From: Protoeuglena noctilucae
Lineage: Eukaryota
Direction: 5' to 3'
DNA length: 64,000 nucleotides
Assembly (NCBI GenBank): GCA_958009085.1
Contig: OY253674.1
Location: 186,001 to 250,000 of the forward strand
Part shown: positions 1 to 64,000 of the stretch, one piece after another
Layout: the number at the start of each line of letters is the position of its first letter
Position numbering within the stretch: the first letter of the stretch is position 1
Notes under the pieces: model-generated
Told to the model about the DNA's origin: nothing
The model's input: the letters and a program-made list of their open reading frames with translations, nothing else
Databases searched by the model: none
Translations under genes and position numbers: made by a program

Positions 1-1068
1 TCACCTCCGGCAGCAGGCCTCCTGTGGGCCCCAGGCAAAGCGGTGATTCGCAACATGTGCACCCGACGTGACCTGCGCCACATGAATTCGATCCTCACCC
101 GCAAGCTCGTCGTCGGCAGGGTACGGCACGGGGACTCGGCGCCTCAGTGCGCCATCGGGTCCGCCCTCTGAAGCACCCAGGGGCGCGCTCAGCCTGCGAT
201 GCAAAGCCGGCATACAGTCAGCGTGGCCCTCATAGAGGTGCCGAATCTGCATGACGAGGAACATCTCAGCTCCGCCAATGTGCGCTCTCCCATCTGCGCA
301 CCTGATGTGGCGCCGGCTGTCCATGCGCGGCCGGGCGCCCGCTTAGCTGCTTGGGCTTCCAACTGTAGCGCTCTGCGTCGCGCGGGTGGCGCTGACCTCG
401 TCGGGTATTTCTGGCAGATCTGACGCTCGGTCCACCTCGCGCGCTGCGGGACGCGTGGGCCCCCACATTGCTAGCTTCGAGTCGACGGAGCCGCTGTTGA
501 CCTGCCTGCGCGCGACTGTCAAGTGTGGGCGAAGACCGTTCACAGCTCATCGCCGAGCTCGCTCCCAGACGCGTCTTTTATCACCCCTGTTACCGCACAC
601 GCTTGGCGCGCTCCGTCTCGTCGCTAGCCCGCAAACCCCCGTGGTCGTCGCGAAAACGCGCGCCATGGATCCCCCGGGGGCGGTCCGGGAGCGCGTGGAA
701 TAAGGTGCGTTCGTGTGCAGCGCGTCGCGGCATTCCGTCGCGCAGGTGGTCGAACCCGTGCCACCCAGGGACACAAAAGCCGGCTGCATGAACTGGGCGG
801 CCGGTCTCCCCCCCAATGGCGTCGCCCATGCGCGTTTTCGCTTGGGAAGTTGCTGCGAAAACGGAGCTCGGCTGCGTTCGTGCGCGCTCGGTCCCAGGCG
901 CGCGGGGTGGAACCTGCGACGCATCTGCCCCCGCTCGCGCCGGCGTCCGGCGCCGCGCGCGTCCCCCTGGGGCCGGTCGTGGTTGAGACCGGGCTCGCTT
1001 TGGCGCTTGCGAGCTCCCTCCGCTCTTTCGCCGCCCCACACGACGCATGCTCCGACGCACGCCCGCAG

Positions 1069-4000
1069 ATGGTGGAGGCTGCTGGTGGCCTGGCGCCCAC
1101 GGCGTCCACGCCGGTCTTGCCGGCCGAGATAAGCAGGATCCCGCCACTGCCGCCGCGCGGGGGCGAAGGCAGCACCGCGACGACGGCGGGGGTCGGGCGG
1201 CAAGGAGGGGGCGGGAGGGTGATGGAGGAAAGCGGCAAGGTCGTCGCCGGGGACGCGCGCGACAGCGGCCCGAGCACGTATACGGACGGCGTGAAGGGTC
1301 CCGGCATCAACTCGGCCCCGGCATCGCAGACCGAAGACCACAAACGCTCGCGACGCGTGCGCGTGGCCCCCGAGCCGCCCGCGCCGCTGCGCCGGCGGAG
1401 TTCCAGCATGCGCGCGCGGCGGAACAACGCGGCGGAGCGAAGGGTCCAGAAGTTCCGCGCCAAGCTGGGTGAGCGCGGCGGGCGCGCGCGCCGGGGCTCG
1501 GGTCATTTCGCGCCCACTGCCCATCTCCCACCCCGCTCCGCCCTCGGCGCCCGCAGACGCCTGTCCGGCGTGGGAGCGCTTCCTGGTAACGATTCTCCAG
1601 TCGTGGCCCTACACGCTGCTGGTCTGCGCCGTCGCGGTGCTGCTCTGCGCGACCGACACGGTCGTGGAAGTGCTGGCGGCCGGGGGAGCGGCCGTCTGGC
1701 CCGGGTACGCCCTGGCGGGGGTGCTGTTCGCCGTCACGGTGCTCGACACGACGCTCCATTCCGTCGAGGCGCTGCGGCGGGTGCTGGACTTGGAGGGCAC
1801 GCACGTCGTGCTGATCGGCCTCGACGCCCTCGCGCTCGCCTGCTTCGCGGCCGGGCTCGCCATCACCGGCAAGGTCTTCGTCCCGTTCCTCACGGGCCTC
1901 ACGACGGTGTCCTCGGTGGATTACGCGCGGACGGAGCTTGCGAGAGAGTCGCAGGAGCGGGCGACATCGATGGGCCTGCTGCTCCTTCCCCTCTTCAAGC
2001 TCGTCACCGCTCTGCACCGCAAGACGTCCTGGGAGCGCAGTCTGTACGGCCGGCGCGCGGACGCGACCCGCCCGGCCCGCTCGCTCCGCCGGGTGGTGCT
2101 GTTGCTGGGATGCGTCACCGTGGTGCTCTTCGTGGCGCTCGCCCAGATCCAGCTGTCCGCCGGGCAGATGTGGCACGTGAATCCGACTCAGGTGGACATG
2201 AGCCCGCCGATCTTGGTGAACGTGGTGGCGCACGGGGGGGTCGGGGACGGGGCGTCGGCGGAGGCGGCGATCGAGGAGACGAACGAGGTGAGGGGGTTGT
2301 GGGGTGTGGGGTATGGTGGTGATCATGATGGTGTAATGCAGTAATTGACACCTTGCTATCTCATTCAATTCCTACCCCCCCCCCCACCCCTTCCCACTCC
2401 GCAGCTGAGCCGCTGCGCCAAGGCGCTGTGGGTGGAGCGCGACGGGGCGGTCGTAGCCGGCACGCCCGGCTCATCTGGCGTCGACCTGATCGTCTGGTCG
2501 GACGATAACACCACGCGCGGCTTCTTCTCCCTCACCTGCACGCTTCCCGTCGCCAAGGCCGCTTTGCTCGCCAAGATGGCGGTGGTGGCGGCCGAGATCA
2601 TCGCGCTTGTGCTACTGCACATCCTGGGCCACTCCCAGGTTGTGAGGCCGCTCGTGAGGTTGCTGAGTCAGGTGTTGTGGATGGCGTCGCACCTGGACGA
2701 GTCGGGAATGCTGCTGGATAAAGACGCATACGCGGGGGACTTCACGGCCGAGGGGGCGGTCGACCGGGTGGTCAAGTCCAGTGAGTGGTGGTGGTGAATG
2801 AGTTGTATTATTTAAGAATGATTGGGAGTGGAGTGCATAGCAATGGTGACCACAGAGGGGGCGGTGGACCCGGTGGTCAAGTCAAGCTGCCCGGCTGAAT
2901 GTCACAATGCTCATTCATTCAAATTAACCAACAAACCCCCTCTCTCCTCCTCCTCACCCCGCAGTCAAGCTCCTCTTGAAAGCGTCGTTCCGCGGCGGCA
3001 ACGTGATGCGGCGGATGCTGGCGCAAGCGAAAGAGGACGGGGGAGAGCACGATGCAGGGCTGATGGAGATATACGGGGTCGCTCCTAAGAAGATCACCGC
3101 AGCTACGGATAACTGGGCGGCGAAGAGGGAGACCAAGCACGGGACGGGCAGCCAGACCGAGTGAGTGGGGGGTTGGGGTGGGGGGGGTGGGGTCGTATAG
3201 TATGGTGGGGGTTGTGGGGTATTGGGGCATGCAGGGGTGTTAACCACCCTGTCACGTAACGATCCAATTACGTAGTACTAACCTCTTTGGAACTGTCACC
3301 CCATTAACACCAACTCACTCACCCCCACCCCATTCCCCCTCCAGGGCCGCCTGGGACGCGCTCTTCCGGCGCCCCTCCCGCCGCGAGACGGCGCGCGACC
3401 CCCTGCAGCCCGTGCAGAGCATGGCGCTGCACCAGAATTTGAAAATGTCGGCCACGTCGTCAGCGGGGGGGGACCGGGAGAGGCGGGGGGTGCGGTCGCG
3501 GCGGCCCCCGGAGCCGCCCATGGAGGAGGGGAGGATGAGGTGAGGGATTTGAATGTGGGGGGTGAGATTTGAATGGGGTGAGATTGGTGAGATGAGGTGG
3601 GAGCTGGGCACTGCTACCGCTTACCCCCACTCACCCCCCTCCCCCACACACACCCCCAACTCACCCCACTCACCACCCCTCACACCACCCCCACTCACCC
3701 CCCCTCCCCCCTTAACCCCCGCAGCGCCCCCCGCGTCTCCGCGGGCCCCGTTTTGGTCGACGCGGGCGTGAGCAGCCAGCACTCGCATTTAGAAAACGAC
3801 GCGTCCGAAAGCGCGGAGGTCGACGCATGGCGACAAGCACTCACCCACCTCGGCACCCCCAACTGGGACGTATGGGGCGTTCGAAAGGACTTGCTACCGT
3901 CTATGGTGATGGAGATGTTCCGATCACTGGGGCTGGTCGATGCGGCAGGGCCGATGGTGTCGGTAGTGAGGGGAACGTCAGTGGGGAGTAGCAGGCGGAT

Positions 4001-7000
4001 GGCGGGGACTGCGGCGGGGGGAGCTGAGGGGGAATCGGGGGCTGGGACGCCGGTGGGTGGGGCGGCGGGGGCGGGGACGAGGTTCGCGAGGCCTAGGAAT
4101 CACTCCAGCGGGGCGCCGGCCAGGGTGAGGGGGATCATTGGGTGGGGTGGGGTGAGAGTGGTGGTGGGGTGAGGGGTAGCGAGATGGGGTGATGTGGGGG
4201 GGTGGTAGTGGGAGTGGTAAGTGGGGCGCCGGCCAGGGTGAGGGGGGTGGTTTGGGGGGGTGAGGGGGGTGGTGATTGGGTGGGCTAGTGGGGGTGGTAG
4301 TGACAGGCGGGGCGCCGGCTAGGGTGTGGGGAGGGGGGGGGGGGGTTGTGGGGTAGTGGGGGGAGGGGAGGGTGGGGTGGTGGCGAGGGTGAGGGTGGTG
4401 AGGGTGGCAGTGAGGGTGGCAGTGGGGTTGAAGGGTGTTAGTGTGGGCATGTCCAACCTTGGCGACTCACCGTGACTTACCATCACTCAATCCTCTCATC
4501 TCACCTTTTCTCATCTCACCTTCTCCCCCACTCTCAGGGCATGTCCAACCTGGGCGACTCCAAGACCCCTCGTCGCATGTCAGGCCACCCTTCTGTCAAC
4601 TTCGTGCATGCGGGGACGCTCATGTCCTTTCTGAACGAGGTGCAGAGGAGGTACTTGGATAACCCGTACCACAGGTGAGGGTGGGAGTGATGATAGGGGT
4701 GGGAGTGGGGGTGGTCATAGGTGTGAGGTTGAGGGTGGCAGTGGGGAAGTGGGGTGGGGGTGGTCGTGGGGTTGGTGAGCAGCACTCTCGTGTGCGTCTG
4801 CCCTGCAATCGTGCTTAGCAGATGGGAGCACGCGGTGGACGTGACCCACACGACCACGCATATGTAATAACACCACCAGTATCCCATGTATTATCAATAC
4901 TTATAACTGCTCTTCCCCCCCAGGTGGGAGCACGCGGTGGACGTCACGCACACCACCTTCATGATGCTCAAGACCTGCCGCTCCTTTCGCAAGCACTATT
5001 TGACCAAGCGCGACATCTTCTGCCTCATGGTGGCGGCCGTGGCGCACGACATGGGGCATCGCGGGGTGAGTGGAGTGGGGTGTTTAAATGGGGATATGAT
5101 GGTTGTGTGTGGGGCATGGTGCGACGCTCACTCCCACCCCCCATGCCACCCTCACTCCCACCCCCACTGCCACCCCCCATGCCACCCTCACCCCCACCCC
5201 CACTGCCACCCCCCATGCCACCCTCACCCCCACCCCCACTGCCACCCCCCATGCCACCCTCACCCCCACCCCCACTGCCACCCCCCATGCCACCCTCACC
5301 CCCACCCCCACTGCCACCCCCCATGCCACCCTCACCCCCACCCCCACTGCCACCCCCCATGCCACCCTCACCCCCACCCCCACTGCCACCCCCCATGCCA
5401 CCCTCACCCCCACCCCCACTACCACCCCCACTCCCGCCCCCCCCCCCCCCCCCAGGTCAGCAACGCGCACCTGGTCAAGACGGGCGACATCCTGGCGATG
5501 ACCTACAACGACCAGTCCCCCCAAGAGCACATGCACGTCTCTGCCCTGTTCCAGTTGTGTCAGAAAGTGCCGGGGGCCAACATATTCGAGAATTTCCCCA
5601 AGGCGGACTTCGAGGAGTGCAGGAGGCTCATCATCGAGGTGAATCACCCTTTTTCTTCAGCTGCCCTTACTGCCACCCCCATCATCAAACTCTCATTGCC
5701 ACCTCCACCACCACCCTCACTGCCACCCCCACTGCCACCCCCACCCCCACCCATGTTACCACCCCCACTGCCACCCTTACCATACCATCTCACTTATCGA
5801 TCACCATCTACCCCTCCCAATACAGTTGATCCTCGACACGGACATGGCGTGCCACTTCAAGCGCGTGGCTGAGTTGGAGGCGCTGCTCGCCAAGGCAGCC
5901 GCCAAGGAGGGCGTGCTGGTGGACAGCGACAGCGATAGCGACAGCGACGGGCCGTTCGGGCTGGAATCCATGGTGAGGGGTGGTACCGGTAGGAGTGATA
6001 TAGTTATGGTAATAGCAATGGTGACGCGCTCACCCACTCAACCACTCACTCACCTCCACTCAACCCCCCTTCCCCCGGCCGCCCCACTACTCACTCCGCC
6101 CCACCCACTCACCATCACTCCCTATCACTCTAATCAATCGCAATCATCTCCCCTCCAACCGCAGACCGACCACGCCCTCTCCCCCGGCCGCCCCACCCCC
6201 CGCTACGACCCATCCGACGTGCGGCAGATCATGCTCGCCATGCTGCACGCCGCCGACCTGGGCAACAGCGTGAAGCCCGTCCACTTGCACGCGCGGTGGT
6301 CGGTGCACGTGATTGAGGAGTTTTTTCAGGAGGCGGGGCTGCAGAAGGAGCTGGGTATGACGTCTTTGGCGTTCATGGACCCGGCGCAGTGCTACGTGCC
6401 GGTGACACAGGTGAGTTGGGTGATAAGGGGTGGTGGTTGAGGATGGGTGGTGGTGATGGGGGGTGTGGTGCAACGTGCCGGTCACGCAGGGGGGGGGGTG
6501 ATTGTGTGGTGATGGGTAATGGGTGGTGGTGATAAGGGTGATAGGGGTGGGGTGCAACGTGCAGGTCACGCAGGTGAGGGGGGGGGGTGATGGGTGGGGT
6601 TGATAGGGGTGGTGATGGGTGGACTATGATAAGGTGTGATCGATACTAAGTGTCACTACTAATCAACTTATCACACCATCCATCCGTCTCATCCAACCCG
6701 CAGCTCGACTTCCTCGACTTTGTGGCCCGCCCGCTCTTCTCGGTCATCAGTCGCCTGCTGCCCGAGGTGGACTACATGCTGGGCGCGCTGGCCAAAAACT
6801 ACGCCTTCTGGTGCTCCGTGCTCGCCGAAGACCAGTTTTCCAAGTGAGTTATGTGTATATATAGATATGGATGGGTTTCGTGATGGTAATGATTGATGGT
6901 CGACTGTTGATCAATGGTCGATGGGTTGATAAGTGGGGTGACATGCAGAGGACCAGTTCTCCAAGTGAGTCATTTATATGTGGATGGGTTGGTGGTAATG

Positions 7001-7880
7001 TTACTAAGTAGATGGTGATTGATGGTGGATGGATGGGGTGAGTGGGTGATCGGCTGCCTCCTCACCCTGACCTCCTCACCCTCACCCTCCCCTCCCTCAC
7101 CCTCACCTCCTCGCCTCACCTCTCTCTCCCCAACTGCATCACCCCCTCCCCCTCTCCCTCTCCCTCTCCCTCACCACCCCTCCTCACCTCACCTCTCCCT
7201 CCCCCCCCCCATTACCACCCCCCACTACTCACCTCTCACCACCCCCTCATCAACCCCTCACCTCCCCCTCACCTCCCCCTCCCCCTCCCCCATCCCCCCC
7301 CTAGGAACGCCTCCGGCCTCGTCTCCCACCCCTCGGCCACCCTCGTGCAGCGCCGTACCGCCAACAGCTCCGAGTTTAACATGGACGGCGCCAGAGCCAG
7401 ACAGGCAGCGTTCTCAGGCGCCCTGCGCCACGGCAACACCGGGCTGGGTGGTATGGGTGGTGGTGGTGGTGGTGGTGGTGCGGGTGCGGGTGGGGGTGGT
7501 GCGACGGCGTTGGTTATGCCGGAGGCTTATGCAGACAATGAAGATCAGCTGCGGGTGCTGTCGGCGGCCATTCCGCAGCTGCGGGCGATGGGGAGGGGGA
7601 TCACGGGTGAGGGGGGTGGGGGAGATGGTGGTGCGTGGTGCTGTGGCGGCGGTTACTTGGGGATGGACGGGAGAGGGGGGGGGTGCGTAGCTGTTAATTG
7701 TTGTATCATCGAATAGATAGATAAGAGAGGGTGGTGTAATGTGCTTGTGATGTGCAGCTCCATGCCCAGTCATGATGGTGGCATGACACGTCTGTCTGAC
7801 ACGCCTTTCCCGCAGACGCTGCCCTGGCGCTGGTCCCATCCGAAAAGAAGAAGGCGTTCGCGGCGAAGCTGGGGCTGTGA
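1069..7880 (+). CDS. Class I cyclic-nucleotide phosphodiesterase with N-terminal multi-pass membrane domain (about 12 exons; start uncertain)
   Basis: Spliced translation gives the PDEase motifs [65 protein letters not shown] and VTQ/LDFLDF. In-frame GT-AG exons: 1069-1468, 1557-2287, 2405-2780, 2965-3160, 3345-3539, 3725-4124, 4538-4673, 4924-5065, 5456-5638, 5826-5972, 6165-6410, 6704-6843, 7305-7606, 7816-7880. Exons 2-3 contain hydrophobic segments. Confidence 0.88.
5128..5450. repeat. Intronic 36-bp C-rich tandem repeat (CCCCACCCCCACTGCCACCCCCCATGCCACCCTCAC), about 8 copies
   Basis: Directly visible. It lies within PDE intron 5066-5455 and produces the spurious 12-aa periodic ORFs in the track. 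Confidence 0.95.
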
Positions 7881-9481
7881 CGGATGACGAGTGTGACGAA
7901 TATCCGTGATAACGGGTTGAGAATGAGTGAGAGTGACCCTGTGGACGAGGAGCGGGGGGCAGCGAGGGACGAGGGCGGTGTGCGACGCATGACGCAGCAG
8001 TCGGCACGGCGCAGGCACGCGGCCGCGAGTGCCGAGCACCGGCACTGCGCGGCTGCGTGCGCCGATCCGATCGCCGTCGCCATTCGCCATTTCACCGCCA
8101 CGCCACCCGACACCCTAGCAGCTCGGGTCGCGCCATCGCCCCGCTTCTCCCGTCCGCCCCGTCCGCCCCGTTCACTGTTCCCGCCACGCCACGCCACGTC
8201 AGCTGCCCGGCCTGACCAGCCGCGAGCCCCGGCTCCCCGCCTCGTTGTCTGCTTTGTCGCAGCCAATGCGCACGCTCTCAGATAGCAGCTACACCCTCGC
8301 TCGCACCAAGCTGCTACGCCCAAGCTGCTTCACCGGCCACCCCACGGCACCTCGGCTGGTCCACCGCGCCCGCTCCCTTGTTGCTCACCGCGCGGACGCC
8401 CGCCGCGCATTGCCACGTTTCTGACACCCCATAACTGACAAGACTCGCACCCAAGCGCACCCCCTCTTGGTCCGCGATTTCCCTGCAAGCTTCCCCGCGC
8501 CTCTGTGCCCCCCCCCCCCCCCCCCCCCTCGCGTTGCTCGCGCCCCCGCAATCGCCTGCATTGGCCCTGCTCCGGCCGCCACCCCGGCGCGCCAGTTTCA
8601 GGCAGCGGCACTGGCACTTGCGTCAGGCGCACTCCCCGTGCCTCCCGAGACTCCCAGGCTAGCGCAGCTCGTTTCCTTTCCGCCTCTTTTGTGCAAAGCG
8701 GTGCTGCGGTGTCGCGGGAGGGCCCCTAAGCGACCGCCCCGCCCCGCCCACCCCCTTGCTCCCGCTCCCCTCACCCACCCGCACGCGACGCTGGTTGGTG
8801 TTACGCACCGGCAAAGCACCCCCGCGCCCGGCCACAGCGGATGCGGGTGCGGGGGCGCATGCCGCTGCACGCAGCCGCTGGCGTGCCCCCCTGTACGGGC
8901 GCAGTGTGCATGGATCGATACCCATGCCGGCCCCCTTCTGTCTTGCTAGCGCATCGCGCCATGCTCTTGCTTTGTATCTTTGGCTCCCCGCCTTCACCAC
9001 CACCCGCACCCGGTCTGTCGTTCAACAAATGACAGAGCAGATGCACCGGGTGCGATGGCCGGGCGTTAGTCGCGCCGTTTGCGCTTCCTGCGATGTTCGT
9101 GTTCCCGCTTCGCTTCACCCGCGCAGAGAGCGCTGACCCCCGACTAGCCAATCGGTTGTCGATCGGTTAGCGCCCTTGGGGGGGGGGGGGGGAGAGTGGG
9201 CTGCATAAATGTGCTCCCGCCCTCTCTGTGGTTGCGCTGCTACGAAACGTGCTCCCCGATTGAAGCCTTGGAATGCGAATGGGCACAGATGGAAGCAAAC
9301 AAGCGGATAGGCAAGGGGAGAGGAAGAGCAATTGCGTGAACAGCGCTGCGATGCTATCTGCAAGCACGCATGGTCTTTCGCCCCAGCCGTAGACAGGCAA
9401 ATCACCCATCACTGACAGCGTTGCAAGACACATCAGTCATTAGAAGCACCACCGCCATGAATACCAGAGTGCCTATCGGCG

Positions 9482-11768
9482 TCACGCTGCCATTTGCATG
9501 GCTCGCTCCATCGCCTGCCGTCCCACGTTGCCCCCGCACACCACCACCACCGCCGCATCCCCTTGCATGGTCCCCGCGTCTGCCGCTTGCAACGCCGCGG
9601 CCAGTGCCACCCCCGCCGCTCCCTCCACCAACTGTGCGAGAAGGTGACGGGGATGACAGTCACTAGTGACCAGTGACCAGTGATGGTGAGGGTGAAGATA
9701 TGAAGATGAGGATGCAGGGTGTTATTATCGATTCGAGCAGTCACGCTGGCCTTGTATCCCCAGTAAAGTGGCTACTATGCCTCAGCTCCACCAACACTGT
9801 GCTACCATCCCCACCCCATGCTCGCCTTGCCATCGTGATTGAGCGCCCCCATCATCGCTCTCGCAATGTCCTCTTCCTTTACCGCCACCCATTCGTCCAC
9901 CAACCCACACACCTCCACCGTCAGACTCCCCGACTCCACGCCCCCCGCTGTGCCGTCGCTCAGCGTTGCCTGCAGGCATGAGACATGATATAATCGAGGA
10001 AAGCAAAGAAGGTTAATACAACAACGTTTCATCTGCTTTATACTACTACGTCCCAAATCCCGCTTTCCCACACTGAGTGCTCTTGCATCAGCCATCTGTT
10101 GTGGTAGTTTACCACAACCCACCACACTGTCCCACTCTTCACTAACCCCTCACCGAATACTCTCGCAGCGGCGCCTCGCCCCTCACAGCTCGCTGCATCG
10201 CGTCGCTGGCCGCCGGCTCGCACCCCACCAGCCGCACCCGCGCGCCGCCCCGCCCGACAGCGCCTCGCAACACCGACGCTACCCCTGACATGAGGCCGCC
10301 GCCCCCCACGGGAACGAACTGCGGGGGAGGGCGAAGAGCGGGGGGTGGAGACCGGGGATTACACCGCAAATGGCGGCGGAGGGTGGTGGAGCAGCTCTTG
10401 GTAGTATCGACGTTTGCTTGCTCGGACACCATCGGTGGCGAGCTGCTACGAAGGGAACGTGCCGTGAGGGAACCACGTGACACCATGCGCTCACGTGCTC
10501 TAACCAAGTGCATTGCGTCAGCATACCGTGCCAACCGCGACGCTCCTCACCACGTCCAACGTCATCGCTTCCAATGCGGCCAGCAATTCAATCGCCACCG
10601 TGCCTTGGCCGCCCGCCACTGGGAAAGGCGGAGAAGTGGGGTGGGTTGCTAATCATGGGGTGCAGGTGCAGTGGGGTGCATGGCGCACACTGTGCATTAG
10701 AGCTGCACGCGCTGCCCCAATCTGCCAACCCTGCCGCGCTCACCTAGCGAGTCGTTGTATGGGCTCACATACGCCGCTTGTGACTCATCCGCATGCTCCC
10801 TCGCCCTCTCTTCAGCCTCCAGCGATGTCGCCCCTGCCACCACCAGGCGAGCCCCACGGGACCTCAGGCGCTCGGCCTTCGACGCCGATACGGTTTCTGG
10901 CACTGCGGGGTGAGGAGAGAGGAGAGGAGTCAGGGCATTTTATAAGCAAGGGACATGTCGCTGTCGTGTCAGGTGGCTGGTGCCAAATAATTTACTTTTA
11001 ATCCATCATTTGTCGGTAATTCTAATTTTATCCATTATCCTTATGATCCTGGTACTGTCTCTGATCCTAAATAATTCCCAGTCATGGGTAGTGCACCCCA
11101 CCAGTGAGGGGTGCATGGGTTTGTTACATGGGAAAGGAGAGCGGTGAGGTGTGCCTGGAATGCCTTAGCCTATGTTATGATATGGAGATACCACCAACTG
11201 TGATGAGTAAGTGTATGTGGGGCCAATTGTCTCACCGAAAATGATGGGGGCGGGTGCGCCCGGGCAGGCCGCGCATGCGTGCAGGACAGCCAACGCGTGG
11301 TTGCCCGTGGATGCAGTCACGATGGCAGGGGCGGCTCCGGGACTCGAGCACAGCGTCTGGATCTTATGCGCCGCTCCTCTGCGGGGGAGTTATTTGAAGC
11401 GAAGCTTTGGTTAGGCGGTTGCAGCTATGGTGCAGCTCCACACTGTGACAGCAGGGCAGATTGCAGCAAATTTCTCATGGGAGCTATGCAATCGATCTCC
11501 ACCTTGCTTTGAAGGAGCCCGTGATCTGCTCCGACTCGAGTTTGAGGTAGACGGGCCGCCCCGCGCGCTCGGTGAGCCATCGCGAAAGCAGCAGCGGCGT
11601 GGGGACGTATCCCTCGCCGCTGCAACGCAGCGCGGACCACGCCTCGCTCGCGACACGCTCCGCCCAGCCTTCGCCACCGCGAATGACGCTCCAGCCGTTC
11701 AAAGCGACCAGGCTGCGCCAATGCGCCAGGTCCCGGGACGCCGGCAGGGTGTAGGGGACCGGGCGCAT
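9482..11768 (-). CDS. PLP-dependent serine/threonine dehydratase or serine racemase-like enzyme (PALP, fold type II), no regulatory domain
   Basis: Spliced motifs: TPLLLSRWL..VYLKLESEQITGSFKARGA (PLP lysine), VTASTGNHALA, YVSPYND, GGQGTVAIEL, FVPVGGGGLMSG, TLSDGTAGGVE, LVEGAAGVALAA, VVCGGNV. Stop at 9482-9484. Start codon uncertain. Confidence 0.88.
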
Positions 11769-11946
11769 GCGGAATGGATGCCGTAACGATATCAGCGAGT
11801 CACAAAGAGTCTGAAGATGGCTGGCATGGGGAGATGAGAATGCGAGGACGAATGAAGAAGAAAAATAAGCAGTGTCAGGCGTGGTTCTCCCCCGCGACCG
11901 ATGCCCGACATCCAGTCGCAGTCACTGGCTGCGCTCCTCACATTCA

Positions 11947-13143
11947 ATGGATCGCGCGCCTCTCTGGCTCCGTTCGCCTCGCGCCCTCGCCATCCAGCAG
12001 ACCCTCCAGCCTTGCGTGCATCTGCCACACCAGCCGCGGACAGCGTCGTCGTCGCCGCGCCCGATTCGGCCAATGTCTGCGCGGTGTGCCATGCTGGCGT
12101 CGCCCTCGGCGCCCGCGACGGTTGCGTGGCCCTGCAACCGCGGCAGATCTTCGTCGCTGCTGCTTTTCCGGACGAGGAGGTTTTCGAGGACCCTGGCGAC
12201 CGCCGCGGCCGAGACCGTCACAAAGAACCCCAGCCAGGACTCCGGCGGGCCCGATGGCGACCCGGGGCTCACGGGCGGGGGCCCCAAGCGTCGGGCGCGG
12301 CTATCTGCCTCGCGGGAGGCCACGATGCCGATTGTGGAGAGGGAGAAACCGCTGCAGGAGTACATGAGCCTACCTGCGTCTCAATACAGCGTCCTGGATG
12401 CGCGCAAGATCGAGAGGGTCGACGATACGACTTTCGTGGCGAGTGGCATTGGCTTCGCGGCTGCCGCGCGCTTGTAGCCCGCGGAGCGCGGTGCCGAGCT
12501 GCAGATGGCACGTGTACTCTATCGCGACTCCGTTGCTATTGGTTTGAGCTGCAAATCAATCCCCCCGCCGCAGTGTTACGTGGGCGAGCTGCGCTTCTTC
12601 AACTTCCGCGTCGAGCCCGTCCTGACCGTCTCCGTGGAAACGAAGGATCGAGGCTGCGTCATTCGGCTGCTCTCTTGCAAGCTCCAGGGTTCCAGGTGCG
12701 GGGGCGCGGCTGAGAGGCAGCCGGCTTGTTGCGAGCGCCACGTTCTGCAAAAGCGATGATGATGCAGCGCCCAGGGGCTGGTCCATTGCCTGCGATACCC
12801 GCCTATCCGACTGCTGTCGCGCAGGGTCGTCGAGTCGCAGAATGAGAAGTTCTCTGCGACGATGGAGAACGACGTCACGTGGCGAGCGCTGGATGCGCCT
12901 GAAAGCGGATCGGCGCCGTCGCCGGGGAAGGAGATCGTGAGCCGCACGACGGTCACGGTGGACCTGGTTGTGCCGGGGTGGTTCGCGGTGCCCGTGCCTG
13001 CGATCGAGCGGACGGGAAGCGCTGTGATGCAGTCGGTCGTGAACCGCATGGTCCCGCGGTTCCTAGCTCAGCTGGAGCGCGACTACGCTTTGTGGGCATC
13101 AGGAGACACCAGCCGGCGTCCCCTCAGCGACGGAGGGCTTTAA
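11947..13143 (+). CDS. DUF1997 family protein, probably plastid-targeted (3 exons)
   Basis: Ser/Arg/Ala-rich N-terminus, then PLQEYMSLPASQYSVLDARKIERVDDTTFV/CYVGELRFFNFRVEPVL and C-terminal VPRFLAQLERDYALWASGDTSR. Introns 12439-12573 (GC-AG) and 12696-12824. Confidence 0.8.
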
Positions 13144-13801
13144 GGCAATTTCTGGCTGGCAGCGAGCGCTGGCGGCAGGAGGTCATCCCCATGGCCACAT
13201 CGGCTTACGCGCTTAAAGAAACCGGCGTTTCGCGCACTTACTTGCTCTTCGCTTGCAGTAGCTGCGCCTGCATCGCTGCCAAAGCGCTTCTGCGCCCCTG
13301 GTGCGCGTATGCTCGTGAAGCCACGCACGTGGGGCGCCATCTGCGGCATCGGCTCCGCTGCTGGCTTCGCTGGCGCGACATTCTTGCTCTTCGTCACGGT
13401 GACTTTTGATCAACGAGCAGCTGCTGGCGCTTGCGGCGGTCAGCATCGCTCCCGGACCTCCGTCAAGTGCCCCCTCCCCTGCAGCCGTTTGCGGAGGACT
13501 CCCCGCCCTGGGCGCTGCTCCTTCCAGCCAGACTAGTAGTGTTGACTGTCCCAGGTACATCGCCGTCCTCCGGCCGTCCCTTCCGCGCGTCTCCGCAAAC
13601 TGTGGGGACGTTCCAATTCCGCACCTCCCTCGCGCGACGCAGTGCTCGCGGGGACGCTCCTCTTCTCCGCCGTCCTCTTCTACGCCGGCCTAGTCCTCCT
13701 GTGCGCCGCGTTGGGACGGCCCCTGCGGAGTTTCACGGCCCCGGCCGTGGAAGCGGTACGCCAGCGTGTCGGTCACGACTAGCGCGTCCCAGGAGATCGC
13801 G

Positions 13802-16800
13802 ATGGCCTCCTCGAGCGCGAATCCCGAAGCGTCGGTGCCGGACCTTGCCGACTGGGGCCAGCAGTGCGACGAGGTGCTGGCCCTTGCCGCCATCTACGGG
13901 GACGCCTTCCGCATCGTCAATGGCACGGGCCTGCCCCCGCATCCGACGCCGGACGACCTCGATCGGTGAGCCCGTTCGCAACTGCATAGATCATGTCACT
14001 CGTCCATTTGCATCTCATCCATTTGCATCTCCTCCACTCGCTTCTATCTCCATGGCTCCTCACTGCGCCACCTCACCTACAGCAGCGCGACATCATACAT
14101 CGTCTTTTGCGCAGGGATGTGCCCGTCCCGGACCTGGAGGTGGCGATCGAGGTGCCCGTGGAGCTCCCCGGCCCCCGCGTGCGCCTGCAGCTCTTAGCCG
14201 CTGCGTCCGAGGGAGAGGTGGGCCCCAGCACAGCACGACCAGTGATTGGCAGAGTGCCATCGGCGGCCACGCCCCTGAGCCCCTCTTCGTCCGCCCCGCT
14301 AGTGCCGCTGCGGTTCTTGCCGCCCATCGAGGCTCGGGCGACGCTGGGTGCGGGGTACCCATCCACCCGCGCCCCGACAGCTCATGTGGCGGTGGAGTGG
14401 GGCAGCGAGGGCGCGGGCGAGCGGATGGAGGCTGCGCTGCGGGACGCGTGGGAGCGCGTGCGGGGCATGCCCGCGCTGCACGCGTGGGCGGAGTGGCTGA
14501 GGGAGAGCGCGCTCGAGGCGGCGGGGGTGGTGGACCTGGGCCCAGCCCCGCTGCTGCAGGTGAGGGGCGCGGGGGTGGTGTGGCAGGAATAGCAAGCTGC
14601 GGTTGCGATCGTGACAGTTTGCAACTGCGGTGGATGGTGATTGCTGATTTGTGAATGGTGATTGGATGGGCTGGGAGGGCTGTAAGCCGGTGGCAGGTGG
14701 AGTGCTTACTACTATGGATGGCACGCGTCACTGTATGGATTGCAAGCGTCGTTCCAGCCACTCCACAGGTGGTGCTGGGGGACGGGGAGGACGCGGACGA
14801 CGCGCTGCGCTATTTGATCGAATTCAGCGCGCGCAAGGAGCGACAGGCCTTCGAGGATCGCACCCACGAGTGCCAGCTTTGCGGGGAGGACAAGCCCGGC
14901 GCGCACTTCCTGCAGCTGCCCGAGTGCCGCCACGCCTACTGCCGGGCGTGCCTCACGTCGCTGTGCTCGGTACACGTCAAGTGAGGGCGCGATTCTGACG
15001 TGACACTTTGCGATTATGAGAAGCTAAGATTTGGGCAGTCTGCATAGAGCCTCACCTTCTAAGCCAACGGGGGAGGTGAGTGTTCATCCTACCCAGGTTA
15101 AGGTGCAGAGTGGCCCGCATCACGCATCCACACTTGTGCTAGACTTGTGACATGCATCCATGCCTCCAGGGAGGGCTCCCTGGCGATGCTGCGGTGCCCC
15201 GACCCCGAGTGCAAGCGCCCCCTGCCCCACTACGTGCTGAGGGACCTGCTGACCGACGAGGAATACCAGCGGTGGGACGAGCTGTCCCTGGCGAGTCGCG
15301 ATGCGCACATCACGATAAGCGCGTGGCACGTCTGCTGACTGACTATCCTTTTAGCAAGCGTGTTTGCACATTGTGCATGACACCTCGCACTTTTGCGCAT
15401 GGTACTACGCACCTCACACGCAGAATAGGCCCATTCCACCTGACATTCTGCATGCACTCCCACCCTGCAGCGCCATGCATGCACCTCCCCCCCAGCCCAG
15501 TCCCTTACCCCACCTCTCCCTCCGCCCCCCCAGTCGCGATCTCTGAGCGTAATGGGCCTTCAGTACTGCCCCAGGTGCAACACAGCTGCAGAACAAGAGC
15601 CGGGCCGCGAGAAGGGCGTGCCTCTGGCTCAATGTCCCAAATGCATGCTGGTCTTCTGTTGCCGGTGCCGATTGCCAGATCACGTGGGGGAGTCTTGTCC
15701 AGAGGCTATGTACAGAGCCGGGGCAGACGCGGAGGCACTCGAAGCGAGCATGCAGGGAGAGCTGGCCAAGTTGAAGCTGACGGCGGAGCAGGTGAGAGGG
15801 GTTACATGATCCCCCGGGCGGAGTTGCATCACCGATCCCTATCTCACGGACCCTAGAAAGGCCAGCTTGTGATGCAGCGCCGAACAATAGATGTTCTCAT
15901 GTTGAAAGTTCTACCCTCTGGTGCGTATGGGGCGTAACCCGCATAACCCGCATCACCCGTATCACCCGCATCGCCGCAGGAGCGGGAGCGCAGGCGTCTG
16001 GCGTCGGAGCGCCGTGCCGAGGCTGGTTTCCGCAAATACCTGAAAGAGACCGAGGTGCGCCACTTGCGGTGCCCGGTGTGCACGGCGGTTGTGTTCAAGT
16101 CGAGCGGATGCAACAAGATGATGTGCACCGCGTGGTGAGACCTGCTGACATGAGTGAGTGTGTCGAGCATGGCAGTATCGACTGAATGGCTCATCGTCAT
16201 TGCCTGGTAAGACCTTGCATCAAGCGCGTGTGATGTGGGGCGTGGCAGTGTCGGCGGCTTTGCCTGGCGAGACCTGTTAAGTGTTTCCAGGTCAGCCCAT
16301 GTCATAGCAGTGTCATCATTCAATGTTTCACTCAGTCTGCCTGACTCGTCCCCCTCCCCCCGCAGTTCCACTCCCTTCTGCTTCAATCACTGCCACATCA
16401 TTTACTCAGTCTACCTCACCCTCCCCATCCCTCGCAGTTCCACCCCCTTCTGCTTCCTTTGCGGCACTTGCATCTTACACAACCATATCACTCCTCCCCC
16501 CCGCAGTTCCACCCCCTTCTGCTTCCTCTGCGGCTCCCAGATCTCCGGGTACGACCACTTCAACGCCGAAGCACGAACCGGGTCCGCCCAATGCGCGGGC
16601 CGTCTCTTTGATCAAGAGGAAGTCAACGCATGGATGGCCGCACAGCAGTGGGTCCAGAACAACGCGCAGCGCAGGGCCCCTGCTGTGGTACGCGTGCCCG
16701 ACCGTGCCTACAGCAACTGTGTGAGGTGCGGGCAGCTGACGGAAAAGGTGGCGAACAACAACCACATGCGGTGTGCGGCGTGCAACAGTCAGTGGTGCTA

Positions 16801-16882
16801 TGTATGTCGGGCGGAGCTGAGGAGGAGGGGCACGCTGCACTTTGGGGAGCCGCCCAAGTGCCGACAGCACACGCCTGGGTGA
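13802..16882 (+). CDS. RWD-domain RBR (RING1-IBR-RING2) E3 ubiquitin ligase, RNF14/ARA54-like
   Basis: RWD start QCDEVLALAAIYG and LRFLPPI..GYPS. RING1 CQLC..CRHAYCRAC..CPDPEC. IBR CPRC..CPKCMLVFCCRC..H..C. RING2 CPVC..KSSGCNKMMCTAC/STPFCFLC. Additional C-terminal CVRC..NNNHMRCAACNSQWCYVC. Confidence 0.9.
16355..16533 (+). repeat. Triplicated acceptor and exon start (CGCAG TTCCACYCCCTTCTGCTTC) in the RBR gene
   Basis: Copies near 16361, 16433 and 16502. The third continues into the coding exon. Confidence 0.88.
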
Positions 16883-17211
16883 TGAGGGTTGTGTGTGGAT
16901 AGATAGCCACCTGGTTAGTATGGGTAGCTGGGGGGGTGTTGCGAGTGCCGTTGGCACACGCCGGAGTGACGTGGGTATCGGTGGGCTTGGGTTGAATCGC
17001 CAGGGATACTGGGCAAGTAGAGCAGATGGTGGGGTGTCAGGAGTGTCGTAGCAGACGCCTAGGTGACAAGTGCCGCTTTCATCAGTTCATAGTACCTCTC
17101 GTGTCGCCTATGGGTTTAATCCCGACCGTCAAGCACTAGCAAGCAAAGTGTCACACAAGTGATGTTGTCACATTCGACACACACACAGCTATGTCCGCAC
17201 ACGCCCCTCAG

Positions 17212-19080
17212 TCACTCCTCCTTTCCCCTCGGCAACCCCCCAGCCCCCCTAGCCCCGCCCTTCGCATCAATCTTGCCGCTCTCAGCGACCACCTTCGCCA
17301 CCGCCTTCTCATAGACCACCGCGAGCCGATAGACGTAATATGTCGATCCGTTCCACACACTCACGGATATCATGGTCAGGAGGAAGGCGGTGTGGAGCCA
17401 AAAACTGCGCCAGACCAGCAGCGGCCAGGCAAAGAGGGCCAGGCCGATGAGGGCGTGAAAGAGCATGAAGACGAACGCCTGGCCGGAGAGGGACTTGACG
17501 CCGAAGTTGCGCTCGATGCGCTGTGTATGGGGGAATGGAGGGGCAATGTCCAATCTACACCGAAGTTGATCGCATTGCGCTGCGGGGTGGTGGGGTGGCG
17601 GGCGATGTTCTGCGTCGCCCCTCACCCTGTGCATCTGCTGAGATTGCACCTGCTGCCCACCACCATCGCCCCTCACCTTGTGCATCTGCTGCTTGGCGCA
17701 GAAGTCCCCAAACACCGTGCGCCACCCCTTGGCCGGCATGTGGATGCCCCAGGTGCAGAGCCACACCACGTAAGGCACCCACCACGCGACGTACACAGCG
17801 AGGGTGGGCAGGTAGGCGTTGGCGAGACCCAGGGGCTCGGAGTGGGGCGTGGGAAGCGCGAACAGCCCCGGCCATGCCGCGGCGTATCGGTCCGGGAACC
17901 AACGTATGGTCCAGCTCATGAGGGCCGCGCTGGAGTGGATGAAGAGCGCGCCCTGCATGCGGTGCGATGCGACGGTGTTGAGTGGATGGGTGGATGAAGA
18001 GCGCGCCCTGCCGTGCAGTGCGATGCGGGAACGAAGTGATAGACTTGGTGAAAGATGAGAGATGCTGGCAGCGGTGGTAGGCACCGTCATTGCCCAGACA
18101 CCTGTATAATCGGTAAGCGTTTCTCACCAGATGGTCGATGGAGTGGAAGATGAGGGCGTTGGAGGTGAGGGCGATGGACCAGGCAAGGGGCCCATTGGCA
18201 ATGACGAACATCACCCGCAGCAGCGCGGGGCTGTGGGTCACAGCACGAACGGCGCTCCATGACGTGGCCGATCCCACCAGTGCGGCGAGGCCGAAGGCGA
18301 TGTAGAGCTTGTTCATCACCCAGCAATACTCGAGCCAGTACAAGAGGTGCTTGGATCGATACTTGCGAACCGCGAGGATGCCGGTGAGCACGGCTGTCTT
18401 GACGACCTGCGTGGAAGACGCAAGGGGCACTCGTGATGTGGTATATTACCATTATTATGTGATGTAATATAGGTGATGTCATGATGAGCGGTGAGCGAGG
18501 CTGTCGTGTGTGACACAGAATGAAGTGGAGTGGGTGACACGACGCTCGGTCTTAATGGGCCTCAGCAGCGGCACGGGACAGGACAGTCCTATCTCCCTGG
18601 CTGCGCTGCACGCGGTCATTGCACCGTGTCACCCAAGGGTCACCTGCCACACCCAGAAGTACTTGGGACAAGCGCCCAACAGGAACGCAGTGAGCGCCAC
18701 ATTCATCGTACCTAAGAAGAACGCCACGTTCCTGAGTGCAAGGACGTCACGATAAGGCTCGCGGGTGCAGCAGAGGCGCAGCAGAGGCGCGACGTCGACG
18801 TTTTCGGCTGGTGGTGTCACCCGAGCCCCTCGGCAAGCAGCCGCTCCTTCTGTAATCGGATCACTTTAAGCGCCTTCGCCACTCCGTCCGCCTCCTGCAG
18901 AAGGAGACGGCTTGGGCGCTCAGCGCGATAATAGGCGAAACTCTCAGAAAACGCATTGGAAACGCAGCCGCTCACCGAGGAGGAAAACGTCGTCCCTGTG
19001 CCGCGATGGGCTCCATCAGGACCCCCTTTTGGCGACAGGAGGTACCCGCTGATTCCCGTGTCCGCGTCTTCGCTTTCCAT
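17212..19080 (-). CDS. GPC1: Glycerophosphocholine acyltransferase (GPC1/GPCAT, DUF2838) family membrane protein
   Basis: Motifs VAFFLGTMNV..FLLGACP, KHLLYWLEYCWVMN, FVIANGPLAWSI..NALIFHSIDHL/GALFIH, YVAWWVPY and SVWNGSTYY match my recollection of this family. Multiple hydrophobic segments. Confidence 0.78.
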
Positions 19081-19376
19081 CGCGCACGAGGCCGCTCGAG
19101 GCCGGCGAGACTGTTAGAAGGGGATTGCCTGCGCAGCAGCGCTGGATTCAAGGCAAGGCCTGGCAGGGGAGTTCGTTGGTCGATATTGCGCGTGTCACGA
19201 GTCTCGATGGGCAAGTGTTTGCTGTGAAAGCCGCGAGACTGGCTGTTGCAAGTCGTATCAGAAACACCAGCTGCGTCTGGGCCAGATACGCGAGACAGCT
19301 GGCGTCGGGATCATCGGCCGCTCCCACGCCGCTACTTCGAGGGTGACGCGTGTTCCGGGGCTGCATAACGTCTGGA

Positions 19377-20360
19377 ATGGCGGGCATCGCAGAGGGGCAG
19401 GAGGTGCAGCCGCAGGACCTGCCCCGCCTGCGCTCTGCCGAGGGGCTCGTGACGCTGGTGGGCTTCGGTTCGCTCCTTAGCGAGCGCAGCGCGCGGACGA
19501 CGTTCCCGGACTTATCGAACTTAAGGCTAGGGCGCCTCGTGGGCTGGCGGCGCGTGTTTGCGCACGTGGCGCCCATCTTCTTCGAGCGCGGCATCGCGAA
19601 CGTGGAGACCCGCGAGATGTCCAGCCTCAGCGTGGAGCCTTGCCCGGGCGCGCGATGCGTCGTGTCCCTGTTCGAGGCGCCCATGTCCGACGAGCAGCTG
19701 GCCGCCTACGTTGAGAGGGAGCACGAATTCCGATTCGTGGCCGTGCGACCCACCGGCCTGGATGGCAGCCAAGTGAGACTTTGCAACGACTCTCAGCCCG
19801 CTGCATATAGCACCCCGCTAGCCACAAGTTGTAATGACACTGGCTTCTGCACCCCAACAACTCCTAACTCGTTGCGCATGGCACCCCGCTAGCTGCTGGT
19901 CGTAATGCTCCTGGCTCGTCCAATCGCAGGGCGAGGGCCTCGCCGTCGTCTGCGCCCGATACTCCGATGAGGAGTACCGCGCCAAGCGGTGCCCGCCGGA
20001 GGAATTTGAGCGGCGCTACGGCCGCTTCGGCATCGACCGCGTGTGGAGGGACGACGTGCTGCCCTGCCAGGTGATCTGGGGTGATGGGGCAACCCGTCTG
20101 CTGCTCCACGCCGGCGCTGTGCTTGCCGGATGGTCAAACGGCCGTCCTCGACCCCATGCCGTGTCGCCCGCCAAGCGCAGGTCTATTGCAGGCACTGCGT
20201 CCTGGCGGCCCAGCGCATGGGCGGCGAGGCCTTGGAGAGCTTCCTGGACGACACCTATCTGGCAGACCGCAAGACCACCTTGCGTGAGTATCTGGCAAGC
20301 CACCCCCACGTCATGGCGTCCGAGCCGCCGCCCTCCCTCGCGGAGCGCTACTCGGGATGA
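19377..20360 (+). CDS. Conserved hypothetical protein with gamma-glutamylcyclotransferase-like N-terminal motif (3 exons)
   Basis: VGFGSLLSERSARTTFPDL..GWRRVFAH..EREHEFRF and C-terminal VYCRHCVLAA..FLDDTYLADRKTTLREYL. In-frame GT-AG junctions. Confidence 0.65.
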
Positions 20361-20424
20361 GCTGATTCGTAACATCCATTGAACGGACAGCGGACAAGAA
20401 CACGAGGGGAAAGCTATTGCATAT

Positions 20425-20974
20425 TTAGCCTTCCAGCTCTTCCTCCAAATCCCCCTCCCCTTCTTCAGGGACCTCGACTTCGTATCCCTCGTCCATGTCC
20501 TCCTCCTCCCCCGCAAATTCCTGTTCATTTGCGACCGCCAATGCGTATACTCCCGGCAGCATCCTCCCCACGTGCAGCCACTGCGGGTGCGGGGGCTCGT
20601 TCGCTCGCGCCAGCCCGCACGTCGCGGTCGGTAGCCCACAGCGACCGCCCGCGCGACTCGCCTTGGCTGCCCAGCTCTTTTTGGGATCGATGACGGCAAC
20701 CATCCCCGAAAACTGGGCCGTCACGTGGTCCGGGCTCTCATTCCCCTCCCACGCGCAGTTGTCGCACCCCTCGTCCTCAAACTGCGCGGAGGAAGCCGGC
20801 TGAGTCACCGCCAGCCGCGGATTGCGATCTCAGAGATACCAACCTGTCGCAGGAATGCAGACGGCCCCCAGCGCGCACCTGCTGCGCCGTCTTGACGAGC
20901 TTGCACTGCTTGCAGCAGCGCAGGTCCTTGTGTGCGTCGTCAGGAAGCGTGGCGTGCGCTTCAATAGCCGACAT
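20425..20974 (-). CDS. SPT4: Transcription elongation factor SPT4 (3 exons)
   Basis: LRCCKQCKLVKTAQQ/FEDEGCDNC..TAQFSGMVAVIDPKKSWAAK/WLHV..PGVYALAV is the SPT4 zinc-ribbon signature, followed by an acidic tail. Confidence 0.92.
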
Positions 20975-21392
20975 TGAACGTCTTCCGCGCCCCAGTCAGC
21001 ATCCAGCGGCAAATGCGAGCCCCAAATGGGCGCTGATCCTGCCCGTGGCGCAGACGAGTCGGCAAGTCGCGTCGCGAGGCTCGGGAGACTGAGTGTGCGC
21101 AACTAGGTGTGGCGGAGGGCGACATCTGCCCAAGCATCAACCGTGCAGGCGACTTCAACGGCGCCATCACTCCGCGCCAGTGACTGGCACGCCACGAAGG
21201 CCACTGAAGCCAGCATCCTTTGGTCCCAAGACACAACACATCCAAAAAGTCCACATAGCGCGCTGCAGGAGCTAGGATTTGCGCTAGTTCGAAGCCTGGG
21301 CTGCCTCAATCCAAGCGCGAGTCCCTTGGCCACAATTCAATCCCTTTTTGCATCCACCACCTCCCTGGACCTGTAGAATCGATAAATCAAAC

Positions 21393-22011
21393 ATGTCCCG
21401 GGTCGCGGAGACGACTGGCCGCACCTCGGCGTCAGTCCCGCTCGCACCCAGTGCTGGCCTCCCTGCAGCCAAAGCCGAACCAGCGCCGCCCGCCGGCTCC
21501 CTGTGCGCAACGGGCACCTCCAAGCAAGCAAAGCGCAGGGCAGGGCGTGCCAAGGGCGCCCCGACCGCCAGCGAGGTGGGCATGCATGCCGCAGGGCATT
21601 CCGCGCACTGTCGCCCCCGAAACAGAGCAACCGTGCGAGCCTGGGCGCACAGGAAGAAGCGGCGGACAACAAGGTGAAGGATGCCGTCCGCGTCGTCTCG
21701 GAGTCCCTCGCCCGGATGATCATCCGGAGCCGCTCGGACGAAGTGCTGCAGCGCACCTTCGCCCTCTGCAGGTCGGGCCGCCGACACGCCCATAATGCCA
21801 CCGTCCTGGCGCAGCCTCTCCGCGAGCGCACGCAGCGACTGCGCTACCCATCGCCCGTCCGCGCAGGAGCCAGGGTGGCTCGGACGTGCTCATGTGCCTC
21901 CTCAGCCCGCGCGCGGGCCACTCGGCCAAAGTCGAGGCCCTGGCCAGCCAATTCCAGCGTCTCTTGCTCCCGAAGACGGACCCAAAGCGGGGCGCCGGGC
22001 TCAGTGCCTGA
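21393..22011 (+). CDS. Small hypothetical spliced protein
   Basis: Coding-like segments EEAADNKVKDAVRVVSESLARMIIRSRSDEVLQRTFALCR/SQGGSDVLMCLL..GLSA* are joined by a GT-AG intron at 21772-21866. The first exon and start are tentative and no motif is recognised. Confidence 0.35.
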
Positions 22012-23552
22012 GGAAGGCCGGCAGCGGCTGCCCGACCTTGAACCGCACGAGGAAGGACTCGACGGTCTCCACCACCTTGCCCGGCTGGTCCTCTTGAATG
22101 CAGTGCCCTGCGGAGAGCGGCTCGCAGTGTGTTTACCCGACTGCTCTGCTGCGCGGTCGCACCAGTGGTTGCCGTCCATCGCCTCGCCTGACTCGGCCAC
22201 CATGACCAGTTGAAATTTGCCCTGCATTTGCCCTATCGTCATGGCCTTGTCGAGACGGTCGGTGCCCGCGATCATGAGGACCTGCAGACGCAACGCGGCG
22301 GCCGTCGCCCTGCTCAGCCGTGGCTGCCGTTGTCGCTCGGTGGCTGTCCGTAGTCACCTTGGGGCACGGGGCATGCAGGAAGAGGTCGCTCATGCCCTGG
22401 TACCATCCCTGCCAATGAGCCTCTGACGCCGCGAGATGCGTCTTCCACGCGACTCGGCCGTCGGGGCAGACGCGGAGCATGTCTGGCACGGACACACAAG
22501 CAGCCTGGGGGCAAACAATGTCCCATTGGGACGGTTGAGGGTCGCCTGGGCTGGCCTCCACCCTCCTCGCGCCAGCCAGACCCTCCGCTTGCTGCCTTGC
22601 ACCCTCACCTCGGGATTGCGGGTCATCCTGGAGTCTAGGCTCCAATGGATGGCGGCCTGTACCGACGCAAAGGACGACGGCCGCTCTGCGAGGACCTGGT
22701 GCATGTGCACGAGGCTCGCGAGGGCAGATCCTTCCACAACGTCAAGAACAAAGAGTCCCGCGAGGTTCGAGACGCTTTTGGAGGCCGCGGCGTGGACGGC
22801 GACGCTCCCGCCGAGGGAATGCCCCACGAGCACGATCGACGCGGCCGGCTGCTCAGCGGCGCAGATGGCCTGCGCGGGGAGGGGCGCAAACCGATGCGCG
22901 TGAGTTATGACAAGCGAGCGGTGACGGCCCGTGTCGCGCGATCGACAGCGTCGCGCACCTTGGCCACGGCCACGGCATCTTCGGCAAGAGTGGTGGCCGA
23001 GAGGTCCGCGTCGTCCTCCGTCACCGTGGCGCCGTGGCCTCGCATATCGAATGCGACAACCCGACATTTCGGCTTCAGCGCCGCGGCCACCAGGGACCAC
23101 GTGAGGGCCGTGTATCCTCCCCCGTGCACGCACAGCACCGTGGGCCCCCCCGAGGCAGCCCCGCACTCATACACGCGAAAGGTCGCGGACCTGCGTTGAT
23201 CAAAAAGGCGCGCAGAGATTCTAGGGCAACCGAATGCCTTATCGCGCGGCGGGAGCCCCGCTAAGACGCGCCGCACCTTTCGGGGATCGCGACGTCGCGC
23301 TGACAGTCCCAGTACCGTTCCCAGGTCGCGATGGCCAGAGATCCTGGTGATACCGTCAGCGGAGCCTTGCTATGATGCAGCGTGAGGTTCCCGGGCCTGC
23401 AGGGAGCGAGAGCAACGTTGCGAGCAGTCACTGCTCGTGCTCGCGCCGTCCTGGCCGATCTGGGAGGTTTCCTACCACGCGTGGCGAACTCACTTCTTCC
23501 CAGGAATCGGGGGCAGATCGCCGAGTCCGTCAGGCTCGTCCCCCGGCACCAT
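22001..23552 (-). CDS. PPME1: Protein phosphatase methylesterase 1 (PME-1, alpha/beta hydrolase)
   Basis: CVHGGGYTALTW, AFDMRGHG, GHSLGG nucleophile elbow, LDVVEGSA, WQGWYQGMSDLFL, AGTDRLDKAMTIGQMQGKFQL, GHCIQEDQP. Confidence 0.92.
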
Positions 23553-24057
23553 TCGTCCAAACCCTGGGCGCGCCGCTCATCCACGTAGAGGGGAAGAGGA
23601 GAGCGGCCCCGCCCCTATCCCAGACCGATTACGTGGGATGGAGTTTGAGTTTGTGCCAAAATCACATTGCCACGACGCACATAGCCGGAACCGAGCGAAC
23701 CCTGATGGTCATACCCAAGCGGTCCTGGAACAAGCGGATGCGCCTGCGCGCTCTTCGCCCCAGCACCTTGAATGGGGCATTGGTTGTCAATCAAAAACCG
23801 CGTTTCGAGGTCCGTGGCATCTTGGGAGTTTTCGTGCTGGGAGGGTCGATGGCGGGTAAGTCGCGGTCTATAACGCAATATTACGAAGTTTGTGTTTGCT
23901 CGTGAATTACTGAACAATCTCTTGCCCGCTATTAGGGTCTGGGACACTTTCACGTGAAGTTTGAGGGCTTGCGCGTTTGGGGCGGAGTTAGCCGCCCTTG
24001 AGGGCCTCACAACCTGCATTTCGCGCAGGAGACGCCGTTCAGATATCAGCGTCTTCG

Positions 24058-27000
24058 ATGGAGGCGGGGGAGCGCCCTGACGGGCCCGGGGAGGGGCCTG
24101 GGAGCTCCGCAGTGCGGGATGCCAGCACGGGGCCCTCGTCGGCCGGCGACGGGACTCGCCGCTCCCACAGCGGGTGCGTACCGATCATGATATATCTGGT
24201 GCGCCCTGTCGACGACGTCCGCGGGGCGCAGCGCGCGCATCGGCCGCCATGCAGGTCCGACACCCGCGCCCAGGGTGTGCGTCCCCCCGCGGCGTCCGCC
24301 GAGCCCTGCCCCGCGTCTCCGCAATCCTTCGCAGGCACTCTCGTTCCGAGAACCAGAGCCCCAGCCCATCGCACTCGGTCGTGATCCACCCGGACCCTGA
24401 CATCCCCGCCGACCCGCCCGCGCCGCGCCCCGCCAGCGCCGCGGCCGACCCCGTCCAGAGAGTGCAAGAGTCCCAGCGGCGCGTCCATGCGAGCTCGCTG
24501 ACCTCGGCGGTCGTCGCCGCCGACCCCGCACGCATCCTCCAGCCACCCGCGGCCATGCACGGACCGGACTCCACCTCTGCCCTCGGTGCGGGCCCAGCGC
24601 TGCCAGACACCGCCCGCGCCTCCGCTCCGGTCCCGCTCCGCTCCCCACATGGCGCGACATCATAGACGTGCACAGCGGTTCACACCCTGCCCCCTTTCTT
24701 GCACACAGAGGCATCGGCGGTGCAACCGGAGTTCTCACCCGGGCCCCGCGGCACGATGACCAAAGCACGTTCCAAACGATTCGTCGACTCGGTGCGGAAC
24801 GTGCTCTCCGGCGACGGGAGCGCCAACGAAGTCCCCAGGTGCAGTGCGTGGCTACTTTCCAATGCATCGGTTGTTAAGAATCCGCTACCCTACCCTGACT
24901 CATCGGGGCAGCCTGCGACGATAACCGCAAGCTCATGGCCCCAGACCTTACCCCCCGCTCCTCACGCATTGCACCCCACCCTTCGCATCCGCATGCGCAT
25001 GTGCATCCCTCGTATGCGAATGGTCACCCCGCTCAACCCACCCTTCGCAGGAAGATGGACCTCATCAACCAGGACATCCCCGAGCGTCCCGAGAAGGTCA
25101 AGGGCATGGAGAAGATCAAGTCCTTCCGAGCCATCAAGCAGGGCAAGGCGAGTGGGTGCGATGTGATGAGTATCGGGTCACACGCAACGGGCGCTGTGCG
25201 ACGTACCCGCACGTGCCACCCACCATCGCACGCAACAGCCGCGATGCCATACGCTATGCTACTCACCCCACTGCCCCAATACCCCAACCCACCGCCTCAC
25301 TGCCCCACGACCACCCCACCACCCACCCCGCCACCCCACCCCAATACCCCACCACCCCACCCGCCCCCGCAGCAGCAGCGCCCGGGTGACTACTCCTCCA
25401 CCACCTCGTCTGGCCAGGGCGTGACCCCCACGTCCCCCCAAACGCTAGAGATGGGCGACGGGGAGGCGGGGGACCCCACCCCTTGGACCCGATGGAGCAT
25501 GGCAGATCATAAGGGGCCGGCCGCAGAGACCGCGCTGCGTTGTCGCATCCGGCGCACGGCAGACATCATGTGGCAGGAGAACCCGCCGCGTGTGCTCAAG
25601 TACCGCACCAGCCACCTGCACTACTGGGGTGAGGGGCGGCACGCACAGCGCAGGGTGCGGTGCAAGGGGCCTTTGGCACGTGTCACATTTATTTGACTCG
25701 CTTGACAAGTCTGCCGGATTGTTTCACGAGTTCAAATCCTGCATTACAATCACTGTGTCTCTGCAGGGTACATCCCCGGCCTCATCCCCCGCAACCTCCG
25801 CGCCACGGTGCTCGCCAACCCCTACCTCCACATCCAGACGGCCCTGATGCTCATCTGGTGCGGGTGAGTGCCAGCGATCGCTTGTGACTGCCGGAAAGAG
25901 CGAAAGGGATGGCGACGGGCGCATCGATTGACTCGCTGAGAGCGACGGCACATTATGAGTCTATCCGGCGGCCCCGTGTTTCCCACATTTCCTATTTCAT
26001 AATAGGAAATTCCACCACCGTTACCCCACCATTACCCCGCACCTGACATTCCCACAACACCCCCGCCTGTTACACCCACAATGCCAACCACACCTACACC
26101 CCCCTTCACGCAGCATCATCCACTCGACGGGTCTGGGCATGCCCGTGGAGTACCTGCAGACGTACGTGATGCTCTTCGGGACCCAGCTCATGGGCGGCAC
26201 GTTCAACATCACGCAGATGATGATCTTCATCCTGGGCCTCTTCGTCACGCTGGTCATCAACCGCTTCTTCCAGATACGCGCGCTGTATGCCAAGATCCAC
26301 TCGGTGACGGTGGAATTGGTGATTACGGCGACGACGTTCCTCCAGCCGCCCCTCAACGGCACCGCCACGCCCCAAAAGGCGCAGATGATGAGGAGGGCCA
26401 GGGCGCAGGTGAGAGAAGTGGGGAGGGTGCGTGTGTTGCAATGGGCAGGTGATGCGCAGAGCACGTCATGTGTAGGTGCGAGGAGTGGCCGAGTGTCGCA
26501 TGCCTTGCCACCCTCTCTATACCACGCTCACCATACCCACCCTTTCTCACCCCATCCACCCCCCAGCTGGCCCGCTACCTCAACCTCGGCCACATCCTGA
26601 ACACTCACTCTCTCTGACCTCTCTCTCACTTACCCCACCCACTCCCTCCCAGCTCGCCCGCTACCTCAACCTGGGCCACATCTTGGTCGTGGTGGCCGCC
26701 GACGCCCAGTCCAAGCACTTCCCGGTCACGAGGGGTCTCAAATACGGCATCAAGGGCACGGCCGCGTGTTTGCAGAGGCCCAGCGAGGCGCAGCAGCCGA
26801 GCGTGGAGACCAGCCCCAGCGACCCGGGGAACCCCGCGTCCGGGAAGGTGAGGGAGACTCGTAAATCATAATGTTATGCTATCTATTTGATGCTGATCTG
26901 TTTTGAGAAGGCGAGGGGGTCTGTTTTATGCTTTCTATCATATGCTGATGTATGTTCGGGAAGGTGGTCGAGGGGGGATGGGTGGAGGGGCGGGGTGGTG

Positions 27001-29617
27001 GGTGGTGAGGGTGGGGATGGCAAGTGTGTGTTAACCCACTCCGGCTTAACTATGATTGTTGCCTCATGGAACCGTGTGATCGTTCCCCCGCAGTCGAGCG
27101 TGCGTGACATTGGCCTGGAGGACCTGTACAGGGAGGGGCTGGTGACACTGGAGGAGTGGGTGAGGAGATGAGGGGCGTGGTTACATGTGACAGCTTTCTG
27201 TCATGGTGGAATGGCATCTCAACAACGACCCCATTCTCGATCAACAACATGGACGACAGCCGATAATAGTACCACCGATACTAATAACACCTACCACAAC
27301 AATTCATTACCACTCCCCACCTGTGCTCCGCAGGAGATCGTGGAGCGCGGCATGGAGATCGGCCTCCCCCAGTACCTGCTCCCCTATCAGTGGAGCATGC
27401 GGCTGGTGCAGGCGTGCGCGGCCAACGAGCTGCTGCAGGGGGCGCCCCCCTCCGTCAACATGCTGCAGACCAAGCTGTCGGCGCTGGTCGAGAACTGCGC
27501 CTCCATCTTCACCGCCATCAACTCCCAGGTGACGATTGTTGGTTGGTGACTGTCAGTAATACTAGCTATGCATTACTAGTCGAGAACTGCGCGTCCATCT
27601 TCACCGCCATCTCACTCACACACCCCTCTCCACCTCACTCACACGCCCCTCTCCACCTCTCTCAACATGTCCCCGCCCCTCCGCAGCTCCCCTACCCTCT
27701 CACCCCTGTCACAGTCACCCACCCACACCTCATCCTCTCTCCCCCTTCCCACCTCTGCAGCTCCCCTACCCCTATGTGGCCCTCGTGTCCCTCTCGGCCC
27801 ACTTCTACCTCTTCCTCCTGGCGACCTGGTTTGGCGCTCTCATGTACGGCGGATTCCCAAACACGGTGTCTCGAATGACGCACGAGGAGGTGCAGCAGGT
27901 CCAGGACTACTGCGACTCCACGTGAGAGATTGTGTTTAACTGGATATACGCGATAATATATAAAATATATATATGCGAGTTATGGTGGTTGCTGTCCCCA
28001 CCTCCCATCCCCGATGCCTCCTGCCCCGCACCCTGTGCGTCACACCCACACCCACTCACACCCCATACCCCACCCGCAGCCTCCTCCCCCGCACACTCTG
28101 CGTCACGCTGATGGGACCCCCCGACTCCCGCCCCGCCGGCCCCTTTACCACCGCCTTCTGTTACATCATCCTCGCATTCACCAACCTCGTCTGTCAGGGC
28201 CTGCTCGACATCCACTCCATCACCGACAACCTCTTCGGCAACGGCCCCGCGCGCTTCCCCCTGCGTGCCCAAATCACCTCCCTCATCAACTGCACCCAAG
28301 GCATCCTGGCGGTTTCAAACACCCTTGACGGGGGGCCCCAGGCCAAGGCGGGGGGTGTGGGGGGTGCTGGGGCGGGGGTTGCGGGTGCAGCGGGGGCGGG
28401 GGCGGGGGCGGGGGCGGGGGTGGGGGCGGCGCAGGGAGGTGAGGGGGTGGGAGGTGGGGTGGGGTGGGGATTGGTGGGTCGGGCAATTTGTGGTGGCATC
28501 GACGCTTAAAATGCATACACTGCTTCCTTCTTTGTTCTCTCGTCCCCTACCCACCATTCCCGTCATCCCCCCCAGACCCCGCGTCTCGCCTCCCCGTCTC
28601 GACCCTGCAGCCGCGACTGTCGGGGAACGCCCCCAAGTCACCGTGAGTGCCGCGGTCGCTTCTGCCGCTCTTGGTTATCATGATTGATGCAACATTGCTT
28701 ATATGAACTTGATACTGACTGGTCGTCTTGTCGCATGCTGTGGCCACCCCATTCTCTTTCCCACCCCATCTACCACCCCACCCCCCGCAGCCGCTCCGAC
28801 GCCGTCCAAGCCCGCGACCGTCACTGGCAGTCGGACGCCCTCAGCGTCATCACGACCATGCCATCGGGAGAGCGCCTGTGGGTGGGGGCAGACATGGAGG
28901 CCGTGCCCCACGACGCGCCCCACCTGCACCGGCTGTCGGTGGTCAGCAAGAAGTCCGCGGAGGGGAGGGTGAGTGTTGGTTGTTGATTGTCACTTTTTGT
29001 TTGTTATAAGACACCTGCACCGGCTGTCGGTTATACAGTCAGCAAGAAGTCCGCAGAAGGGAGGGTGAGTGGCTGGTTGTTAGTGATTGTTGTAATGTTG
29101 TAATGTAATGTTATTGTGGATGCTCGTGTTAGATATGCACCTGCACCGGCTGTCGGTCGTCAGCAAGAAGTCGGCAGAAGGAAGGTGAGTTATTCAAACG
29201 CCTCTTGTGCTCTCTCGCAGCTCACTTACCGCACAGCCCCGCTCCGCAACACCTTTCGGAAGCCGCGACATGATCGGCCACATGTGCAGGTCCCTTGTGC
29301 TTCTGTATATCAACACATGTGTGAATGGAAGTACAATATTCGCTCCCCGATTCCCGCAGCGTCCGGCGGATGCCAGCGCGGGTGCGGGCGCGGGTGCGGG
29401 TGCGGGAGCGTCGACTGCCCACGGCCCAAGTTATAGCCACAGTCACCCCCACCCCCACGGCCGCGTCTCAGGCCACCCGTCCCGGCTGGGCCAGAGCAGT
29501 GTGGCAGCCGGGGCGGGGGCTACGGAGGCAGGGGCGGATGGGTGGGGCGAGGAGGATGGGGAGGGCGGCATGGGGCCTTCATCCATAACCAACGGGCTCA
29601 CCCCTGACCTGCAATAG
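24058..29617 (+). CDS. Bestrophin-family anion channel with long disordered termini
   Basis: FILGLFVTLVINRFF, LARYLNLGHIL, LYREGLVTLEEW, YLLPYQW, QLPYPYVALV and DNLFGNG occur in bestrophin (RFP-TM) order. Exons join in frame. The 5' exons are less certain. Confidence 0.78.
28921..29190 (+). repeat. Exon end plus two intronic echo copies in the bestrophin gene
   Basis: CACCTGCACCGGCTGTCGGT..AGCAAGAAGTC..GTGAGT at 28921, 29012 and 29138. Confidence 0.9.
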
Positions 29618-29887
29618 GGGGCCTGGATTTTGAAAATGCGAGTCGGTGGGTTGTTCACAAGTGTTGGTTTTGAAAACTGTGAGTCCGGGCGTCTCTCATG
29701 ATAAGTGCTCGGTTTGAACAGTGCATGAGAGGGTGTTGGGTCGGTGCGAGTTGTGCTGTGCGCGGCTGTGTCGTGAGTCGCAGTGGAGGCGGGGAGAGGG
29801 GATGGCAGAGTGACGGCGATAACAGCGATTCAAACGGAAAGGCGCCTCTGCTTATCCATCGCTTCCCTCCCACATATGCGCGTCTTG

Positions 29888-32800
29888 TCACTTCCTCGGT
29901 GCCCACATGGCGGGGGACAACGATGACTGACCAGGACTGCAAGCACCGGGTTGGAAGTACGACATCAGATGAGATGTGATGCATCACTGGACGTCGCACA
30001 ACCGTGGCATCGCAAAACACCGACATGCGAACCAGCCATGCAAGTTGCCACCCAAACACCCCAACATGCGAGTCGGTCTTTCAAATACCCCAACAACGAC
30101 CACCGCACCACGCCTTACCCGGCCCCACCGCCCCCACCGCCACTGCTGCCCCACTGAAATGCCGAGGAGCTCTGCCCCATCTGACCCATCTGCTGGAAAG
30201 CGTTGCCGCCCGAGCTGCTCTGTTTGAACGCCGCAAACCCACTCTGCGCCCCGAAGCCACCGCTGCCCTGCCCGCCAAACCCACCGCTCCCCTGACCACC
30301 AAACCCACCGCTACCCTGCGCTGCCCCAAACCCACTGCTCTGCGCCCCGTAGCCACTCCCGCCCTGCCCCTGCACTGCCGCCTGCCCAAAGCCCGACGTC
30401 GCCTGCATCCCCGGAGCCACGCCCGACCCTGGCAGTGCTGTGCCCCCAAATGCGCTCAGGTTGCCGAAAGACGGCGTCAAGGAGCCCTGCGACGCGAGAG
30501 CTGCGAAACCGGACCCGCCGCCCGCCCCCGCCTGTGCAAAGGGGCTCGCGACGGGGCTTGTTGTGGCTAGCGGGGCCTGACCTGCCGCCTGGGCCCAGTT
30601 AGGGGACCCGCCTGCCCCCGATCCCGGCATTTTGAACGCCGCGGGCTGCCCGAACCCGGCAGTCGCTGGCTGCCCGAAGCCCGGCATGGATGGCTGCCCA
30701 AAGCCGGGCGTCGCGGGTTGGCCGAACCCTGCTGTCACAGATTTGCCGGCGTTGGCGAACGCCCCGGGGGCAGCGGTGGAGGTCGCCGGCGCTCCGAAGG
30801 GCCCAGTGCCGGCACTGGTGGAGCCGAAAGCAGAGGATGTTGAAGTGGCAGTTATGGCGAAGGGGCTGGTGACAGTCGCTGCCGATGTGGCGCCAAAGCC
30901 GGTCGTAGCTGCACCGAACCCCGCAGATGAGGTGGGGGTCGCGGTAGTGCTTGATGTCGCGGGGGCACCGAACGCAGTCGTCGTGCCGAAGGGACTGGAC
31001 GTGGGCGGGGTGGTTGATGTTGATGTCGATGCAGCTGTGGTGGCGGTGGTGGTAGCACTGGTGGTGGGGGCAGTGGTGGCAGCGGCGGAGGTGGGAGTGG
31101 CTCCGAATGCAGAGGTGCTTGCAGCCGGGTTATTGGCTGCGGGTGCTGCTGCACTGCCCAGGCTCAGACCGCTGAAGCCGAAAGGGCCCGACACCGCGGG
31201 TGGCGCTGCAGAGGTGGCGGACGTCGAAGTCGCGCCCCCGGAGCTCCCCGCCCCGAACGCGAAAGCCCCTTTCGACGCCCCCGCGCCCCCCAGCGCAGTG
31301 CCAAGGCCGAATGCGCCACCGGTGCCGAACCCGGCCCCCGCCCCGCCCCCACCCGCACCCCCAGCCCCACTCCCACCCAATGAAAGGCCCCCAAAGCCTA
31401 TCTCCGCCTTTCCCGGTACCTCCACCTTCGCCTCGGCCTTATCGCTACCCGCAGACGCCCCTTGCTTACCGGTAGCGTCCCCGGCACTCGTCACGCGATT
31501 GGCCGCCTCCCCAAACGCCGCCAGTTTGGAAAGGTCCGCCGCGCCTGGCACCGGGGGCATACCCGCCCCGCGATCCTGACTGGTGGCTGCTGCCGGGCCC
31601 GCCCCTGTTGTCTTAGCCACACCCCCCGTCTCCGTAGCAGCAGTGGTGCCTGTCCCTGTCTTAGCAACGCCCAATGTCTTGGCAGTAGCAGTACTGGCAG
31701 CAGTAGCACTGGCAGTAGTAGCACTTGCAGTAGTATTACTGGCATTAGTACCGGCAGTGCCCCCAAATCCTTGGAACAGGGAGTTGAGGTTGGCGAGGTC
31801 CTTGGTGGATGCGACGGGGGGTAACGGTGAGGGTGGCTCGTGGGTGGCTGCTTTCTTGGACTGAGGGAGGGGCCTATCGGCGTCGCCTGTGTACAAGGGG
31901 GAGAGTGGGGGTATAAGTGATGGTGGGAAGGGTGGGGCGTGAGCGATGGTAGGGAGGGGTGGGGGGCGTGCGAGATGGTGGGAGGAGTGGGGATGTGAGT
32001 GATGGAGTGACGACGGATAGGGCAAGGATACTGCAAGGCAAAGCACAATGCAAGGCACAAGGAGCGTAGCAGCAGCGGCGTGAGTGCCAAGGGCGACATA
32101 AGCGAGCGATATAAGCGCGCTCACCGGTCTGTTTTTCCATTGCGTCCTTATCACCGTCGTCATTCGCCAGCTTCCCCATATCAGCAAACGTGGGGACGAG
32201 GGGCATACCACTGCCCCTAGCCTCTTTCGCCCCATCCTGCCCCGCACCACCACCCGCATCGCCCCCGCCCCTCTTCCCGCCCGCCGCCGTCGCCGTTGCC
32301 GCCTTGAACGCCCCCAGAGCCGCCAAATCCGCTGCGGTGGGCACTGGCGGGGCCGCCGCTGCCCCAGCGCCCCCCGCACCACCCTTGTTCCCCGCGGGGG
32401 CGGCAGCAGGGGCGGGAGCTTTGGAGGCAATTGGCCCGAACTGGAAAGGCGCAATCGTTGCAGGGGCCTTCACTGCAGCCGAGGTGAGGGTGAAAGCCGG
32501 AGCGACACCTGGCTCGGTGACACCCTGCTTGCCGTCTGCTTTGCGAGACGCTGCCTCGTCCGCCGCTTTACCCGCATCCCCCTTGCCGTTCCCCTGGCCA
32601 TCTGCTTTGTTCGTGATGCCGAAGTCAAAGGGTGAGCTCCCGAACAGCCCCACCGGTGTTGGTTGGGTCTTGGCGGGCGGTGGCTGTGTGGCGCCGGGCG
32701 CAGGGGACAGCGCGAAGATCTGCGAGGAAGTGAACTAGCGGGGAAAGGGATGCGGAACGAGATAACATGAGAGGGCAGCACATGAGCGGTGCATGTGCAT

Positions 32801-35800
32801 GGGGTGGGGAGGCGCAAACGCAAAGCGCTCTTTGCTGAGTGGTACGCAAACCCATCTCCATACAACCCCTCGAAACGAAACAGTAAGAACATCTCATCGC
32901 AACGTTCGCGTCTCACCGGCTCTTCCTGCGGCGTCCCCGGCGCTGCGGGCGCCTGGCCCGGCGTGGCGGGGGTGGCGGCGGAGCGGGCGGGGGGCGAGGC
33001 ATCGTGGCTGACGGAGCCTGGGGCCGGGAGGGCCTTGGCCTGCGGTGCCGCCTCGGCTCTGCGGGGAGTGGAAGGGACAGAAATGGAACTGACCCGACCG
33101 TGTTATTGGTTTAAGTTGGCACGATATCACGCACGGTGGATCTCACATCACACATCGCACATTACGCATCACCCATCAAACTTGACATCAATCATCACCC
33201 ATCCCACATCCCACATCACCCATCGCACATCAAACACTCCGCATCACCCATCCCACACCATCCATCCCGCTCCCCACCTGGCCCCATCCCCCCCCGCCCC
33301 CTCCTCCTCCTCTCCCTCTGACCTCGCCAGCAGCGGCGTGACGGGGTAATACCGGGGGCGACCACGGCCATCCACAGCCACGCGGAGCTGCGGAGGAGGC
33401 GGGGAACGACACTAGGGTGAGATGGACCGATCATTTGCGATTGATAGTAATGATGCAACCCATAAACTACATGGATGAGCATGATTCATATTCATCCATC
33501 TTATGACTGGCACAATAATGTTACATCGCGGATTCGCCCCTGCTGTGTCCCAATCACCCCCATCCCCCACACACCACCCGACCACCCAACCACCCGCACC
33601 GACACCCTCACCCCCCACCCCCGCCAACCCCCATCCCCCCCTCACCAGCGCCTTGCGGACCGTCTGCGACCCCGCCCCGCGCCACGGCGACCGAATATTC
33701 AGCGGCCCGCTCCCCAGGCCCATCCCAGCCGACCCTTCACCGGGCGTCGACACGCCACCCGGACTGCGGCTCCTGTCCCTGTCAGCCCCGTCACCCCCCA
33801 GGCCCCTCAGTCTTGTAGGTGGCGACGGCAGCGTGCTAGGCTCGCGCTCCGGCGACGCAGAGGTGGCCCGGGCGGCTGGGGTGGTGCGGGCGGGGGTGGG
33901 CGGTGCGCCGACGGCTTTGGGGGCGCGGCGGGCGTGGCGGGCATCCCTCAGGCCCCGCTGCACCCTCTCCAGCCTCTGCAAGAGCTGCGCGAGCTTGCGG
34001 GAGCCCAGGTCCCATTCCTGGGGGGAGGGGGGGGGTGTGGGGTGTGGGGCGAGGGGTGTGTTATGGGCAACGCAACGCAAGGCTTGCGCTACTTTGCTAG
34101 GGGCTAGGGTGCATGACGGGTGGGTTTCAGTTCAAGTGCAGAACTCGCCCCTGCATCTATTCATCGTTATATATCAATAGAAATCGATAGATATCAATTT
34201 TAATACGCATGCCCATGCAACTTGCCTGTGCGTCCGTCACCCCATCAGCCCCCACGCTGCGCCTGGGCCCCTCCCCCCTGCACGCCGCCACCATCTCCCG
34301 TGCTTGGGGAAGCTGCCTTTCCACCACCGCCGCCAACGCGCACACGCACCCGAGGGCGTGCTCGAGCTCTTGCTCTGCATTGGCCTCTCGGGGTGGGAGG
34401 GGCGCGGAGGGGTCGTCACCTGAGAGGGGTGGGGGTGAGGGTGGGGGTGGGGGTGAAGGAATAGGAAGTGACGGGAGTAGTTGGGAGTGCGATAAGCTAA
34501 GCGCCCCTCACCTCCCGCTCCAATCTCTTCCTGCAGCGCCTCCCTCCGCACTTCGGCCTCGGCCAGTCGGTCCCTCAGGGCATCCCGACGCCTGCGCATC
34601 TGCCGCCACCCGCGCCCCAAAGCATCGACGGCGTCCGCGGTCTCTTTGATGGCCGACCAGAGGGACTCGACACCGCTCGCCGTGGCTGCGGGGGGTGGGG
34701 GTGGGGGTAGGGGGGTGAGAGTTGATCTCTATAGTGCCGGACCAAAGGGACTTGATTCCGCTAACTGTGGCTGCGGGGGTTGGAGAACCCAGGTAGCAAG
34801 CGACCACAGCTGCAATGGCAACCATCCTGGCACCTCTGCGCAATCATATTCTGCTTGCTAACCGCAAATCCCACATGATGTTCGCACTGGCTCATCACAC
34901 ACACAGGTCTTCTGAAACGCGGTGTCTAGGAAACGTCGCTTAGCAACTGCAGTCATGCAAGTATCACACACTGGTCACTCACTGGTCTTCTCGAAAGCTG
35001 TGTCTCAGAACCGTCGCTCAGCAACCACAGTCATACAAGCATCACACACACACTGACTCACTGGTCTTCTGGAAGGCCGTGTCGACCGTCGTGGCCCCCT
35101 GCCCCGCAGACGCCAAAGTGGCGAGGATGGCCTGGCACGCGGCGGCCTGCTTCCGGACCTCGTGCATCTTCGCAAGCATGTCGGACTCGATGGGGCGCGC
35201 GGGGGACGACTCCGGGAGCTGCGGGGGCGGACGGATGAGATGACGTTACTAAAATCGGAGGCGACCATCAGAGCTGTATGATAGGATCAGGCTGGCTTTG
35301 GAAGCCAAGCGTGTGTCGGTGCACATCCATGCACATCGTGCGGCATGGTGTAGCAATGCCAGTAACTCCAAATCACAAATCACGGTACCCTAACATAACC
35401 TCAATAAAACCCCAAACCCAACACCTCACCTCCGGGCTCGGCGCCTGCACGGCGGCCGGCGGCACGGGTTCTGGCGCCACGCCCCCTCTCTTGGTGTGGA
35501 AGGACACCAGTCGCCGCGCGGCCCCCGCCGACCCGCGAACCGGCGACCCGGGAGTGCGGGCGCGGGGCGGCGAGGGCGTCGGGCCCAGGGGCGAGCCGGG
35601 GGTGGGTGCCAATGAGGGGCTCGCCAAGGACGGGCTCGCTTCGGCTTTGACCGATAGCTTGGTGGCGACCAGGTCAGCCAGCTTGTCCAAAAGGCCCCGC
35701 GATGAGAGGAGGTCGAGCAGAGCGGCGTTGTCGAGGGTTTGGAGGGCAGCGGCGGTGGCCGCGGAGGGCTGCGGGGGTTGCGGGAAGCGGGGTGATAGTG

Positions 35801-38800
35801 GGCCAAAGGTCGCAGGGCCAGCCCACGCTAATGTCGCCAGCAGCGCAAGTTGCAATGGGTGGATAGGAGAAGCAAACAGGGCGGCGCGTTCACTATTAGC
35901 AACTGCAAGACTGCATCATCCCAAACAGCGCTCCCATCTATCTCCTCTACCACTCACCTTGCTCTCCTCCCCCTCCCCATCCGCGAACAGAGGGTTGGCC
36001 TTGGCAGAGATGGGCGAGGCACCCATCCCATTGAAATCCAGAGCCCTGGCGCCCTCAGCGCCGCGCCCGGCTGCCCCGGGAGCTGCGGCGGGCATGGGCG
36101 GTGTTGCGGGGCTGTCGGGGCTGCCTTGCGCCGCGGGCTTGCCGTGACCGGGCGCGGGGGTCTGCGGGAACGTGCAGGAATCGTGTATTGTGTGTTGCAG
36201 GGATCTACAATGTAATGTACTTTGCAAAGCCTTGGACGCAGTTGAGGTGCAGCTGCGCGGGGTGACAAAGGGCGATCGACGGTCCGCGACAGGCAGGCTG
36301 GCGCTGCTGATGGTGTGTGTCTGTTTTACATGTCTGCCTGTAAGCTATGCCCTGCTGTCGACATCGCAACGATGGCGGTGCATGGCGTACTTCCATGTAC
36401 TGCAGCGATGCCACGCCAAAAGTAAAGGATAGCTTACAAGCAGCCAGTCACAGCATGTACTACCAGTGATGTGCCATTGACGGAAGTGCGCAGCTCACAG
36501 GCACCATTACAGACCGGGTCCACCACGCTGTTCACCTGTGCAAAGGCAAACGCCGGGCCGTCCGCCTGCTTCCCTCCCGCAAAGGCAAAGGCGGTCCCTT
36601 GTGCCGCAGCAGTGCTGGGAACAGGGTTGGCCCACTTGGGAGTCACGGCCGGCTGCTGCATCGCTCGGTCCGACATGGGAGGTGGGGAGGGGGCCACCCC
36701 GGGCCTGCAGGGATGAAGCACGCAACACGAATGGGGCGAGGGTGTGACGATGGCTGACACCTGGAACGTATGTGAAAAAACAGAGTCCATACTATCAGTC
36801 AGTCCATAGTCTATACATATGTATATCTATGAGTTCTTATTACGACTCACTGCTGGGGTTTCGGAAACACGGGCGCCGCGAAGGCACCAGGCTGGGACAG
36901 AGCCGGCTGCGCGTGCATCGGGGCTTGGAAGGTAGTTAGCTGGGCAGACGGAGGGGCTTGGGAGGGAAAGGCCGTGGCAGCTGCAGCTGGAGCTTGGCCC
37001 TGGGCTTCCCCCGACGGCTTTGTCGACACGCGCCCTTGCGCTTGCGTCGGCTCTCGTCCCTGCCCCTGCATCAACGCGCTCCCCTGCCCCTGTGTCGCTT
37101 CCCGTCCCTGCGCGTTCACCACCACGAATCCCTCCTCGCCCTCCTCGTGGCCCTCCTCGCGGGCTTCCCCCGGAGTTGGTTCTGACACCGTCTCTGACGC
37201 CAGATCGCTGTCGTCGTAGTCAGAGGCCCCGAACACTGCGGAGGGCGCAGAGTCAATAATGGATGATCGCTAAACGATTGCTGGACAATTTGACAAAGCC
37301 AAGCTGTCATTTGATGCGACGGAGCAGCCTCAACAGCGATAGCCACGCAAGCGTGTCTTTGTCTCACAGGCACGCACAGGCACGAGAGAGAGTAAAGCAC
37401 AAGGTGGGGTGTGTGAGAGACAGGAAGAGGGTGTATGCCTGCCTGTGAGAGACCGCATTGATCACAAACAGTCCTCAGCCCCCTTGCCTGGGATGGGGGC
37501 GGGGCGCGCGAGGGCGAGGTTGCGGGGGAGGGCGGTCATGGGGCGGGGGTCCGAGACGACGCCACCGGGCCTGGCGTAGTGGGACTTGTCGACGGAGCCG
37601 ACCGAAAAGACTCTGCGGGTTTAAGTGAGGTGAGTGGAAACATGGGACTTGTTACCAGACACCATCACCTTAGTAGCGCTCATGAGCTTGAGTGAGAAGA
37701 CAGGCGGCATGCCGACCGTAGATGGGTGGTCTGGTGAGTGCAATACACTGACTATACATCAAACCCCCATAACAAGGGCATCCAGACCACCCAAGCGCGC
37801 ACCTGAGCCGACCGTCGGACGTGGCAATGATGACGACGGGCGAGGGCGGCAGCGAAGGGCTGTCGACGGCGTCCGTCGGGTCGTAGAGCTCCTGCAGACC
37901 CGCAGGCAGCTTGCAGAGGGACACGCCGAGACCGACGACGAAGTTGTCCGCTGCAGAGAGCAAATACGAGAGCGAATGAGAGAGCTGAGCATCGTGTTAA
38001 GAGAATGTGGCCAAGCCAGCCCTAATCGTTCCAATCCGCACTTTGCATTATAGCTGCATCGAATAACGGCGATAACAAGCAACCCGGCGCGGGTCGCAAT
38101 CGCGGCGAGCGTCACCTGCATCCGATGCAGGGTCGCTCTTGTCAAAGGGGATGCGCACGTCCCTGTCCTCCACCGCCTCGACGCCGGCGAGCTTCGCGGG
38201 GAGCAGGATATTCAAGTGGTAGTCGTAGGCCCAGCGATGGGCGACGAGCGCGGCGCCGAAGCCGGGGACTGCGGGCGGGGCAGCGCAAAGGTTGCAGCGC
38301 GTGAAAACACGAACATCCGCCGGCCGCGCTGCCCGACTTAGGTGCGGGTGACATCTCTGCGGCGCAACTCACTCTTGGCAACGAGCAGGTGCTGCCCCGG
38401 CGGCTCCCGCGGGTCCGCGCTGGGCGTGGGCGACGGCCACAGGACGCCCAAATGGGCCGCCTGCGTCCTTGCCCCCAGGTCACGCCCCGAACTGCCCAGC
38501 ACCAATGCGACTCCATCCACCTGCCCGCCAGGATCCGCCTTCGCCGGCCGCTCCTCAAGCAGGAGCCTGCAAGTGCAAGAGAGGAGAGAGAGCACTCGTG
38601 TGCTACACTCATCACACCATACATGCCTGGGCTGCGCCTCGCCGACCCACTCCCCGCTCGCCTGTCGGGAGCGAGCCAAGCCAGGGACCCCACCGCGATC
38701 CCATCGGCCATCTGTGGCGCAACCACTGCCGCCTGGGCGATGCGGGTGCCCTCTTGATCCATCTTCGCCAGCACCACCCTGTCTCGCAGGGACATGGCCA

Positions 38801-39548
38801 GCAGGGCGCCGTCGGGGCTGCTCAAGACGGCGCAGGCGTCGCCGGGCGCATCGCCCAGCGGCCCAAGCCCACCCGCGCCCTCCCACACCCGTCCCACGAG
38901 CAGTCGCCCACCGCTTGTCACCGCCACCAGGCACCCGGGCAGGGATGCCAGCGAGTCACCCCGCGCCCAGCACGCGGACCGGAGCGCGTCGCCCCGCGGC
39001 GCGACGAGGACGGAGAGCGGGGCCGGCGCGGTCGACAGGGCAGCGGTGGCGTAGACGGCAATGCCACCGGGACCCATAACAGCAAGGGCCGCTCCGTCAT
39101 GAGAGAACTCGACCCACGCGGGGGCGCCGATGCCTCCCGGAACGCCGAGCGCGGACGCACGGAGCGACTCCGGGTCTTGTGGCTTTGTTTTCTTGTCGTC
39201 TTCTCCCGGCTGGGCCCGTGCTACCAGCGCCGACACTGGCATGGCGAAGACGCCCTGGGGCAGCACGGCCGCGCACAGGTCCATGCCCGGAGCGATGGAT
39301 ACGGTATTCGCTTCCGCGGGGACCTGCCAGGGGCCCTGCGCGGCGCCCTGCGGGGACGGACGAGGAGTTACGGTGTGCATGACCGCCTGCGGCCCGAGTG
39401 ACTCGAGGTGGCGGGAAATACCCTCACGCATCGTCGCGGTATATACCTGGAAGTAAACGACCCCATAAGAGTGGAAGAATAGCGACGCCGGCTCCTCCTC
39501 AGGCTGGAGCTCCGGCTGGGGGAGCTCCACCACCGGGGCCCCGTTCAT
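29888..39548 (-). CDS. NUP214: FG-repeat nucleoporin, Nup214/Nup159-like (N-terminal propeller-like region, central coiled coil, C-terminal FG repeats)
   Basis: Abundant FG/PFG/GFGQ repeats at 30120-32700. Helical segment IESDMLAKMHEVRKQ..QEWDLGSRKLAQLLQRLE at 33900-35200. Beta-strand-like N-terminus (VEFSHDGAALAV, VLSSPDGALLAM). Predicted last exon GPGQSSLSPAMWAPRK*. Confidence 0.72.
34895..35083 (-). repeat. Diverged tandem triplication (about 78-79 bp unit) of an exon end, donor site and intron flank in the Nup214-like gene
   Basis: Units end at 34926, 35004 and 35083 (plus coordinates). Each carries GAC ACN GCN TTY SAG AAG ACC on the minus strand. Confidence 0.88.
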
Positions 39549-40440
39549 GGCCGAGCGCCCCGGCACGCGCCGTCCTCCGGACGTATCAAAGGATTAATCC
39601 TGAGGTGGTAGGTGCGCGAGATCGTCTGGCGCGGGGTCTGCGCGCGAAGCTGGGCACGAGCCGGCGAAGCGCGAAGTGTGGCGGGGCCATCGTGGCTGTG
39701 TCAAGCTTCCACGACATGCGCGGGCCTTTGTCAAGGAAGGCCACCATCGATGGCGAGTGACCGCAGCCTGAAGGCCGCGAGGAAGGCCTCAAATGCGCAC
39801 AGGCGCTCGCAGCCCAGCGGCTCGGACCCTTCCGCCGCTCACGGGCGGCAGATTTGTCTGTGGAGCTGGCCGTGCTGCATAGTAAGCGACAGCATTGCTC
39901 TGATCATGCCGCACGCACCTGTCGTCCCCAGCGGAGTCGCCATCTGGATGGGCCAGTGCAAACAAGCTGATTGGATCAGCGCGTGCCCAGGATCCCTCCA
40001 AAGCACACTTTCTGAACACTTGTGGCGGACCTGCATCGGCGATCGACCTTGACCAGCCCGCAAATGCCTGAAATGTTTGCCCGTGCCAGCGACACGGTGT
40101 CTTTTCCCCCTTCCTGATGTTCCTGAGCGACGGATGGCGCCAGCGTTGCGTCATTCGGTGCATGTAGTTGCCGTTCTAGTCTCTGCTGTAACAAATACTT
40201 CGCGGATCGGCGCGCCCGAGCACTCAATGCAGCGTTGCGCTTCCCCACCAGGTTTTGTCCGACGCTTTGAGAAACAGATCGTGTGCTTTGCGTGAAATCA
40301 ATCGTTACTTAGTTGTCTCCTCCTGCTTGGTCAGGGCAAGGCTCTGGTGCAGTTTCCCCTCGGAGAGTAGGCGTGGGCGGCTGGGCTGGGGGACAGCTCC
40401 CGCCTGCGCACCTGGGCGGGGCTGAGCGGGATCCGTCGCG

Positions 40441-43400
40441 ATGCTCAAGAGCAAGGCCTTCATCAAGGTTGGACGCGCCGCCCTTTGGAAGCCCTTCAGA
40501 AGCCACAGTGGCGCAGCGAGCCTGCGACCGCGCAGGGCATGGCCGCGTCGCTTCGGGAGAGGCCCTCCCGCTCGTCCTCGCGTCGATGTGATCGCCAAGC
40601 CACTCTATATGTTCCGCAGAAGACCCGGAAGGGCGCCGTGAGCAAGGTGGTGCGGGAGCACTACCTCCGCGATGACATTTCGTGCGGGTCGGCCTCTTGC
40701 GCGTCGTGCGCGGCCCCGGAGGCCGGCGCGCCGCTCTCCGCGGGCCCCGGCGTCACGTACCTGGTCGTCGACACCAATGTGGTCCTCCACCAGCTCGATT
40801 TGCTGGAGCACGCGTCGGTGGCGAACGTCGTTCTCCCGTCCGTGGCGCTCGAGGAGGCCCGCAAGCGCAACCACGCGGCCTATACGCGCGCGCGTGCGAT
40901 CGCCTCGACTTCCGATCGCCATTTCTACGTCTTCGCCAATGAGAACCACAGGGACACGTTCGTGGAGGCGAGTCAGGGCTGGGTGTCATTGTCACTTGTC
41001 ATGTTGTCATGGCACAGCTGCTGTCTCTGGGCTTTAGCTATGGTTTCCATCGGCTATATCTGCTGCATGCGCTGTAGCGGCAACTCGTGCGCCACCGATG
41101 GCACCTTCCCCACACCTCCAGCATGTGACTGCCACGTCTCATGCAGCACGTTCGGTATCGCACCCGCCCACCCTCCGCGCCCCCGCAGACGCTGCCCGGC
41201 GAGTCCCCGAACGACCGCAACGACCGCGCCATTCGCCGCGCTGCCAAATGGTACGCTGAGCATCTGGCGGGCAAGGGAATCAATGTCGTGCTTCTGTCCG
41301 ACGACGCTGACAACCGCGCAAAGGCAGAAGGTGAAATGAAGCATCGGAGAGATGAAGCATTGGAGACACAAAGCGATGTGTGTGCATTATAAGCAAGCAC
41401 GCTGGTCCGCGCTCGCTTGACGCCCATGTCTCTGTCTAAGCTCTCATCGCACCTTCCAGGACCCATCTATTCTATCACACACAGCATGCTCCTGACCCAT
41501 CGCCACCCCACCACCCCCTCCCGCAGAGGACGGCATCCGCGCCCTCTCCACGTCCCAATTCGCCGAGTCCAAAGCCTCAGAGTGCCCAGACCTGGCGGAC
41601 CGAGTCGCGATGCGCGACGCTCACCCGCTGAACAAAGAAGAGCACCGGGATAGCCGGGGCGGGAAGCGGACGAGGCTGGCGCTCTATCCGGAGCACTTGC
41701 CTGAGGCGGAGCTGCTGGCTGGCGTGCGGGGGGGCAGGCGAGTGGGGGGCATTGGGGATGGGGGATATGTGAGGTGCTGAGTGGGGTGCACGGGGGCAGG
41801 CGAGTGGGGGGCCTTCCAAGGGGCTCGGGGATGTGTGAGGTGCTGGGTGGGGTGTGCGAGGGTAGGCGGGCGGGGGGCATTGTTACGGGGGGACGTGTGA
41901 GGTGCTGGCTGGGCAGTGGTGTGCTCTATGCAAAGTCCTGTCACCTACATGTCTCGTTGCAACCCCTGCAGGTTCCACCAGGGCCCCATCCGCATGTCCC
42001 GGTATAACCCCTTCGAGGGTTTCCTGGCTTCCGAGTCCGTCGGCCGCGACATCATCGTTTCTGGCAAGCTGGAGCTGAACCGGGCCATGGACGGGGACGT
42101 GGCGGTCGTGGAGCTCCTGCCGCAGGAGCAGTGGAGGGGCGAGGCCAGGGAATTGCCGCAGGAGGTGAGGGGGCTGCTGGGTTGTTGGGACGTGCGTGTG
42201 TACCTGCTCGTGCGCTTTTTGCTGAAGTACAGTCAAGCTGAGGCGGCAGCTGGATCGCTTGGTGAAGTACCTGGATGCGCATATCGTGCTATGCAACGCA
42301 CATCGTGCTTTACACCGCACATTGTGCCACACACCGCACTTCGCAGGGCGGCGAGGCGGGAGAGCCGAAGGAGCAGGGAGCCGCGGGCATTGCGGATTGG
42401 AGCCTGGGATCGAATCAGGTGGACGCGGTGGGTGCGGGGGCGCGCAAGCCGTGCGGGCGGGTGGTGGGCATCCTGCGCCGTGCGTGGCGCAGTCGGGGCT
42501 ACTGCGGGAGCCTGCTTGCGCCGGACAGGGTGGGCGGCAGCCAGAGCCTGCTCTTTCTGCCCGTCGACCGGCGCATCCCCAAGGTGCGCGCTTGCTGCGT
42601 GGGACAGGGGCAGCGTGGGCTCTTTAGCAAACAGCATGGGTTGATGTGCGCTTGCAGCGATGGTGACGCCATGGTGTGCCACATGGGTCGTGCGCCACAG
42701 CATACTCAACATCCATGTTTAAAATCCATTATTTGAATACCCGCGTTTGCAGATCCGGATCCGGACGCGCCAGGCCGAGCAGCTGCTGGGCAAGCGCCTG
42801 GTGGTGGCGATCGACGACTGGCCCGCCACGGACAGCCACCCCCAGGGCCACTACGTCCGCACCCTGGGGGAGGCGGGGACCATCGACACCGAGACTGAAG
42901 TGGTGCTGCACGAGCACGACGTCAACTCGGCGCCCTTCACCCAGGCGAGGCCGGCGCCAGTGTTGTATTGTTGCGGGTAGTGTTGCGGGTTCTAGGTTCT
43001 GCCCTATGGGGCTGCAGCACAGGGTGGGTGTGGGGTGGCAGTGTTGTTAGGAGTAGTGTTGCGGGTTTTCCCCACTGGTGCTACAGCACAGCGTGGGGGT
43101 GGTGAGGTGTAACTCGGTGGCTGCGAGCGTCGATATACATATTTGTTTCTTCCGTGTCTTGCAGGCTGTCCTTAACTGCGTGCCCCTGCTGCCCTGGGAA
43201 GTGGCGGACGAGCACCGCAAGCAGCCCCACCGGGGTGAGTCGCTGTGGCTGTCTGCTGTGCTGCTCGGGCTACGTTGGGCTGTGCTGATGGGCGATCAGT
43301 CTGTCACAAGCAACTCGGCTCAGCTCAGCTCAGCTCAGCTCAGCTCAGCTCAGCTCAGCTCTGCTCTGCTCTGCTCTGCTCTGCTCTGCTCTGCTCTGCT

Positions 43401-46400
43401 CTGCTCTGCTCTGTTACCATCCTCGCCGTCCCTGTCACACCCGCAGAGGACCTGCGTCACGTGTGCGTCATGTCGGTGGATCCGCCCAACTGCAAGGACA
43501 TCGACGATGCCCTTCACATCCGGGACCTGGGGGACGGCACGCTCGAGGCGGGGGTGCACATCGCGGACGTGTCGGAGTTCGTGAGGCCGGGCACGGCGGT
43601 GGACAAGGTGAGCGGAGATGGGCAGTGCAGTGCTGTGGGCGACGTGGGGGTGGAGATGAGATGAGATGGGCAGGGCTGTGCATGCGGTGTGGGGATGTGA
43701 GGTGGACAGTGTTGTGAGGCCGGGGACGGCGGTGGCTAAGGTGGGTAGAAGGGCCTGCGATGTGCAGTTGGCAGTGTTGTTGCCGACAGTGCCCCACCCC
43801 TCACCCCGCAGGAGGCGTCTCTTCGTAGCACGACCACGTACCTGGTATAGCCACGAGATGAGCAGTCGGCAGTGCTGTTGACAGTGCCCCATCTATCGCC
43901 CCCCGCAGGAGGCGTCTCTTCGTAGCACGACCACATACCTGGTGCAAAGGCGTATCGACATGCTGCCCAAGGCACTGACGGAGGAGATCTGCTCGCTGAA
44001 GGCCAACGTGGAGCGACTCACCTTCTCCGTGATATGGAGACTCACGCCGGTGACGGCGGAGCACGGAGCACAGTGTGCGCGGTGTGACTGACGACGGGTC
44101 ACACTGACGGTCGATCCAGCCGACAGTAATGTCGTTTTGGAATGGCAGCTGGCATGCGGCGACCGCAAGCAATGTGTACCATGGTACATCTCCCAAGCAC
44201 ATGCCATGACAGCACGTGCCATGACAGCACGTGCCATGACAGCACGGGGCCTCACGCATACACCCAGCATACACCCCTCTCCCCGGCCCTCACATCGTTT
44301 CCCCGCGCGCCACCGTCCCCTCAGGAGGGCGACGTGCTGGAATCGCGTTTCACCAAGGGTCTGATCCGCTCCCGCGCCGCTCTGACCTACGCGGAGGCGC
44401 AATCGCGCATCGACGATCCGAACGACAAGAGCGACATCGCTGCGTCGCTGCGGCTCATGAACGACCTCGCCAAGAACCTCCGCCGGCGGAGATTCCAGGC
44501 CGGGGCTCTCGAGGCGCGTCGCGGGGCTGCGGCTGTGTTGCACGCTCGCACTCGCGCTCACACACCCACGCACGCCCACGCGCGCACTCGGTGACCGATC
44601 CTTGGCTGTCAGTCGCTACGGCTCGACCCCGGCGGTGTCGGGTTCGAATCCCGTTGGCGATTTGACTCTCCTTTTCTCCTCCGCAGCTGGCGTCCCCCGA
44701 GGTCAAGTTCCGCATCGACCCCGACACGCTTGAGCCCAAGGAGGTGTCGGTGTATGAAACGCGGGACACGAACCGAATGGTCGAGGAGCTCATGCTGCTG
44801 GTGAGTGAGCGAGGCATGCTGAATAGTAAGGGTTTGCTGCAGGTGAGGTGGGCAAGGGCATGGAGTGGAATGGACGTGTGTCAGAGTGATATGGATAGTA
44901 GCATGCACGTGACAGAGTGAGATGGAACTCGTGCTGGGGTTCGAGGGGCATAGACATGGGATGGGTGTGCGAGTGATAGAGTGAGCGCACAGCTGCTGGC
45001 TGTTCCATATACTCCTCCCCTAATGACCCTCACTCCTCTCTCCCTTTATCCCCACCCTCCTCTCCCCTCTCCACCCCCCAGGCCAACGCGACGGTCGCCG
45101 AGCGCATTCTCCACTCTTTCCCCGCCTGCTCCGTCCTGCGCCGCCACCCCACCCCCACCGAAGAGATGTTCGCCCCACTGGTGGGCGCCGCGGCATCTGC
45201 CGGCTTTACTGTTGACGTCACCACCAGCCTGGCCCTCAGCAAGTCCCTCGACAAGTGCGTGCGAGAAGCCGACGCCTTCTTCAACAAACTCATCAGGCGA
45301 GATGCAATGGGATGTGTGGAATCTGTGTGGGACCAATCTTGATGCTCAGTTACTAGGTACGCGACACCGACGCCTTCTTTAACAAACTCGTCAGGCGAGA
45401 GGGGTGGTGATGTGCGGGACCAGCGATGTACAGCTAGCACCTTTGCACCCCCTTGTGTGACTGCGACAGTCACCAACAGTCACGAGCTGTTGCCAAGCTC
45501 CCCATACAAACCCCGCCCCCCAACTCCCACCCAACCCGCTCACCCTCCCCACCCCCCAATATCACAGCCACCCGCTGCACTACCCCACCCATCCCACCCC
45601 CAACCCCCCCCTCACCCTTACCCACCCCCCAGGATCATGGCGACCCGCTGCATGACTCAGGCGGTCTATTTCAACACGGCAGAGCACTCACGCCCCGAAT
45701 TTTATCACTACGGCCTCGCCATGCCCCTCTACACCCACTTCACCTCCCCCATCCGGCGATACGCCGACGTGTTCGTGCACCGCCTCCTCGCGGCCGCCAT
45801 TGGACTCGAACCCCTGCCGGACAGGTGAGGGTTGGCATGGCGGCATGCGTTGGTGTGCTTTGCTTGCATTGGACCTGAACCCCGCAGTATGCCCCCTTCC
45901 CTCACTGCCATCCATCCACCCTTATACTCACCTTATCCCTTCTTAATCACTGCCGTTCGCACCTTATGCGCCATACCCACCCCATATCGCACCCACGTGA
46001 ACTCACCCCCACCCCTTCTCACCCACCTGCAGCTCCTTCGGCGACCGTTCGCGCCTCAACGCGGTCGTGGACAACATCAACACCCGCCACCGCAACGCCC
46101 AGTTCGCCGGCCGCGCCTCCTCCGAGCTGTTCATGACGCAGTACTTCAGCGGCAAGACACAACATGCGGACGGGCGGGTGGTGCGGGTCCGGCGCAATGC
46201 GGTGGTGGTGTTCCTGCCCAAGTACGGCGTCGAGGGGGTGGTGTACCTGGGGGAGAAGGGGTCCAAGGAGGTGAGAGTGGTTGAGGGGTGTGTGTTCGGG
46301 ATTGATGGGTTTTGTCGGAGCATGTGGGCTTGCGAGGAAGGGTGTCGTGTGGTGCGGCTATCAGTGGTGGCTTGGACAGGGTGCCGAGGAGTGACAGGAT

Positions 46401-46701
46401 GTCGGGACATGAACGAGCATTGCATTTGCCGCTTTGCTTGCCGCTGTTGTTGGATGTGCTGTGCTGCGGCCTTTTGCTGCCCCCCTCCTTCGTGCAACGG
46501 GGTCTCTTGTCGTTTCACTGACTGCAGTGGGAGATGAACGAGGGAGAGTCGGAGGTGCGGAATGGAAAGACGGGGCAGACGCTGCGGGTCTTTGACGCCG
46601 TGGGGGCCGTCATCACCGTCACCGACCACGGGCACGGGCGCAGGGAGCTGACCATCGCGCTCGCGGACCGGGGCCAGGTGCCCAAGGAGGAGCTCGTTTG
46701 A
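40441..46701 (+). CDS. DIS3: Exosome catalytic subunit DIS3/RRP44 (PIN + CSD + RNB + S1)
   Basis: [104 protein letters not shown]. Confidence 0.97.
43317..43392. repeat. Compound pentanucleotide microsatellite (CAGCT)n followed by (CTGCT)n in a DIS3 intron
   Basis: Directly visible. Confidence 0.95.
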
Positions 46702-46929
46702 AACAGCTGCAGTTGAATGACGGGGAAAGCGGGAGAGGGCTGAGCACGTCCATTGTGCACATTGTGCTGCACTCTGGCACTGTGCGGTCACACGGGCTCT
46801 CAGACCTGCTGCCTGGCACTCCAGTCAGTGATGGCGCATTTCCGTCTGCGGGCGAAGTGGCCGGTCCCATCCTGAGCCAGCTTGGCATCTCTTTCCATCT
46901 GTGCTAAGAAATCCTGCGAGGCGCTTTGC

Positions 46930-48295
46930 ATGAGCGCGCCGGAGGAGTTCAGCGGTTTCACTGACAGAGAGCTCGACGCGTACATCCGACAGCTCCAGGC
47001 AGAGCTGCGCGCGCTTGTCGGGGCGGGCGTGCCCGTCGTTGCGCACGCTGCGGCCCCGTCCGCGTCCGGGCGGCCGCGTGCGCTCCCACCCGGAGAGCTC
47101 CGCAAAGATGGCGCGCAGCTGGACCAGAGGAGCAACGTAGGGGCCGGCGCGGATGCGGGACCGGGGCGCGGGGACCCCGAGGGTGGCGCATACGCAGTTG
47201 ATGGGGTCTCCGTGCCGGAGCACAGCGTCCCCATCCATGCGGACGTGCGCACACTGGACTGGGACGTCCTAGTCACCTCCCACGGGGGCCCCTTCGACGC
47301 GATCGTGCTCGACCCGCCGTGGCAGCTTGCCACTGCGAACCCATCAAGAGGCGTGGCACTTGGCTATGGGCAGCTGACCGACGCGGAACTGGAGCAGATG
47401 CCGGTCGGTCGATTGCAGAGCCCCGGCGGCCTCGTTTTCCTCTGGCACATCAACTCCAAGTTCCGCATCGCCCATCGCTTGTTGGACCGATGGGGGTACG
47501 ACGTTGTCGGTGCGCTCGCATGTGGTGTGCGCTGCTCGCCGTCCCCCGCATCGACTGACGCACTCAAACACAGTCATTTGCGTGGATGTCATGGCGACAT
47601 TATCTTCAGGACCGACCTCCCCACCTTAAGTGCCTATGTGTGTGTGTGCGCAGACGAGGTGGTGTGGGTGAAGACGACTCGTCATCGTCGGCTGGCCAAG
47701 TCTCACGGGTATTTCTTACAGCACGCCACGGAGCGCTGTCTCGTGGGACGGCGAAGGGGCGACGGTGGGAAGGGGGGGGCCGCCGGACCTCACGCACCAT
47801 CTCAAGCCGAACCGGGTGCGCTGGCTGGGCGATGCGGGTGTTGGTGTTGGTGGAGGCGTGGGAGTGGCAAGCTCCGGTTGCACTGATCGCCGCCACATCG
47901 TTTATACGCATCACAGGTCAAGCGACGGAGGGAGGGGAGCCAGGAGGCCCCAGCGTCGCCGGCCACGCCCTGCCCAGCAGCGTCATCATCGCAGAGCGAC
48001 GCGGCCAGAGCCAGAAACCAGAGGAACTGTACGAGTACGTGGGTGAGATATGCATTGGGTAGTAGTTTACTGACTCATGGCCAGTGGCTTTGCTGCCAGT
48101 CTCTGGCCTTGTGGGGCTGTGAGTCATGTATGACACTAACTTATCCCCCCACTACATGCAGAGAGCCTCTTCCCGGGGGGCCGCTTCCTGGAGATATTCG
48201 CGAGGAGCAACAACCTGCGCAGTCACTGGGTGTCGGTGGGCAACGAGGTCCCCCGGGTGGGCGGTGTTGCCAAAGCCACTCTAGGCGCCCCTTGA
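46930..48295 (+). CDS. MTA1: MT-A70 family methyltransferase of the MTA1/AMT1 (DNA N6-adenine, ApT) clade (4 exons)
   Basis: VPIHADV, FDAIVLDPPWQLATANPSRGVALGY, FLWHINSKF, WGY..DEVVWVK..LAKSHGYFLQHATERCLVG, RRGQSQKPEELY, FLEIFARSNNLR..WVSVGNE. The QL..NPSRGVA.Y insert after DPPW is what I recall for ciliate MTA1 rather than METTL3. Confidence 0.88.
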
Positions 48296-48531
48296 TGCAC
48301 AACCATCAATCACACGACACGTGTGAGACCCTGCATCATCGTAGCTGGCCGATGCCACGTTTTGAAAGGCCTAGCTACTCTAGGAGAAGTGACGACGACC
48401 CTGCAAGGTGCCACGGCACGCATCGCTGACCAGGTTTGCAACTCAGGCCGCTTGGCACGGCATGTTCTATGAAAGCGTTGGGTGGACCCTCATAGGCTCT
48501 GTGCAGCACGGATTGCGAGTCTCTTCGTTCC

Positions 48532-51470
48532 CTACTTGCCATTGGACACGCGCACGTCGCCCTCCACCGGCTTGCCAATCGCATAGACCGTGAAGCCGAT
48601 CCGACGAAGCTCCGCGTGGTTGAGCAGCAGCCGGCCGTCGAACACGCACGCGGGCTTGACCATCGAATCGTAGATGCGCTGCCAATCGTAGTTCTGTGCG
48701 AGAGGGGCACCGGGGGGTGCATCTACGTGCTTTGGTTTCCACGCCCCGCTCCGCCTTCCTTGCCTAGCTTCGCAATCCTGGCCAAGGGCCGAACGTGCTG
48801 CTATCCTCGCGAAACGTGCTGCAGTCGTCGCCCACCCCAATCGTGCTACGCCCGTCACCTTGAACTCGTCCCACTCGGTGATGACCAGGATGCCGTGCGC
48901 CCCCTGGGCCGCCTCGTAGGGGTCGCTGCTGACGTGGACGTGCTTCTTCACCGACTCGGTGCGGCCCGCCACGATCTGCAGCAGGGTGACGCACACGCTG
49001 TCATGCCTCTTGACGGGGGTGCCAGACTGGCCCACGCCTCATAAATGGCAGCAAGGGTGGCAAGCGTGTTCGCGCCTTACAAAAGTCAACGGGGGTGCAA
49101 GAGACTGGTCCATGCATGGCCAGCTCACCTGGTCGGTCAGTGCACGCAGATGGGTCCATCCCTAGCCGGCTCACTTGGTCGATCGTTGCACACCAATGGC
49201 CCCATCCCTAGCCAGTCACCTGGTCGCTGAGGGGGTGGTCCCATTCGAACCGCGAGAAGGAGAGGTCCGTGTAGACCTGGTCCGCCCCGACCTGGGGATC
49301 GTACACCGTGATCTCCGCCCCGTCCTTCAGCAGCTCGTTGCACACGTCGATCGCCGCCGTCTCACGGGTGTCGCCTGCGCAGCACGCGGGGCTTCGGGAG
49401 CGATGTGAAGGCACAGCGCCGCTCATCCACCCTTTCCTGACTCTTTCAGTCACTGGCGCTCGCTCGGCCCCAGTCAGTGCCGGTGCCAGTGCCAACGCCG
49501 TGATTGCTTGCTGGGCGTGGTGTGTGGGGCGCTGGGGCAGTCCCATGGCACCTTCCCTGCCCTCACTCACCCGTGTCCTTTTTGAAGGCGAAGCCGAACA
49601 GCGTGACCTTCTTGCTCTTGATGGTGTTGAACAGCGTGGCCACCACCGTCTGCACAAACCGCCGCTTCTGCCAGTCGTTGATCGACACCACGCTCCGCCA
49701 GTAGTCCGCCACCACGTCCAGCCCCAGCGTCTGCGATAAGGTTGTTCACGGGGCTGCCGTGACACGCGCGGTGCTGCTCGCAGTGCAAGCTGTTGCCATC
49801 AAGCTGTAGTGGTGTGCGTCGGGATGAACCAAGCATTGGCTGCCATGCGTCATCGTTGTGTGTTTTGTGGTCGTCGTGCCCCCGTCACCCCGTCGTCGCA
49901 GTGTGCTGACGACCGCACCTGCGCGATGTAGACCAGGTTGAGGATGTCCTTCTGGAAGCAGGACCCGCCGAACCCCACAGACGCGTTCAGGAACTTGGGC
50001 CCGATGCGCGAGTCGGTGCCGATGGAACGGCTGATCTCCTGGACGTCCGCGCCCGACATCTGCGGCCAGAAACGTTGCGTCAGAAACAGGGGACGACACA
50101 GCAATGGACGATGCAAAAAAAGGTTCCATGCACGTTACTGGATAGTCACAGCTCGCCGGAGCGCCCCGCGTGGCCCGGCTTGCACCCGGCCCGCACCCCG
50201 GCCGCACCTCGCAGATGGCCGAGATGGTGTTGATGGACGAGATGCGCTGGGCCAGCATGGCGTTGGCCGTGAGCTTGGCCAGCTCCGCGGACCAGAGGTT
50301 CGTGAGCAAAATGCGCTCCTCCGGGACCCAGTGGGCGTACACGGACCTCAGCACATTGGCCGCCTGCAAAGCGCAAACACGGTGAGGCGATCGATCGTCC
50401 CAATCGAGGCTTAACCTCCCGCCGCACCGTGCTATGACGCTGCAGGTATGAGAAGCACCGAGTTAGCACAGGCACAGGCACAGGCATGGACACTCACCGT
50501 GCGGCCCGACTCAGTCTGCCGCGACCCGATCAGCACACGGTCCGGCGCTTCCAGGTCCTTGATCGCCGTGCCCTCCGCTAAGAACTCGGGGTTGGACAGG
50601 ACGTCGAAGGCGATGTTGTCCAACCCGTTCTGCAAAACACGGGCAGCCCAGAGGCGGTCAGGCGCAAACGGACCGCCCCGCGTGCCGGCCCTGCAGCCCA
50701 GGCGAGCAGCGGCGTCACCGTGTTGGCCGCGAGGACGCGCTCGATGGCCTCGGCTGTCTTGACCGGCACGGTGGACTTCTCCACGATGATCTTGCGCTGC
50801 CCCGGGAGCGAGTTGCGTGCGATCATGCGGGCCGCGGACTCCCAGTAGGTCAGGTCCGCGGCGCTGCCCGCACCGATGCCGGAGGTCTTGGTGGGCGTGT
50901 TCACGCTGCGGGGGCCAGGGACCGGGGCGCGGGGCCCGATCGCGACCTGCACTGCGCCTCGGGGAGAGCGCAGCCCGGCCTGCGCTGCCCCGGGCGGCCT
51001 TGCGGGGCTCCCGCCGCGCGAGCAGGCGAGACGCACCTGACAAAAATCATGTCCGCGTCCCGGACCGCGGCGTCGCAGTCCGTGGAGAAAAAAAGGTTGC
51101 GGTTGCGGGCCTCCTTGACAACCTCGGGAAGGCCGGGCTCGAAGATCGGGAGGGTATCGCTATTCCACGCGTCGATCCTCGCCTTGTTGATGTCCACCAC
51201 GGTCACGGTGATCTCTGCGCGCGCGGCCCAGATATCTGGCATGGCGCGCTGTCCGCGACGGGGCTGGGGAGCCAGATTCCACGCACCACGCGCGGCCCGG
51301 ACCGCCCGCGCCAATCGAGGTTGGACACCCGCGGGCTCGGAGACCCCGCCATGAGGAATCGCCCGGATCCCGCGCCCGCATTGCCCGCAGCACCTACCTG
51401 GGCATTTCATGGCAATCATCGCCATGGTGGGACCCCCCACGTAGCCAGCCCCGATGCACACGATTTTCAT
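48532..51470 (-). CDS. UGD: UDP-glucose 6-dehydrogenase
   Basis: [67 protein letters not shown] (catalytic Cys), [18 protein letters not shown]. Confidence 0.97.
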
Positions 51471-51950
51471 GGCTCCTCTCCTTGCTCCGGTCCAGCGCTG
51501 GGGGCGCAGCGATGACAAGGGGCGACGTTCCAGCGCCAAGGTCCTGGAGGCAAGTTCGGTCGGCGTCAGACCTCGCGGAAGCGTAACTGGGGACCGCTTA
51601 GCCGAATTTAATTGTGCGCGGAGTGCATGGCGATGCGGATGAGCGGGCGCGCTAGTCCGACCCGAGAAGTCAGAAACGGTCCCTGACATCCGGCGAAATT
51701 TCGAGCCCTGCCCCCGATGCGCGTCCTCCAACCGACTGATTTCTTTAGCTGGAGCCAGCACATGTGGCGGCGGACCATGAGCGCCATCGGACGCCTTGCA
51801 GCCGCAGTCGAGGCGAGTGCGCCCAGCTGCGTGGCGTTTCTGCCGTCGCCGCGGTACCGCGTATGATATATTGAATGGATGGTTCTTGCCACGGGGCGCA
51901 TAGCCCTCGAGAGTCCCTGGTTTTCGCTGACGGCGCGCGGGACTCGTCTT

Positions 51951-51960
51951 GTTCTAGAAC
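51951..51960. promoter_or_regulatory. Possible heat-shock element (gTTCtaGAAc) in the divergent UGD/HSP90C intergenic region
   Basis: A perfect two-unit inverted nGAAn palindrome about 280 bp upstream of the HSP90C ATG. Only two units are present. Confidence 0.35.
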
Positions 51961-52239
51961 CACGAGCGCTGACGGCCACCGGCGCCGATGCGTGGCCTCA
52001 CCGTCCACTCCTTGTCCCATGCTCGAGCGGGAACCGCACGCGCACCCATCTATGGCCCCCGGAGCGCAGGCGGCCACCCCACGAGCTGGCCCGCCGCCAC
52101 TGTCCTTCGTCGCGACCCTCGCGCCCCGCTTGTCGATATTTCGTCGCGCAGTTGCTTCGTACACGTTCTCATGGTCTTTTTGCGTTCACTTGAACCTCTA
52201 TCCAACCGCGGGGCCCCCCGTTTCGTGCAGGCGCCCTCG

Positions 52240-55200
52240 ATGCGGGCATCGACGAGCGGAGCGACCCTCCGCCGGGTCCCCGTGCCCCGGACCGCCGGCC
52301 GCCGATGGTCACCGGGCGCGGCGTGTATCCAGAGCGCGCTGAGCCTGCCGCTCGTCGGGGCGGCGGCTCCGCGTGCCCGGAGGTCTGCCATGGCGACCCA
52401 GGCGGTGGCGGAGGCTCAGGAGGAGACCTTCACGTACCAGGCTGAGGCGAGTGATGCGTACTGTGACGTTCGTCGCATTCCTGAGGGCCCTACCGATCAC
52501 AGCCAGCCCTTCAGCGGCGCTGCTTGACCCAGGGACGATGTGACCATGTCTCCGACCCTTTTGCTCCCGCAGGTGGACCGCCTGATGGACCTGATCGTCA
52601 ACTCCCTGTACAGCAACCGGGACATCTTCTTGCGCGAGCTCGTGTCCAACTCGAGCGACGCGCTGGACAAGGCCCGGTTCAAGGGCGTGCAGGACGCGGA
52701 CTATTTGGGCGACAACGCGGACTTCCGCATCCGCATCCGCGGCGACAAGGACAAGCGGACGGTGGTGATCGAGGACAACGGCGTGGGCATGACGCGGCAG
52801 GAGCTGGTCGATTCCCTAGGCACCATCGCGCGTTCTGGCACGCGCAAGTTCCTGGAGGCACTCAAGGAGTCGAAGCAGGCAGAGGGCAACAACCTGATCG
52901 GCCAGTTCGGCGTGGGCTTCTACTCGAGCTTCCTGGTGGCCGACCGCGTGACGGTGCAGACCAAGAGCCGCGACGACGCCAAGCAGTGGGTGTGGGAGAG
53001 CGCGGCGGGGTCCCACCAGTACACCATCCGCGAGGACGCGGCGGCGGACATTGGCCGGTGAGGAGTTGCCTGCTGCGCACGACGCTGCTGCTGGAGTTGC
53101 CATTGGGGCGGCGTGCGGCGGGGCGGCGCGGTGTGCGTGTGCGTGTGAGGCAGGATACACATGGGCTTCCCGAGATGGGTGCCGTGTGTCGTGACGTTTG
53201 TCTCGTTTGGCCATTTCCAGGGGCACGCGCATCACCTTGTACCTGAAGGAGGACTGCGACGAGTATGCCGACAGGGCGCGGCTGAAGAGCCTGGTGGGCA
53301 AGTACTCCGAGTTCATCTCCTTCCCCATTGAGATCTGGCAGACCAAGTGAGTTTTCTCTGTGCGTTGCGGGATGCAGCAACGCACAAGTGGTTACGATCG
53401 TTAACACCCTTGTCTCGTTGCCGCAACGTTCGCCACCCCCGGCGGTCTTCCTGGCGGTTCCCTGACGGTGTTATGTATCTCCCCTGCGCACAGGACGGAG
53501 TACAAGGACGAGGAGGACGTGGAGGCCACCAAGAAGGCCCAGGAGGAGGAGAACAAGAAGGCCGAAGAAGAAAAGCGGGAGCCGACCACCGTGGCGCCCG
53601 TGCTCAAGAACCAGGCCGTGACCAAGGAGGAGTACCAGCGCGTCAACGGTGAGATGGGTTGAGATGGGCTCGATGAGATGAGGCAGGAGTGCCAGCGCGT
53701 CGACGGCAAGTTGCCTTTACGCGTGTCGTGTGTTGCTGGTCCTGTCGCCACCATCCCATCCCTCCCCTCTCCCGCCAATCGCAGAGTCCAAGCCCCTCTG
53801 GGCCCAGAGGTCGAGCGAGGTCAAGGACGAGGAGTACAAGGAGTTCTTCAAGCAGACGTTCCGTGAGTTCGTGGACCCCCTGGCGTGGAACCACTTCAGC
53901 GTGGAGGGCACCTACGAGTTCAAGGGACTCATCTACGTCCCGGGCATGGCGCCGTTCGAACAGGTGACGATGGTCGACACGTCTGTTGACATCCACGCAG
54001 AGCACAGTGTCATGTCGAGGCACACATTCGCGGGTGGTATCGCCAGCAACCCTGCCACCACGCCAAAGCATGGATGTGTCCGTCACTCATTCTGCGCGCC
54101 CCTCACGCCCCTCACCTTTGCAGTATGGTGTGGCGGAGAAGACCCGTTCAATCCGCCTGTACGTCAAGCGTGTCTTCATCTCTGACACGTTCGATGAGGA
54201 GCTCATCCCTCGCTGGCTCTCCTTCATCAAGGGTGTCATCGACTCCTCGGACCTGCCCCTCAACGTGTCGCGCGAGATCCTCCAGGAGAGCAGGATGACC
54301 AAGGCCATCCGCAAGCAGATCGTGCGCAGGGCCATTGCTATGCTCGAGGGGCTGCAGGAGAAGCAGGAGGACTTTAAGGTGAGAGTAGATGGGCGGTGGT
54401 GCGATGATTGTCATGTGGGACGCAAGAGACGGTGCTTGTTGCCTGTCCTGGTTGGGGCTCACCTGTGTCACTACGTGACTGTTGTGTGAGACAAAGCAAC
54501 CTGCTCTTGCTTTGACATGCACACATGCGCTCAGGACCATGCACGGCACACCGGATGGCTCGTCACCCACCACTCCCTCTATGTCCCTCTGCCCCCGCAG
54601 ACGATGTGGGATTCGTTCGGCCGCAACATCAAGCTCGGCTGCGTGGAGGACCAGGAGAACAACAAGCAGCTCGCCAAGCTGCTCAGGTTCGCGTCCTCCA
54701 AGACGGACGGGGCCAAGAACGAGCTCACGTCGCTCCAGGACTACGTCAAGAGGGCCAAGGAGGGGCAGGCGAGAGGCTGCGGGGTGCTGGCGGCATGTTA
54801 ACAACGCAGTGTGGCGGCGTCTGTGCAGTCGCGCTTGCTGTCAGCGGCCGGCTGAGGTCGTGGCGACGGCGCACCCGCCAGCAGCTACACCACTCATCGC
54901 GTGAGCCTTGACGGATGGAGTTTCGACAACTGGTGCTGTCGCTTGCGTCGCAGGACAGCATCTTCTTCATGGCGGCGGACTCGCGCTCGGCGGCCGAGGC
55001 CGCGCCGTTCGTGGAGCGGCTGACCAAGCTGGGGTACGAGGTGTTGTACCTGACCGAGCCGATTGACGAGTACGTGGTGATGACGCTGGGGCAGTTCGAG
55101 GAGAAGAAGTTTGTCGACGTGACGCGGGAGGGGCTCAAGCTGCCCGAGGAGGAAGGTGAGGGCCGGGGATCGCGGCATGGCGAGGTGGCGACGAGGCGTG

Positions 55201-56008
55201 CGGCTGCCATGATGTGGCGAGCCTCTGTCGTGCATGCGTGCGGGCCCGAGAGCGGCCCCGAGAGCGGGCAGGTGGGATGAGATGGGTGGTAGGTAGAGCT
55301 CATGTGATATTGAGTCGATGCATATGAGCACTCAGCTGCTTTCTGTTACGATTTATCCCTGCAGGCAAGGAGGAGGTGGTGAAGAAGGCGGCGGAGGAGC
55401 TCCAGGCGCTCATCTCGTTCGTGACGGAGCGTCTCAAGGGCAAGGTGGAGAAGGTCGAGGTGTCGATGCGGCTGGAGGACACGCCGTGCGTGCTGGTCAC
55501 GTCCAAGACGGGGTGGAGCGCCAACATGGAGCGCATCATGCGCGCGCAGGCGAGCGGGGTTTGCAAACGCGGCCGATGCACGCAGAGTATAGTAAACTGC
55601 GTCCGGCGGTGGCCGCATCGCTGCAGCGTTGATCCTCGACGCCGCTGCTTTACGTTGCAGGCGATGGGCGACAACCGCGCGATGGACTTCATGCGGGGCT
55701 CCAAGATCCTGGAGGTGAATCCGTCGAGCAACGTGATTCGCAACATCAACAGCCTGGTGGCTGCGGGGGACCGGGAGCAGGCGGGGCAGCTGGTCGACCT
55801 CATGTTCGAGACGGCCCTCTTCACGTCGGGCTTCACGGTGGACGACAAGCGGGGGTACGCCAACAAGGTCTTCTCGATGATGGAGAGGGCAGCGGGTGGG
55901 CGGGGCTCGTCTGGGGGCAGCAGCTCTAGCGGGGGCGCGGGGTCGGTGGTGACGCCCGAGGTCGTCCCGGAGTCCAGCAGCGGGGACAAGGAGGACCCCT
56001 GGAAGTAG
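52240..56008 (+). CDS. HSP90C: Organellar (plastid-type) HSP90
   Basis: Transit-peptide-like N-terminus, then ETFTYQAE/VDRLMDLIVNSLYSNRDIFLRELVSNSSDALDK, IGQFGVGFYS, DSSDLPLNVSREILQ, GWSANMERIMRAQ. Ends EDPWK, with no MEEVD or KDEL. Confidence 0.93.
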
Positions 56009-56248
56009 ATATGGCGCTTGCGGACGACAGGGATGCACGCGCGTTTACACGAGGCGCATCTCGGGCCAGCGATTGAAACGGCGGCGTCAGCCGTGGGTAG
56101 GAGCCCTATCCCGACGCAGGCTGCGCTGGGGGCCATCCGGGGGCCGCCGTGACGCAAATTTACCAGTCGGAGTACTTGAGCAGCGCATCAGCAGCCGCCG
56201 GCCGCCGATTTTCGTTCCCTTTCCTCCGATATATCTGGTAGAAGCAAG

Positions 56249-57200
56249 ATGTCCTGTTTCGGCAAGGCAGAGACCGCGCCGGAGCGCCAGACCATCGTGG
56301 TTTTCGGTGCCGGGGGGCAGACGGGCTGGCATTTCGTCAAGCATGCCCTGGATGCGGGGTACCACGTCCGCGCGTGCGTCCGCAACACCGAAGCCCTCGC
56401 GAAGAAGCTCGGCGCCCAGGCCAACGACTCGCACCTCGAGCTCTTCCCGTGCGACATCACGAACGCGGGGCAGGTGCGACTGCTTCCATCCAGCCCGGGC
56501 TGGGACCAGTGGAGACAATTAGTGATCGCACTAATCCTGCACACCCAGGTCGACAAAGCCATCACCAAGGGCGCCAATGCCGTGGTCAGCTTCATTGGCC
56601 ACTCCCGCGACTCTCGGCCCGGGATGTGCCCGGCGTTCATGCGCCAGGTCCTGGAGTCGTCCCGGAAGGTGCGTTGTCATGCGCTCGCTGCCCGCGGACC
56701 TCCCTCCCGCCGCCTGCCGACATGCGATGCCTAGAGTCGTTATTCGGGGAAAAGGAGACGGGCTTTTGAGAGGGCGGGGGCGCGCAGGGTGGCGGCGCAG
56801 TGGTGGTAACAGGGGCGGCTAACGTCCGCAGATCAAGTGCGATCGCGTGATCTACCAGTCGGGCGGGGCCGTGCCTGCTCCCGGCAAGACCTTCGCGGAC
56901 TTTTCGATCGGCATGAAGATCTTCCGCATGGTCCTCATCCGCGCCTTGGGCATCGTCAACATGGTGCGCGACAATGACGCCGTGATGGAGGTGCTCCACA
57001 AGGAGGCGGACGATATCCGCTGGACCGTAACGCGCCCGGGCATGATCGTGGAGAAGCCCAGCCAGGGCACGGTGACGCCGCACCCCACCAAGATGCTGCT
57101 GAGCAAGGCCGTCACCTTCACCGACCTGGCCAAGTGCACCCTCGAGCTCGTCAAGTCCGGCGAGTACGTGCACGAGGCGCCCTACGTGAACTACTACTGA
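56249..57200 (+). CDS. NAD(P)H-binding atypical SDR, flavin reductase/BLVRB-like (3 exons)
   Basis: IVVFGAGGQTG..ALDAGYHVRACVRN, WTVTRPG, VTFTDLA. Confidence 0.82.
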
Positions 57201-57348
57201 AAGGGCCTACTGAGCCCAGAGCCTAGGGTGCGTGGGCGCTGTGAAGCAGAAGTCAAAGCAGCGGACACGAGTCCTAGGGAAGGGGGGGGGTAGCGATTGG
57301 AAAGAGGGAGCAAGCAGCGCAGATTGAACGACAGACGACTCGCACCCG

Positions 57349-60300
57349 TCATCCGTGCAGCTTCAGCGCGCCCCACAGACCCCTGTTCCGCACCAGCGCC
57401 ATCAAATGCTGCGACTCTGCCGGGGTGGCACGCAGGACGGCGGCCAGAGCAGGCACCATCGCGTCGCGCTCGCTGGTCTTGCCAGAGAGCGACGCTTCGG
57501 CGAACTTGAGGATCACGTTCTTGCCATACATCGAGTCGACTGACGATGACCCCGCACCCACGGGACCGGGCGCGCCGCCAGCCGCCGCCTGCCCCGCCGC
57601 GGGAGCCTCCGCAGGGCCCGGCCCGGACACCGGCAGCGCGTTGCTCGTGCCGAGCGACGACCGGGCCAGCGGGCCCCCGCCCCTTGCCGCAGGGCTGCCT
57701 GCGCGCACCACCGCGCTCGCCGACTGCGTGAGCTTGGGCCGGCCGCCCACGTTGCCACCCCGCAGAGCGTCCAGCTCGGCCTCCAGCTCCCTCTGATGAT
57801 CCTCGATCTGCGAAGCACAAGCACACACAGAGCCATCTCTACCTTCACACGTGAATCGCCACGCACCCCTGTACCCTGGAGCTGTCGGGGCAGTGTCTGT
57901 GACAGTGTCTGTGTCCCAGATCACCACTCAATCCCCCTTCTCAGAGACTCTCAAACAAACCCAACGCTCCCTCGTACAGCACGCGGCATTTGCCGCACCT
58001 GTGTGACGAGCGTGCGCAGGCTGGCTGCCTCCTTCCGCGCCCTCTCCAGCTGCCCCCGCAACTCCGCGCCCTCCGCAGCCATCTGCGCTCCAAGCTCCTC
58101 CGCCTCGCGCTTGGCCCTGTCTGCCGCCTCCTCTGCGGCTCGCCACCGCTCCTCCGCACGCTGAAGTTCCGCAGTAGCCGCTGTTGACGACTCCTCAGCA
58201 GCCACGCGCTGCCTCTCGGTTCGCTCCACGTCCGCACCCAGACGCGCAATCTGCAGGCACATGCACACGCAGCCGTGGGCTCGTCGATGCAGCACAGCAT
58301 AGCTCACGGCACAGCCCAGCCCATCACAGCTTGTGCAGCAACCCAGCCAAGCCCAGCTCACGCCACAACCCACCCCGCCACGCCCCGAGCTCTCACCTCC
58401 GCCAGCGCGTCCGGCGGCCACTGCGCCCGGTCCCTCGCGGCTTCCTTCAGCGCCTTCCGCACCCTTGCCTCCGACTCCGCCTGTGCTGCAGTGATGCGCT
58501 TGTCGGCCTGGGCAGCGTGTGCCAACGCATCCGCCAGCTGAGCCTCGAGCGACTGCACCCGCGAAGAGACGTGGGCGACCTGCAGAAGGAAGAAAGGAGT
58601 TATAAGGTCACAGATATACCTGATCATTGCACCCGTCTGAGTGACTCATACCAGCATCTGCACCCACCCTCCACTGTATGCACCCATCCACCAGCACCTG
58701 CACCCACCCACCGTATACATCCATCCATCCACCACCGCCCGCAGTGCCCCCACCCCACTCGCCTCTTTCGCCGCCTCGTCCGCCTCCTCCCTCCGCCGCA
58801 CCACCTCCAGCCGCAGCTCCGCCGCCGCTTCACTGGCGTCCCGCAGCCGCGCCCGCAGCTCTGCCGCCTCCCCCGCCGCCCGGTCCGCTTCGGCCAATCG
58901 CGAGCGAAGGACATCAAGCTCTGATGACCGGGCGCGCAATCGAGGGACCTCCGATTCCAGAGCCTGCCGGGCCACTTGGAGCGACTGCGGGGGCCGAGGG
59001 ATGGCGCGGCTCGGGCTTCCCCATCGCTTAGCCAAGGTGGTGCGGCACGGCACGTTAGTATTCATAGTCATACAAGGAGCCACCCACCTTTACTTGCTGT
59101 GTCAACTGCTCGATCTGCTCCCTCGCAGACGCCAGCCGCGTCGTCAGGTCCTTCCTCTCTCCAGCCAGCTGCGGGCAGGCACCAGGACGTGTGCCATCGA
59201 CCATCCCGACCCGTGCACACGAGGCTGCTCCCACCCATCACAGGCCAAACAGACCCGCGTCTCAGGCACGCGGTGGTGAGCGCATGTGCGTGACAGGACA
59301 CAGGTGCCCTCACCTGCTGCTCTAGCGCCCGCGCCCGCTCTGCCAGCGCGGCGTGAGCCTTGCGCTCGGCGGTCAAAGCGCGGTCCGCCTCTTGCCCCCG
59401 CGCCCCCGCTGCCTCCACCAGCTCCCTCGCCGACTGCACCGCTTGCTGTTGGGCCGCCCGGCTTTCCTTGACCTTCTGCCGCAGTGCCGCCACCTGCGTT
59501 GATGCAACGATGTCTCGTCAACAACAGCCCGCACCATTCTGTGATTCACCACAGCATGCACCCTTGCGCCCAGCCATGCACTCTATCTCTTTCCACCTCA
59601 CCTCATCCCGACGCGCAGCTTTGCACCCAGCCACGCGCCCTACCCCCATCTACGCCTCACCTCGCGGTCTCGTTCCGCCACCGTTGCCTCCGCCTTGGTC
59701 CGGAGCTCTTTCTCTTTGGCGAGAGCCTCGGCAGTGCCACGCACCATCGCGTCGACACCCTGCTTGCTCGCCCTCGCCGCCTCCACCTCGGCCCGCAAGT
59801 CCCGCACCATCCGATCGCGCTCCGCGACAATCGCGCCCCGCTCCTCCCGCCACCGCGCGCGCTCCCGGTCCCGCTCCCCCGTCGCCCTCTCCATTGCCGC
59901 CTGTGCTTCCGCCAATTGGTCCACCAGGTTCCGCAGGTGACGGTCCTTCTGGGCCGAATCCGCCGCTAGACGCTCCATGCGCGCCTCCAGCTCCGCGCGA
60001 GCGCGCGAGGCCTCCTCCGCGGCTGCCCTCGAAACACCGACACTTGCCCCCTCTGCCGTGGGACCATCGATGCTGGACCGAGGGGCCACCGGCGCGCCAC
60101 TGTGGGACCCAGAGAGCGACACCGCGCTGCTCTGGCGGGGACGGAAGTTCCCAGGGCCTAACGGACCCTCCACCTCCTCGCCCTCCCGCCGAAGCGACTC
60201 TAAGCCATGACTCTGCGCCACGGCCGCCCCTGCACCCGCATCCTCGTGCCTCGCCTCGCCTCCTCGCTCCCCGCTCCCCCGGCTCCGCAGCTCCTCCAGC

Positions 60301-63300
60301 TCTCGTCGCAATGCGTCCCGCTCCCCCTGCACCCTCTCCAGCTCTGACGCCAGCACTCTGACACACGACTCTTGCGCGGGTCCCTCCAGGGCATCCCCTG
60401 CCGTCCCCGCCGCTCTAGAGCCCTCGCTCCCGTCCACTGTGATAGTCACGCGCACGCGAGAGGGGCCAGGCACACCCACCGGCTCTCCTGGTTGTGACGA
60501 GCCAACCTCTTGTGATGAGGCAGCATCATGCACCGTCGCTCCCCCGTCCCCCCCGCGGTCCCCCGCGGCCCTCACTCTCTCTAGCTCCGCCGTCACCGCC
60601 TGCAGCTCTCGGACCAACTCGTCCCGCACCGCCACAAGCTCCACCCTCTCTCGCGACACCACGTCTTGTGCCTGCGTCACCTCCCGCAGGGCCGCTGCCA
60701 GCTCGTCCCGCTCGCGCCCGAGTCCCTCCGCGCGCGCTTGCGACTCCCGCACCTCCGCCGCCGCCACCTCGCGCCCCTCCACAGCCTCATCTCTCTCCCT
60801 CGCGATGCCCACCATGCGCTCCACCAGCTCGTCCCGCTCGCCCTCCGCCCGCCGCCGCGCTTCCAAAGCTTCCTCCCGCTCCCTCGAAAGCGCCTCCGCC
60901 CTCTCGCGCAGATTGTCGCACTGCGTCACAGTCTCCGACAGCTCTCGCTCCAAACTGCGCACGGTCGCCTCGAGCTTGTTGACAACCGCCCTCAGCTCCC
61001 CCGTCGCAGCCCCCGCCTCCTCCGCAGCGCCCTCCGCGTCACGTGCGCGCCCCTCCGCAGCTGCCGCCCTCTCCCTCGCCCCAGTCAGCTCGACCAGGGC
61101 CTCGTCGCGATCTTGCTCGGCCACCGCTGCCCTCTCTTGCGCCTGCTCGGCATCTGCCAACGCCGCGTCCCGTTCCTGCTCCGCTGCCGTGACGCGCGCG
61201 TCGAGACCCTCCCGCGCCGACCAGAGCTCCGCGACCTCTCCCTCCACGCGTGCCGCCCTTGCGGTCGCCTCCTCCTCCCGCACCCTCGCCTGCTCCACCT
61301 CAGCCTCCAAGCCCTCCACCGTCTCCTCCGCTCGCTGCAGCATCTCCCGCACTTCCGCGAGCGACGCGTGGAGCTCTTCCACCTCAGCGGCGAGCTGATC
61401 TGCGTCAGGTCGCGCATCGCGCCCATCCAGGCCAGCCTCCGCTGGGCTGGACAGGACCGACGGGGCAGGCGGCGCATCCACGGCGACACCGCTCTCTCCG
61501 ACATCGCCACCCGCTTTAGCGCCAGATGCAGCGTTCCTCTCTTGTATTGCAGCATCTCTCTCTTGCACTGCAGCGTCGCGCTCTTGCACTGCAGCATCCC
61601 TCTCTCCCACTGCAGCGTCCCTTTCTCGCAACGCAGCGTCCCTCTCTTGCAACGCAGCGTCCCTCTCTCGTGCTGCAGTCTCCCTCTCTCGCAATGCCTC
61701 CTCCACCTCCCGTCCCAACCCCTCCCGCTCTGCCCTGCCACGCTCGCCGCTCTCCCAGCCCACCAGCGCCTCCCGCAGGCGCCCCAGCTCCCCGTCCCGC
61801 TCCGCAATCGCTGACTCCAGCGCTGATGCCGCTTCCTGCAACGACACCACCTGCCCATCCAACGCCCCAACCCTCGCCTCCAGCTCGGCCTTGTCTTGCC
61901 CCAACGCCCCAACCCTCGACTCCAGCTCAGCCTTATCCTGCCCCAACACCCCAACCCTCGACTCCAACTCAACCTTGTCTTGCCCCAGCGCCCCAACTCG
62001 CGCCTCCAGCTCAGCCTTCTCTTGTGTCAACGCCCCAACCCTCGACTCCAGCTCAGCCTTGTCCTGCACGATTCCCTGCATGCTCGCCACGCGGGCCTCC
62101 AGGTCTGCGACCCTGGCGCGCCACACCGCGACCTCCTCGTCCCCCGCTTTCTCCCCCGGTGCCCCAGACGAGCTCCTGTCACCCGATTGGAGGTGATCGT
62201 GTGCTGCACGCAAGTCCACCTGAGCCCGCGTCAGCTCCTCCTGCAGCACAGCACGATTGCCAGCCCTCAGCATCCCACGGCCATCCACAGCACGATATGC
62301 GACTCGCACCCCACGCGCCGCCCGTTTGCTGGGGCTCTCACTGTCTCGCACCCCACGTTCCCCTCGCAGCAAGGTGCGATCACCAATTCGAAACACTGAC
62401 ATTCTGACATCCTCATATCCATCTTGGTTACCTGCGCGGTCGCCAGCGCCTTCTGCAGAGACTCGACTTCAGACCGGTGTCGCTTTTGGAAGGAGCTCGA
62501 GGACTCATGAGACGCCGCTAAGCGAGCATCCAGTTCCCTGCGACGGCGGCGCAGACGCGGGCGCGGCGTGTGGACAGTGTGCAAGCCACCCCCGTGCGCC
62601 ACCCCTCACAGCATCGGCTGGGAATAGCGAGACAGCACCCATGCCCTGGCTGCCTCGCCGCAGATACTGCAAGCCGCCAGCTCTTGTTCTCGTGTCCCGC
62701 TCACTTGATCGTCGCTTCCCGAGCCTTGGCCCGATCCTCGGCAGCGTTAGCCTTGGCGGCCGCAGCTGTCGCCTCTCGCCGCGCCCTCTCCGCCTCCTCC
62801 CGCACTGCCGCCAGCTGCCCCTCCAACCCCGCACGAACCGCGTCCCGCTCCCGCCGAGCCTGGAGCGCCTCTCTCTCAAGCGCTGCCAGCCGTGACGCAC
62901 CCTCGCCCTCGCCCTCACCCCCGCTCTCGCCCACAGATATTAAGTTGCCGACCCCCGCGCTCTCGGACCGCGCCCGCAGCTCCCGCAGCTCCCGCTCACA
63001 TTCCGCCAGGCGCGCCTGCGCCGCACGCAGCGCGTCACCCTCTGATGCGCCACCTCGCCCGCTCGCACCCGCATCCCCCAGCCGCGCCGTCAGCTCGTCG
63101 ATCTGAGCCCTGCAGCGATGGAGACCGACGCTCGAAACAAGACGTCGCGATCAGCAGCGGCGAAGCTTAGAGAGTCCATGCGAGGAGCTCACCTCAGTGA
63201 CAGGACCAGCACCCGGTTGACGCCGTCGTCCGTCCGTCGCACCTCCAAGGCTGCCTGCCGCGCTTGGGACGCGGGATCTGCTCCTCCCAACGTCGGGCGC

Positions 63301-63783
63301 CATCCGGCCTGCAGTGCGGCTTTCTCCAGCGCTGCGTTGGCTTCCAGGAGCGTCTCCTTGTCGCGCAGATGTCGCTCCACCAGCGCCGCGAGGTCGCCCT
63401 GGCTCAGCAGCCGGAGGGGTCGGGCGCTCTCCGTGGGGATTTTGACGTACTCTTCTGCGGCCCCCGATGGGCCCGACGCTGCGGGGAGAGGCGCCGGGAG
63501 CGTTCAGCAGAGACGCGCCTTGGCAGATCGCCCGGCGAGTGTCGATGATGCGCAACTCGCCTGGGTTCTGGGATTCCGCCAATCCCCGAGGTAAGGACTC
63601 GCCATCCGACACGACCTGCGCGCACCCCGGGTCCCGCGGCCGTCAGGAGAGGGACGTTAGAGCGCAACAACCTGCGAGGCGGGGCGCCGTGCTCCATCCA
63701 AAGCCAAATCTCACCCCCCTCGCAATCGCTGAAGCCTGTTCAGCCGCTTGCTTGAAGCGGTCTTTCAGCGAGTCCCAATTCAT
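57349..63783 (-). CDS. GRIP-domain golgin (long coiled-coil protein)
   Basis: Extensive E/A/R/L heptads. C-terminal MYGKNVILKF..ERDAMVPALAAVLRATPAE resembles a GRIP domain. First exon MNWDSLKDRFKQAAEQ joins in frame. Confidence 0.8.
61520..61690 (-). repeat. Coding 21-bp tandem repeat (ERDAALQ heptad) in the golgin
   Basis: About 7 copies of ERDAA[LVI][QRG]. Confidence 0.9.
61860..62066 (-). repeat. Coding 42-bp tandem repeat (DKAELESRVGALGQ) in the golgin
   Basis: 5 copies of a 14-aa unit. Confidence 0.9.
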
Positions 63784-64000
63784 GGCGCCGCAGTCGAGGG
63801 ACGACGATTTACGTCACGCGCCATACCTCGGGGCCGCCATCGTTCAGAGGCGCAACGAGACAGATCGGGAATATGCTCTATGGATGGCTTGGCGAGCTCC
63901 TCGCGTACATCTCACACTTTCACTGGTGTCACGCGCCAGAGAGGCGCAATCTTTGGCCGGGCGGCTTCACCAGCGAGCCGTATGCAATGCTTTCTCAGCC

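Follow-up and report, generated by a model that had tools for sequence, protein, structure and literature searches.

Why do introns carry copies of the exon edges that adjoin them, and what kind of process would leave them there? We addressed this question in a single 64-kb window, meaning the whole stretch of DNA that was analysed, from the marine green alga Protoeuglena noctilucae (GCA_958009085.1, contig OY253674.1, 186,001-250,000), in which an initial annotation had described such copies. An intronic copy of the adjoining exon edge, whether end or start, is called an echo here. Gene models were made for the present analysis with a splice-aware HMM seeded with 7 RNA-verified introns, and strands were assigned via Pfam matches on single exons, giving 121 modelled introns and 242 exon flanks. 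RNA contigs from three metatranscriptomes and DNA contigs from an independent assembly (run X4) were compared with the window over 26500-46499; the PDE, RBR, GPC1 and HSP90 echoes lie outside that range. The gene labelled RBR in the initial annotation was confirmed as an RWD/RING/IBR E3 ligase, and the labels 'bestrophin' and 'Nup214-like' found no Pfam support on single exons. The gene finder mistook two echoes for micro-exons (6565-6573 and 43812-43844).

An automatic junction test showed 30 direct exon-edge copies, 17 on the donor and 13 on the acceptor side, in 19 of the 121 modelled introns (~16%, about one in six in this one window). It passed 25 of the 26 sites in the initial annotation, confirming that exon-edge echoes lie in these introns; the remaining site, in UGD near 49126, did not count as an exon-flank match because its 46-nt array includes only ~7 nt of exon. 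Five echoes were additional to that list, at 6067, 27678, 41837 and 45548 and, as a weak match, at 31075. The listed sites also came up in a short-range direct-repeat scan, where the copies measured 20-48 nt, lay 51-217 nt apart and shared 82-100% identity. Identity across the echoes was 77-100%, and 23 of 32 high-complexity repeat pairs linked an exon edge with its own intron under the HMM gene models. The echo-bearing introns and the UGD array are as follows.

2781..2964 (+), PDE: donor-side echo 2855-2886 copying exon end 2750-2780 (31 nt, 91% identical, 105 nt in); splice site lost, spacer unrelated.
4125..4537 (+), PDE: donor echoes 4220-4246 (GTGAG) and 4307-4331 (GTGTG), with array 4110-4273; acceptor echo 4445-4468, AG lost.
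4675..4923 (+), PDE: acceptor echo 4819-4855, CAG plus 34 nt of exon start (89%), separated from the exon by a 65-nt unrelated AT-rich spacer; in the single-exon Pfam search, PDEase_I begins at the exon starting at 4925.
5973..6164 (+), PDE: acceptor-side echo 6067-6103, corresponding to exon positions +10 to +48.
6411..6703 (+), PDE: donor echoes 6468-6490 (GT lost) and 6552-6578 (GTGAG retained).
6844..7304 (+), PDE: donor echo 6945-6973, 20 nt of exon plus GTGAGT. A separate C-rich low-complexity array lies at 7057-7300.
16135..16506 (+), RWD/RING/IBR E3 ligase: acceptor echoes 16356-16384 and 16429-16465, CAG in both; unit 69-73 nt.
17521..17676 (-), GPC1/DUF2838: donor echo 17615-17640, 15 nt of exon plus GTGAGGGGCGA, 51 nt in.
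17953..18127 (-), GPC1/DUF2838: acceptor echo 17990-18011, CAG plus 18 nt, 100% identical, 55 nt from the site.
26409..26652 (+), annotated bestrophin: acceptor echo 26559-26599, CAG plus 33 nt; X4 contig over 26500-26727.
27529..27760 (+), annotated bestrophin: donor-side echo 27576-27611 (36 nt, 94%), ending 9 nt before the junction, with unrelated flanks; acceptor echo 27678-27697, CAG plus 11 nt; RNA joint 27525>27758 in 3 runs.
27922..28079 (+), annotated bestrophin: acceptor echo 28010-28043, 27 nt of exon start with CAG changed to ATG; RNA joint 27921>28080.
28969..29359 (+), annotated bestrophin: donor echoes 29012-29071 and 29138-29190 in a threefold array, each with 48 nt of exon end plus GTGAGT; RNA joint 28967>29359 in 3 runs; X4 contig identical.
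30792..31154 (-), large minus-strand gene: weak acceptor-side match 31075-31107, 79%, 309 nt from the site.
34686..35061 (-), large minus-strand gene annotated as Nup214-like: donor echoes 34977-35004 (GTGAG) and 34899-34926 (GTGTG); acceptor echo 34726-34782, CAG plus 45 nt; array 34898-35083, 78 nt x 2.4; X4 contig identical.
41738..41971 (+), DIS3, GC donor: array 41709-41913, unit 62-66 nt, 3.2 copies, repeating 29 nt of exon end plus GCGAGTGGGG; X4 contig identical.
43608..43908 (+), DIS3: donor echo 43714-43743; acceptor echo 43804-43846, 98%, CAG retained; 97-nt tandem unit over 43759-43943 with ~8-10 unmatched nt between copies; Pfam RNB profile continuous (55>56) over junction 43607/43909.
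45297..45632 (+), DIS3, GC-AG intron: donor echo 45367-45400, 28 nt of exon plus GCGAGA; acceptor-side echo 45548-45579; RNA joint 45293>45630 in 3 runs.
49009..49219 (-), UGD: donor-proximal array 49107-49226 (46 nt x 2.6), abutting the donor; Pfam profile continuous (46>47) over junction 49220/49008.
53649..53784 (+), HSP90C: donor echo 53685-53706, 21 nt, 91%, GTGAG changed to GCAAG.

Exon flanks were aligned with their own introns and with two controls, other introns and the reverse complement, and own-intron matches stood far above both. At a score of at least 18, 13 of 242 flanks matched their own intron, whereas none of 29,040 pairings with other introns reached that score. For 30 flanks the own intron outscored every other one of the 121 introns (~2 expected), and the reverse-complemented own intron gave no match at a score of at least 12 for any of the 242. 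All 30 copies are direct, and all but the weak match at 309 nt lie 51-216 nt from the junction. These results indicate that chance does not account for the echoes, although that weak match (31075-31107; score 15.5 against a best control of 12) may itself be chance.

The copies mostly cross the junction. Homology extended at least 5 nt past it into the intron in 21 of the 30 echoes and 3-4 nt in 3, and six ended at or before it (2855, 4445, 6067, 6468, 27576 and 53685). Beyond the junction, the echoes continued with sequence like that of the unspliced intron (scores 8-23), and similarity to the next exon was low (3-7). Retro-copying of spliced cDNA was considered and rejected, as in each of the 27 echoes examined the continuation scored at background (3-7) against the spliced sequence. 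Five complete tandem arrays begin at junctions (4110-4273, 34898-35083, 41709-41913, 43759-43943 and 49107-49226), and in these the whole unit repeats head to tail with nothing foreign in between. Successive copies are 51-133 nt apart, with 2-3 copies at some loci, and the 30 spacings have no multiple-of-3 bias (11/30 by our own count). At 2855, 4445, 4819, 27576, 43714 and 45367, by contrast with the seamless arrays, unalignable spacers of 45-73 nt separate echo and source; these cases comprise both exon-only and junction-crossing copies, and the spacers had no match elsewhere in the window. They may represent filler or the result of later turnover. Exon-only copies combined with such spacers are not explained by simple tandem duplication.

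The claim that echoes often carry their GT or AG was borne out, with most copies on both sides retaining a splice motif: GT or GC stands at the equivalent position in 14 of 17 donor copies. RNA contigs confirmed the real junctions of four echo-bearing introns within 26500-46499, and among the RNA joints listed for these four, no use of an echo splice site was found. Of the proposal that echoes may let splice sites turn over, the part that spare sites are left behind was upheld, but no turnover was seen: in these four introns the RNA contigs use only exon-contiguous sites.

Echo-bearing introns were also longer than the others (mean 277 vs 174 nt; Mann-Whitney P = 5.6e-5), and duplicated units make up ~2.5 kb of the ~5.2 kb in the 19 echo introns by our own sum of unit spacings. 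Both results support the suggestion that recurrent duplication builds these introns. Copies that are direct only, specific to their own intron, mostly junction-crossing and intron-lengthening, beside exon-contiguous sites that remain in use, are probably the footprints of small local duplications that are harmless when they span an exon-intron junction. A duplicated unit spanning the junction would create two copies of the exon edge and its splice site, and the spliceosome would go on using the copy contiguous with the exon. Because this site stays in use, the mRNA would be unchanged and the duplication harmless. The second copy, with the piece of intron between the copies, would become extra intron and then decay neutrally, and duplications wholly within exons would be purged by selection. 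As the introns were short, most tolerated duplications would include a junction, and the pattern would therefore look junction-centred. We infer the molecular route and the neutrality of the copies: seamless arrays would reflect replication slippage or template switching, and copies separated by unrelated sequence would reflect end-joining with filler. Three observations are left unaccounted for by these duplications, namely the scarcity of non-genic duplications, the limit of the exon part to at most 48 nt, and the six exon-only echoes with unrelated filler.

The initial annotation had called the process junction-centred. The strongest competing explanation, which we consider possible but unlikely, takes this literally: breaks or template switches would occur preferentially near splice junctions of transcribed genes, for instance at R-loop-prone G-rich 5' intron segments or at stalled splicing complexes, and short-range repair would duplicate the junction, so that introns grow from their ends and gain spare sites. 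Under a uniform model, 42% of tolerated, detectable cases among random ~85-nt duplications would span a junction, with pre-duplication intron lengths roughly estimated at ~45-230 nt. Counted by intron, 20 junction-involving cases stood against 6 purely internal ones (P = 0.019), but the excess became non-significant (P = 0.34) on the assumption that copies anchored in an exon can be detected for twice the time. Junction-centring is thus not demonstrated once uniform placement is combined with detectability. Counted by copy, the ratio was 30:3:1 against 14:11:8 expected, with junction-spanning copies in excess, in favour of junction coupling (P = 3e-7, or P = 0.0025 with the twofold detectability weight, copies within one array being non-independent). 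With introns this short, most duplications that are tolerated will span a junction, so the pattern does not call for a process that targets junctions.

Further observations bear on the same question. Local copies occurred in 1 of 160 tiles of non-exon unannotated DNA vs 46 of 455 intron tiles, a depletion that favours junction coupling and that would be unexpected under a purely general mutation process. The genome is compact, however, and the non-genic DNA sampled, only ~8 kb, may be under constraint. The exon part of the echoes spans 11-48 nt, and its share of the unit (x/d) has a mean of 0.33 and a maximum of 0.53, where a mean of 0.55 with half the values above 0.55 was expected. The capped exon part fits junction coupling, but its spread shows that unit boundaries are not anchored at the junction. 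Echoes were enriched in PDE (6/12 introns vs 13/109 elsewhere; P = 0.0035), and donor and acceptor echoes occurred together in 5 introns (1.2 expected; P = 0.002), both as coupling would have it; selection against pseudo-exons or cryptic sites, however, would produce the exon-part cap and the gene differences equally well. Beyond the visible echoes, comparison with shuffles gave 43 donor-like sites against 30 +/- 5.3 and 35 acceptor-like sites against 28.5 +/- 4.7, so no large layer of fossil splice sites was found there, which counts against coupling. The introns have G-rich 5' halves and C-rich 3' halves, as coupling at such segments would favour. A fuller claim, that introns are enlarged non-randomly by duplication tied to transcribed junctions, with breaks or template switches placed at the G-rich 5' and C-rich 3' intron ends, leaving a standing stock of spare sites for turnover, appears decidedly doubtful.

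Insertion with long target-site duplications, in which inserted DNA, either captured filler or an introner-like element, would form the spacer and a 20-60-nt target duplication the echo, is improbable. It would explain the unalignable 45-73-nt spacers at several echoes and the ~8-10 unmatched nucleotides between copies of the youngest array. However, the 121 introns share no common family and no spacer has a counterpart elsewhere in the window; moreover, homology covers the intron side of the junction in 21/30 echoes and several loci are seamless arrays. To our knowledge, target duplications of 20-60 nt are not a feature of introners. An introner origin was also rejected by all-vs-all blastn of the 121 introns, within the window only, which gave 18 inter-intron HSPs, all of at most 27 nt and low-complexity.

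It is very improbable that the copies are kept by selection because they regulate splicing from within the intron or act as decoy splice sites. In favour of such a function, many copies have intact motifs, with G[TC]GAG present in 9 of 17 donor and CAG in 8 of 13 acceptor copies; yet the identity range fits neutral decay, some splice motifs are destroyed, echo sites are unused among the RNA joints listed, and the housekeeping genes HSP90 and UGD have few echoes (1/9 and 0/8 introns). Although the X4 contigs break at the 97-nt repeat 43804-43943 in DIS3, an assembly artefact of merged haplotypes or collapsed repeats can be dismissed, since X4 contigs agree with the window letter for letter over 26700-28362, 28479-43306 and 43905-46499, a range covering 8 echo introns (smaller contigs partly cover the 26409 and 43608 introns), and the copies differ by 2-23% and have different flanks, unlike haplotype merging.

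Small local duplications at exon-intron junctions have partial parallels elsewhere. Polymerase-theta end joining produces templated insertions that are short copies of flanking sequence, direct and inverted. We rejected it for the echoes, as inverted exon-flank copies were absent and direct-only copies of up to 60 nt fit poorly. In human genes, internal tandem repeats occur at exon-intron boundaries (De Grassi & Ciccarelli 2009, PMC2812944). The human units likewise lie across the boundary, change intron content and add splice sites, but they belong to recently duplicated paralogues, are often copy-number-variable and frequently give novel introns or alternative transcripts. The algal repeats, in contrast, lie in single-copy housekeeping-type genes, affect ~16% of introns in the window and do not alter the mRNA, and at most loci decay has left two or three copies. 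Human introns are also said to have come from tandem arrays (Zhuo et al. 2007), with repeat units carrying splice signals generating or enlarging introns, as here. Under the Rogers model, an intron is reportedly born when an exon segment containing AGGT is duplicated in tandem. Intron birth by exon-segment duplication is treated by Hellsten et al. 2011 (PMC3265369) and Lehmann et al. 2010 (PMC2891723). In the Rogers model, a small local duplication also supplies a second splice site and leaves an exon copy within an intron, but the new intron arises inside an exon, its 5' end copying the downstream and its 3' end the upstream exon. In the alga, the intron pre-exists and the copy lies on the side of its source, 51-216 nt inside. 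No echo had the Rogers geometry, the adjacent sequence scoring 3-7 against the opposite exon. Introners, treated for example in 10.1101/2022.06.06.494994 and PMC12130899, are introns derived from transposons and occur in Micromonas, Aureococcus, dinoflagellates and others. They share with the echoes the setting of marine algae, recurrent DNA insertion shaping introns and duplicated sequence at intron ends, but introners form multi-copy families with short target duplications, whereas the echoes are local copies of their own exon edge.

Growth of introns at the DNA level and movement of splice sites are poorly documented because their traces decay quickly. Here each event stays readable because the exon copy is held by selection, so that one window offers 30 events that can be ordered by divergence. 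These events show introns gaining ~50-130 nt per step with the mRNA constant and spare splice sites as a by-product. If short introns and ordinary duplications are the whole explanation, the echoes are a useful caution for gene prediction. If their density holds genome-wide, this alga would be well suited to measuring the spectrum of small duplications, the rules by which the spliceosome passes over an intact duplicate site close by, and whether intron DNA duplicates more readily than other non-coding DNA.

We modelled the genes of the window with a splice-aware HMM seeded with seven introns verified by RNA contigs; it replaced a self-trained frame HMM, which had been misled by low-complexity introns. 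G+C content was 61-68% across the 64 kb, and the genes were densely packed and intron-rich. An HSP90C exon had its best matches among chlorophyte proteins at about 70% identity, with an unnamed top match at 76%, and near-verbatim the same DNA was found in the runs of organism A and in marine metagenomes, and partially in marine metatranscriptomes, indicating that the window belongs to a marine green alga. Strands were assigned by Pfam matches on single predicted exons; of the 156 that encoded at least 45 amino acids, 148 were scanned.

Predicted genes, in order along the window
Gene 1, plus strand: PDEase_I (Pfam)
Gene 2, minus strand: PALP (Pfam)
Gene 3, plus strand: DUF1997 (Pfam)
Gene 4, 13309-16770, plus strand: RWD/RING/IBR E3 ligase, previously 'RBR' (Pfam)
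Gene 5, minus strand: DUF2838/GPC1 (Pfam)
Gene 6, minus strand: alpha/beta hydrolase (Pfam)
Gene 7, 23849-29541, plus strand: previously 'bestrophin' (strand confirmed by RNA joints)
Gene 8, 30363-39548, minus strand: large gene, previously 'Nup214-like' (without Pfam match)
Gene 9, plus strand: DIS3/Rrp44 (Pfam)
Gene 10, plus strand: MT-A70 (Pfam)
Gene 11, minus strand: UDP-glucose dehydrogenase, UGD (Pfam)
Gene 12, plus strand: HSP90 (Pfam)
Gene 13, plus strand: NmrA-like (Pfam)
Gene 14, minus strand: GRIP coiled-coil gene (Pfam)

The label 'RBR' given in the initial annotation was borne out by the RWD, RING and IBR (RING-between-RING) matches, but 'bestrophin' and 'Nup214-like' were not confirmed, no single exon of either gene giving a Pfam match at E <= 0.01. 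Before cleaning, 62 of 137 predicted donors were GTGAG and 15 of 137 were GCGAG, and 130 of 137 predicted acceptors were CAG. Merging exons shorter than 34 nt and introns shorter than 45 nt left a predicted set of 121 introns (23.1 kb) and 135 exons. In PDE, DIS3, UGD and HSP90, consecutive exons carried successive Pfam profile positions, which supports many of the junctions. GC-AG introns were common, with a few GCGGG or GCGAC donors besides GCGAG; RNA contigs from three runs confirmed the GC donor CAG/GCGAGA at 45296/45297 (in the interval 45294-45632), and a further GC-AG intron is predicted at 41738-41971.

The initial annotation had listed 26 intronic sites as direct copies, or echoes, of the adjoining exon edge (donor-side for the end of the upstream exon, acceptor-side for the start of the downstream exon). 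These sites were recovered by a scan for short-range direct repeats, in which 23 of 32 high-complexity pairs joined an exon edge to the adjoining intron, seven were intron-intron (five of them inside arrays beginning at a junction), one was exon-exon and one was unannotated. We aligned the 45 nt at each exon's end or start against all introns. For 30 of the 242 flanks, none of the other 121 modelled introns matched as well as the exon's own (about 2 expected), and 13 own-intron matches scored at least 18, versus none in 29,040 other-intron comparisons; as throughout, these statistics are drawn from one 64-kb window. Against the reverse-complemented own intron, none of the 242 flanks reached a score of 12. 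A stricter automatic table contained 30 copies in 19 of the 121 introns, of which 17 were donor-side, spread over 12 introns, and 13 acceptor-side, likewise spread over 12. It included 25 of the 26 listed sites, and the observation was confirmed. At the remaining site, in UGD, a 46-nt x 2.6 array was present, but it shared only about 7 nt with the exon and lay outside the detected copies. The sole echo-like direct pair outside modelled introns (30242-30369; 32 nt, 88% identical, 96 nt apart) followed directly on the final exon modelled for the large minus-strand gene and lay close to an RNA-supported minus-strand intron at 29937-30118.

Contigs from X4, an independent DNA data set of organism A, showed no differences from the window over 26700-28362, 28479-43306 and 43905-46499, and broke only at simple repeats and at a 97-nt duplication at 43804-43943. 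An assembly artefact is therefore very unlikely. Contigs from three metatranscriptome runs joined exons as GT..AG at 27525>27758, 27921>28080 and 28967>29359, and as GC..AG at 45293>45630. All four introns bear echoes, and in each the joint lay at the site adjoining the exon and not at the echo, in a comparison that covered 26500-46499 and 15 of 42 joints and that used contigs, which drop rare variants. The RNA contigs of the three runs also shared loose ends at 43686, inside an echo-bearing DIS3 intron, and RNA contigs shared further loose ends at 32970; past both points their sequence was unlike the window. The 30-letter tail at 43686 matched nowhere in the window and may represent an allele of wild populations or a chimera of the contig assembly.

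In gapped alignments, 21 of the 30 copies ran at least 5 nt beyond the junction into the intron. Next to the echoes, similarity was to the intron as it continues unspliced (scores 8-23), whereas scores against the opposite exon stayed at 3-7 throughout, indicating that the copies are genomic, and a cDNA origin was rejected. The exon part per unit was 11-48 nt and the copy-to-copy spacing 51-133 nt. Several loci carried true tandem arrays whose unit combined the exon edge and its splice site with 30-100 intron nt.

Junction tandem arrays
4110-4273
6400-6582
16356-16534
28921-29190
34898-35083
41709-41913
43759-43943

For a minority of copies, seamless tandem duplication is a poor fit. Six did not extend past the junction (2855, 4445, 6067, 6468, 27576 and 53685), several were set apart from their source by 45-73 nt spacers that could not be aligned with the neighbouring intron, and even the youngest array (98% identical) had about 8-10 unmatched nt between copies. 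The spacers matched nothing elsewhere in the window, so they were rejected as copies of other window sequence.

Echo-bearing introns were longer than the others (mean 277 versus 174 nt, P = 5.6e-5), and by arithmetic the summed unit spacings, about 2.5 kb, equal about half of echo-intron length and about one tenth of the intron DNA in the window. Other intron features were also recorded. In the 137 pre-cleaning introns, G exceeded C in 5' halves (4151 > 2619) and C exceeded G in 3' halves (4432 > 2568); both skews were present in 64 of the 121 cleaned introns, with GGTGAG-like motifs concentrated in 5' halves and their complements in 3' halves. Pairing of the intron ends into a stable hairpin was rejected, predicted folding being scarcely stronger than that of shuffled introns (MFE z -0.8 against whole-intron and -0.6 against half-intron shuffles, 113 of 121 introns). 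Purely intronic short-period arrays lay at four positions.

Intronic short-period arrays
5129-5454
43314-43413
33140-33270
7057-7300

They comprised nine copies of a C-rich 36-nt unit (96% identity), a (CTCTG)x20 array, and low-complexity runs of the ATCACAC and CCTCAC types; X4 contigs broke at 43307-43422. The minus-strand GRIP gene carried tandem repeats at 61527-62067, a 42-nt x 5 repeat inside a predicted coding exon and a 21-nt x 8 repeat in a doubtful predicted intron.

We placed duplications of the observed sizes uniformly and removed only those inside exons. Under this null model, 42% would span a single junction and include 11 or more exon nt, 34% would be intron-internal and 24% unannotated. 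By copy, the observed 30:3:1 lay above the null (P = 3e-7, or 0.0025 with twofold detectability for exon-anchored pairs), copies sharing one array not being independent. By intron, 20 junction-involving versus 6 purely internal cases gave P = 0.019, and 0.34 with the detectability weight. Therefore, of the 'junction-centred' process proposed initially, recurrent local duplication stands, but the junction bias alone requires no special mechanism. Neutral local duplication spanning junctions is, on balance, the probable cause of the echoes and the likeliest of those considered.

The main rival, a process coupled to junctions or transcription, appears unlikely. Three features are left unexplained: the exon share of the unit was always small (mean 0.33, maximum 0.53, expected mean 0.55), local duplication was scarce in non-genic DNA (1 of 160 mostly non-exon tiles versus 46 of 455 intron tiles, the former only about 8 kb), and donor and acceptor echoes occurred together in 5 introns versus 1.2 expected. 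A transcription- or splicing-linked process is an alternative explanation for all three. Under neutral duplication, the small exon share and the co-occurrence could reflect selection against long exon-like stretches and cryptic sites in introns, and the non-genic scarcity could arise if the genome is compact and its short spacers are constrained. A deep fossil layer of ancient junction copies was not supported, the excess of motifs inside introns (donor-like 43 versus 30 +/- 5.3 in shuffles; acceptor-like 35 versus 28.5 +/- 4.7) being about the number of intact echoes. The remaining candidates were rejected: Rogers-type intron birth, because source and copy are always on one and the same side; polymerase-theta-type templated insertion, because inverted copies were absent; and introners, because the 121 introns of the window share no common family.

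To compare introns with those of relatives, metagenomes were scanned with one DIS3 exon. The 80 loci obtained shared 48-82% of amino acids with it; none was close, and locus L010 was intronless. A study of human paralogues describes tandem repeats on exon-intron boundaries that alter intron structure (PMC2812944). New introns arising by tandem duplication are likewise described in PMC3265369 and PMC2891723. A literature search with few subscription journals in its scope found no description, in any organism, of same-side exon echoes at comparable density. The echoes are best taken as small duplications of an ordinary kind, whose unusual visibility and frequency would stem from short introns and a selectively frozen exon copy.

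Splice motifs were kept in many copies, with GT or GC in 14 of 17 donor copies and CAG in 8 of 13 acceptor copies. The gene finder miscalled echoes as micro-exons at 6565-6573 and 43812-43844, since their spare splice sites look functional; the Pfam RNB profile, which passes from position 55 to 56 across 43607/43909, argues against the second. Automatic annotation of this genome may likewise miscall echoes as exons.

Follow-up and report, generated by a model that had tools for sequence, protein, structure and literature searches.

Short intronic copies of exon ends and their coding-like divergence from the exons in a 64-kb stretch of Protoeuglena noctilucae DNA

Frequency and geometry of the echoes

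The DNA analyzed here, referred to as the window, is a stretch of 64,000 nucleotides of contig OY253674.1 of Protoeuglena noctilucae (assembly GCA_958009085.1, positions 186,001 to 250,000). In many of its genes, the intron adjoining an exon carries a short direct copy of the end or the start of that exon, comprising 13–48 exon bases, which is called an echo below. About one exon boundary in nine in the window has an echo of its last or first exon bases, located 42–217 bases into the neighboring intron on the same side as the copied exon end, and the splice site is often part of the copy. With a query of 60 exon and 25 intron bases, a direct same-side match with a score of at least 32 was found at 22 of 192 exon boundaries. 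The same query gave a match on the opposite side at 1 of 196 boundaries, and in random non-coding DNA, taking the best of 20 draws per boundary, still at only 6 of 196. With an exon-only query at a score of 30, direct matches were present on the same side at 16 of 196 boundaries and on the opposite side at one, and inverted echoes sought in that way were found at none of the 196. The echoes are far above chance expectation.

In eight echoes, the intron flank is duplicated along with the exon part (z > 3), and Tandem Repeats Finder called arrays at 34898–35083 and 43759–43943; the duplication units of such tandem-type echoes are ~45–220 bases long. Other echoes are isolated copies with no duplicated flank. 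Loci with three copies are mosaics. The AG directly before the copy is kept in seven of nine acceptor-side echoes, and a GT or GC donor in at least six of 11 donor-side ones, both read by eye, and the distance between echo and exon is a multiple of three in only 9 of 22 cases. No repeated element family formed by the spacers was found within the window. This geometry, with direct copies on the same side, no inverted ones, duplicated flanks, and arrays, argues for local duplication.

Echoes in individual genes

The echoes of the first 7 kb are all on the plus strand. The gene at 1.2–2.8 kb has a donor-side echo at 2855–2883, copying the exon end 2750–2778 with the donor site lost; its 29 columns contain 0/1/1 mismatches at codon positions 1/2/3, one of them changing Arg to Pro. 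In the phosphodiesterase gene, the echo at 4446–4468 of the exon start 4538–4560 is isolated, with no preceding AG, one third-position mismatch in 23 columns, and a spacer free of duplication (z = −1.5). A further exon, assigned to this gene by a match to Pfam PDEase_I, has its start (4925–4957) copied at 4823–4855 with the AG retained and a TAA stop shortly downstream (33 columns, 0/0/3). A doubtful, C-rich match at 6063–6106 to 6172–6215, identical over 17 bases at its core and of low complexity on either side (3/4/3), was excluded as low-complexity sequence from the cleaned tallies. The exon end 6389–6410 was copied twice: at 6468–6489, in a tandem unit of ~79 bases, with the intron part duplicated too (z = 4.5), the donor lost, and mismatches 1/0/2 (Tyr to Asn), and at 6552–6578, with an intact GTGAG donor and mismatches 1/1/2, three of the differences being common to both echoes. 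The echo at 6945–6979, which copies the exon end 6824–6843 together with the start of the intron, has an intact donor and mismatches 0/0/3 in 20 exon columns, and falls under the threshold of the exon-only pipeline.

The unnamed membrane-protein gene G3 contains six echoes, also on the plus strand. The one at 26567–26599 copies the exon start 26653–26685 together with the acceptor tract and AG, has a TGA stop in its spacer, and differs at 1/0/2 positions, each of them synonymous. An isolated copy of 27484–27519, near an exon end, lies at 27576–27611 (36 columns, 0/0/2), and a short one of the acceptor and the first 11 exon bases (27761–27771) lies at 27678–27697, with no exon mismatch in 11 columns. 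The echo at 28017–28043 of the exon start 28080–28106 has lost the AG (0/0/3). The exon end 28921–28968 is followed by two echoes, at 29012–29064, with a 5-base insertion, an intact GTGAGT donor, mismatches 0/0/3, and a duplicated intron part (z = 3.4), and at 29138–29185, where all mismatches in 48 columns (0/0/5) are synonymous.

Additional echoes are distributed among other genes. In a RING-between-RING-like gene (plus strand), the exon start 16507–16534 is copied at 16366–16384 and 16438–16465, each copy having a polypyrimidine tract and an AG of its own, and mismatches 0/0/1. A copy on the same strand at 16944–16969, of the coding-sequence end 16857–16882 including the stop codon, lies in the 3′ untranslated region (1/2/2; exon added by hand). 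On the minus strand, the echo at 17628–17640 of an exon end (17679–17691) of the DUF2838 gene (Pfam) has an intact donor and a Lys to Arg change in the next codon, and that at 17990–18007 copies the exon start 17935–17952 plus 20 intron bases and AG, with no exon mismatch in 18 columns and two in 19 columns of the intron part. The minus-strand coiled-coil gene has a more diverged echo at 34726–34770 of the exon start 34641–34685, acceptor included (2/4/6; exon added by hand). Also on the minus strand, the exon end 35062–35083 has two echoes, at 34983–35004 (1/0/2) and 34906–34926 (0/0/3), which form a tandem array with 2.4 units of 78 bases; at two fourfold-degenerate sites, no two of the three copies have the same base. 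In the RNase II/DIS3-like gene (plus strand), the echo at 43714–43735 copies the exon end 43581–43602 (0/0/1), and that at 43812–43846 copies the exon start 43909–43943 in a 97-base tandem duplication, with mismatches 0/0/1, seven mismatches in 50 columns and two gaps in the intron part, and a TAG stop after the echo. The exon end 45269–45296 of the same gene is copied at 45367–45394 with the GC donor kept (1/0/1); extended by eye to 45357, this echo has three synonymous and three non-synonymous differences. The plus-strand echo at 45536–45579 copies an acceptor region together with the 20 bases that open the exon (45633–45652), and has lost the AG (0/1/3 in the exon part). Beyond the range of the earlier note, a plus-strand echo at 53685–53705 copies the exon end 53628–53648 of an HSP90-like gene with mismatches 1/1/0, both non-synonymous (Tyr to Cys and Asn to Asp). 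The five examples quoted in the earlier note (4823, 6945, 26567, 28018, and 29138) are all present in the sequence as given there.

At most echo loci between 26 and 46 kb, contigs of two separate sequencing runs (X1 and X6) are identical to the window. With no letter differing from the window, they bridge the echo/exon pairs of 26567 (X1 record 2), 27576 and 28017 (X1 record 3 and X6 record 15), 29012 and 29138 (X1 record 5), 34906–35004 (X6 record 18), 43714 (X1 record 6), and 45367 (X1 record 7). The pair of 34726 is bridged as well, and none of the contigs listed bridges that of 43812. Since these contigs were built separately, the chimeric assembly of two haplotypes, which the earlier note had named as fatal to its reading, is excluded at the bridged loci at 26–46 kb. 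In an RNA contig (X10 record 8), letters 412–604 correspond to 27333–27525 and letters 1–247 to 28080–28326, and the intervening 164 letters equal the length of the exon 27761–27924. From this equality of length we infer that the echoes at 27576 and 28017, the two covered by RNA and neither with an intact decoy splice site, were left out of the mRNA.

Codon positions of the differences

The mismatches were tallied under fixed alignment rules, with exon frames taken from a gene model built without use of the echoes. All 24 matches together have 14/14/46 mismatches at codon positions 1/2/3 (47 synonymous, 27 non-synonymous), and 8/8/40 (41 and 15) remain after removal of two low-complexity matches. 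The 13 best-scoring matches have 2/1/24 (25 and 2). Thus, the ratio of ~35 synonymous to ~4 other differences that the earlier note had counted by hand is borne out for the clearest echoes and does not hold for the whole set. Real non-synonymous differences are found in the echoes starting at 2855, 6468, 6552, 16944, 17628, 34726, 45367, and 53685. In a second pipeline, in which the whole junction was aligned, the 24 matches gave 8/7/42, or 42 of 57 mismatches at third positions. The third-position share is 62% over all matches and 71–74% without the low-complexity ones, above the 50% that the earlier note had set as its limit; it varied from 0.42 to 0.92 over 20 parameter settings, the lowest value coming from the loosest setting, at which chance matches enter. 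A bootstrap over 16 loci gave a 95% interval of 0.57–0.87.

A null simulation of one coding and one neutral copy, passed through the same pipeline, yielded third-position shares of 0.44–0.46, and at the highest simulated rate (~49 mismatches compared with 56 observed) none of 400 runs reached 0.71, the maximum being 0.646. The divergence of echo and exon is coding-like beyond a simple dead-copy model, as the earlier note had proposed. Every class of base change is 3–8 times commoner per site at third positions, where an exon G/C faces an echo A/T 22 times and the reverse occurs 4 times.

The third-position excess is concentrated in the phosphodiesterase gene and G3, which together have 2/0/21 mismatches compared with 6/8/19 in the remaining genes (Fisher p = 0.007); the share is 21 of 23 in the former (p = 5.6e-6) and 19 of 33 in the latter (p = 0.11 against 0.456). 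In the eight flank-duplicated echoes, mismatches occupy 12 of 76 third positions and 3 of 149 non-third positions, while the 283 columns of the intron part contain 52 mismatches, together with 13 gap blocks. Five tandem-type echoes of other genes, with 1 of 81 non-third sites and 25 of 159 intron columns mismatched, indicate that the excess may extend beyond gene families.

Both genes with the strongest excess appear, from sequence likeness, to have paralogs. A contig present in X1 (depth 68.3) and X6 (depth 9.87) matches the exons of G3 only, skipping the introns, and differs from the window at 33 of 180 bases and at 22 of 134. In turn, the reading frame P0001, from a 728-base public contig, has ~87 residues equal to the intron and exon of the phosphodiesterase gene of the window followed by diverged phosphodiesterase sequence, although this contig may be a mere chimera. 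At 27486, the sole differing site for which a letter of the G3 paralog is listed, the echo has the letter of the paralog; beside it, the paralog is unlike the echo at two of three listed sites. With ~82–84% identity in two aligned exon pieces, the known G3 paralog is too diverged to have been the donor.

Origin of the echoes and comparison with known systems

Tentatively, the echoes are best explained as a side effect of exon–intron junctions being locally duplicated or repaired from a template, with the silent-only divergence due to exchange with a diverged coding homolog. Error-prone local duplication would produce short tandem duplications with units of ~45–220 bases or, alternatively, isolated templated insertions of 13–48 exon bases into the repeat-rich neighboring intron. 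The echoes would persist through continued splicing at the copy that is continuous with the exon, so that the echo remains within the intron and is silent. Decay of the echo, with only synonymous changes in the exon copy, would follow in most genes. For the phosphodiesterase gene and G3, the purely coding-type divergence suggests that a diverged homologous coding sequence, paralog or allele, was the template of one of the two copies: either gene conversion altered the exon once the echo existed, or the echo itself was copied from the homolog. Against such exchange, frequent conversion between paralogs should homogenize them, whereas the known one has diverged strongly, and the 22 to 4 asymmetry is unlike a symmetrical swap between equally biased coding copies.

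The proposal of the earlier note, that the echoes were captured at their formation from a second diverged genome copy (allele or homeolog), through unequal exchange or a template switch to the homolog during break repair, is rather unlikely. It would leave exon and intron parts both diverged, and the eight flank-duplicated echoes do have the profile of two functional homologs, as do the five outside the two family genes; moreover, 214 of 290 contigs of the metagenome run X6 placed on the window are 90–99% like it, so related variants may exist in nature, although many such contigs could be repeats. No second copy is present now, the X1 exon bins (36673–38006) being exactly at the depth of the main contig (43.4), and a donor with ~15–20% silent-site divergence would be needed for many genes, at roughly one event per 3–5 kb. 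The third-position asymmetry is unexpected here too, and the counts outside the two family genes fit a dead copy. That all echoes are neutral intronic duplicates, biased through purifying selection on the exon, chance, and choice of loci, is nevertheless improbable. The expected third-position share is already close to one-half, the remaining genes do not depart from it significantly, the loosest setting falls below it, and non-synonymous differences, the insertion at 29012, and lost splice sites are all in keeping with decay; the simulations, the bootstrap interval, the second pipeline, and above all the phosphodiesterase gene and G3 argue against it.

Selection on the echoes themselves, which would then function in splicing (as decoy or alternative sites) or as a template reserve exchanging with the exon, has a similarly small probability. 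It would account for the far stronger conservation of non-third sites relative to the neighboring intron-derived part of the same unit, for the retained AG and donor sites, and for the mosaic three-copy loci, which suggest exchange among copies. However, the use in alternative splicing envisaged in the earlier note is not supported: the RNA contig lacks two echoes, stop codons follow those at 4823, 26567, and 43812, and few distances are divisible by three; by reasoning, with no computation, exchange between echo and exon yields no silent bias, and indirect selection through rare conversion would be too weak if silent sites stay 20% diverged. An assembly artefact, with two haplotypes or strains stitched in series, is very improbable: a marine metagenome sample (S2) was flagged as a possible source of window DNA and the echo spacing is near short-read length, but X1 and X6 share the arrangement, spacer-to-echo junctions included. 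Additionally, the sequence immediately before an isolated echo does not resemble the upstream part of the exon, so that these junctions must occur in real reads.

Nothing points to a dedicated system, for which, as an undescribed one, the earlier note had seen a candidate here, and the explanation by local duplication with homolog exchange has parallels in several known processes. Internal gene duplications were reportedly treated by Gao and Lynch in 2009. End joining by polymerase theta makes templated insertions and small tandem duplications. Judged from sequence alone, the echoes resemble such products in being direct nearby copies of tens of bases, within ~100 bases of the template; these products are identical to the template when formed, which leaves the silent-only divergence unexplained.

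According to Borensztajn et al. (2006, PMC1557585), the first 37-bp unit of the minisatellite in intron 7 of human F7 spans the exon 7/intron 7 boundary, and the most upstream donor is used while the donor copies downstream are silent. As there, units begin in the exon, with the true donor followed by copies, at the three-copy loci 28921, 6389, and 35083. Unlike the single F7 locus, the echoes are a habit of the genome, occur on the acceptor side as well and as isolated copies, and have diverged codon-periodically, and the silence of intact decoy sites is only presumed here. An intron can also be gained when an exon segment that contains AGGT is duplicated in tandem, the new intron being duplicated exon that repeats the downstream exon at its 5′ end and the upstream exon at its 3′ end, as outlined in a review (PMC3443670). 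This process and internal gene duplication both involve, as the echoes do, small within-gene tandem duplications that copy splice signals and are tolerated as splicing removes the extra, although an echo is a junction copy in a pre-existing intron and creates no new one. Introner elements of marine protists share with the echoes a marine eukaryotic host, the presence of direct repeats at the edges of introns, and the large number of introns affected, yet their target-site duplications are short and exact, unlike the echoes of 13–48 bases with mismatches, and the echo spacers in the window form no element family.

Ectopic gene conversion in gene families imports blocks of selection-filtered, mostly silent differences. 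In agreement with it, the strongest echo signal comes from the two genes with apparent paralogs, although, unlike in established cases, neither a conversion tract nor a donor was seen here. An intronic copy serving as a record of the state of an exon before conversion would be new.

Genes of the window and the echoes at their exon boundaries

The GC content of the 64-kb window lies between 0.59 and 0.70, its short exons are numerous, and its introns are rich in G- or C-rich repeats; the public runs that match it include marine metagenomes, marine metatranscriptomes, and four runs sharing a single organism label. Exons were delineated with a codon-usage model trained on clean exons (GC at codon positions 1, 2, and 3 of 0.635, 0.431, and 0.901) and then chained by dynamic programming. 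Six exon ends were corrected on the basis of a splice motif or RNA, three doubtful exons were dropped, and two were added by hand, yielding a final list of 102 exons with no in-frame stops, the frames of which were fixed blind to the echoes. Matches to Pfam identify a class I cyclic-nucleotide phosphodiesterase (4.5–6.8 kb), a DUF2838 gene (17–18 kb, minus strand), a PIN-domain gene (40–46 kb) whose RNase II/DIS3-like character is read from translated motifs, an MT-A70 methyltransferase, and a UDP-glucose dehydrogenase (minus strand). An HSP90-like gene (52–56 kb) is named from its translation only, and the exons of the membrane-protein-like gene G3 (26.1–29.2 kb) match no family in Pfam. On the minus strand at 59640–62468, a long coiled-coil-like reading frame carries tandem repeats of 21, 42, and 63 bases; the gene finder favoured the antisense strand there, so that exon calls in this region are unreliable.

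Echoes, short imperfect direct copies of an exon end or start within the adjoining intron, named here by their start coordinates, exist and are not due to chance. With a junction query of 60 exon and 25 intron bases, compared with up to 400 bases of adjoining non-coding DNA at a score of at least 32, same-side matches were found at 22 of 192 boundaries, as against 1 of 196 on the opposite side of the exon and 6 of 196 in random non-coding DNA (the highest-scoring of 20 draws being taken each time). Of these six, at least two have scores exactly equal to those of the true same-side echoes for the query concerned and had probably landed on them. An exon-only query at score 30 gave 16 direct matches, no inverted ones, and a single one on the opposite side, each among 196 boundaries. 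The loci listed in the earlier note were recovered by self-comparison of the window followed by local alignment, which also added several more.

Each echo copies the adjoining exon end together with the splice site belonging to that end. The repeated pieces are imperfect and 13–48 bases long, and the start-to-start distance between echo and exon is 42–217 bases, mostly 51–105. By eye, AG directly precedes seven of nine acceptor-side echoes, and a GT or GC donor is retained in at least 6 of the 11 on the donor side. Two kinds can be distinguished. In eight echoes the duplication extends to the intron part (z > 3), making them true tandem units, three of which sit in three-copy arrays; in about eight others the exon piece alone is copied, with flanks that bear no likeness and a spacer z below 2. 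Self-comparison found no dispersed copies elsewhere in the 64-kb window, either of echoes or of the spacers. Three-copy loci occur at 28921/29012/29138 in G3, at 6389/6468/6552, and at 35083/35004/34926, and tandem arrays at 34898–35083 and 43759–43943. The three-copy loci are mosaics: relative to the exon, the G3 echoes have two differences in common and one of them has three more, and at locus 35083 each of the three copies has a different base at two fourfold-degenerate sites.

Similar duplications are found away from splice junctions. Within 16857–17070, the 3′ untranslated region of a RING-between-RING-like gene holds one copy (16944) of the last codons and stop of that gene, with a second, weaker copy seen by eye near 17040, so copies of coding ends also arise independently of junctions. 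Purely intronic tandem duplications at 19784–19916, 41709–41913, and 49107–49226 have units of 46–71 bases with 72–78% identity; they match the echo units in size range, and the duplication process is thus not specific to junctions. An intron of the phosphodiesterase gene carries at 5129–5454 a 36-base minisatellite of 9.1 units that are 96% alike. The unit is, in reverse complement, a G-rich motif repeated in neighbouring introns (4397–4426 and 4728–4757), indicating that one repeat family occupies introns in both orientations. In the DIS3-like gene, the intron at 45297–45632 has an apparent GC donor (exon end ...ATCAG, intron start GCGAGA), a reading that rests on the inferred continuity of the protein across the junction; the echo of that intron retains this GC donor at 45395.

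Codon-position pattern of the differences

The differences between echoes and exons are concentrated at third codon positions. In pipeline A (exon-only query; match +2, mismatch −3, gap −12/−2, threshold 26; 196 boundaries scanned; 232, 232, and 231 sites compared at positions 1, 2, and 3), all 24 hits together gave 14/14/46 mismatches at the three positions, with 47 synonymous and 27 non-synonymous differences. Omission of two low-complexity hits, the C-rich 6063 and the microsatellite 43311, changed these counts to 8/8/40 and 41:15, and the 13 hits with scores of at least 34 gave 2/1/24 and 25:2. The junction alignments of pipeline B (24 hits) yielded 8/7/42. Over 20 settings the third-position share ranged from 0.42, at the loosest setting, which lets in chance matches, to 0.92; a bootstrap over 16 loci, with shared differences counted once, gave 0.70 (95% interval 0.57–0.87). 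The ratio of about 35 synonymous to 4 non-synonymous differences claimed in the earlier note is thus near the truth for the clear loci, although overstated in general, and the observation that echoes differ almost only silently is partly confirmed; echoes 2855, 6468, 6552, 16944, 17628, 34726, 45367, and 53685 have real non-synonymous differences.

A simulated dead copy does not reproduce this excess. In a null simulation on the real loci, with the same alignment and threshold, one copy evolved freely while the other accepted synonymous changes only; the simulated third-position share was 0.44–0.46, and even at the highest simulated load (about 49 mismatches, with 56 observed) it reached a maximum of 0.646, none of 400 runs attaining the observed 0.71. 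Nor does base composition account for it: changes from G/C in the exon to A/T in the echo are found at 22 of 212 third positions and 7 of 244 other positions, C/G swaps at 16 of 212 and 4 of 244, and the two classes of change that start from A/T behave alike. Within the eight tandem-type echoes, mismatches number 52 over the 283 columns of the intron part, which also has 13 gap blocks, 12 at 76 third positions, and 3 at 149 non-third positions, where about 13 would be expected if the intron part were a fair neutral yardstick; being partly low-complexity sequence, that yardstick may run fast. Intron-only duplicates as a neutral control (7 pairs with 33 mismatches over 203 columns) form too small a set, some of which may be unpredicted coding sequence. 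Selection for better codons fails to explain the pattern: of 41 silent differences, 26 have the more frequent codon in the exon (p = 0.12), as do 7 of 16 C/G swaps, which are neutral for codon preference. The third positions are lopsided, with G/C in the exon against A/T in the echo 22 times and the reverse 4 times; some decay of echoes, or gain of GC in exons, thus contributes, and the lopsidedness counts against a purely symmetrical exchange between equally biased coding copies. Exchange between echo and exon alone, as the source of the bias, was rejected by reasoning, without computation.

The excess is strongest in the phosphodiesterase gene and G3, which together show mismatches of 2/0/21, with 22 synonymous differences and 1 non-synonymous (p = 5.6e-6 against a share of 0.456), whereas all other genes show 6/8/19 (p = 0.11; Fisher p = 0.007 between the two groups). 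Confinement of the effect to gene families cannot be claimed, since five tandem-type echoes in the other genes have the same profile, with differences at 1 of 81 non-third positions compared with 25 of 159 in the intron part, small numbers in both cases.

DNA contigs, transcripts, and related genes

Contigs of four public runs were aligned to positions 26001–46000, and the readings given here come from the records listed. Records 2, 3, 5, 6, and 7 of DNA run X1 and records 15 and 18 of DNA run X6 carry no letters differing from the window. Together these records bridge the echo–exon pairs at 26567, 27576, 28017, 29012/29138, 34726, 34906–35004, 43714, and 45367; the pair 43812/43909 is bridged by none of the records listed. 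Since the assemblies of X1 and X6 are separate and the spacer–echo junctions lie inside contigs, an artefact of stitched haplotypes is excluded at the bridged loci.

Record 8 of the RNA run X10 aligns to 27333–27525 and 28080–28326 with 164 letters between, exactly the length of exon 27761–27924, a layout from which we infer that splicing removes echoes 27576 and 28017 along with the introns that contain them. It is the sole RNA contig listed that lies across echoes, and neither of these two has an intact decoy site; intact donors follow echoes 6552, 6945, 29012, 35004, and 45367. The echoes do not match mutually exclusive or cassette exons, in which each copy would have an acceptor and a donor of its own and its use would preserve the reading frame: most echoes have one splice signal only, the echo–exon distance is a multiple of three in 9 of 22 cases, stop codons follow echoes 4823, 26567, and 43812, and the RNA contig skips two echoes. 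The interpretation proposed in the earlier note is partly supported: the divergence is coding-like beyond that of a dead copy, but use in alternative splicing is not supported, and no sign of a dedicated system was found.

Several features of G3 and its surroundings were observed in the same data. The GT at 28969 and the AG at 29009–29010 would make the 42-base spacer a tiny intron leading into the second half of the first echo in frame; as other introns here have 150–400 bases, this is taken to be a coincidence. That first echo (29011–29064) has a 5-base insertion. The contig depth of X1 over 26285–28362 is about half that of its neighbours (24.7 and 33.3 versus 43–66), with no such half-depth in X6 (8.2 versus 5.4–9.9); the X1 value could reflect noise or a second diverged allele. 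At 29336–30002, the summed contig depth rises to 1034 in X1 and 737 in X6, with many loose ends at 29366–29410, and the GCGGGT-type microsatellite there is common to many other loci or organisms.

For each of the two genes with the strongest excess there are signs of paralogs. A contig present in X1 (depth 68.3) and X6 (depth 9.87) matches G3 exons only, differs from them at 33 of 180 and 22 of 134 bases, and jumps the introns (26739>27097, 27164>27350, 27529>27800, and 27867>28162); one of its letters is also seen in an RNA contig. Over 26700–28295, this is a diverged G3 paralog with the same exon pieces, present in both DNA runs with a depth resembling that of the main locus, identical to G3 over a stretch of at least 40 bases (26700–26739) and differing by 16–18% in the other aligned pieces. 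At 27486, the sole differing site for which the paralog letter is listed, echo and paralog share a letter that the exon lacks, and at two sites nearby the letter of the echo is that of the exon. The known G3 paralog is not the donor. For the phosphodiesterase gene, the reading frame P0001 on a 728-base public contig has about 87 residues identical to the intron and exon at 6003–6410, beyond which it passes into a diverged phosphodiesterase; its intron lies 7 or 8 codons upstream of the position in the window, before rather than after the CYVP.. codons. P0001 may represent a paralog with a conversion tract, a shift of intron position between paralogs, or a chimeric contig. Protein searches returned P0001 only for the phosphodiesterase exon, and the window's own protein only for both a G3 exon and the reading frame through echo 28017. 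A scan of metagenome contigs with a G3 exon gave 460 pattern stretches and no confirmed relatives.

Possible origin of the echoes and comparison with known systems

In the most likely reading, small tandem duplications and short templated insertions would form when repeat-rich introns are replicated or breaks in them are repaired, and any that bear a junction would be harmless, since the splice site continuous with the exon stays the one used. Ordinary decay would explain the mixed loci; the silent-only loci would need variation already filtered by selection on a protein, which points to exchange with a diverged coding homolog that altered either the echo as it formed or the exon at some later time. 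We can speculate, while regarding it as rather unlikely, that echoes are repair scars for which a diverged homologous chromosome or gene copy served as the template, and thus a record of that partner. A break near a junction, where conserved exon meets unalignable intron, would be repaired by copying the junction of the homolog, and the ends would then be joined out of register. An echo would in that case sample another functional copy of the genome, such as a distant allele, a duplicate since lost, or the genome of a former hybrid partner, and the set of echoes would form a readable record of a vanished or rare partner. In a bolder variant, ongoing exchange with the exon would keep the echoes compatible with coding. 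What is left unexplained is the codon-periodic conservation of non-coding copies, strongest in two genes.

If the silent-only divergence reflects exchange with diverged coding copies, echoes are dated snapshots of exon sequence and could gauge how frequently, in an uncultured marine eukaryote, paralogs or foreign alleles replace exon sequence. If decay proves ordinary genome-wide outside gene families, the result is a high rate of small junction duplications, of modest interest. Decoy splice sites beside about one in nine exon boundaries constitute a natural test of splice-site choice.

Among known systems, introner introns have a body derived from a multi-copy element family and short exact target-site duplications at their flanks. 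The echoes do not match introner or other transposon-derived introns, as no dispersed spacers occur within 64 kb and the repeats, of 13–48 bases, are imperfect. In intron gain by AGGT duplication, the 5′ end of the intron copies the start of the downstream exon and its 3′ end copies the end of the upstream exon (PMC3443670); the echoes do not match this, because each copies its adjoining exon end. No account of intronic copies of exon ends with silent-only divergence was found in the literature searched. Internal gene duplications were reportedly treated by Gao and Lynch in 2009, probably the nearest general treatment. The closest described case is the minisatellite of human F7 intron 7, whose first unit spans the exon–intron boundary and whose downstream donor copies are silent (PMC1557585). 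The three-copy loci and the reported arrays resemble that type in having head-to-tail units of which the first spans the exon–intron boundary, whereas about eight isolated echoes differ from it in having no duplicated flank.
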